Of a stretch of 30,465 nt of DNA, positions 1 to 30,465 are shown in pieces. The notes under the pieces are model-generated. The model was not told the DNA's origin. It ran no database searches and worked only from the letters and a program-made list of their open reading frames with translations. This DNA comes from Chlamydiota bacterium (GTDB lineage Bacteria; Auribacterota; Tritonobacteria; UBA1439): contig JBAXOY010000023.1 of NCBI GenBank assembly GCA_037133055.1, forward strand, positions 1-30,465. Direction: 5' to 3'. The number at the start of each line of letters is the position of its first letter. Positions within the stretch are counted from its first letter, which is position 1. The position numbers were made by a program, and so were the translations under genes.

Positions 1-61
1 TCTTATCAGCGTCCATCCTGACGATCTGCGTTCATCTGCGTCCCGGCGTTGAAGCCTGTAA
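1..61. repeat. Dispersed repeat; inverted copy of 19587-19647 (may extend past the left edge)
   Basis: Reverse complement of 1-61 matches 19587-19647 at 56 of 61 positions (manual alignment). Confidence 0.9.
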
Positions 62-63
62 CG

Positions 64-112
64 CTGGATTCCCGCTGGAGTTTACCCCGGCGAAGAGCGG
101 GGCGGGAATGAC
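64..112. repeat. REP-like nested palindrome ATTCCCGC...GCGGGAAT with internal CCCCG...CGGGG hairpin
   Basis: ATTCCCGC (68-75) pairs with GCGGGAAT (102-109) around AGTTTACCCCGGCGAAGAGCGGGG. It lies downstream of the last operon gene. Confidence 0.6.
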
Positions 113-178
113 ATCCGGAAGAAGATACCCCCCGTAAGTGACCCAGTACCGAAACCGTATAGGGGGGCGCAATCCTTT

Positions 179-982
179 CTATGCCTTGCTTCTCTGTCTG
201 CGTCCTGAAACCTCGCCCAGCGTTATCTCAAGAATTCCTTTTTCTCTCAAGGCCTCGTTCGCAAGAGACTGGTAGTCCCCATCCGCGCTTTGCCAATCGT
301 AGCACGCCTCGATTGTCCTCCTGATCAGTACGGCTTCGTTTATGAGATCCTCGGGAATAACGCGCTTGAACAGTCTTGAATACTTGCCGGACATTACATC
401 CATGATAGTCGCACCCTCGGTCAGGCGGCCTTCCCTGTTGATAATCCCGCGCGCTATCAGCTCTTTGAGGAGAACCGGCATCCTGGGTTTCAGCATCAGT
501 TTTTTTATAACACCCTCTATCATACCCCCCACTCTTTTTTGAATCTCCTTTTCCACCAGGGAAACAATAATGGCGCTCATTTCTTTCTGCATCTTCTCGC
601 TGTAGCGATGGGGCGCTTTACCCAGGACCGCGTTTTTCAAAACATCGGCGGGAGTGATCTTTATCGGAAGCGTCATCATCTCCTTGCCGCGATCCTTAAT
701 GATATAATGCATTTCAACGGTCACCCCTTGTAATTCTTTTATGAGCCTTTTCCTCTCCTCGGGCGTAATGGCGACGGTAACCCTCCGGCAGTGCTTTTCC
801 ATATCGAGGAGGAGATTCAGGGCGGCCGGTCCGAGCTGGGGAAAGAAAATGGATGATACCCTGTAGAGCGCCGCGGCCCTGCCGCCGTCGAACAGTTCCG
901 CATTGATATGCAGCGGGGAAAAAAGCTCCTGAGGCGCGTTCAATAGAGATGGTTTCATAGTTGGAGGGCGCCGATCGCTCAT
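179..982 (-). CDS. Hypothetical protein (267 aa), last gene of the co-oriented cluster
   Basis: Long ORF with natural protein composition, co-oriented with the operon. No family recognised. Start could be the ATG at 958. Confidence 0.7.
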   Translation of the reverse strand: MSDRRPPTMKPSLLNAPQELFSPLHINAELFDGGRAAALYRVSSIFFPQLGPAALNLLLDMEKHCRRVTVAITPEERKRLIKELQGVTVEMHYIIKDRGKEMMTLPIKITPADVLKNAVLGKAPHRYSEKMQKEMSAIIVSLVEKEIQKRVGGMIEGVIKKLMLKPRMPVLLKELIARGIINREGRLTEGATIMDVMSGKYSRLFKRVIPEDLINEAVLIRRTIEACYDWQSADGDYQSLANEALREKGILEITLGEVSGRRQRSKA

Positions 983-1053
983 CCCCCCGCCCCCGTTTGG
1001 AAAGGGTGCGCCGCTCTCTTCCCCCCCTTTTGAAAAAGGGGGGGGAAGGGGGG
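981..1053. repeat. C/G-tract hairpin dispersed repeat (copy 1)
   Basis: ATCCCCCC...CCCCCCCTTTTGAAAAAGGGGGGGG-AAGGGGGG; same architecture as 5507-5591. Confidence 0.75.
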
Positions 1054-1689
1054 TTATATGTTGTAAATATCGCCTATCTTCCTGAAGGGCAGCCGATAAA
1101 TAATATACGTGATAATGAAATCATCCTTGAGCAGTTCTTCCAGCCCGTGCCGCATCCCCATGAATACAAGAGGCACCTCGCCATCCTGCAGCGTGCTCTT
1201 GATCCTGCCCGCGATAAAAACGTCTCTTTGTTTCATCAGCTCCGGGCTCTCGGCCTTGTACTGCTCCAGCGCCGCGGTGCGATCATGGGCAGAAGCGATA
1301 AATCGGGTGAGACAATCATATTCCTTGATCAGCAACTGCTGGTCCTCGGTGCCCTCGATCCTCGCGCCTTTATTCAATAAATCAAGGATCAGTTGATGGT
1401 TCCGGCTCCCCTTTTCGGCAAGTTTCGACACCAACTCCTTTTCCATCCCGCACACAGGCATGGCGTCCTGGTAGATTCTCATAGAAGAAAAAACAACCTG
1501 GGTTTCCTGAATCTTCTTGTATATCCCCTCCCACATGTCTCTCACTGACTTGTCGTGCTCGTCTCCCGGCTTATCCGCGTGTTCTCCGGCCCCGTTTGCT
1601 TTCAACAGGAAAACAATATCCTCGCTCTCCCGATGGGTATGAAGAACGGGAACGTACAGAAGGTTGAACGGTTTGCTCATCGTTCTCAT
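1054..1689 (-). CDS. Conserved hypothetical protein, paralogue of 23303-23926; TraB/GumN/TIKI-like motif pattern
   Basis: Shares YxPVxHT, DMWxG, RIYQDxxPVCG, AEKGSxN, GARxEGTED, RDxFIxxRI, FxGMxH and ITYxIYRLPF with 23303-23926. ATGA overlap with the upstream receiver gene. Confidence 0.85.
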   Translation of the reverse strand: MRTMSKPFNLLYVPVLHTHRESEDIVFLLKANGAGEHADKPGDEHDKSVRDMWEGIYKKIQETQVVFSSMRIYQDAMPVCGMEKELVSKLAEKGSRNHQLILDLLNKGARIEGTEDQQLLIKEYDCLTRFIASAHDRTAALEQYKAESPELMKQRDVFIAGRIKSTLQDGEVPLVFMGMRHGLEELLKDDFIITYIIYRLPFRKIGDIYNI

Positions 1690-2081
1690 TTTCTCCTGGA
1701 CGCCAGCGCCTCGTTCACCACGTTCTTGACCGTTTCTATGTTAAAAGGCTTGCTGATGTATTCATAGACATTCAAATCAGCCGCCTCTCTCGCCGTAAAG
1801 GCGCTGCCGTATGCGGTAAGGATTATCACTATAACATCTTTATCGACCTTCCTGATATTGCGAAGCGTCTCCATGCCGCCCATACGCGGCATTTTAAGAT
1901 CGAGAATGATAAGATCCGGTTTACGCTCGCCGTATCGCTCCAACCCCTCAAGCCCATCCTGCGCCGTGGTGACGCTATGCTCTTCATCCTCGAAGATGTC
2001 CTTGAAAAGCGAACACAGGTCAGGCTCGTCATCAATCGCAAGAATGTGGTACCGATGAACGTCATCCGGTTTTTTTTTCAT
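1686..2081 (-). CDS. Single-domain response regulator (REC)
   Basis: ILAIDDE, ILDLKMP (phospho-Asp), LTAYG and SKPF receiver motifs. ATG at 2081 chosen over the TTG at 2099. Confidence 0.92.
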   Translation of the reverse strand: MKKKPDDVHRYHILAIDDEPDLCSLFKDIFEDEEHSVTTAQDGLEGLERYGERKPDLIILDLKMPRMGGMETLRNIRKVDKDVIVIILTAYGSAFTAREAADLNVYEYISKPFNIETVKNVVNEALASRRK

Positions 2082-4677
2082 GACCGCCTTTCTTTTCAAT
2101 GGGTATCATAATGGTTACCGTTGTTCCCCGGCCTTCACCGTCGCTCTGCACGGTTATATCACCGCAGTGAGACTTGATTATGCCGGCGCACACCGACAGT
2201 CCGAGCCCGACGCCCTCGCCGACCTCCTTGGTGCTGAAGAACGGTTCAAACACCTTGTGCAAATTCTCTTTTTTTATCCCCACACCGCTGTCCTTGAATA
2301 TAACGCGCCCCCCATTGCCTTCCCTCTCCGTGGTGACTTTCAGCGTCCCCCTGCCTTCCATGGCCTGGCAGGCGTTGAGCGCGACATTCACGAAAACCTT
2401 CGATAGCGCGACCCGGTTCGCAAAGACCAGGGGGACATCCGGCGAATAATCTTTTTTCAATTCGATGCGCTCAAATGATGCCTGCCGCCCGGCTAACTCA
2501 ATCGCCTCATCTATAACCTCATGAACATTCACGGGCGCCAACTGAACGCTGTATCCCCTCCCGCTCGCGAGCAGGCTGCCCACGATCGCCCTGCAGCGAT
2601 CGGCGTTGCTCATCACCTTCTCCAGTATGCCTTTCAATTCCTCGTGGCCGGGCTTGCCCCGCCGCAGATTGTCCAACGCCAACTGGCTGAACCCGATCAC
2701 GCAGGCGAGCGGGTTATTGAGCTCGTGGCTGGCCCCCGCCACAAACGCGCCGACGGCCGCCAGCCTCTCCGCCGTCATGAGGCGTTTCTCCATTTCCTTG
2801 CGCTCGGTAATGTCCCTAAAGACGCCTATAACATATCGTTTATTATAAGTTGTCAGAAGATTGGCATTGACAGCCACATAAAAAATGGAATTATCCTTTC
2901 TTTTAACGGGCATATCTGAACTAATTGTTAAATCGCCTTTTGCTTGTCTCTCAAAAGTCTCTAATATCCACGGCAGGTCCTCGTTAGGATGGATATCCAT
3001 GACTCCTAGATTCCGGATTTCCTCCAGACTATAACCCAGCATCTTGCAGATCGCATTATTGGCTGTATAAAATTTCCTGGTTTCCAAATCTGCTATAAGT
3101 ATTCCGTCATTCACACTATCAAATATAATCTTAAAGCTATGTTGGGCTTCCTCCAACGCCTCCTCGGCCCGCTTGCGCGCGGTGATGTCGAAGGATGATG
3201 CCATCATGCCTACAGCGTGAGAGTCTGAGTCCACTATGATATTGCCCGCAAGCTGGACGGTGATGATGGAACCGTCTTTCTTTTTTCCATTCAATTCTCC
3301 CGACCATCGCCCGCTTTGCCGTATTGCTTCAGCGGCAACCTGCGCCGGTGCCGGATCATCCCAGAACATGAAAACTGATTTACCGATAACCTCTCGTGCG
3401 TCGTCATATCCCCAAAGTCTGAGAAAAGAATCATTGACGTAATTCAGATTGCCGTCCAAATCAGTAATAACAATTCCGCTGATGGATGAGGTGATTGCAG
3501 CATCCTTTATCCGCAGCACGTTCTCCGCCCGCGTGCGCGCGGAGATTTCCTTATTAAGGCTGTCTATGGATGCGGTGGTCTTCTTTAAACGCTGCGTCAT
3601 TTGATCAAATGCCCTGGAAAGCTGCCCCACCTCGTCGCCCGCGTCAGTGCCCACCCTGTAATCCAGGTTGCCGCCGCCGATTACTTCGGTCCCTTTTTGC
3701 AGACTGTGAAGCGGGCCGACAATAGCTCCCGTAATACCCCTGCCCAATGCCATGGCGAGAAGGAGCGTCATGAATACAACCATGAGGAACATCAGGCGAA
3801 GTTCAGCCAATGGCGCAAAAGCCTCTTTTGCCTCAATCTCGGCCAACATAGTCCACTGCATCCGGGGCAGGTATTCGTGCGCTCCAAGGACCCGCACACC
3901 GCGATAATCAGGGAAATCACCGATTCTCTCGTGGGATACTACCTGTTCTCTGCCTTTATGCAACAGGGCTCGCCTTGTATTCTCAGTGTCCACCCTCTGC
4001 TTTAAAACCGCATCTTCCCCGAATCTGGAAGGAGTGATCATATACCCATATCTATTAACGAGATAAAACTCTCCTGTCCGGCCCATGCCGGTTTTTCCCG
4101 CAACAATGCTGTTTAACTCGGCCAATTTTACCCTCGCCGCAAGCACGCCCGCAAATTCACCCGTGCGGCTGTCCACCAGCGGCGCGGATACGGCCAGTAA
4201 AGGCTCTTTAAATATTTCGGAATAATACACATCCTTGATGCAGTTCCCTTTCCGCGCGCCTAGAAAAAGAGCGTCCGTGGATCGATTCGATCCGACGCTG
4301 CTTTCGTTGCTGGAGGCCGCCACCGTGCCATTTTTATACATCAGCAGGAATTCAGCTATCGCGGGATTGGCCTCTTTTGTCCTCTTCAGCTCTTTCATCG
4401 CCTGATCGAAAGCCTCATTCCGCCGCGGGTTTTTTTTATCGCCTATTTTTAAAAGATTCTCCAGCACCGTGCTTTTTGACAACTGCCCGACCGATGTTTC
4501 CAGCATCTTGAGATAGGTCTCTACGTGATCGGTCCGCGCGGAAATCGCCGTTGACAAGTTGTTGCGTATGGACTCCGAGAGATTATTTCTCGCGACCACG
4601 TAGATAGACACGGCGGCGCCCGCAGGAATCAAACCAACAATGAGAAAAGAGAAGCGTATTTTATTAGCTATCTTCAT
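2062..4677 (-). CDS. Membrane sensor histidine kinase: TM-Cache-TM-HAMP-PAS/PAC-PAS/PAC-HisKA-HATPase
   Basis: Two hydrophobic helices flanking a Cache-like periplasmic region; HAMP DEVGQLSRAFDQM; PAC ends DITARK and DITERK; H-box SHELNNPL; N box NVALNACQAM; DSGVG, FEPFFSTK, GVGLGL. Start MKIANKIR at 4677 fits better than 4776. Confidence 0.93.
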   Translation of the reverse strand: MKIANKIRFSFLIVGLIPAGAAVSIYVVARNNLSESIRNNLSTAISARTDHVETYLKMLETSVGQLSKSTVLENLLKIGDKKNPRRNEAFDQAMKELKRTKEANPAIAEFLLMYKNGTVAASSNESSVGSNRSTDALFLGARKGNCIKDVYYSEIFKEPLLAVSAPLVDSRTGEFAGVLAARVKLAELNSIVAGKTGMGRTGEFYLVNRYGYMITPSRFGEDAVLKQRVDTENTRRALLHKGREQVVSHERIGDFPDYRGVRVLGAHEYLPRMQWTMLAEIEAKEAFAPLAELRLMFLMVVFMTLLLAMALGRGITGAIVGPLHSLQKGTEVIGGGNLDYRVGTDAGDEVGQLSRAFDQMTQRLKKTTASIDSLNKEISARTRAENVLRIKDAAITSSISGIVITDLDGNLNYVNDSFLRLWGYDDAREVIGKSVFMFWDDPAPAQVAAEAIRQSGRWSGELNGKKKDGSIITVQLAGNIIVDSDSHAVGMMASSFDITARKRAEEALEEAQHSFKIIFDSVNDGILIADLETRKFYTANNAICKMLGYSLEEIRNLGVMDIHPNEDLPWILETFERQAKGDLTISSDMPVKRKDNSIFYVAVNANLLTTYNKRYVIGVFRDITERKEMEKRLMTAERLAAVGAFVAGASHELNNPLACVIGFSQLALDNLRRGKPGHEELKGILEKVMSNADRCRAIVGSLLASGRGYSVQLAPVNVHEVIDEAIELAGRQASFERIELKKDYSPDVPLVFANRVALSKVFVNVALNACQAMEGRGTLKVTTEREGNGGRVIFKDSGVGIKKENLHKVFEPFFSTKEVGEGVGLGLSVCAGIIKSHCGDITVQSDGEGRGTTVTIMIPIEKKGGHEKKTG

Positions 4678-4858
4678 GGAGTTTTTCCACGAGCGTATGG
4701 TTCTGCAGTTTTGTCGCCTCGGACTTCCGGGTAATCCCGCCGTTCGCTCATTTGACCCCCCCGGGGACCCGTACACCCGCTCAGGGTCGCACCCCGGACG
4801 CCGGGTTTGCTATCTCGCTGATCCCGCAATCGGCATTCAGGCTTTGTCCCTTTTTCAT

Positions 4859-5122
4859 TCACGCCAGATTCCTTGCCCGCATAATAAGGTCCGCGGTCTT
4901 CCGGCGTATCTGGCCGATGAAATGGCAGTTCCTGCAGTCGGACTCCTTATCGTCATGATCTTCGCAGGAGAGAAGGAGATCCACCGCTTTTTTCAGCTCC
5001 CCGGCAAACTCAGCTTTCGCCGCGGCCCCCTTGGCCGCGTTGAGAGTATCCGTAATGCCCTTGATCGCATCCTCCTGCCGCAGAAACTTCGGACAGCCTA
5101 TCGCCCTGGATTCCTTTTCCAT
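4859..5122 (-). CDS. Small Cys-rich hypothetical protein (87 aa), C...C-x9-CxxCH
   Basis: AAAGGGGG RBS, 14 nt downstream of the gvpK stop, helical composition, four Cys. Confidence 0.7.
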   Translation of the reverse strand: MEKESRAIGCPKFLRQEDAIKGITDTLNAAKGAAAKAEFAGELKKAVDLLLSCEDHDDKESDCRNCHFIGQIRRKTADLIMRARNLA

Positions 5123-5136
5123 GGCCTGCGCCCCCT

Positions 5137-5472
5137 TTACATTAGGTCTCCCAAAGGCCCCAGGTTAATGTTCAAATCCTCGTCCTTGAGCCCAAAAATC
5201 CCTTTGAGCTCCTTTATCTTATCCTCCAGCTTCATCAGGGTCTCGCCAACCTGTTCAATCTGCTCGTCCGTCAGACTGCCCCCCTCTATCCGCCTCAGTG
5301 CCTGTTTTTCAAGCAGCTTCCGGATCAATTCCACCAGCGTGAGCACCAGCTTCGCGAGCCCTTTTTCGACATTCTTTGGATTCGCGTCAATCTTTTTGGG
5401 GAGGGCGTCCTGTATCTTCTCCAGCTCGTCCATGAACAACTCGGGTGAATCAGTCTCAACTTTGCGCTTCAT
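5137..5472 (-). CDS. gvpK: Gas vesicle protein K
   Basis: VEKGLAKLVLTLVELIRKLLEKQALRRIEGGSLTDEQIEQVGETLMKLE...DLNINLGPLG is the GvpK signature; GAGGTG RBS. Confidence 0.95.
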   Translation of the reverse strand: MKRKVETDSPELFMDELEKIQDALPKKIDANPKNVEKGLAKLVLTLVELIRKLLEKQALRRIEGGSLTDEQIEQVGETLMKLEDKIKELKGIFGLKDEDLNINLGPLGDLM

Positions 5473-5496
5473 GCTTCACCTCAGGTCAATCTCCCC

Positions 5497-6303
5497 TCAT
5501 CCGACCGAATCCCCCCTGTCCCCCTTTTTCAAAGGAGGCAGCGCTTCCTCACTCACTCCCCCCTTTGCGCAAAGGGGTTTAGGGGGGATTCTCACCCGCA
5601 CAAAATTATACGGAGGCCAGGGGCCGCTGAACAAATATCTGAAATCACCGTGCTCCTTTTTAAAACGCTCGAACAGTTCCCGGAAATCCCTCGCCGCCCC
5701 CTTTCCCACAAGATACTTCGCGTCAAGAAGCAGATCGCGGCTTTTAAGCCTTTCCGCCCTCTTTTCCGAAATGGCGTCTTGTAAAATGCTTTCCAGGGCG
5801 CGTATGTGCTTTTCCGCCTCTCGTTCAAAAGCCTTCTGCGTTTCATGTTCCGCCAGCTTCTCCTTCACATACCTTTTAGCCGGAGTGTCTCCCGGCGCCC
5901 CTGACCCGGCCGTTGAACTCTTATGCGCGCGCGCGATGCCTTCTCTTATCCTTTCCCCCGGCCAGATAATCCTGACGCCGAATTCCACCTTGTCCCTGAG
6001 CCTGTTGATGTTCTTTTTGAATTCATCGTAACGCCTTCTGAGAACATCAACGGCGTCAGCCTCTGTTCCAAATACCGTGTTGAATCTCATGGGCAGGACG
6101 ACATACCTGCCCATTACTCTTTCCACCACCTCTTCGTGCCTGAGGACATCCGTCCTCCCTGCATCCTTTATCACCCTCCCTATTTCACTTGAGACCAAAC
6201 CGATATCGCGATGGGGGATGGTATAAATAATCGCGCCATCCAGACCATTGATCCGTTCTTTGAGCGTATCACCGGAATCTATCACGCAATAGGAGTAGAT
6301 CAT
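5497..6303 (-). CDS. GvpL/GvpF family protein (paralogue 5) with repeat-derived C-terminal tail
   Basis: YSYCV, HEEVVE, VLPMRFNT, EFGVR and SGPWPPYNFV motifs. ATG at 6303 preferred because the upstream extension is repeat-encoded. Confidence 0.92.
   Translation of the reverse strand: MIYSYCVIDSGDTLKERINGLDGAIIYTIPHRDIGLVSSEIGRVIKDAGRTDVLRHEEVVERVMGRYVVLPMRFNTVFGTEADAVDVLRRRYDEFKKNINRLRDKVEFGVRIIWPGERIREGIARAHKSSTAGSGAPGDTPAKRYVKEKLAEHETQKAFEREAEKHIRALESILQDAISEKRAERLKSRDLLLDAKYLVGKGAARDFRELFERFKKEHGDFRYLFSGPWPPYNFVRVRIPPKPLCAKGGVSEEALPPLKKGDRGDSVG
5507..5591. repeat. C/G-tract hairpin dispersed repeat (copy 2), inside the 3' end of the gvpL/F gene
   Basis: GAATCCCCCC...GGGGGGATTC terminal inverted repeat with two internal CCCCCTTT-AAAGG(A/G)GG hairpins. 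Confidence 0.85.
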
Positions 6304-6310
6304 ACAATCC

Positions 6311-6384
6311 GCCTGCCCGTCGGCAGGTAAATCCCGAATCCCAAGTCCCAAATCCAAAACATCACGTTGTGTGGCATTTGGATT
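6311..6384. repeat. CCTGCC-N4-GGCAGG palindrome followed by heptamer tandem repeats
   Basis: GCCTGCCCGTCGGCAGG, then AATCCCG/AATCCCA/AGTCCCA/AATCCAA (6330-6357) and a complementary TTTGGAT. Confidence 0.6.
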
Positions 6385-6385
6385 T

Positions 6386-6604
6386 TCAGCTCGCTTCTTC
6401 CTGCGCCCCAGAAAACGGCGCTCCCCTCAACTTCTCCATGGTCTCAACCGAACTCAGCAACACCTTCAAGCCCAGGTACACAAGGTCCACATCGGCCACC
6501 GATATGACTATATCGCCGCTGATCACCACGCCCTTGTTCAACACCCGGTCGAGAACCTCCAGGAGCGTGACATCCCTTGATTTTATTACGACCTTATCCG
6601 CCAT
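6386..6604 (-). CDS. GvpA-superfamily accessory protein (GvpJ/GvpS/GvpM-like)
   Basis: TLLEVLDRVLNKGVVISGDIVISVADVDLVYLGLKVLLSSVET; ATG at 6604 after GGAG, overlapping the upstream stop. Confidence 0.92.
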   Translation of the reverse strand: MADKVVIKSRDVTLLEVLDRVLNKGVVISGDIVISVADVDLVYLGLKVLLSSVETMEKLRGAPFSGAQEEAS

Positions 6605-7418
6605 GATGTTTCTCCGAAAGCTCGCAGAAATTATACGGCGGCCATGGCCCGGTACAGTCGACTGAAAGGCCGGGGGAGGAGAATCTATCCTTGAAATCCT
6701 TTGTCGCATCGATGAAACCGCCTACCGCATTCCTGTCCACGAGAAAGACGGCATTCAGAATCATATCGTCGTTCCTCTCGGTGACCTCCCGCGGAAGCAG
6801 CTTATTTATGCGCGCGCGCACGCTCAATGCGCACAGCCTGGCGTATATCTCCTGTCCATACTCGTTCAGCTTTTTATCGACCAGGATAGTGAGCGCCTCA
6901 TCCCTTTTCTTTTTAAGCAGAAATGCCTTTCCAACGGAGGAGGAGGCGATCTCCTTATCCATCTGCGCGGCCTCTTTATCCTGCGCGCCGAGAAATGACC
7001 GCAATGTGCCGGTGTCGCAATAGAGCTTCAACCCCCATTCCTCTCTCCCGTGGAGCTCGTGCAACAAGTCCTCCAGTTCCTCCTCGTACTTCTCCAACCA
7101 GCTCCGGAGATTCGCGTCCGTGTTAAAAATAGTTCCCAATTTGAACGGGACGACCGCGCCGCCCTTCATCACTTCCCCGATCACCGTATTATGGATAGTC
7201 GCCTTTGTTTTGACCCATTCAAAATCAGAGAGATGTTTCTTAAGCCCCTCCTCTCCAAACTCCGTCTCGGCCGCCGCGCTCACCACGGCGTACAGACCGT
7301 GATGACACACCGCGACCGGCGCCGCCGCAAGCCCCGGCACAAGGACGGGCGCGGGCTCCCTTTCGGCCACACAGTACAGGTAGATAAGACCCTTTTTCCC
7401 GCTTTCCACGGCGCTCAT
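6594..7418 (-). CDS. gvpL: GvpL/GvpF family protein (paralogue 4, GvpL-like)
   Basis: IYLYCV, HNTVI, VVPFKLGTIF, GREEWGLKLY, MILNAVFLV, TGPWPPYNF. Confidence 0.9.
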   Translation of the reverse strand: MSAVESGKKGLIYLYCVAEREPAPVLVPGLAAAPVAVCHHGLYAVVSAAAETEFGEEGLKKHLSDFEWVKTKATIHNTVIGEVMKGGAVVPFKLGTIFNTDANLRSWLEKYEEELEDLLHELHGREEWGLKLYCDTGTLRSFLGAQDKEAAQMDKEIASSSVGKAFLLKKKRDEALTILVDKKLNEYGQEIYARLCALSVRARINKLLPREVTERNDDMILNAVFLVDRNAVGGFIDATKDFKDRFSSPGLSVDCTGPWPPYNFCELSEKHHGG

Positions 7419-7678
7419 TCGGACGACTCTCCCTCCCCCTTGCGCCCGTATGACTGCACTTCCAGGTCGGCGCTGAGCTTGACCGTATAGACGTTCCTGT
7501 CCTTCACCTTGACCGGGAGCCCGATTGATTTCATAAAGGCGCTATCCTCATAGACCTCCGCTTCGGTCTCCCACCCGTCGCTCACCCGGACGACCTTGAT
7601 GACCGTGACTTCTTTCGCGTTGAGCGTTTTCTTCAAAAAATCGCCGACCGTTTTCCCCGCTTCCTGAATTGCTGCCAT
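7415..7678 (-). CDS. gvpO: GvpO/GvpR-like gas vesicle protein
   Basis: DGWETEAEVYE...YTVKLSADLEVQSYGR matches the GvpO/R pattern; GGAGGTG RBS before the ATG at 7678. Confidence 0.75.
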   Translation of the reverse strand: MAAIQEAGKTVGDFLKKTLNAKEVTVIKVVRVSDGWETEAEVYEDSAFMKSIGLPVKVKDRNVYTVKLSADLEVQSYGRKGEGESSE

Positions 7679-7728
7679 AGATGCACCTCCCCTCCATAAG
7701 GAAAATCCCCGATCCAAAAAAGCCGGCT

Positions 7729-7986
7729 TCAATGCTCGTCTCGCTCGCCGCCCCCGGCACCCGTTGGTTTCCTCGCCGCGTCCAAACGTTCCAAAAGCTC
7801 TTTTTCAGCGCCGGTGTACTCTTCCTCGGTTATCTCGTCCAGCTCAAACCTGAGCTGCAACTCCATCAGTTTCTCCTTTATCCTCCCCTCGTCGGAGAAC
7901 TCCTTCTGCGCGACTTCGTCGAGCTTCCTCCCAAGCCAGACAATCATCTTGAGAGGAGAGAGAAGGATATCGTCGATCAGGAACAT
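7729..7986 (-). CDS. gvpG: Gas vesicle protein G
   Basis: MFLIDDILLSP...LMELQLRFELDEITEEEY...ELLERL is the GvpG signature. Confidence 0.93.
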   Translation of the reverse strand: MFLIDDILLSPLKMIVWLGRKLDEVAQKEFSDEGRIKEKLMELQLRFELDEITEEEYTGAEKELLERLDAARKPTGAGGGERDEH

Positions 7987-8041
7987 TCGACCCCCCCCCT
8001 ACTACCAATGACGAATGTCATTTGGATTTTGTCATTTGTCA

Positions 8042-8848
8042 TCAATAGCTCTCCGTCTCTATCACCAGATTCACGAAATTGAACGGTGGGAGCGTGCCCA
8101 CGTATTTAAACTTAATAGTCTCGCCGTATTTTTCGACAAGCCCCTCGACCGCCCGGTCAAACTCCTCTTCGCGCCGCTCCTCAACCAGGAACGCCGCATT
8201 CATAACCATCCGCTCCCCATACGTTGCATTGATCTTGGTATCCAGCGCGACGGGTGCAAGAAATTCCAGCATCTTCTCGCGATATTCCTCACGTTCCTTC
8301 CCGAGCGCCTCCTCAACCATCCTGCCTATTTCCATGCGCTGATAATGGGTTTTGTCCGCCGGCAGATTCGCGATCTTCTCCTTTTTCCGCCGTATATGCT
8401 CATATTTCTCCAGAATGGACGGATATATGAATTCCTCCTTGAACACCGCCTTGAGGCCGAGCTCCTTTTTCCCATCCATCTGCCGCAATATCTGCGCGAA
8501 TCGGTCGTGCTCCTTCTCCAATATCTTCCGCATCTTGTCTTCGCTCTCCGCGATGGTGCCGAACCTGACGGGCAGCACCGTATGATGCTTCATAACCTCC
8601 TCGATCGCCTTCTCATGTGCGATCGTATTCTCCCGCGACACCCTGTATTCCTTGACGGGGGAGTTGCTGACCACGGCGGCCACGTCATTGACGCCGAAGC
8701 TCCGCACCTCATCCCCCCTGCCGCCGATCCCTATGGGGCCAAAGGCATCGGGCTTTCCAGCCGCTATTATGCAATAGATATACTTGCCTTCTTTCACCCC
8801 GCCCCCCGTTTGCGTGTCGTTTTTCACTCGGATATCGTCGGTTGTCAT
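8042..8848 (-). CDS. gvpF: GvpF/GvpL family protein (paralogue 3)
   Basis: GKYIYCII, AHEKAIE, VLPVRFGT, ELGLK, NAAFLV, VGTLPPFNFV. Alternative GTG start at 8797. Confidence 0.93.
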   Translation of the reverse strand: MTTDDIRVKNDTQTGGGVKEGKYIYCIIAAGKPDAFGPIGIGGRGDEVRSFGVNDVAAVVSNSPVKEYRVSRENTIAHEKAIEEVMKHHTVLPVRFGTIAESEDKMRKILEKEHDRFAQILRQMDGKKELGLKAVFKEEFIYPSILEKYEHIRRKKEKIANLPADKTHYQRMEIGRMVEEALGKEREEYREKMLEFLAPVALDTKINATYGERMVMNAAFLVEERREEEFDRAVEGLVEKYGETIKFKYVGTLPPFNFVNLVIETESY

Positions 8849-8854
8849 TAAACG

Positions 8855-9625
8855 CTATTTCTCCCAATCCTCAGGATAGATAACGATATTCACAAAATTG
8901 AATACAGGCAGCGGCCCGACGTACATGAACGTCATTCTATCCGTATATTTCCTGCCCAGGTCATCCATGATATTGTCGAATTCTTTTTCCCGCCCCTTGT
9001 CCACCAAAAACGCGGCGTTCATGAACATTTTGTCCTCAGTGGTGTTGTTAAGTTTGTGCTCGAAGGCGGTTCTCCGCAGCGCGTCCACGATTTTTTCCGC
9101 CTCCTGCCGCTTCTTCCTGGCTAACGCCTGCTCGACCATCTTGCCCAGTTCCACCCGTTCCTCAATATCCCCCTTGTCCCTCGATTTCCGCAGGGTTTCC
9201 TTCAACTGCCTGATTTCCTTGCTCTTCTCTCCGATCTCTCTATAGATGCACTCCATATCCTTCCACAGCCCCTTGACGCCAAGCTCGACCTTGTGATCCA
9301 TATCCCGCAGGGCATGTTTGAATTCCCTGTATCTTCTATCGAGCATGTTGCGTATCTCATCGGCGTCCTTCGCGACGGTGCCGAATCGCACCGGGAGCAC
9401 CCCGTCGAACTCCTTCATCACCTCCTCGATCACCCTCTCGTGGGCGAGCATATTGTCGCGATTGACCACAAACCGCGTCATGGGATGGTTGCTCACCACC
9501 ATGCTGAGGTCCTCATACCCGATCGTGAGCACTTCGTCGCCCCTCCCGCCTATGCCGTTGGCTCCGAAGTTCCTCTCCTGCTTTGTCCCGATGATGCAAT
9601 AGATGTATTTGCCTTCTTTTTCCAT
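8855..9625 (-). CDS. gvpF: GvpF/GvpL family protein (paralogue 2)
   Basis: MEKEGKYIYCII, AHERVIE, VLPVRFGT, ELGVK, NAAFLV, VGPLPVFNFV. Confidence 0.93.
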   Translation of the reverse strand: MEKEGKYIYCIIGTKQERNFGANGIGGRGDEVLTIGYEDLSMVVSNHPMTRFVVNRDNMLAHERVIEEVMKEFDGVLPVRFGTVAKDADEIRNMLDRRYREFKHALRDMDHKVELGVKGLWKDMECIYREIGEKSKEIRQLKETLRKSRDKGDIEERVELGKMVEQALARKKRQEAEKIVDALRRTAFEHKLNNTTEDKMFMNAAFLVDKGREKEFDNIMDDLGRKYTDRMTFMYVGPLPVFNFVNIVIYPEDWEK

Positions 9626-9642
9626 GGTGCGCACTCCCCCGA

Positions 9643-10686
9643 TTACTCCCTGCATCTTACGAAAATGGAATTCCTTTTGATGTCGCTGTCTTTGAATGAA
9701 AGGATTTCACTGTCCCCTCCCTGCTCCGACGCCCGGGCGTACTCGTCGAGGATCTTCCACGCCCTGGTGAGATCATCAAACACCTTCTCCATATCGGTTC
9801 CATCAGGATTCGTGTCCGGATGCGATGAAAACGCTAATTTTTGGTGAATTTTTTTGAGCTCCGTCCGTGTGGCCGCGTCGCCCAGACTAAAAATCCGCCT
9901 CGCCCAATTGACCCTGTCGCTCCCCAGCTTGTTCACCTCAAGCGTGAAGAAGCTATAGGGGGGGAGCGGCCCGATGCGCCGAAAATCAAGCTTCTCATCA
10001 AACCGGGCATTGAGCTCATCCACCCTCGCATCGAATGTCTCTCGATTATCATGAGAGACGAGAAACGCGCTGTTCAGCACCATCGTGTCATCCATGAGTT
10101 CGTGCTCCCTGAACCCGCAGCTCACCCCTTTGAGCTCATGGAGAACGACGGCGGCGCACGCATTTCTCCGCTCATCCAGCAGCTTTTTTACCATAAGCCC
10201 CACCGTCATCTGATCCTGGACGGTCACCCCGTCTGAACTCGCGAGGAGCTTTGCCTTGATCGCCCTGACCTCTTTCATTTCCCCGGTCTCTTTCAGCAGC
10301 GCGTCGAAATCACTCCAGGTCACCGCAACGTCGATTTCGACCCTGTCAGCGATTTCCTTAAACACCCCCTTCGCGAGCTCATACCCACGGGCAAGAACAT
10401 CCTGCGCCTGGGTCATGCTGTCCGCATAGGTCCCCACCCTCATCGGGATAACCGAGAACCGCCGCATCACGCTCTCGATCACCTGCTGATGATGTATCAG
10501 TCGCCGCGCGACTTCACTTTTCAGCAGCGTGGCGTAGTCGCACAACTCGGAATCGCTCACCACCGCGGCGATATCCCTGTGGGGAATGGTGTACACCCGT
10601 TCCCCCCCCTCGATCCCGTGCGGATCGAAGGAAAGCTCTTCATCGGATTCAACGATTCCATAGATATATTTTCCTTCCCTCTTCAT
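9643..10686 (-). CDS. GvpF/GvpL family protein fused to a C-terminal DnaJ-type J-domain
   Basis: GvpF/L motifs GKYIYGI, HQQVIE, IPMRVGT, IGPLPPYSF, then ARRIFSL...ELKKIHQKLAFSSHPDTNP...FDDLTRAWKIL (HPD codons at 9814-9822). Confidence 0.9.
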   Translation of the reverse strand: MKREGKYIYGIVESDEELSFDPHGIEGGERVYTIPHRDIAAVVSDSELCDYATLLKSEVARRLIHHQQVIESVMRRFSVIPMRVGTYADSMTQAQDVLARGYELAKGVFKEIADRVEIDVAVTWSDFDALLKETGEMKEVRAIKAKLLASSDGVTVQDQMTVGLMVKKLLDERRNACAAVVLHELKGVSCGFREHELMDDTMVLNSAFLVSHDNRETFDARVDELNARFDEKLDFRRIGPLPPYSFFTLEVNKLGSDRVNWARRIFSLGDAATRTELKKIHQKLAFSSHPDTNPDGTDMEKVFDDLTRAWKILDEYARASEQGGDSEILSFKDSDIKRNSIFVRCRE

Positions 10687-10697
10687 GCGAGCCGTCC

Positions 10698-12839
10698 TCA
10701 AGCCTTGTGATGGGATGGCGATCGCGGATTCCGCGAGCTCTCAACCATTTTCATCGCCTCTTCAAAATGCCTCTTCTGGATGGTGGGCGAGTCCTTCCCT
10801 TTCGGCGTGCGTTCGATAAACTCCCGTATGGCAATCATCGCCGCCTTGCGGCATATAAGCTCGATATCAGACCCCGACTTGCCCTCGGTTTCCCTGGCCA
10901 TCCTCTTCAGATCAACGTCCGGGGATACGGGCTTGTTTTTGACATGGATCTTGAATATCTTTCCCCGCGCCGCCTCGTCGGGGATCGGCAGCTCAAGGAG
11001 CAGATCGAATCTGCCGCTCCTGAGCAGCGCCGGGTCAACAAGGTCCAGCCTGTTGGTCGCCGCCAGCACCATCACGCCCTTGAGCTCTTCTATCCCGTCC
11101 ATCTCGGTGAGAAACTGGCTTATCACCCGCTCCGTCACATGGGCGTCGGTGGAACTGGAACCCCGCCTGGGCACGACGCTGTCAATCTCGTCAAAGAAGA
11201 GGATGGTGGGCGACGCCTGTTTCGCCTTTTTGAAGACCTCCCGGATGCCCCGCTCGCTCTCCCCGACGTATTTTGATATGAGGGAGGGTCCCTTCACCGA
11301 GATAAAATTGACTCCGCTCTCATTTGCCACCGCCTTTGCGAGGAGGGTTTTTCCCGTCCCCGGGGGCCCGTACAGGATGATCCCCTTCGGAGGAGAGGTG
11401 TTTGTCTTCTTGAATATCTCCGAGTACTTGAGCGGCCACTCCACCGCCTCTTTCAACTCCTCCTTGATAGAATCCAACCCCCCCACATCCTCCCAGGTGA
11501 CATCCGGCACCTCCACAAAAACCTCTCTGATCGCGGATGGTTCGACCTCCTTCATCGCTTCCAGAAAATCATCCATCGTCACCTCAAGCTTCATGAGCGT
11601 CTCGTAGGGGATATCGGCCATCTCAAAGTCTATCTTCGGGAGAATCTTCCGCAATGCCGACATCGCTGCTTCCCGCGCAAGCGCCTCGAGATCGGCGCCC
11701 ACGAAACCGTGGGTGATCTCCGCGAGTTTCCCCACGCTCACGTCCTGCGCCAGGGGCATGCCCCTCGTGTGGATATGAAGTATTTCAAGCCTGCCGTTTT
11801 TGTCCGGGATGGGAATGGCTATCTCCCGGTCGAAGCGCCCGGGCCGCCTCAGCGCCGGATCCACTATGTTGGGGACGTTGGTCGCGGCCATGACGACCAC
11901 GTGCCCCCGTGACTCCAATCCGTCCATGAGCGCCAGGAGCTGGGCCACCACCCGTCGCTCAACCTGTTTCTCGGCCCCCATGTCTTCCCTCTTGGGAGCG
12001 ATTGATTCAATCTCATCGATGAATATGATCGCGGGGGCATGCGCCCTGGCCTCCTCAAAGAGGGACCGAATGCGGCCTTCCGATTCGCCGTAAAACTTCC
12101 CCATGCACTCGGGCCCGCTCATGCTGGTAAAGTACGCGTCCGTTTCGTGCGCCACCGCGCGCGCGATCAATGTCTTTCCGCACCCCGGCGGCCCGTGAAG
12201 GAATACGCCCTTGGGGGCGTCAATGCCGAGCCGCTCGAACACCTCGGGATAGCGCAGCGGCAGCTCCACCATCTCCCTGATACGCTGGACCTGCGTGCCG
12301 AGGCCGCCGATATCCTCGTACGAGACCTTCGCGGGCCCCTTCTCCGGCGCCTCCTTGGTCTTGATCCGTATCACCGTGGCGGTGCTCAACACCACCACGC
12401 CATCGGGGCTCGTATCGAGCACCTTGAAATCACACGACCGCGTGCCGAAAAGCACCGCCCGTATCCGGTCGCCCACCATCACCGGAAGCCCGTCAATGAG
12501 CGAGCCGATGTACTTGCTGTCCTTCTCCCGGTCCGCCAAGCCCGACATGGTCAGGGGGGAAAGCGTCACGCTCCGCGCGGGTTTCGATTCCACTTTGTGA
12601 ATCTTCACCCGGTCATCAAGCCCCACCTGCGCGTTCTCGCGCAGTATCCCGTCCATCTGGATGATCTTCATGCCGCGATCCGGGGCGTAGCACGGCATCG
12701 TCTTCGCGGGGGTCTTCCGCTTCCCTTCAACCTCAATGATCTCCCCCACCTCGACGCCGAGCTTCTTCATGTCATCGGGATCTATTCTCGCGATAGACCT
12801 CCCGACATCCTTGGATAACGCCTCTTTTACTTTTAGCAT
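10698..12839 (-). CDS. cdc48: Cdc48/VCP/p97-family AAA+ ATPase (N domain + D1 + D2)
   Basis: N domain [11 protein letters not shown]1: [34 protein letters not shown]2: [41 protein letters not shown] before the ATG at 12839. Confidence 0.95.
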
Positions 12840-12942
12840 CGGATAACCTCCGCGTATCCTGCCCCCATCCCCTGTCTTTTCCCAATCGCCCCCGAAAAAA
12901 TCGCCTCCGCCCTCGCCCCTGCCTGTCGTCGCGCAGGCTTCT

Positions 12943-13881
12943 CTACGCTCCACAAAGCGAATGCCCGAACCTGATCAGGGACTCGCCCCCCCTCACCTCC
13001 CCGGGTTGCAACGGCATCATGACAATCTCGAATTTCCCGAACTTTTCCTTTATCATTTTGATGTATTTTTCCTGCCCCTTCCTCCGCTCCCTGCAGAAAT
13101 CGCAGTCGCTCGACCTCACCACGTTATTGACCACCATCTGCGTTACGTTGATTCCCGCCGCGCGGAGGCTGTTCACCAGCCGTTCGGTTTCCGCGATCGC
13201 CATCTCCTCCGGAATGGTCACCACGATGAATTCGCAGCGCCGCCCGTCGTGGAGCAGGCCCTCGATCCGCTTTACCACCTTCTTCATTTCGACGAGGAAC
13301 TCGTCGGCCTTGTCCGGCTTCGCCCGCCCTGCAAAGGCATCCACCACGCGATGATATTTCCACCGCATCTTCGCGGCCACCTTGATCCAGTCGTCGAGGA
13401 TGCCGGGCAGCGTGAGCAACCTCAATGCGTGCCCGGTGGGCGCGGTGTCGACGATATACTTGTCGAATTTTCCCTCCTCCACGAGGTCGAGGATCGTCTT
13501 GAACCCCATCACCTCGTCGATGCCCGGGATGGAGAGCGCAAAGACGGAATCGATGTCGGCATTGTCAAGATAGGTCGAGCTGTCGAGAATCCATCGTATC
13601 TCATCTCCGTACTTTGCCTTGAACTGGCGGAGCGCCTTGTCCGCGCTTACTTCAATTGCGCTCAGGTTCCGCACGCCTTCAATCCCGGTTACGGCATCCC
13701 CGATGCGCTGGCCGAAACAGTCCGAAAGGGAATGGGCGGGATCGGTGGAAATGAGCAGGGTTTTATAGCGCCCGGCCAAATAAAAACCTGTGCTGGATGC
13801 ACAGGTCGTTTTTCCCACCCCGCCCTTTCCTCCGAATAAGATCAGTTTCAGCGCGTCATTATTCAATCCCGTGAGTGACAT
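12943..13881 (-). CDS. ArsA/GET3-family ATPase, single domain
   Basis: Deviant Walker [10 protein letters not shown], switch [14 protein letters not shown], switch II DTAPTGH, VVNN and a CDFC (CxxC) motif. Confidence 0.93.
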
Positions 13882-14447
13882 TTCATCACTTTAATTTCCA
13901 GCATGCCGTTATTGTATTTTGAGCGAAGCGTGTCCGCGTTGACCTTTGCCGTGAGCAGGATCTCCTTGCGGTATTTCCTCTCGCCGGATTTGGCTGAAAT
14001 ATCCAGGATATCCCCTTTCAAATCAATCTTGATATCCTTTTCATTCACCCCCGGCATTTCAGCGTACACCCGGATCTCTTCCTTTTCGTCGAACACGTCG
14101 GCGATCGGTTCCCGCTCCTCCTCGACCCTCGGCCCCTGGGGAGTTTTTTTGATCTTGTGGCCGAACGGCTCGACAGAAACCGGCTTGCCGCCGAGGGCGG
14201 TTTTTACAGAGAAACCAAAAACCCCTTTCATCCCCTCCTTCAGGTGGCTCAGGTCAATCTCGCCCTCTTTTCGTATTTCGCCCCCCCCCTCTTTCAGGGA
14301 TTCCGCCAGGTCCACCAATTTTTCAAGCCCTTTGAACAACCCCCCCAGGCTGAATTGCCCCATGCCGATGTCGAAATCCGCCCCTTCCTTCTCCTTCTTT
14401 CCGCCATAGGCGGATCCGCCCCCGATGGGCTTCTTTCCCTTTATCAT
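13863..14447 (-). CDS. Hsp20/alpha-crystallin protein (GvpH-like)
   Basis: EEEREPIADVFDE...AEMPGV..DIK...YNNGMLEI alpha-crystallin domain. Confidence 0.9.
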   Translation of the reverse strand: MIKGKKPIGGGSAYGGKKEKEGADFDIGMGQFSLGGLFKGLEKLVDLAESLKEGGGEIRKEGEIDLSHLKEGMKGVFGFSVKTALGGKPVSVEPFGHKIKKTPQGPRVEEEREPIADVFDEKEEIRVYAEMPGVNEKDIKIDLKGDILDISAKSGERKYRKEILLTAKVNADTLRSKYNNGMLEIKVMKCHSRD

Positions 14448-14503
14448 GGCTCTCTCCTCTCTGTCCCCGGTCCAGCCTCAGTGTGTGACCCCGCCGATGG
14501 CGC

Positions 14504-14815
14504 TCAATAGTCCAGCGACATCTTCTTCAGTTGCGATTCCGGACGGCTCCTCGCCCCTCTTTCGCCCTTCTTTCTGCTCGCCGCATCATTTTTTTCCAGC
14601 CGTTCGAGTTTTTTTGCGATGTCATCGAGCTTATCCTTATCCTCCCGCACCTTCTTGTCGAATATGAAGATCTCCTTTTCCAGTCGTTCCTTTTCCTTGC
14701 GGAGAACGAACATATCAAGGTAAATGGAACTCTCCTTCCTCGGGATCCCCTTTCTCGCGCCGCCGCCCAGTGTCCTGATACCCCTCATCCCCCTGATCTC
14801 TGTCAGCCCCTTCAT
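14504..14815 (-). CDS. Basic coiled-coil protein, possibly GvpV-like
   Basis: GGAGGAG RBS; YLDMFVLRKEKERLEKE coiled coil; sits between gvpJ and Hsp20. Family call is tentative. Confidence 0.65.
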   Translation of the reverse strand: MKGLTEIRGMRGIRTLGGGARKGIPRKESSIYLDMFVLRKEKERLEKEIFIFDKKVREDKDKLDDIAKKLERLEKNDAASRKKGERGARSRPESQLKKMSLDY

Positions 14816-14831
14816 GATACTCTCCTCCGGT

Positions 14832-15128
14832 TCACTTTATCTTCGCTTCCAGGCGCTCGATCCTCTTCTTTAAAACCTCATTCTCTTTCTTGAACTCCTT
14901 TTCCCTCGCCTTCGTGGAAAGGTATGCGTCCTGCTGCCACCAGTTGATCCCCATGGCCATTGCCCTGTCAACGGAAGCGATCAAAAGCCGTATCTTGATA
15001 TTGAGAAGGTCTATGTCGGCTATCTGTATTTTTATATCCCCGGCTATTACAATACCCTTGTCCAGCACCCTCTCAAGAATATCTGCAAGATTCGTAGCTT
15101 GAATAGAATGTGTCATCTGCTCTGTCAT
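14832..15128 (-). CDS. gvpJ: Gas vesicle protein J
   Basis: LADILERVLDKGIVIAGDIKIQIADIDLLNIKIRLLIASVDRA..MGINWWQQDAYL; AGAGGTG RBS before the ATG at 15128. Confidence 0.92.
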   Translation of the reverse strand: MTEQMTHSIQATNLADILERVLDKGIVIAGDIKIQIADIDLLNIKIRLLIASVDRAMAMGINWWQQDAYLSTKAREKEFKKENEVLKKRIERLEAKIK

Positions 15129-15148
15129 GATCGGCACCTCTTATTTTA

Positions 15149-15181
15149 GAATCCCCCCCCCGTCTTTTTTTAAGGGGGGAT
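15149..15181. repeat. C/G-tract hairpin repeat (short copy 3)
   Basis: GAAT-C9-GTC-T7-AA-G6-AT between gvpN and gvpJ. Confidence 0.65.
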
Positions 15182-15203
15182 GTGCCGGAGCTGAAACTCC
15201 GGA

Positions 15204-16157
15204 TCAATCCCCTTTACTCACGCCATCGGGCGATTTCTTATTTACACTGCATTTCTGCACAAGCTCCGCGACCACCTCCCGCACCCTCTCCTGATTGGTC
15301 CTCGACCCGACCCTGCTGGTTTCCGATGCCAGTATGTCCTGGCACATCTGCAGGAAGGTGCCGTTCGCATTTGACGGCGCAAGCCCGGACGTCGCGAGGG
15401 TCTTCGCTATCATGATACAACCCCGGACTGTCGGAGCGAACTCGCACTTCCCGGATTCCCTGAGTCCCCGCACTATATTTACTATGACCTCCACCTGTTT
15501 TCTCGGCAGTTTTGACTTCGCCCTCGTGATGGCCGTCTCCGTCTCATAGTCGAAGTGGCCCAAATCCATCGTTATCATCCTGTCTCTTAATGCGTCCTGG
15601 CTCCGGTGCGTGCCGGCATACTCTTCGGGATTGGAGGTAAAGAGAGCGACGAAATTCGGATCCACCTTCAGATAGGGCTCCTCTCCTCCTCTTCCCACCG
15701 GCAGATCCATCATCTTCTCCTGCAGGATGGACAGGAGGATATTATTGGCCTCCGGACGGGAGCGGGTGAACTCATCGTATATCAAGGTGAACCCGTATTT
15801 GCAGGCGACCGTGAGCCTGTTGTCAACCCAGTGTTTCACCATGTCTTCTTCCATCTTCATGACCCTGGACACAAAACGGTCAACCACCTTTCTGAATTTG
15901 TACCCGTACTCCCCTCCCACGAGATCGGAAGTGGTAAACTCCTCATCTCCATGAACCAGGACGAGCGGCCTCCCTATCTTACCGGCCACATGCATCGCAA
16001 GGGTGGTCTTTCCTGTCCCGGAGGCCCCCCTGAAGTGAACCGGGAACCCGGCTTTTATATAGGATAACGCCCTGTTGGTGACATCCTTGATATACGCCGT
16101 TTCAACGAAGTCCGGCAGCGGATTGGGCTCTAACACCGTGGTCATCTCTTCTATCAT
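15204..16157 (-). CDS. gvpN: Gas vesicle AAA+ ATPase GvpN
   Basis: PVHFRGASGTGKTTLA, WVDNRLTVAC..GFTLIYDEFTRSRPEANN, FTSNPEEYAG, QDALRDR. Confidence 0.96.
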   Translation of the reverse strand: MIEEMTTVLEPNPLPDFVETAYIKDVTNRALSYIKAGFPVHFRGASGTGKTTLAMHVAGKIGRPLVLVHGDEEFTTSDLVGGEYGYKFRKVVDRFVSRVMKMEEDMVKHWVDNRLTVACKYGFTLIYDEFTRSRPEANNILLSILQEKMMDLPVGRGGEEPYLKVDPNFVALFTSNPEEYAGTHRSQDALRDRMITMDLGHFDYETETAITRAKSKLPRKQVEVIVNIVRGLRESGKCEFAPTVRGCIMIAKTLATSGLAPSNANGTFLQMCQDILASETSRVGSRTNQERVREVVAELVQKCSVNKKSPDGVSKGD

Positions 16158-16164
16158 TTCCCTA

Positions 16165-16410
16165 TCACTCCTTTCTTTTCTTCCTCATCTCTTCCAATCG
16201 CTCGATCGCCTCGCTCCACAATTTCCCCGCCTCATCCAAATCCGCCATGATCACCTTTGCTTTTGATTCGGATTCATTCCTCAGGGCGCTATAGTCGGCG
16301 GTCAATTTCTTTCTGAGGCGCGCACGGTCAGCCATCAGCCTATGCCCCATTTCCTCATGGGCCGACCGGAGGCTTTCTATGAGGCCCCTCCCCTCCTCGC
16401 GGCTTTTCAC
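16165..16410 (-). CDS. Small helical hypothetical protein (81 aa), possibly GvpC-related
   Basis: GAGG RBS and GTG start; ends 7 nt before gvpN. LRSAHEEM and DLDEAGKLW resemble parts of 16921-17571. Confidence 0.65.
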   Translation of the reverse strand: MKSREEGRGLIESLRSAHEEMGHRLMADRARLRKKLTADYSALRNESESKAKVIMADLDEAGKLWSEAIERLEEMRKKRKE

Positions 16411-16449
16411 GATATCCTCACATAGTTATTCCATTCAATCAATAGCCCG

Positions 16450-16785
16450 TTACCGTTTTCTTACCACCCCTTTGCCCCCGCACGGCGGACAGGGAAGACC
16501 GCTGTCTACCGACCGGCCGCTGCCCTTGCAGCCCGGGCAGGTCGACGTGCTCCCCCGCACGGCGACCTTCCCCCTCCCCCCGCACACAGAGCAGGTGATT
16601 CTTGCGCCGCGAGGAAAAATCCCGGTCCCCTTGCAAAAGGCGCACCGTACCGCAGGGCTGCCGACGCTTACCGTGCCCCCCCCGCCGCACACCTGGCACG
16701 TGGCGAGCGCTGATAAAAGGTTGAACGGATCCCTCCCCCGCCCCCCGCAATACACGCACGCTATCTTTCTGGTCGCAGTGGTCAT
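16450..16785 (-). CDS. Stand-alone DnaJ-type zinc-finger protein with six CxxCxGxG motifs
   Basis: CVYCGGRG, CQVCGGGG, CAFCKGTG, CSVCGGRG, CPGCKGSG, CPPCGGKG. Confidence 0.88.
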   Translation of the reverse strand: MTTATRKIACVYCGGRGRDPFNLLSALATCQVCGGGGTVSVGSPAVRCAFCKGTGIFPRGARITCSVCGGRGKVAVRGSTSTCPGCKGSGRSVDSGLPCPPCGGKGVVRKR

Positions 16786-16825
16786 TTCAAAGTTCCCGAC
16801 AACGCCTCGGTTCCCGCAGAATAAA

Positions 16826-16861
16826 CCCCCCCTGCCCCCCGAAAAAGGGGGGGTAGGGGGG
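16826..16861. repeat. C/G-tract hairpin repeat (copy 4)
   Basis: CCCCCCCTGCCCCCCGAAAAAGGGGGGGTAGGGGGG. Confidence 0.7.
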
Positions 16862-16920
16862 CCTGCCCCACCACCCCTGCCTGCCGGTCATTCAGACAGG
16901 CTTCCCTGTCAGGGGTGAGT

Positions 16921-17571
16921 TTATCCTCTCTTCCTCGGTCTTCCTCTTTTCTTTTTCGGCTTCGCGACAGCCTGCGCAACGGTTTTTGTCTCCGCCCTTC
17001 CGCTCACCTCAAGAGGTCTCTTGCCCGCTCTCGTTCTGGCCATCGTGGATGACATGGAGCGCCAGGCGCCGGCCATTTTCCCTTTTTCGGATTCAAAACC
17101 GCTCATCAGGTCCGCCGCATTGGCAATAATCCCTTTCACCTCCTTGACAAGGGCATCCACAAACCTGGCAAGATCCTTCCTTTGTTCCTTGCTCATCTGG
17201 GAGTGGGCGTCGGAAAACTCTTTCAACTTGTTTTTGACGTCCGTCTCGATGGCTTTGACGTGCGTCTCGATAGCCTTCGTGTTCTTCTCGAGGCTTGCCC
17301 TGAGGTCGTCGGCCATTCCCTTGTGATCTTTCTGAAACCCGCCAAGGAGGTTTCCGACGCTCTTGGTCAGATCCCCCACGAAGCCCCCAAGAAATTGAGC
17401 CTGTCCCGCGCTCATCTTCTTCCTGTCGGACGCAAAACCCCTTACCGTTTTCCGGGCGTTGCCCAGGGTGTCGTGCACGTCACTGACAATCTGTCCCAGT
17501 GCCTTCACCCTCACTCCGTGAGAAGATATGATATTATCAGCTATGCCTTTCATCTCATCGGCAATTCCCAT
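16921..17571 (-). CDS. gvpC: GvpC-like helical repeat protein (33/40/40-aa repeats, basic tail)
   Basis: Repeats start VRGFASDRKKM, LGGFQKDHKGM, LKEFSDAHSQM and MSGFESEKGKM, spaced 33, 40 and 40 aa; position between gvpA and gvpN. Confidence 0.7.
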   Translation of the reverse strand: MGIADEMKGIADNIISSHGVRVKALGQIVSDVHDTLGNARKTVRGFASDRKKMSAGQAQFLGGFVGDLTKSVGNLLGGFQKDHKGMADDLRASLEKNTKAIETHVKAIETDVKNKLKEFSDAHSQMSKEQRKDLARFVDALVKEVKGIIANAADLMSGFESEKGKMAGAWRSMSSTMARTRAGKRPLEVSGRAETKTVAQAVAKPKKKRGRPRKRG

Positions 17572-17682
17572 GTTCTCCCCCTCTCTTTTTGAATCCGCCC
17601 CACCCCATTGGCGAGGCGCTGTTTCACCACGCGCACCCCTGTAGAGGTCCGGCGCTGCAGTATGTAATCCCCGTCACACGGC

Positions 17683-18441
17683 TCACCCGCGCCTGTCATC
17701 TTTGGTGACGGAGTTAATGGTCGTGTCTATCACCCCCTCGCATGAGGACGCGGCCGCGCTTCGCGCCCGCCTGGCTTCCTCCTCTTCCCACCTGCTATTC
17801 TTGAAACCGTCGAGCATGCGATGGACCTCGGTTTTCCTCGCCTCCCGGCGGGCTGCCCCGCTCGTATGGCGTGGGTTGTATTCTTCGAGCATCAGTTTGA
17901 GATCCGTTATGCGAAGTTCCCGACCTTTCGCAGAAAGGCTTTTCAGCCTCTTTGCAATCTCCTGTTGTTTTTGCTGGAATTTCTTAAGTCTGGCGGTTAC
18001 TTCATTCCTTCTTTCTTCCTGTGCGGCGATAATCCTGCTGATCATCGCCCGGTATTCCCTGACCCTCACGGACTCGCCTGAGACAAGGCACTCTCTGAAT
18101 TTTTTAAGCCCCTCCCGTAAATCCCCCGCTGTCTTTCCCTGCTCGCAGAAATAGCCGTCCACCAGATTCCCGATTTCCCTCTCTTCGCCCTCCTGAACGG
18201 AAAGGAACCCCACGATCATGGTATCGAAGTCCCTTTTTCTGAGTGATCCATTCCGGGCGAGCGCTTCTTTCAGATCGGAATTGATCCTGTCCCTTTCTTG
18301 TTTTATCTCTGAAAAGGATTTATGGAAATCTGAAATGATCCGGCGGGTTGTGTCAAAAGCGGATTCAATCTCTTGAAGCCTGGCGTCATAGGAGAAAACC
18401 ATGTTTTCAACAACGCCGGTCGCCCCTTCTTCAAAGCCCAT
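17683..18441 (-). CDS. Helical coiled-coil protein (252 aa); N-terminus similar to the GvpC-like gene
   Basis: GGGAG RBS; MGFEEGATGVVENMVFSYDAR aligns with MGIADEMKGIADNIISSHGVR. Confidence 0.75.
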   Translation of the reverse strand: MGFEEGATGVVENMVFSYDARLQEIESAFDTTRRIISDFHKSFSEIKQERDRINSDLKEALARNGSLRKRDFDTMIVGFLSVQEGEEREIGNLVDGYFCEQGKTAGDLREGLKKFRECLVSGESVRVREYRAMISRIIAAQEERRNEVTARLKKFQQKQQEIAKRLKSLSAKGRELRITDLKLMLEEYNPRHTSGAARREARKTEVHRMLDGFKNSRWEEEEARRARSAAASSCEGVIDTTINSVTKDDRRG

Positions 18442-18476
18442 TGTTCCGCTCCCTAACCATTCATTTCGAATAGGTT

Positions 18477-18537
18477 AAAGGTATTGCTTGGCGAGATATG
18501 CCCCGCCTTGCGGAGGATACCTCGGCAAGCACCCTTT
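18477..18537 (-). terminator. Long stem-loop immediately after the second gvpA (partial terminator or mRNA stabiliser)
   Basis: Arms AAAGGTATTGCTTGGCGAGATATGCCCCGC / GCGGAGGATACCTCGGCAAGCACCCTTT; short U run on the minus strand. Confidence 0.65.
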
Positions 18538-18544
18538 TCTCCGC

Positions 18545-18751
18545 TTACGCCGCTGACGCGGTCAGGCCGATTGCCTCGGCATACTTCAGGTACGTCTCGA
18601 CTGATGCCGCCACGATTCTGGCTTCAACAGCGAGCAGCTCAATACCCACCAACGACACTCTCACCCAGGCGTCGACCACGATGCCCTTGTCCAGTATCCG
18701 GTCTATAACCTCAACCAGGCTGGAAGAACCGATCGTTTTTTCCACTGCCAT
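18545..18751 (-). CDS. gvpA: Major gas vesicle shell protein A (copy 2)
   Basis: [55 protein letters not shown]. Confidence 0.98.
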
Positions 18752-18810
18752 GGTACACGTTCCTTTCCCGAGCTGGATGTTGATGACAACCTACCCCATG
18801 CCACTCACCT

Positions 18811-18852
18811 AAATCCCCCTCCCCCCCTTAAAAGGGGGGAATGGGTGGATTT
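18811..18852. repeat. C/G-tract hairpin repeat (copy 5), between the gvpA copies
   Basis: AAATCCCCCTCCCCCCCTTAAAAGGGGGGAATGGGTGGATTT. Confidence 0.7.
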
Positions 18853-19057
18853 ACGCCGCTGACGCGGTCAGGCCGATTGCCTCGGCATACTTCAGGTACG
18901 TCTCGACTGATGCCGCCACGATTCTGGCTTCAACAGCGAGCAGCTCAATACCCACCAGCGACACTCTCACCCAGGCGTCAACCACGATGCCCTTGTCCAG
19001 TATCCGGTCTATAACCTCAACCAGGCTGGATGAACCGATCGTTTTCTCCACTGCCAT
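18851..19057 (-). CDS. gvpA: Major gas vesicle shell protein A (copy 1)
   Basis: Protein identical to copy 2; strong AAGGAGGTGA RBS before the ATG at 19057. Confidence 0.98.
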
Positions 19058-19120
19058 CTGACTCACCTCCTTCCCTTTTTGGATTTTTGAAGCAACACCC
19101 GCCGTTCCGGCGGGTAATTT

Positions 19121-19348
19121 CTATTCTGAGTTCTGCGACGACACCCGGTGCGCGCGCATTTTACAGTAAGAAGCCGCAAATTTGGAGACCCATTCCTCGG
19201 GGGTAAGGCCGCCCTGCCTGCACTGCCTTTCCATCAGCTTCGTTTCCCTGAGGATATATTCCCTGGCAGTCACGAACCCCTCCGCTCTCTTCCGCAAAAC
19301 GCCTATGTTCAGATCCAAAGGATTATCCGACTGATTCTTCTCGTGCAT
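19121..19348 (-). CDS. Small hypothetical protein (75 aa), first ORF after the sigma54 promoter
   Basis: GGGTGA RBS; ATG about 35 nt downstream of the -12 element; helical LTPEEWVSKFAASY motif. Confidence 0.65.
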   Translation of the reverse strand: MHEKNQSDNPLDLNIGVLRKRAEGFVTAREYILRETKLMERQCRQGGLTPEEWVSKFAASYCKMRAHRVSSQNSE

Positions 19349-19383
19349 TTGTCACCCGTTATCAACGTCTGTTTGCTTAAGAA

Positions 19384-19399
19384 AGCATAACCCGTGCCG
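19384..19399 (-). promoter_or_regulatory. Sigma54 (-24/-12) promoter of the gvp operon
   Basis: Minus strand CGGCACGGGTTATGCT is GG-N10-GC and close to the consensus TGGCACG-N4-TTGCW; an NtrC-type activator is encoded directly upstream. Confidence 0.8.
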
Positions 19400-19517
19400 T
19401 TATCTGATTGCTCCACACTGGTCATTACTATATGTTATATCATGTTCACTTGGAGCAGGTTAAATAGGATAGAAATAATGCTGCCCTGCAGACTTCGTAA
19501 AAAACAGCACTTAAATG

Positions 19518-19556
19518 TGTGGCATTATAGGGACAGCATGGGGTGGAATCAGGACA
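19518..19556. promoter_or_regulatory. Candidate tandem enhancer (UAS) sites
   Basis: TGTGG-CATTATAG-GGACA (19518-19535) and TGGGG-TGGAATCA-GGACA (19539-19556), 21-bp period, about 120-160 bp upstream of the -24 element. Confidence 0.5.
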
Positions 19557-19586
19557 GGTACAAGGGGCAGGCTATCATCTGTAGCA

Positions 19587-19884
19587 TTACACGCTTCAAC
19601 GCCGGGATGCGGATGAACGCGGATCGTCAGGATGGACGCAGATAAGACCATGGCGTGAAGGCATAAAGGGACACGGCATTCGGGACGCAGATTGAGAAAC
19701 GGCAAAGGATTTCAAGGGGTGAATAGGACGCGGATGAACGCGGATAAAATGCGGAACAAAAAAAGGCTTTCGGGACGCAGACGAACGCAGAGCACGCAGA
19801 TACCACAATGGTCCAAGATTAAAGGTTCGCGATGGGAGCACGCTGCGCTAAAAATCCGCGTGTATCCGCGGCAATCCGCGTCCC
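19587..19884. repeat. Nest of ACGC(A/G)GAT / ATC(C/T)GCG 9-10-mer repeats, including the inverted partner of 1-61
   Basis: GGACGCGGATGAACGCGGAT, GGGACGCAGACGAACGCAGAGCACGCAGAT and the complementary ATCCGCGTGTATCCGCGGCAATCCGCGTCCC. Confidence 0.75.
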
Positions 19885-19921
19885 ATCTACTCTTGTAAAA
19901 GAATGGCGTCTCAAATATTCC

Positions 19922-21325
19922 CTACTCCGTTCCTTCGCCGTTGAGGCGCATCCCAAGGCTTTTCATCTTCCGGTACAGGGCTTTTCTGTCCAGCCCGAGC
20001 ATCTTTGCCGCTCGCGCCTTATTGCCGCCGGCCTTTCTTATGGCGCCATCGAGCAACTGCCTCCCGACTTGCCGGGTGACCTCTTCAAAAGAGGTCCCGG
20101 CGTCCAGGCCCGTTACGGCCTCTTCCTCCCGCCACTGCAGGCCGGATTGCCCCTTGAGGGTCAGCATGTCCGGAGACAGATGGCACTGATCGACATTGCC
20201 GCTGCCCGCCGTGAGCACGGCTCGTCTCACCACGTTCCTCAGCTCCCTCACATTGCCCGGCCAGGGATAGCCCGTCATGGACTTCATCGCCTCGGCGGAA
20301 AAGCCCTTTACCTTCTTGTTGAACTCGTCGTTGGCCTCCCGCCTGAACTGATCCGCCAGAAAAACAATATCCCCCTCCCTGTCGCGGAGGGGCGGAAGCT
20401 CGATATAATATTCGTTCAGCCTGTGAAAAAGATCCTTCCTGAACTTCCCCTCCCTCACGCGCGTGGACAGATCCAGGTTCGTGGCCACGATCACCCTGAC
20501 GTTGACGCGTATGATTCTTTTTCCCCCCAGGCGTTGTATCGTTTTCTCCTGGAGCGCCCGGAGGAGCTTTGCCTGCGCGCCGTCGGAGAGATTGCCGATC
20601 TCGTCAAGGAAAAGGCTCCCCTCGTGCGCCTGTTCGAATCTGCCCGCCTTCGGGGAATCTGCCCCCGTAAAAGCCCCCTTCTCGTATCCGAACAGTTCGC
20701 TCTCCATCAGCGTGTCGGGCATGGCCCCGCAATCCACCGCGACAAACGGCTTTTCCCTGCGCCCGCTGTGCTGATGAATCATCTGCGCGACCAATTCCTT
20801 GCCGGTGCCGCTCTCCCCCTGGAGGAGCACCGTCATAGTGGTGGGTGAGACAATATTCAGTTGTTCTACCGCCCGACGTATCGCGGGGCTTTCCCCCAGT
20901 TTTTCGGTCATCAGGGTCTTCTCGCCCAGTCTCTTTCTAAGGGACTCGACCTCACGGATCAGATGGCGGCCCTCCAGCGCCTTCCTGATGGTTACAATCA
21001 ATTCCTCATTGTCAAAGGGCTTGGTTATGTAGTCCCACGCCCCCATGCTCATCGTCCTGACCGCGCTCTTGATATCGCCGTACGCGGTGAGCATTATAAC
21101 GATGAGGTCCTTGTCGATCTTTTTCATCTCCTCTAAAAGCTCAACCCCATCCATCCCGGGGAGCTTGATGTCCACCAGGGCCAGGGCCGGACCGGCCTTC
21201 CTGACCTGTTTAAGCGCGGCCTTCCCCTCTTCAACCGCACACGTGTCAAACCCCGCCTCCATCAGGAGATCGGAGATGGCCGCGCGCAAATCCGCGTTAT
21301 CGTCAACAATCAAAATGGATTCCAT
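19922..21325 (-). CDS. NtrC-family sigma54-dependent response regulator (REC-AAA+-Fis HTH)
   Basis: REC LVDIKLP; GESGTGKE; ESELFGYEKGAFTGA; LFLDEIG; WPGNVREL; GGNKARAAKMLGLDRKALYRKMK. Confidence 0.96.
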   Translation of the reverse strand: MESILIVDDNADLRAAISDLLMEAGFDTCAVEEGKAALKQVRKAGPALALVDIKLPGMDGVELLEEMKKIDKDLIVIMLTAYGDIKSAVRTMSMGAWDYITKPFDNEELIVTIRKALEGRHLIREVESLRKRLGEKTLMTEKLGESPAIRRAVEQLNIVSPTTMTVLLQGESGTGKELVAQMIHQHSGRREKPFVAVDCGAMPDTLMESELFGYEKGAFTGADSPKAGRFEQAHEGSLFLDEIGNLSDGAQAKLLRALQEKTIQRLGGKRIIRVNVRVIVATNLDLSTRVREGKFRKDLFHRLNEYYIELPPLRDREGDIVFLADQFRREANDEFNKKVKGFSAEAMKSMTGYPWPGNVRELRNVVRRAVLTAGSGNVDQCHLSPDMLTLKGQSGLQWREEEAVTGLDAGTSFEEVTRQVGRQLLDGAIRKAGGNKARAAKMLGLDRKALYRKMKSLGMRLNGEGTE

Positions 21326-21388
21326 GTGCTCCCTCAGGCATGGCGGGTATGCCGTCCTCTCTCGACGGCCCCCTGCGAGGCGGGATGT

Positions 21389-22084
21389 TCAAGACACCTC
21401 GCAGGTGGCGCCCCGAGACTGAGGCATTACTCTACGCCGTGGATTTCTCTTCCTTTGAAGCTTTCGCATGACTTTTAATATCTCTCTGTCGGTGAACGGC
21501 TTGTCTATGAATATATAAGCCCCTTTGCGCCGTGCCTCCTCGCTTCTTTCCGCGCTCCCATATGCCGAGATAATAACCGGGATTGTATTGGGGTTGCTCT
21601 TCTGTATTTGAAAAAGGACTGACATCCCATCGCCATCCGGCAGCTTCAAATCAAGGAATACCAGGTCCGGGGAGCTTTTCTTTAAAATATTGATGCCTTC
21701 TCTTCTCGTGCGGGCGATTTCCACATTATAGCCCTCACTGACCATGGATTCGGACAAGAGATCACATAAATCCTTTTCGTCTTCTATGAGCAATATGTTT
21801 CTTATCGGCTTTCTCGAGAGCGGTATGGGTTGTGCTCTCTTCCTCTTCCTCTTCCTCTTCCTCTCCCTCTCCCTCTCCTCCGACTGACTCTTCTCCCAGC
21901 GTTCAAAATATTGCCCTAACTCCTCAAGTTCTTCGGGCCTCCGCCATCCGGAGAAGCCGCTCGTCCAGACAAGGATCTCCCCCCTTTTTATTTTTCCCGT
22001 GGAAATCCAATTCTTCAATCTTCCATCATACACCGTTCTGTATATCTCAGGTCCTCTCCTGATGTCCCATTTTATTTCCGTCAT
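21389..22084 (-). CDS. Response regulator with N-terminal GYF_2 (DUF4339)-like domain, charged linker and REC
   Basis: W..RRG...L..WI..GKI...ILVWTSGFSGW..PEELEEL, then (ER)n(KR)n linker, then ILLIEDE, FLDLKLPD, ISAYG, DKPF. Confidence 0.85.
   Translation of the reverse strand: MTEIKWDIRRGPEIYRTVYDGRLKNWISTGKIKRGEILVWTSGFSGWRRPEELEELGQYFERWEKSQSEERERERKRKRKRKRAQPIPLSRKPIRNILLIEDEKDLCDLLSESMVSEGYNVEIARTRREGINILKKSSPDLVFLDLKLPDGDGMSVLFQIQKSNPNTIPVIISAYGSAERSEEARRKGAYIFIDKPFTDREILKVMRKLQRKRNPRRRVMPQSRGATCEVS
21837..21880. repeat. Hexamer microsatellite (CTCTTC)n(CTCTCC)n encoding the ER/KR linker
   Basis: Read directly from the sequence. Confidence 0.8.
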
Positions 22085-22124
22085 GACCTTATCCTTATCT
22101 GGCCAGCGCGACTAAATTTTTTAT

Positions 22125-23228
22125 TTACTCGGGCACGACTTCTCGGAACATCGGCAGGGAGATCGTGAACACGGAACCCTTCCGGGGGATGCTTTCCACC
22201 CCTATAGTCCCACCGTGACTCACGATGATCCCATAGCATACAGTCAGGCCCAGGCCCACGCCCTGCTTCTTAGTGCTGAAGAAAGGGTCAAACAACCTGA
22301 TAATATCCTTCTCCGGAATTCCCCTGCCGGCATCCTGTATCCTCACCACAAAGGACTCGTTGCTGCGCTCAGTGGCGATGGTCAATTTTCCGCCTCCGGG
22401 CATCGCATCACCGGCATTTTTTATCATGTTCAGAAAGACACGCTCGATATGTTCCCTGTCAACACTGATCTTTAACGGTCTCGCGGCGAATTTCTTGACC
22501 ACCCGTATATTTTGCGATTTTATCATCAGCCTGGCGGAATCCAGCGCGCTATTCAATATCTTGTGCGGATCATGCATACGAAGGTCCAGTTTCGACGGCC
22601 TCGCGCAATTGAGCAGTTCCGTGATCAAAAAGTTAATCCTTTCCACATTTCTCACGATCACTTGAATATATCTGGATGAAGCGCCTTCCGGCGTAAGGGT
22701 CTTTTCAAGGGCATGCACAGACATGGCAATATTCGTGAGAGGGTTTCTTATCTCATGGGCGATGTTGGCGGCGATGCGGCCTGTGAACGCGAGTTTCTCG
22801 GATTTCACAAGGTCATCCTTCTTGTCATGCAGCTTTGCGTAAGACTTTTCGAGCTCCCTCCTGGACCCGGTGAGTTCCATGATCAATTCCCTTGTCTTCC
22901 TGCTGTCCCTGGCGACTAAGATAACATCAGATATCTCCTCCCCGGTTTTAGCGGCGGACACATTAACACTCACGGGGATTTCATCATTCCGCCCGTCCCG
23001 ATATATCATTTCATAATCCCTGATCGGGACTTTTTTCATAATCCCGGCGAGAGAAAATGCTTTGCACACCTTTCTCATCGGCGTGTTCAATAAATCCTTC
23101 CTGTCATACGCCAGAAGATCCAGGGTCGCACGGTTAACTTCTTTGATTTTTCCCTCCCGGTCTAAAATAATCACGCTGTCAATGAACTCTTCAACAGAGA
23201 TGCATTGTCTTCCGGAATCATTCATCAT
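22125..23228 (-). CDS. Cytoplasmic PAS-HisKA-HATPase histidine kinase
   Basis: PAS DSVIILDREGKIKEVN; H-box AHEIRNPL; NMIKNAGDAM, DAGRG, FDPFFSTK, GVGLGL; no TM segment. Confidence 0.94.
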   Translation of the reverse strand: MMNDSGRQCISVEEFIDSVIILDREGKIKEVNRATLDLLAYDRKDLLNTPMRKVCKAFSLAGIMKKVPIRDYEMIYRDGRNDEIPVSVNVSAAKTGEEISDVILVARDSRKTRELIMELTGSRRELEKSYAKLHDKKDDLVKSEKLAFTGRIAANIAHEIRNPLTNIAMSVHALEKTLTPEGASSRYIQVIVRNVERINFLITELLNCARPSKLDLRMHDPHKILNSALDSARLMIKSQNIRVVKKFAARPLKISVDREHIERVFLNMIKNAGDAMPGGGKLTIATERSNESFVVRIQDAGRGIPEKDIIRLFDPFFSTKKQGVGLGLTVCYGIIVSHGGTIGVESIPRKGSVFTISLPMFREVVPE

Positions 23229-23302
23229 GCCCTGCTCCTACTGGAATACTCGGTACTGCCAAAAGTGTGCTCTCATGGGCCCCTTGAAAACCCTTGCCTT
23301 CT

Positions 23303-23926
23303 TCATCGCGGTTCGCCTCCCGCAAGGCCCTCCTTGAAAGGCAACCGGTATATCAGATAGGTGATCTTTATCCCTTCCAGATACTTATGCACGCGGTGCT
23401 CCATCCCGATAAAAAGAAGCCCGGTTTCGCCATCCGCCAAAGTCCCCCTGATCCGCTCACTGATGAATGTATCCCGCTTTATCAGCAATTCCTCCTCGGT
23501 ATCATTATAGCGCCGAATGGCCTCCGCTCTCTCCTCCGCGCTGGAAGCCTGATAGAGCCGCTTCAGATTGTTGTATTCCTCAAGCAGCAATACCGGATCC
23601 TCAGTGCCCTCCACCCTCGCTCCCAGCCCGACAAGCTCCATGACAAGCCGATAGTTCGCGCTTCCCTTCTCCGCCACCTCCCGGACAATCTCCATTACCT
23701 TCCCGCACACCGGCAATCCATCCTGATATATCCTCAGGCTCTGATACGGCACATTCATGCCGGTGATCTTCTTCCTCAACCCGTCCCACATATCGGTGAT
23801 AACGCGCACATGCTGGTTCCACTTCTCTTCTCCATACTTCGCGATATACTCCCCTTTTGCGGCGCCGGAGAGGGTGCCGAGGTCGGCCTCGGTATGCACA
23901 ACGGGCGCGTAGATCAGTTCTCTCAT
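23303..23926 (-). CDS. Conserved hypothetical protein, paralogue of 1054-1689; TraB/GumN/TIKI-like motif pattern
   Basis: IYAPVVHT, RIYQDGLPVCG, GARVEGTED, RDTFISERI, LFIGMEH; ATGA overlap with the upstream receiver gene. Confidence 0.85.
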   Translation of the reverse strand: MRELIYAPVVHTEADLGTLSGAAKGEYIAKYGEEKWNQHVRVITDMWDGLRKKITGMNVPYQSLRIYQDGLPVCGKVMEIVREVAEKGSANYRLVMELVGLGARVEGTEDPVLLLEEYNNLKRLYQASSAEERAEAIRRYNDTEEELLIKRDTFISERIRGTLADGETGLLFIGMEHRVHKYLEGIKITYLIYRLPFKEGLAGGEPR

Positions 23927-24351
23927 TGCTTTTTTGGGTTTTTCTTCCGTCCCGGCAACGCGTTCCGGGGAGCCCTTATCGCGAGGACCTCCCTGACAAC
24001 CGCTTTTATCAACCCGATGTCGAACGGCTTGGTTATATAATCGGAGGCGCCCAACCGCATGGATTCTCTTGCCGTATCAACGTCCGCATGGGCGGTTATC
24101 ATGACGACCGCCGTTTTCCCGGTCATTCGCTTTATCCGCTTGAGCAATTCCAGCCCGTTCATGACGGGCATCCTGATATCAAGGAGGACAAGGCCGGGCT
24201 TTCCTTCTCGGATCTTTTTGAGGGCCGTTCCCCCGGTGCGGGCTTGAGAAAGGATGTATCCCTCATCGGTCAGAATATCCGAAAGCATATCACATGTGTC
24301 TTTCTCATCGTCCACTATCAGGATTTTTTCCTTCGGGATTTTTTTCCTCAT
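23923..24351 (-). CDS. Single-domain response regulator (REC)
   Basis: ILIVDDE, LLDIRMP, ITAH, TKPF; AAGGGGAG RBS. Confidence 0.92.
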   Translation of the reverse strand: MRKKIPKEKILIVDDEKDTCDMLSDILTDEGYILSQARTGGTALKKIREGKPGLVLLDIRMPVMNGLELLKRIKRMTGKTAVVMITAHADVDTARESMRLGASDYITKPFDIGLIKAVVREVLAIRAPRNALPGRKKNPKKQ

Positions 24352-24740
24352 AAAGCCGGAGCTCCCCTTTTCGGACAGTGATCCCGGCGGCTGCAGCCAT
24401 ACAGCCGCGATTCACTGGAAAATAGCACCGCCTTTCCGTGTAGCGTAACACATTATGTGCGACATTGAGTACACATCTCTCTATGAGACCTCTATCTATG
24501 ATGCCCCGTTTCCCGGCGCAGGATGGAGTTTTTATCCGCTCCAATCGCTTTAGCCGGTCTTTCCCGGGTGGAACCCCGTTCCAGTCGCATCTTCCTGATG
24601 CGCTCGCCCAATGTGCGGTCGGCACACGGGGGGCGGAAGACGACGATGCCGGAGGGTCGACGGCATATAGTTGGGGCTGCACGGGTGTTACTGCGGGTGG
24701 ACTACCAGTCTGAATGAGGGATGTGTCTATAGTTTTCTTA

Positions 24741-27700
24741 TCACTGCCAGCCGTAATCCATGTTTCCATCAGGCCCGGAATGCGTCGCAAATGTGGCTCC
24801 GCTATCCTGATAGTATCCGCAGGGCGTCGGCGCACCCTCGGGCTGGTAGCTGATGTGCACGGCAAACGGGATCGGCGTCACGGGCGGCGTCTCGGTCGGG
24901 GTGGGGGTGATGGTCGGCGTCGGAGTGATGGTCGGCGTCGGGGTGATCGTGGGGGTCTTCGTCGGCGTCGGCGTGTTCTCCGGGTAGGACACCACGACAT
25001 CGTCGATGTAGTGGTTCCCCGCGGAGGGGGTGCGCCTGAATTTGATATAGATATCGGTGAGCCCGGAAAGGGAGACCGTTTTCAGCTCCCACGAGCCGCT
25101 CCCGGAGAACGGGCTTCCCGTGACCGCCGTCCATGTCCCTCCGGGGTCCGGGCTTGTCGAACTTTCCACAATGAGACTTCCGCTCGTGCCCCTGTACCAG
25201 AAGGTCATCGCGCCCGGAGTGGTGAGTTGCGGCGTGATCAGGTAGTCGGCGTTCGCGTTGATCTGAGAGCAATGGGTGGCGCTGTGGTAGGTGTTCGTCC
25301 ACCAGACCGTCCCGCTTTCCGTCCACCCCGCCGGCGGATACGATGCGCCCTCGAAATCCTCGTTGTGAAGAGCGGTCGGCGTCGGCGTGCACGTCGGCGT
25401 CGGCGTGCACGTCGGCGTCGCCGTGGGCGTCCGCGTGGGCGTGCGCGTCGGCCTGGAAGTGCGGGTCGCGGTCGGAGGCGGGGTCCCCGGGGTCCCGTAC
25501 GGCGTGGGAGTCGGGGTGGGCGTTGGGGGGACATATCCGCGGTGCATCGCGTCGTACTGGTACATCGGCCACTCGAGCGAGCCGTCGGAGAACGGGACCC
25601 CGAGGTCCCACGCGTACACGTCGGTGACGGCGGGGCCGTCCGGGCTCGAGAGGACGTAGCTGTTCGTGCTCACGGCGAGGTCGAGATCGCCGTCGAGATC
25701 CAGGTCCGCGAGAACGGGCGACCCCATGATCCCGTAGCCCCAGATCGCCCGGAGCAGCTTCGGCCACCCCGCGAGGACGGCGCCGTCCGCCCCGCAGGCG
25801 AAGATCCTCTCGTCACCCGACGACACCTCGACGCCCGTGACGACGTCCATGTCCCCGTCCCCGTCGACATCCCCGATCACCTGGGTCCCGAAGATCCGCA
25901 CCGCGTACGGGAGGGCGACAGGCCAGTTCAGGAGGCTCCGCCCGTCGTGGTGCCAAGCGTGGATGGTGTTCGACCAGCCGCTGCTCGCGACGATCTCGAG
26001 GTCTCCGTCCCCGTCGAGATCGCCGAGGACAGGAGACGGGATCTCCGAGCCGAAGGCGGCCGTCGGCCACCCCGCCATCAGGCCGGGGGGCGAGAAGCGG
26101 GCGGCGCAGACCTTGTTGTTCAGGAGGGAGAACACCGCCTCCACCATTCCGTCCCCGTCGAGGTCTCCGAGGACCGGCGGGAATTCCGCCCCGTCCTCGA
26201 GGGCGATGGGGAAGCCGGGGATGGCCGTCCCGTCGGCAGCGAACGCGCAGAGGGCCGCGCCGCAGATCGAGACGATCTCCGGGACGGAGTCGCCGTTCAC
26301 ATCCCCGATCGCGGGGGAGGTCGAGGCCCCGCTCTTCGGCCATCCGGCGACCGGCGTCCCATCGTGGTGCCAGGCAGAGAGCGAGCTGCCGCCTGCGAAC
26401 ACCTCGAGGTCCCCGTCCCCGTCGATGTCGCCGAGGACGGGGATTCCCACCCCGGACTGCCCCTGCCGCGGCCAGCCGGGAAGGACCTGCCCCGATCCGT
26501 CGAAGGCGTAGACCGAGTCGCCGTTCCAGCCGAAGCCCGCGACGACCTCGTTGTCCCCGTCGCCGTCGAGGTCCCCGATCGCGACGGGAGGGATCCTCCC
26601 CCCGCCCGACAGCCCTCGGGCTACCACCGGCCAGCCGGAGACGACGGTCCCGTCGTGGTGCCACGCGATCACCCCCACGCTCAGCCCGTTCTGGTGGTTC
26701 CAGATCGCCGCGAGCTCGAGGTCCCCGTCCCCGTCGATGTCGCCCGCTGCGATGGGGCCGATGTTCTGCTCCCGTTGCGGCCAGCCCGGGAGGATGGAGG
26801 GATCGAGGCGGAGCGTCACGACCGCGGACGACTCGAGGCCGCCCGCGTAGTGCACCGTGACCCGGAGTGAATACGCGCCCGGGTCGACGAGCCCGGTCGT
26901 GTCCCACGATCCGAGGAGGCCGTCCCGCACCTCGATTAACCCCCCGTTCTCGAGGGCGATGCCGTCCGCACTCCAGGAGGAGGGGGACTCCCCCGCCCCC
27001 TGCTCGATCGTGTAGGACTCGAATCCGGCCGCCGCGGCGGTGCCCCGGATCTCGATGTTCACGTCGAACAGGCGCTGCACGTCCCCGTGGAGAGGATTCG
27101 TCATCGCCAGTTCGACCTGCGCGACCGTCACCGCCGTCCGGTCCGTGAACTCCGTCCCGAGGGCGTTCGCCGCGGCGAGCCGCAGCGTGTAGCTCCCGTC
27201 GGGAAGGGTGCTCACGTCCCAAGCCCCGAGCGTCCCGTGGGAGACCGGGGCGGTCACCGCCCCCCCGATCGCCGTCCAGGACGCCGGGGCGTCCCCGGCG
27301 CCGTACTCGAGGCGGTAGTGGTCGAACCCGGTCCCGCAGGCGCTCCCGGCCACCGTCACCGTCCCCTCGACGGAGGCGTAGTGCTCGGGGGAGGAGAGAC
27401 GCGCCTCGAGCGGAGAATCCGCGGCGAGCGCCGCCGCGGAGTCGATGCGCCCATATTCAAAGTCGCCGTCCCATCCGGCCGCCCCGATGTCGTCGGCCGA
27501 AACGCGCAGCGCCTGCCGGACCTGCTCCGGGGTAAACCCGGGGGATCGGGAGAGGATGAGCCCGGCAAGCCCCGCGACGTGCGGGCACGCCATGCTCGTC
27601 CCGCTCCACGACTCGTAGCCTGCGCTCGGTACGCAGCTCAGGATCCCCGCCCCGGGGGCGGCGACATCCACCCAGGGGCCGTGGTTCGACCAGGACGGCC

Positions 27701-28913
27701 GGACGTCGTTCGAATCGGTCGCGCTCACCGCAACGACCTCGTTGTAGCCGGCCGGGTACTTGAGCGCCGTCGAGCCGTCGTTCCCCGCGGCGGCGACGAG
27801 GACCACCCCCGCCGCATGGGCATACCGGATCGCCGACTGGATGGTGCTCGAGACCCCGCCCCCGCCCCAGCTCATGCTGATGACCCGGGCGCCGTTATCG
27901 GCGGCGTAGACGATCGCGGCGGCGCTGTCATCGGTCTCGAGGTAGCCGTTCCCGTCCGCCCCCTTGTAGCCGGCCCGCACGGGCATCAGCGAGCAGCTCC
28001 AGGCGACACCGGCGATCCCGGATGCATTGTTCGACGCGGCCGAGGCGATCCCCGCGCAGTGCGTGCCGTGCCCCTGGACGTCCATCGGGTCGTTGTCGCG
28101 CACGGTCCCGTCCTCTCCGGGGTAGACGGGGCTCTCGGTGTCGGTGAAATCCCAGCCGCGCACGTCGTCCACGTAGCCGTTCCCGTCGTCGTCGAGGCCG
28201 TTGTCGGGGATCTCGTCCGCGTTCGTCCAGATGTTCGCGGCGAGGTCGGGGTGCCCCCAGTCCACCCCGGTGTCCACGATCGCGATCGGGACGGCCGCGT
28301 CCCCGGTCTCCACATCCCATGCGTTCTCGGAGCCGATCTTCCCGTGGGACCACTGCTGCGGGTAGAGGGTGTCGTTGGGGACGACGGAGGTTTCGAAGAT
28401 GTAGTTCGGATGGGCGTCCTCGACGCCGGGGGTTTTCCGGTACTCGCGCGCCGCCGCCTCGACGTCGGCGCCCGGGTCGAGACGAAGGACCGAGACCCGC
28501 GAGAGGGTTTCCCGGAGAGCCGCCGCGCCCGAGGCTGTTTTCCCCTTGCGGACCGCGGGTATGAGGGGCGTTTTGTCGCGGAGACCGTACTTCAGGTCGA
28601 GGGTCGCGGCGACACCGCCCGGGACCGCCCCGCCGAGGCGGGCGGAACCGGTTTCGGAGTACCGGACGATGAGCTCGCCGGGAACGAACCGCGGCTCCGC
28701 CCCTATCGCAGGCGGGGAAATTACGCCGCCCTTGTTATAGCTCCACGCCGGAGTCGGTATGGAGGGGCCGACGTAGGGGCTTAATCCCGTCGGAGGGGAA
28801 TTCCGCCAAAACATCGGCCACGGCGCAGCGGCAAGTTGGGCGTGAGTCGCGGGAATGAACAATAACGTCCACAGGCATACCGCGATGCCGCCGGGAAAAT
28901 CCGTTCTTTTCAC
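24741..28913 (-). CDS. Secreted S8 subtilisin-like serine protease with two Ig-like repeats, FG-GAP beta-propeller, Pro/Thr linkers and C-terminal modules
   Basis: Signal peptide ending THA; triad AIVDTG, HGTHCAG, GTSMACP; oxyanion AAGN; eight DxDGDG-type loops; two PT tracts. GTG at 28913 has an AGAGG RBS. Confidence 0.92.
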   Translation of the reverse strand: MKRTDFPGGIAVCLWTLLFIPATHAQLAAAPWPMFWRNSPPTGLSPYVGPSIPTPAWSYNKGGVISPPAIGAEPRFVPGELIVRYSETGSARLGGAVPGGVAATLDLKYGLRDKTPLIPAVRKGKTASGAAALRETLSRVSVLRLDPGADVEAAAREYRKTPGVEDAHPNYIFETSVVPNDTLYPQQWSHGKIGSENAWDVETGDAAVPIAIVDTGVDWGHPDLAANIWTNADEIPDNGLDDDGNGYVDDVRGWDFTDTESPVYPGEDGTVRDNDPMDVQGHGTHCAGIASAASNNASGIAGVAWSCSLMPVRAGYKGADGNGYLETDDSAAAIVYAADNGARVISMSWGGGGVSSTIQSAIRYAHAAGVVLVAAAGNDGSTALKYPAGYNEVVAVSATDSNDVRPSWSNHGPWVDVAAPGAGILSCVPSAGYESWSGTSMACPHVAGLAGLILSRSPGFTPEQVRQALRVSADDIGAAGWDGDFEYGRIDSAAALAADSPLEARLSSPEHYASVEGTVTVAGSACGTGFDHYRLEYGAGDAPASWTAIGGAVTAPVSHGTLGAWDVSTLPDGSYTLRLAAANALGTEFTDRTAVTVAQVELAMTNPLHGDVQRLFDVNIEIRGTAAAAGFESYTIEQGAGESPSSWSADGIALENGGLIEVRDGLLGSWDTTGLVDPGAYSLRVTVHYAGGLESSAVVTLRLDPSILPGWPQREQNIGPIAAGDIDGDGDLELAAIWNHQNGLSVGVIAWHHDGTVVSGWPVVARGLSGGGRIPPVAIGDLDGDGDNEVVAGFGWNGDSVYAFDGSGQVLPGWPRQGQSGVGIPVLGDIDGDGDLEVFAGGSSLSAWHHDGTPVAGWPKSGASTSPAIGDVNGDSVPEIVSICGAALCAFAADGTAIPGFPIALEDGAEFPPVLGDLDGDGMVEAVFSLLNNKVCAARFSPPGLMAGWPTAAFGSEIPSPVLGDLDGDGDLEIVASSGWSNTIHAWHHDGRSLLNWPVALPYAVRIFGTQVIGDVDGDGDMDVVTGVEVSSGDERIFACGADGAVLAGWPKLLRAIWGYGIMGSPVLADLDLDGDLDLAVSTNSYVLSSPDGPAVTDVYAWDLGVPFSDGSLEWPMYQYDAMHRGYVPPTPTPTPTPYGTPGTPPPTATRTSRPTRTPTRTPTATPTCTPTPTCTPTPTALHNEDFEGASYPPAGWTESGTVWWTNTYHSATHCSQINANADYLITPQLTTPGAMTFWYRGTSGSLIVESSTSPDPGGTWTAVTGSPFSGSGSWELKTVSLSGLTDIYIKFRRTPSAGNHYIDDVVVSYPENTPTPTKTPTITPTPTITPTPTITPTPTETPPVTPIPFAVHISYQPEGAPTPCGYYQDSGATFATHSGPDGNMDYGWQ

Positions 28914-29027
28914 AGATGCCTCTTTTATAGGAGGACGCAAACGTATGAAGGAAGTGCGGCGAGGGAAGAAGTTTGTACGGTGCGAAAATTCACTTTCCCG
29001 GCGGAGGGGGGCCAGTGCCCCCCGGTT

Positions 29028-29813
29028 CTATTGGATCACCTTCAGGTTGGCGGGATTCGCCACAATCATGCGGAGATAGTTTCCATCCTCTTCCCTGCCG
29101 ATCTTCCCCGTAGCCCTGATTTTCTTGCCCTCGTAGTACGATGCGGCGTCGCTGTGGAACTTGGAGAGATCAGCGGCGGGGATATGGACGGACAAGTAGC
29201 TGCGGTAATCCTGATGGAAATTCAGGTAAAGATTCCCGTTGCTTTCGGAAACGTGCGTGCCCACGACCGTCCCCTCCACCGTTTTGATCTGATCGACGAA
29301 ATCGTCGGCATCTTCAAAGGAAATCACTCCCGGCGCGGTTTCATTTTTGGCGGATGATTCAGAGGGAGTTGACGCCGTCTCGCCGACGTTCCACTTCGCA
29401 CTGCAATAGGGACACCATCCTCCCTTTAGCGTGCTCGAGACCTTATACTGATTTTTGCATTTATAGCACTTGAACAATTTATAACTCTCAACAGGATATA
29501 CAGGCACCTCGATCGGCTTCTGCGCCGCTACCTTTTCGGGGGTCACCTTTTTCGCTGGTTTCGAAGCGCCGACCGTAATCATATCCTTGAACTTATCAAA
29601 GATTTTGCCCCCTAACCCCTTGAGACGCTTGAGATCATTGATGTTTGCATAGGGTCGGCCCTCTATTATCCTCTTCGCATACGCCGGGCCAATGCCCGGG
29701 AGCTCATCGAGTTCGCTCTCCGACGCCTTGTTGATGTCAACGAGGCAGAAGGCGGGGCGTACACAGAGGAGCACGGCGAGGACCACCGGCGGTAAAAGGC
29801 GTGCCATTTTCAT
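29028..29813 (-). CDS. ComEA-like HhH DNA-binding protein with Zn ribbon and C-terminal OB-fold-like domain
   Basis: Signal peptide; VDINKAS..EL..LPGIGP..AKRII..RPY....DL..LKGLG; CYKC...CPYC; VEGTVV...YLNF...YEGKKIRATGKI. Confidence 0.82.
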   Translation of the reverse strand: MKMARLLPPVVLAVLLCVRPAFCLVDINKASESELDELPGIGPAYAKRIIEGRPYANINDLKRLKGLGGKIFDKFKDMITVGASKPAKKVTPEKVAAQKPIEVPVYPVESYKLFKCYKCKNQYKVSSTLKGGWCPYCSAKWNVGETASTPSESSAKNETAPGVISFEDADDFVDQIKTVEGTVVGTHVSESNGNLYLNFHQDYRSYLSVHIPAADLSKFHSDAASYYEGKKIRATGKIGREEDGNYLRMIVANPANLKVIQ

Positions 29814-30463
29814 AGTTCACCATGTTTTAGAGGGAATTGTGGCGACGATGGAAAATCGAATGCCGCATTGTCGTCTTCCGCAAGTCGCAAGGAAGAAGAA
29901 AATCTTCCCGCATCCCGCTGCCAATGCGGCTCAACAGAAGGAGCAGGTGCAGGAACGCGATCGATTTCATCGCAATGCCCCGGTCCGATTGCGCCGCTGT
30001 TGAATGCATCGAGTAGTTCGGCATATTCGGTGCCGATGCTTCTCGCAAGGCCCGTGGGTTTACTTCCCAGGGGATGTATGGACAACCACGCATCCGCGCT
30101 GACAATTGCTGCGGCCACCACGGAACCATCCGCCCCGCGGGCGATGTTCAGCTTGGCGGCGATCAGTTGATGGGCAAGTATGAATGTTACGTCTCCTCTC
30201 GGATGCGTTTGCAGAATCTTCAGTACCTGGGCCTTCGAATAAATGACACCCCCGATTGAAAGAGAGGATACAGGCCAGGAGCCCGGATGATTCTTCCAAA
30301 ACCCCTGTGTAAAGGTGCAGTCTGCAGTTGAGGTGGGAGTAACGGTCGGCCGCTGCGTCGGCGTCTTGGTGGGCTTCGGCGTGTGCGTTATGCAATGAGT
30401 GGCCGTGGGAGTGGGAGTAACGGTCGGCCGCTGCGTCGGCGTCTTGGTGGGCTTCGGCGTGTG
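29810..30463 (-). CDS. 3' part of a Pro/Thr-repeat, probably secreted protein with a TQGFWKNH...LAHQLIAAKLN...GPGHC domain (5' end outside the window)
   Basis: The frame of ORF 29810-30121 stays open to the window edge: HTPKPTKTPTQRPTVTPT...CTFTQGFWKNHPGSWPV...LAHQLIAAKLNIARGAD...FNSGAIGPGHC. ATGA overlap with the next gene. Confidence 0.8.
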   Translation of the reverse strand, partial: HTPKPTKTPTQRPTVTPTPTATHCITHTPKPTKTPTQRPTVTPTSTADCTFTQGFWKNHPGSWPVSSLSIGGVIYSKAQVLKILQTHPRGDVTFILAHQLIAAKLNIARGADGSVVAAAIVSADAWLSIHPLGSKPTGLARSIGTEYAELLDAFNSGAIGPGHCDEIDRVPAPAPSVEPHWQRDAGRFSSSLRLAEDDNAAFDFPSSPQFPLKHGEL

Positions 30464-30465
30464 CG
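30333..30465. repeat. 78-bp period tandem repeat (26 aa) in the PT region
   Basis: Identical 55-mers at 30333-30387 and 30411-30465. Confidence 0.9.

Follow-up and report, generated by a model that had tools for sequence, protein, structure and literature searches.

The gas vesicle (gvp) cluster of the window (the whole 30,465 nt stretch of DNA that was analysed) encodes an Hsp20, a single-domain Get3-type ATPase, a Cdc48-type AAA+ ATPase, a GvpF carrying a C-terminal J-domain (GvpF-J) and a DnaJ-type zinc-finger protein. We give about even chances to the reading that these proteins are an optional arm of the cluster, serving the quality control and salvage of hydrophobic shell subunits. The chaperone set is repeated in many phyla, is co-inherited with gvp genes and retains its catalytic and docking motifs.

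Composition of the gas vesicle locus

ORF calls and profile searches clearly indicate that the cluster is intact, all named genes being complete ORFs; these and all other features described below are located on the minus strand. The source is a metagenome-type assembly, and gas vesicles are predicted here from the genes. Profile searches found GvpA, GvpJ/S paralogues, GvpF/L, G, K and N. Two gvpA copies (18851..19057, 68 aa from the ATG, NF006874 130.8 bits, cut-off 100; and 18545..18751) encode identical proteins. They are followed by a conserved helical protein (17683..18441; 43-member alignment), which always occupies the gvpA-gvpC slot; its Atlas clusters are unnamed, with a weak lead (0.86) to a cluster in which 11% of members have PF01304. 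GvpC has helical repeats of 33 residues, and the top self-similarity period in the family of the next protein, a putative GvpC-like amphipathic repeat protein (16921..17571), is a 33-residue offset; the gene was found in 37/38 loci with flank, and PF01304 was absent for it among the 25 of 130 families listed. The zinc-finger protein (16450..16785) does precede gvpN (15204..16157; AAA+ ATPase, TIGR02640 329.8 bits, cut-off 266.8), as originally predicted, and PF00684 is above its cut-off (36.8 against 32.7), but a poorly conserved small helical ORF of 81 aa (16165..16410) lies in between.

ORFs and profile matches also confirm that Hsp20, the ArsA/GET3 protein, Cdc48 and GvpF-J are located between gvpJ (14832..15128; PF00741) and gvpF/G/O/L/K. 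The overlapping or close spacing proposed for this run is real, but the run from gvpJ is not strictly consecutive, since a 103-aa coiled-coil ORF (14504..14815) separates gvpJ from hsp20. This ORF, which synteny suggests to be GvpV-like, was found in 35/38 loci, and its Atlas clusters (0.95–0.96), from Cyanobacteriota and Thermodesulfobacteriota, are unnamed. With the likely starts, the ORFs of Hsp20 (13863..14447) and ArsA (12943..13881) overlap by 19 nt; a spacer of 103 nt separates ArsA from Cdc48 (10698..12839), whose start is probably the ATG at 12839 and not the GTG at 12953, and one of 11 nt separates Cdc48 from GvpF-J (9643..10686). Downstream are two gvpF/L paralogues (8855..9625 and 8042..8848; PF06386), gvpG (7729..7986; PF05120), a gvpO-like gene (7415..7678) conserved among relatives, with PF05800 at 18.8 bits, below the cut-off of 25, two gvpL/F paralogues (6594..7418 and 5497..6303; PF06386) flanking a gvpS/M-type member of the GvpA family (6386..6604; PF00741), gvpK (5137..5472; PF05121) and a conserved protein of 87 aa, in which four Cys are conserved and make a putative metal site (4859..5122; 41-row consensus).

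The locus reaches past 4859..19348 in both directions, where regulators and two TraB/TIKI-like genes are found. Named by domain content, a gvrA-like sigma54 enhancer-binding response regulator (19922..21325; PF00158, PF00072, HTH_8), a gvrB-like PAS histidine kinase (22125..23228; PF00512, PF02518, PAS) and a gvrC-like stand-alone response regulator (23923..24351; PF00072) are present at 19922-24351, along with a receiver protein with a weak N-terminal GYF_2 match (21389..22084). On the other side are a dCache-HAMP-PAS-PAS histidine kinase (2062..4776) and a stand-alone response regulator (1686..2099). The gene at 23303..23926 encodes a putative hydrolase of the TraB/TIKI/ChaN fold, probably copy 1 of the GvpY family; the second copy (1054..1689) is 42% identical to it. 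Sequence matches are weak (29/56 family members match PF01963 at E ≤ 0.05, best 1.8e-4), and the model of the first copy (pLDDT 88.8) resembles ChaN (Z 9.8, rmsd 4.1, 155 aligned residues) and other members of the EreA/ChaN/TIKI (TraB/PrgY/GumN) superfamily (Z 6–8.4). Within the family, His, Asp, Asn, Glu, an Arg-Asp pair and Gly-x-x-His are invariant and are candidate counterparts of the superfamily's metal ligands; the window protein has only about 205 aa.

Proteins of the chaperone set

The set is, as had been anticipated, distinct from the host's housekeeping copies, and its functional motifs are kept; the members' substrates, binding, and hexamer or unfoldase activity are predicted roles. 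Hsp20 (GvpH; PF00011) is of the archaeal type, its best model being the archaeal Hsp20 NF041800 (125.8 bits, below the cut-off of 140). The ArsA-family protein (312 aa; TIGR00345 266.1, cut-off 135) is a single-domain Get3/TRC40-type ATPase with a CxxC dimer motif; its motifs are conserved among homologues, of which 49/56 complete ones have 302–358 aa and 7/56 have 651–770 aa. It shares with algal ArsA1 (5zme), archaeal proteins (3zq6 and 3ug6) and yeast Get3 the single domain, deviant Walker A, switch motifs, CxxC and a full-length alignment including the helical insert. Unlike these chaperones, it is encoded in a gvp operon, and its action on a client is putative. An arsenite-pump ArsA was rejected (TIGR04291, 129.5 against 650 bits; 312 aa, not two-domain); the PDB ranking places 23 Get3-type sequences above three arsenite-pump ArsA entries, and no ars gene was found among the scanned ORFs of the window.

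Cdc48 is an N-D1-D2 ATPase of the Cdc48/VAT type (TIGR01243 934.5 bits, cut-off 802.65) with CDC48_N and CDC48_2 domains (PF02359, PF02933), Walker A/B, aromatic pore loops and arginine fingers; the D1 Walker A, aromatic pore loop and arginine fingers are conserved in 83/83 rows. A C-terminal HbYX is a 20S docking feature of Cdc48/VAT, not universal in the family; such a tail is absent here and was seen, by eye, in 0/65 complete C-termini (loci L013–L092). No PF00227 proteasome gene was found in the host genome, which is 92% complete. Compared with archaeal VAT/Cdc48 and the Hsp20-CDC48 heat-shock regulon (Phr, HSR1), the N-D1-D2 plan, motor motifs and Hsp20 neighbour are the same, but the window protein lacks HbYX, no proteasome gene was found in its host, and on the tree it groups with bacterial sequences in a clade separate from the sampled archaeal ones (SH-aLRT 99). 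The proposed tree check for a gvp-specific clade gave a negative answer: strict monophyly of gvp-linked Cdc48s was rejected (p-AU 9.17e-5; 20 versus 20 rows), and gvp linkage needs at least three changes on the tree. Modelling of Cdc48(1-440) with Hsp20 weakly supports a pairing of the two, with a score of 0.39 against 0.01 for the best of three controls (contact agreement of 23% or more and partner pLDDT of 52 or more). The score mark was reached by 116/157 solved and 2/215 mismatched pairs; of these, only 18 of the solved pairs, but both mismatched ones, scored 0.60 or less.

GvpF-J joins a GvpF/L part (PF06386 192.6) and a J-domain (PF00226 31.4, cut-off 27.8) in one ORF. Its model (pLDDT 92.6) matches GvpF (6l5d, E 6e-17) and J-domains (probability 1.00); the HPD motif, at residues 289–291 between helices 274–288 and 299–322, is kept in 65/65 complete fusions. 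With this helix II-HPD-helix III order GvpF-J is a class C J-domain protein and a putative stimulator of DnaK, the gene for which is present in the host. The zinc-finger protein has no J-domain. DnaJ carries four CxxCxGxG motifs; the window protein has six, as do 51/74 homologues counted strictly, and it matches the DnaJ finger 1exk (E 1.7e-5). CxxCxGxG repeats lacking a J-domain also occur in plastid BSD2, ZnJ6 and PSA2, a type described as DnaK-independent holdases or assembly factors (PMC7865324, excerpt), but the window finger is bacterial and has six motifs versus four in plastid BSD2-type proteins; homology to BSD2 was not detected, the matches listed being DnaJ fingers and anti-TRAP only. 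In the literature searched, neither the GvpF-J fusion nor the zinc-finger protein was the subject of any paper found.

Conservation across genomes

The neighbourhood search proposed for gvp clusters with Cdc48, ArsA and J-domain genes showed that the set is conserved in many phyla and dedicated to gvp clusters. A gvp gene adjoins Cdc48 in 76 of its 80 closest relatives, the remaining four lying on short contigs; these loci were chosen by likeness to the query, and related ones are non-independent. Hsp20 is found upstream of Cdc48, at a distance of up to 2.2 kb, in 48/48 loci with flank, ArsA is between the two in 38/48, and GvpF-J is downstream of Cdc48 in 52/55; a zinc finger was found in 27/38 loci and a TraB-like gene in 33/36, so that roughly a fifth to a third of clusters have no ArsA or no zinc finger. 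Among 728 sampled genomes (four phylum samples with four centre genomes taken out), Cdc48 is present in 25/28 with gvpN, next to gvp genes in 23 of these 28, versus 15/700 without gvpN. In the host phylum the same 10/79 genomes carry gvpN and Cdc48, and Cdc48 without gvpN was never seen (10/10). Gene order is kept in at least 17 phylum-level groups, as titled in sequence records, and Hsp20 and Cdc48 genes are adjacent in two haloarchaeal plasmids.

Comparison with known gas vesicle clusters

The window shares with the Serratia 39006 type GvpA/J/S, several GvpF, G, K, N, GvpC-like and GvpV-like proteins, a sigma54 activator, kinase and receiver, Hsp20 (GvpH), Cdc48 (GvpZ, as the primers suggest) followed by GvpF genes and a TraB-like protein (probably GvpY). 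The hsp20-(arsA)-cdc48-gvpFJ-gvpF-gvpF block is very likely the counterpart of gvpH-gvpZ-gvpF-gvpF. The window differs in that Hsp20-Cdc48 lies inside the structural operon with the Get3-type ATPase between them and that the first GvpF bears a J-domain. It also has the zinc finger with its six motifs, one more helical protein following gvpA, five paralogues of GvpF/L, a GvpO and a gvpA present in two identical copies; the two-operon layout of Serratia, with gvpH/Z behind gvrA, is absent here and occurs in other loci. The Serratia paper labels GvpV–Z as proteins of unknown function. Mapping of four published deletion primers indicates that gvpZ very likely encodes an orthologue of the window Cdc48, not an ArsA, and gvpY probably a TraB/TIKI-fold protein, of which the window has two copies. 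The original prediction, which credited Serratia with Hsp20-like and ArsA-like genes and placed Cdc48 outside the classical cyanobacterial, Bacillus and haloarchaeal sets, has thus to be revised: Cdc48 very likely already belongs to the best-studied proteobacterial gvp cluster. In Polaribacter, Pelodictyon and Geobacter uraniireducens, arsA and hsp20 are among gvpN, F/L, G, J, K, M and O, and Castillo and Saier (2010) proposed a role in energising biogenesis (PMC2963123); their ArsA is two-domain, of about 600–640 aa, unlike the one-domain window protein, and cdc48 and DnaJ have 0 occurrences in that paper.

Possible functions of the chaperone set

The expected phenotype on deletion is borne out only in part. 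Serratia gvpH and gvpZ deletions form vesicles and the cells float (PMC4982088; PMC10344784), and Tashiro found vesicle shape and stability unchanged without gvpH; effects were seen in E. coli, conflicting in direction, deletion of gvpH, W, Y or Z lowering or abolishing the signal (PMC10344784) and each single deletion raising yield in another study (bioRxiv 10.1101/2024.10.30.621148). Since Serratia stays buoyant without gvpH or gvpZ, which are outside its required set (PMC4982088), and since some clusters lack ArsA or the zinc finger, the set is likely optional and not core assembly machinery. That new shells cannot be assembled without it here, GvpA being brought to the growing shell by GvpF-J, DnaK and Cdc48, seems quite unlikely, although the Hsp20-Cdc48-GvpFJ association is very tight, GvpF paralogues of this slot are essential in Serratia, and D2 seems to stay in frame in the published gvpZ deletion, which may therefore be non-null; against it, Serratia floats without gvpH or an N-D1-containing GvpZ, Serratia-type clusters have a plain GvpF/L without a J-domain after Cdc48, and the classical cyanobacterial, Bacillus and haloarchaeal gene lists, as tabulated in PMC11267810, lack names of the set. 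Cdc48 might instead actively dismantle or remodel intact vesicles, buoyancy being lost on a two-component signal while holdases catch freed subunits. The intact double-ring motor motifs, the deletions that leave assembly possible (with the raised yield) and the GvpC-like coat, putative TraB-like hydrolases and sensor kinases of the same island would fit, but the gas-vesicle literature searched yielded no such phenotype, the signal fell without gvpZ in one E. coli study, and no adaptor presenting shell subunits to Cdc48 was identified; we regard this as improbable.

Hsp20, Cdc48 and the TraB-like protein could also act on GvrA/B/C and so control gvp transcription, through the unfolding or cleavage of a signalling protein. 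Serratia-type clusters have TraB-like, gvrA, hsp20 and cdc48 genes in a row, and there the co-transcription of Hsp20-Cdc48 with gvrA is compatible with a regulatory role, both window TraB-like copies adjoin response regulators, and an Hsp20-TraB-like-Cdc48 run occurs in methanotroph plasmids; nevertheless, this is a quite unlikely account of the window, where Hsp20-ArsA-Cdc48-GvpFJ lies in mid structural operon, far from regulators, and the deletions had effects in the E. coli constructs. That the genes are a cassette for general stress protection, carried along by a mobile gvp island and without any Gvp client, is very unlikely: the island has a low GC content (54.3% versus 64.5 ± 3.5%; 5/199 windows equally low), Hsp20-Cdc48 is a known archaeal heat-shock pair, co-regulated on heat shock (PMC5852551, excerpt), and related Cdc48s exist without gvp genes, but the J-domain is fused to GvpF itself, and the conserved gene order and the constant company of gvpN in the host phylum also contradict it.

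Against the quality-control reading stand the conflicting deletion data, the scattering of gvp-linked Cdc48s over more than one clade and the 15 sampled genomes with Cdc48 but not gvpN. Under quality control and salvage, Hsp20 and the zinc-finger protein would act as holdases for members of the GvpA family that are unassembled or stray; halobacterial GvpH keeps GvpM from aggregating (PMC6107691, excerpt). GvpF-J would recruit host DnaK to GvpF-bound subunits via HPD, the Get3-type ATPase, as a dimer, would cover a hydrophobic helix, and Cdc48 would unfold by threading any shell material that is mis-assembled or collapsed, which Hsp20 possibly hands over. Since Cdc48 has no tail for docking to a proteasome and the search for proteasome genes was negative, the unfolded products would be re-used or passed on to the TraB/TIKI-like hydrolase or host proteases.

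Gene content and genomic setting of the gas vesicle cluster

The genes named in the original prediction, which saw a gas vesicle operon with a built-in chaperone set, are all real, each being an intact minus-strand ORF. Read downwards from position 19,057 on that strand, the order is gvpA, gvpA, two genes for helical proteins, the gene for the stand-alone DnaJ-type zinc finger (16450..16785), a small ORF, gvpN, gvpJ, a GvpV-like ORF, hsp20 (13863..14447), arsA (12943..13881), cdc48 (10698..12839), gvpF-J (encoding a GvpF/L protein with a C-terminal J-domain, 9643..10686), gvpF, gvpF, gvpG, gvpO, gvpL, gvpS, gvpL, gvpK and an ORF with four cysteines; intergenic gaps range from −19 to 135 nt. 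Genes for a sigma54 activator, kinases and receivers flank the run, as do two copies of a gene for an uncharacterised TraB-like protein (23303..23926 and 1054..1689).

The window spans one entire contig of a 2.99 Mb, 92% complete genome. The G+C content of bases 1–24,500 is 54.3% versus 64.5 ± 3.5% for the genome, and only 5 of 199 other 10-kb genome windows are as low. Both genus-mates lack gvpN and Cdc48, and the cluster is present in a genome of another genus of the same family, with DNA blocks 73–96% identical; together, these features fit either an acquired island or patchy loss. A tblastn search found no second Cdc48 or ArsA in the host genome. Outside the cluster, this genome encodes a housekeeping DnaK, three further J proteins and one further Hsp20. 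A 1399-aa subtilase with FG-GAP repeats, Pro-Thr linkers and a host-like 69% G+C (24741–28940, minus strand) marks the right edge of the island, near 24.5 kb. At the contig start, a 267-aa ORF (179–982) has one homologue (46%, in L013, one of the closest Cdc48 loci), which likewise follows a second TraB-like gene, and the island may extend past this end.

At 19605–19899, where the sigma54 activator gives way to the gvpA region, there are short imperfect direct and inverted repeats, a 20-mer in three copies and two smaller families; they may be a small mobile element or a regulatory one. The window holds three sigma54 sites with one mismatch, no excess over the 3.2 expected, and none of them is within 300 nt of gvpA; among the relatives, 13 of 52 have such a site at most 300 nt from gvpA (9 of 2600 in shuffles). 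A sigma54-like −24/−12 site with two mismatches, read by eye, approximate in position (19385–19399, minus strand) and not significant alone, lies about 36 nt before a 75-aa ORF (19121–19348), for which no homologue was found among the relatives' loci compared.

Association of Cdc48 with gvp genes

A Cdc48 query of one-per-species genomes gave 445 relatives, and the best 80 of these were kept; by record title, they cover at least 17 phylum-level groups. The predicted neighbourhood is borne out, with a gvp gene in 76 of these 80 closest loci; the other four are contigs shorter than 4 kb, where Cdc48 is adjoined only by Hsp20 or ArsA. Among those of the 80 with enough flank, Hsp20 is upstream of Cdc48 in 48/48 and GvpF-J downstream in 52/55, while ArsA is present in 38/48, the zinc finger in 27/38 and the TraB-like gene in 33/36.

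Since the 80-locus set is biased, gvpN and Cdc48 were searched independently in four phylum samples. In the host phylum (79 genomes), both occur in the same 10 genomes. The phylum of G081 (151 genomes) contains gvpN in 8, Cdc48 in 15 and both in 8; the phylum of the Omnitrophota record G079 (201 genomes) contains gvpN in 9, Cdc48 in 6 and both in 6; and that of the Eubacteriales record G082 (301 genomes) contains gvpN in 5, Cdc48 in 13 and both in 5. With the four centre genomes removed, Cdc48 is found in 25 of 28 gvpN genomes versus 15 of 700 others, counts based on 3 to 28 candidates scored per genome and on related genomes that are not independent. Cdc48 adjoins gvp genes in 23 of the 28, and the three gvpN-only clusters end at contig breaks. 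On RefSeq plasmids from Methylocella and Methylosinus, the gvp cluster ends with a gene annotated as CDC48. The chaperone set, with its motifs intact, is co-inherited inside gvp clusters of many phyla.

The same cluster type is present in two records titled Patescibacteria and Saccharibacteria (L018 and L071, by title only). In four loci (L066, L084, L085, L086), cdc48 is separated from gvpF-J by inserted genes for a TraB-like protein, another Hsp20 and a receiver, and three loci (L156, L164, L165) have two gvpN genes per cluster, each near zinc-finger or other accessory genes.

Motifs, predicted partner and phylogeny of Cdc48

The D1 Walker A motif, aromatic pore loop and arginine fingers are kept in all 83 rows of the Cdc48 alignment, and the D2 motifs are kept in their commonest variants. 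None of the complete C-termini in the 80 loci (65 in all) ends in HbYX, and a search of the 92%-complete host genome for a proteasome subunit found none. Complex prediction for Cdc48 (residues 1–440) with Hsp20 gave a score of 0.39 versus 0.01 for the best control (contact agreement at least 23%, partner pLDDT at least 52), which weakly supports the pairing; in the calibration of the tool, such low passes comprised 18 of 157 solved pairs and both of the two passing mismatches, and are more often wrong than right.

A 40-row tree, a subset of 76 with thinly sampled outgroups (20 gvp-linked, 15 not, 4 labelled archaeal, 1 unlabelled), places all gvp-linked Cdc48s inside a 30-row bacterial clade (SH-aLRT 99), apart from the archaeal ones, and the window-type proteins form an 11-row clade (support 99). 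The gvp-linked label needs at least three changes on this tree. A single gvp-specific Cdc48 clade, which the original prediction had put forward for a tree check, is rejected (strict monophyly, p-AU 9e-5); with three non-gvp rows added, the group is one side of a branch with support of only 6. The history may be one of a single gain followed by escapes or one of several captures. The neighbours of non-gvp Cdc48s have no common theme in the 37 of 66 candidate ORFs scanned. Three non-gvp Cdc48s (L184, L185, L188) are nested among gvp-linked ones and are possibly escaped copies; a Ser/Thr kinase-FGE fusion is the neighbour of two, and one has retained an Hsp20-like gene next to it.

Probable identity of Serratia GvpZ and GvpY

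Loci of the Desulfobacterota and Bacillota type have the Serratia order, gene for gene, and from this shared order GvpZ was predicted to be Cdc48 and GvpY the TraB-like protein before the primer table of Tashiro et al. was examined; that study gives GvpV–Z as of unknown function (PMC4982088). In translation, the gvpZ 3' primer reads VRWEDV, which is the motif at the entry to D2 (residue 447), and 0 of 1000 shuffles reach its score on any of the five profiles used. For gvpY, the 5' primer fits the N-terminal end of the TraB-like protein (2/1000 shuffles within the family, 30/1000 overall). Two metagenome contigs, L193 and L194, contain exact matches to the gvpZ primer. The former is unrelated; the latter has the order ArsA-S-K-x-J-TraB-like-gvrA-Hsp20-Cdc48, which is how the Serratia genes run from A2 on. 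Its cdc48 gene holds the best matches of four Serratia primers, placed in the correct order (15/19 at the start, 15/20 in D1, 20/20 and 14/18 at D2 entry). Primers gvpF2_5F, gvpH_3R and gvpH_3F, alone not significant versus the profiles (103, 168 and 287 of 1000 shuffles), were counted only via their positions in L194.

Primers and gene order make it a strong inference that GvpZ is Cdc48, and the published gvpZ deletion would therefore have taken out N and D1, with D2 kept in frame. Serratia gvpZ as ArsA was rejected, the primers reading as Cdc48. GvpW as a second TraB-like gene was considered post hoc; its 5' primer fits (3/1000 shuffles within the family, 53/1000 over all five profiles), and its 3' primer does not (846/1000). 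Serratia is not among the 120 matches listed for a Desulfobacterota-type Cdc48 query, where Desulfomonile tiedjei is named. The GvpZ annotation may already exist in Ramsay 2011, Ramsay and Salmond 2012 or Tashiro Fig. S1.

Other proteins of the cluster

The HPD motif is present in all 65 complete GvpF-J ORFs (rows chosen by best hit to the fusion, nine cut by contig ends being excluded), and the GvpF-J model (pLDDT 92.6) aligns with crystal structures of GvpF as well as with J-domains. The ArsA protein is single-domain with a CxxC motif, and 23 of 23 Get3-type PDB sequences outrank the three arsenite-pump entries. In several clusters (L156, L157, L160, L168, L169, L067), a two-domain ArsA lies directly 3' of gvpG, which hints that its client may be GvpG or the small Gvp that comes next. 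Six zinc-finger motifs are present in the window protein and in 51 of 74 homologues, which fall into two positional classes around gvpN; zinc-finger chaperones have been described in plastids (PMC7865324).

The 33-residue period of ORF 16921–17571 is consistent with GvpC. The TraB-like protein shows weak membership of TraB/PrgY/GumN (29 of 56 family members), and its model has a fold resembling that of ChaN (Z 9.8, rmsd 4.1, 155 aligned) and of proteins related to it; a Foldseek search with it gave no match at E ≤ 0.001. PDB profile searches with the GvpC-like and TraB-like families revealed weak or generic helical matches only. A small conserved protein after gvpK (4859–5122), with four invariant-looking cysteines, has a putative zinc site and is a possible candidate for the GvpX slot.

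Possible role of the chaperone set

To our knowledge, it has yet to be settled how the very hydrophobic GvpA stays soluble and whether cells ever actively take vesicles apart. There is about an even chance that the set is an optional quality-control arm for shell subunits, which is the best reading. Holdases would catch stray shell subunits, GvpF-J would recruit DnaK, and Cdc48 would unfold material that is mis-assembled or has collapsed, so that it can be re-used or clipped. Halobacterial GvpH is reported to prevent GvpM aggregation (PMC6107691). The quality-control arm would work like a bacterial, proteasome-free Hsp20–Cdc48 salvage module. A regulon with Hsp20 and CDC48 is described in archaea (PMC5852551).

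This arm is favoured over its rivals by dispensability in Serratia and the patchy presence of ArsA and the zinc finger. In the study of Tashiro et al., H, W, X, Y and Z are not among the listed required genes, gvpH loss brought no change, and kinetics could not be assessed (PMC4982088). An essential assembly role is quite unlikely. In E. coli, Hurt et al. saw a lower signal from clusters lacking gvpH, W, Y or Z (PMC10344784); a bioRxiv preprint gives a higher yield in deletions (10.1101/2024.10.30.621148). Active disassembly, with a dedicated p97-like machine turning over gas vesicles in many bacterial phyla, is unlikely as a whole; Hsp20-loaded GvpZ/Cdc48 would extract GvpA from the shell, the GvpF-tethered J-domain would pass subunits to DnaK, and TIKI-fold GvpY would clip shell or coat proteins. 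Regulation is a shade less probable than an assembly role, and mere hitch-hiking of the genes is highly improbable.

The module is not a rare one, and gene names already exist for half of it. ArsA and Hsp20 were placed in gvp clusters by Castillo and Saier (PMC2963123), and gvp gene lists are available (PMC11267810). A literature search found no paper linking Cdc48, the J-domain or the zinc finger to gvp clusters, though subscription papers and supplements may bear on this. The cluster in the window is a variant of the Serratia-type cluster, to which the GvpF-J fusion, the six-motif zinc finger and the single-domain Get3 are undescribed additions.

The proposed family identities of GvpZ and GvpY make two genes of 'unknown function' in a genetically tractable, widely engineered cluster directly testable, and the HPD-intact GvpF-J leads to the prediction that a cluster type found widely depends on DnaK. 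Conflicting deletion outcomes in acoustic-reporter engineering could also be accounted for by the result. If the disassembly reading were true, this would be the first enzyme system by which prokaryotes take an organelle apart and reverse their buoyancy, and it would already sit, unrecognised, in the bARGSer reporter.
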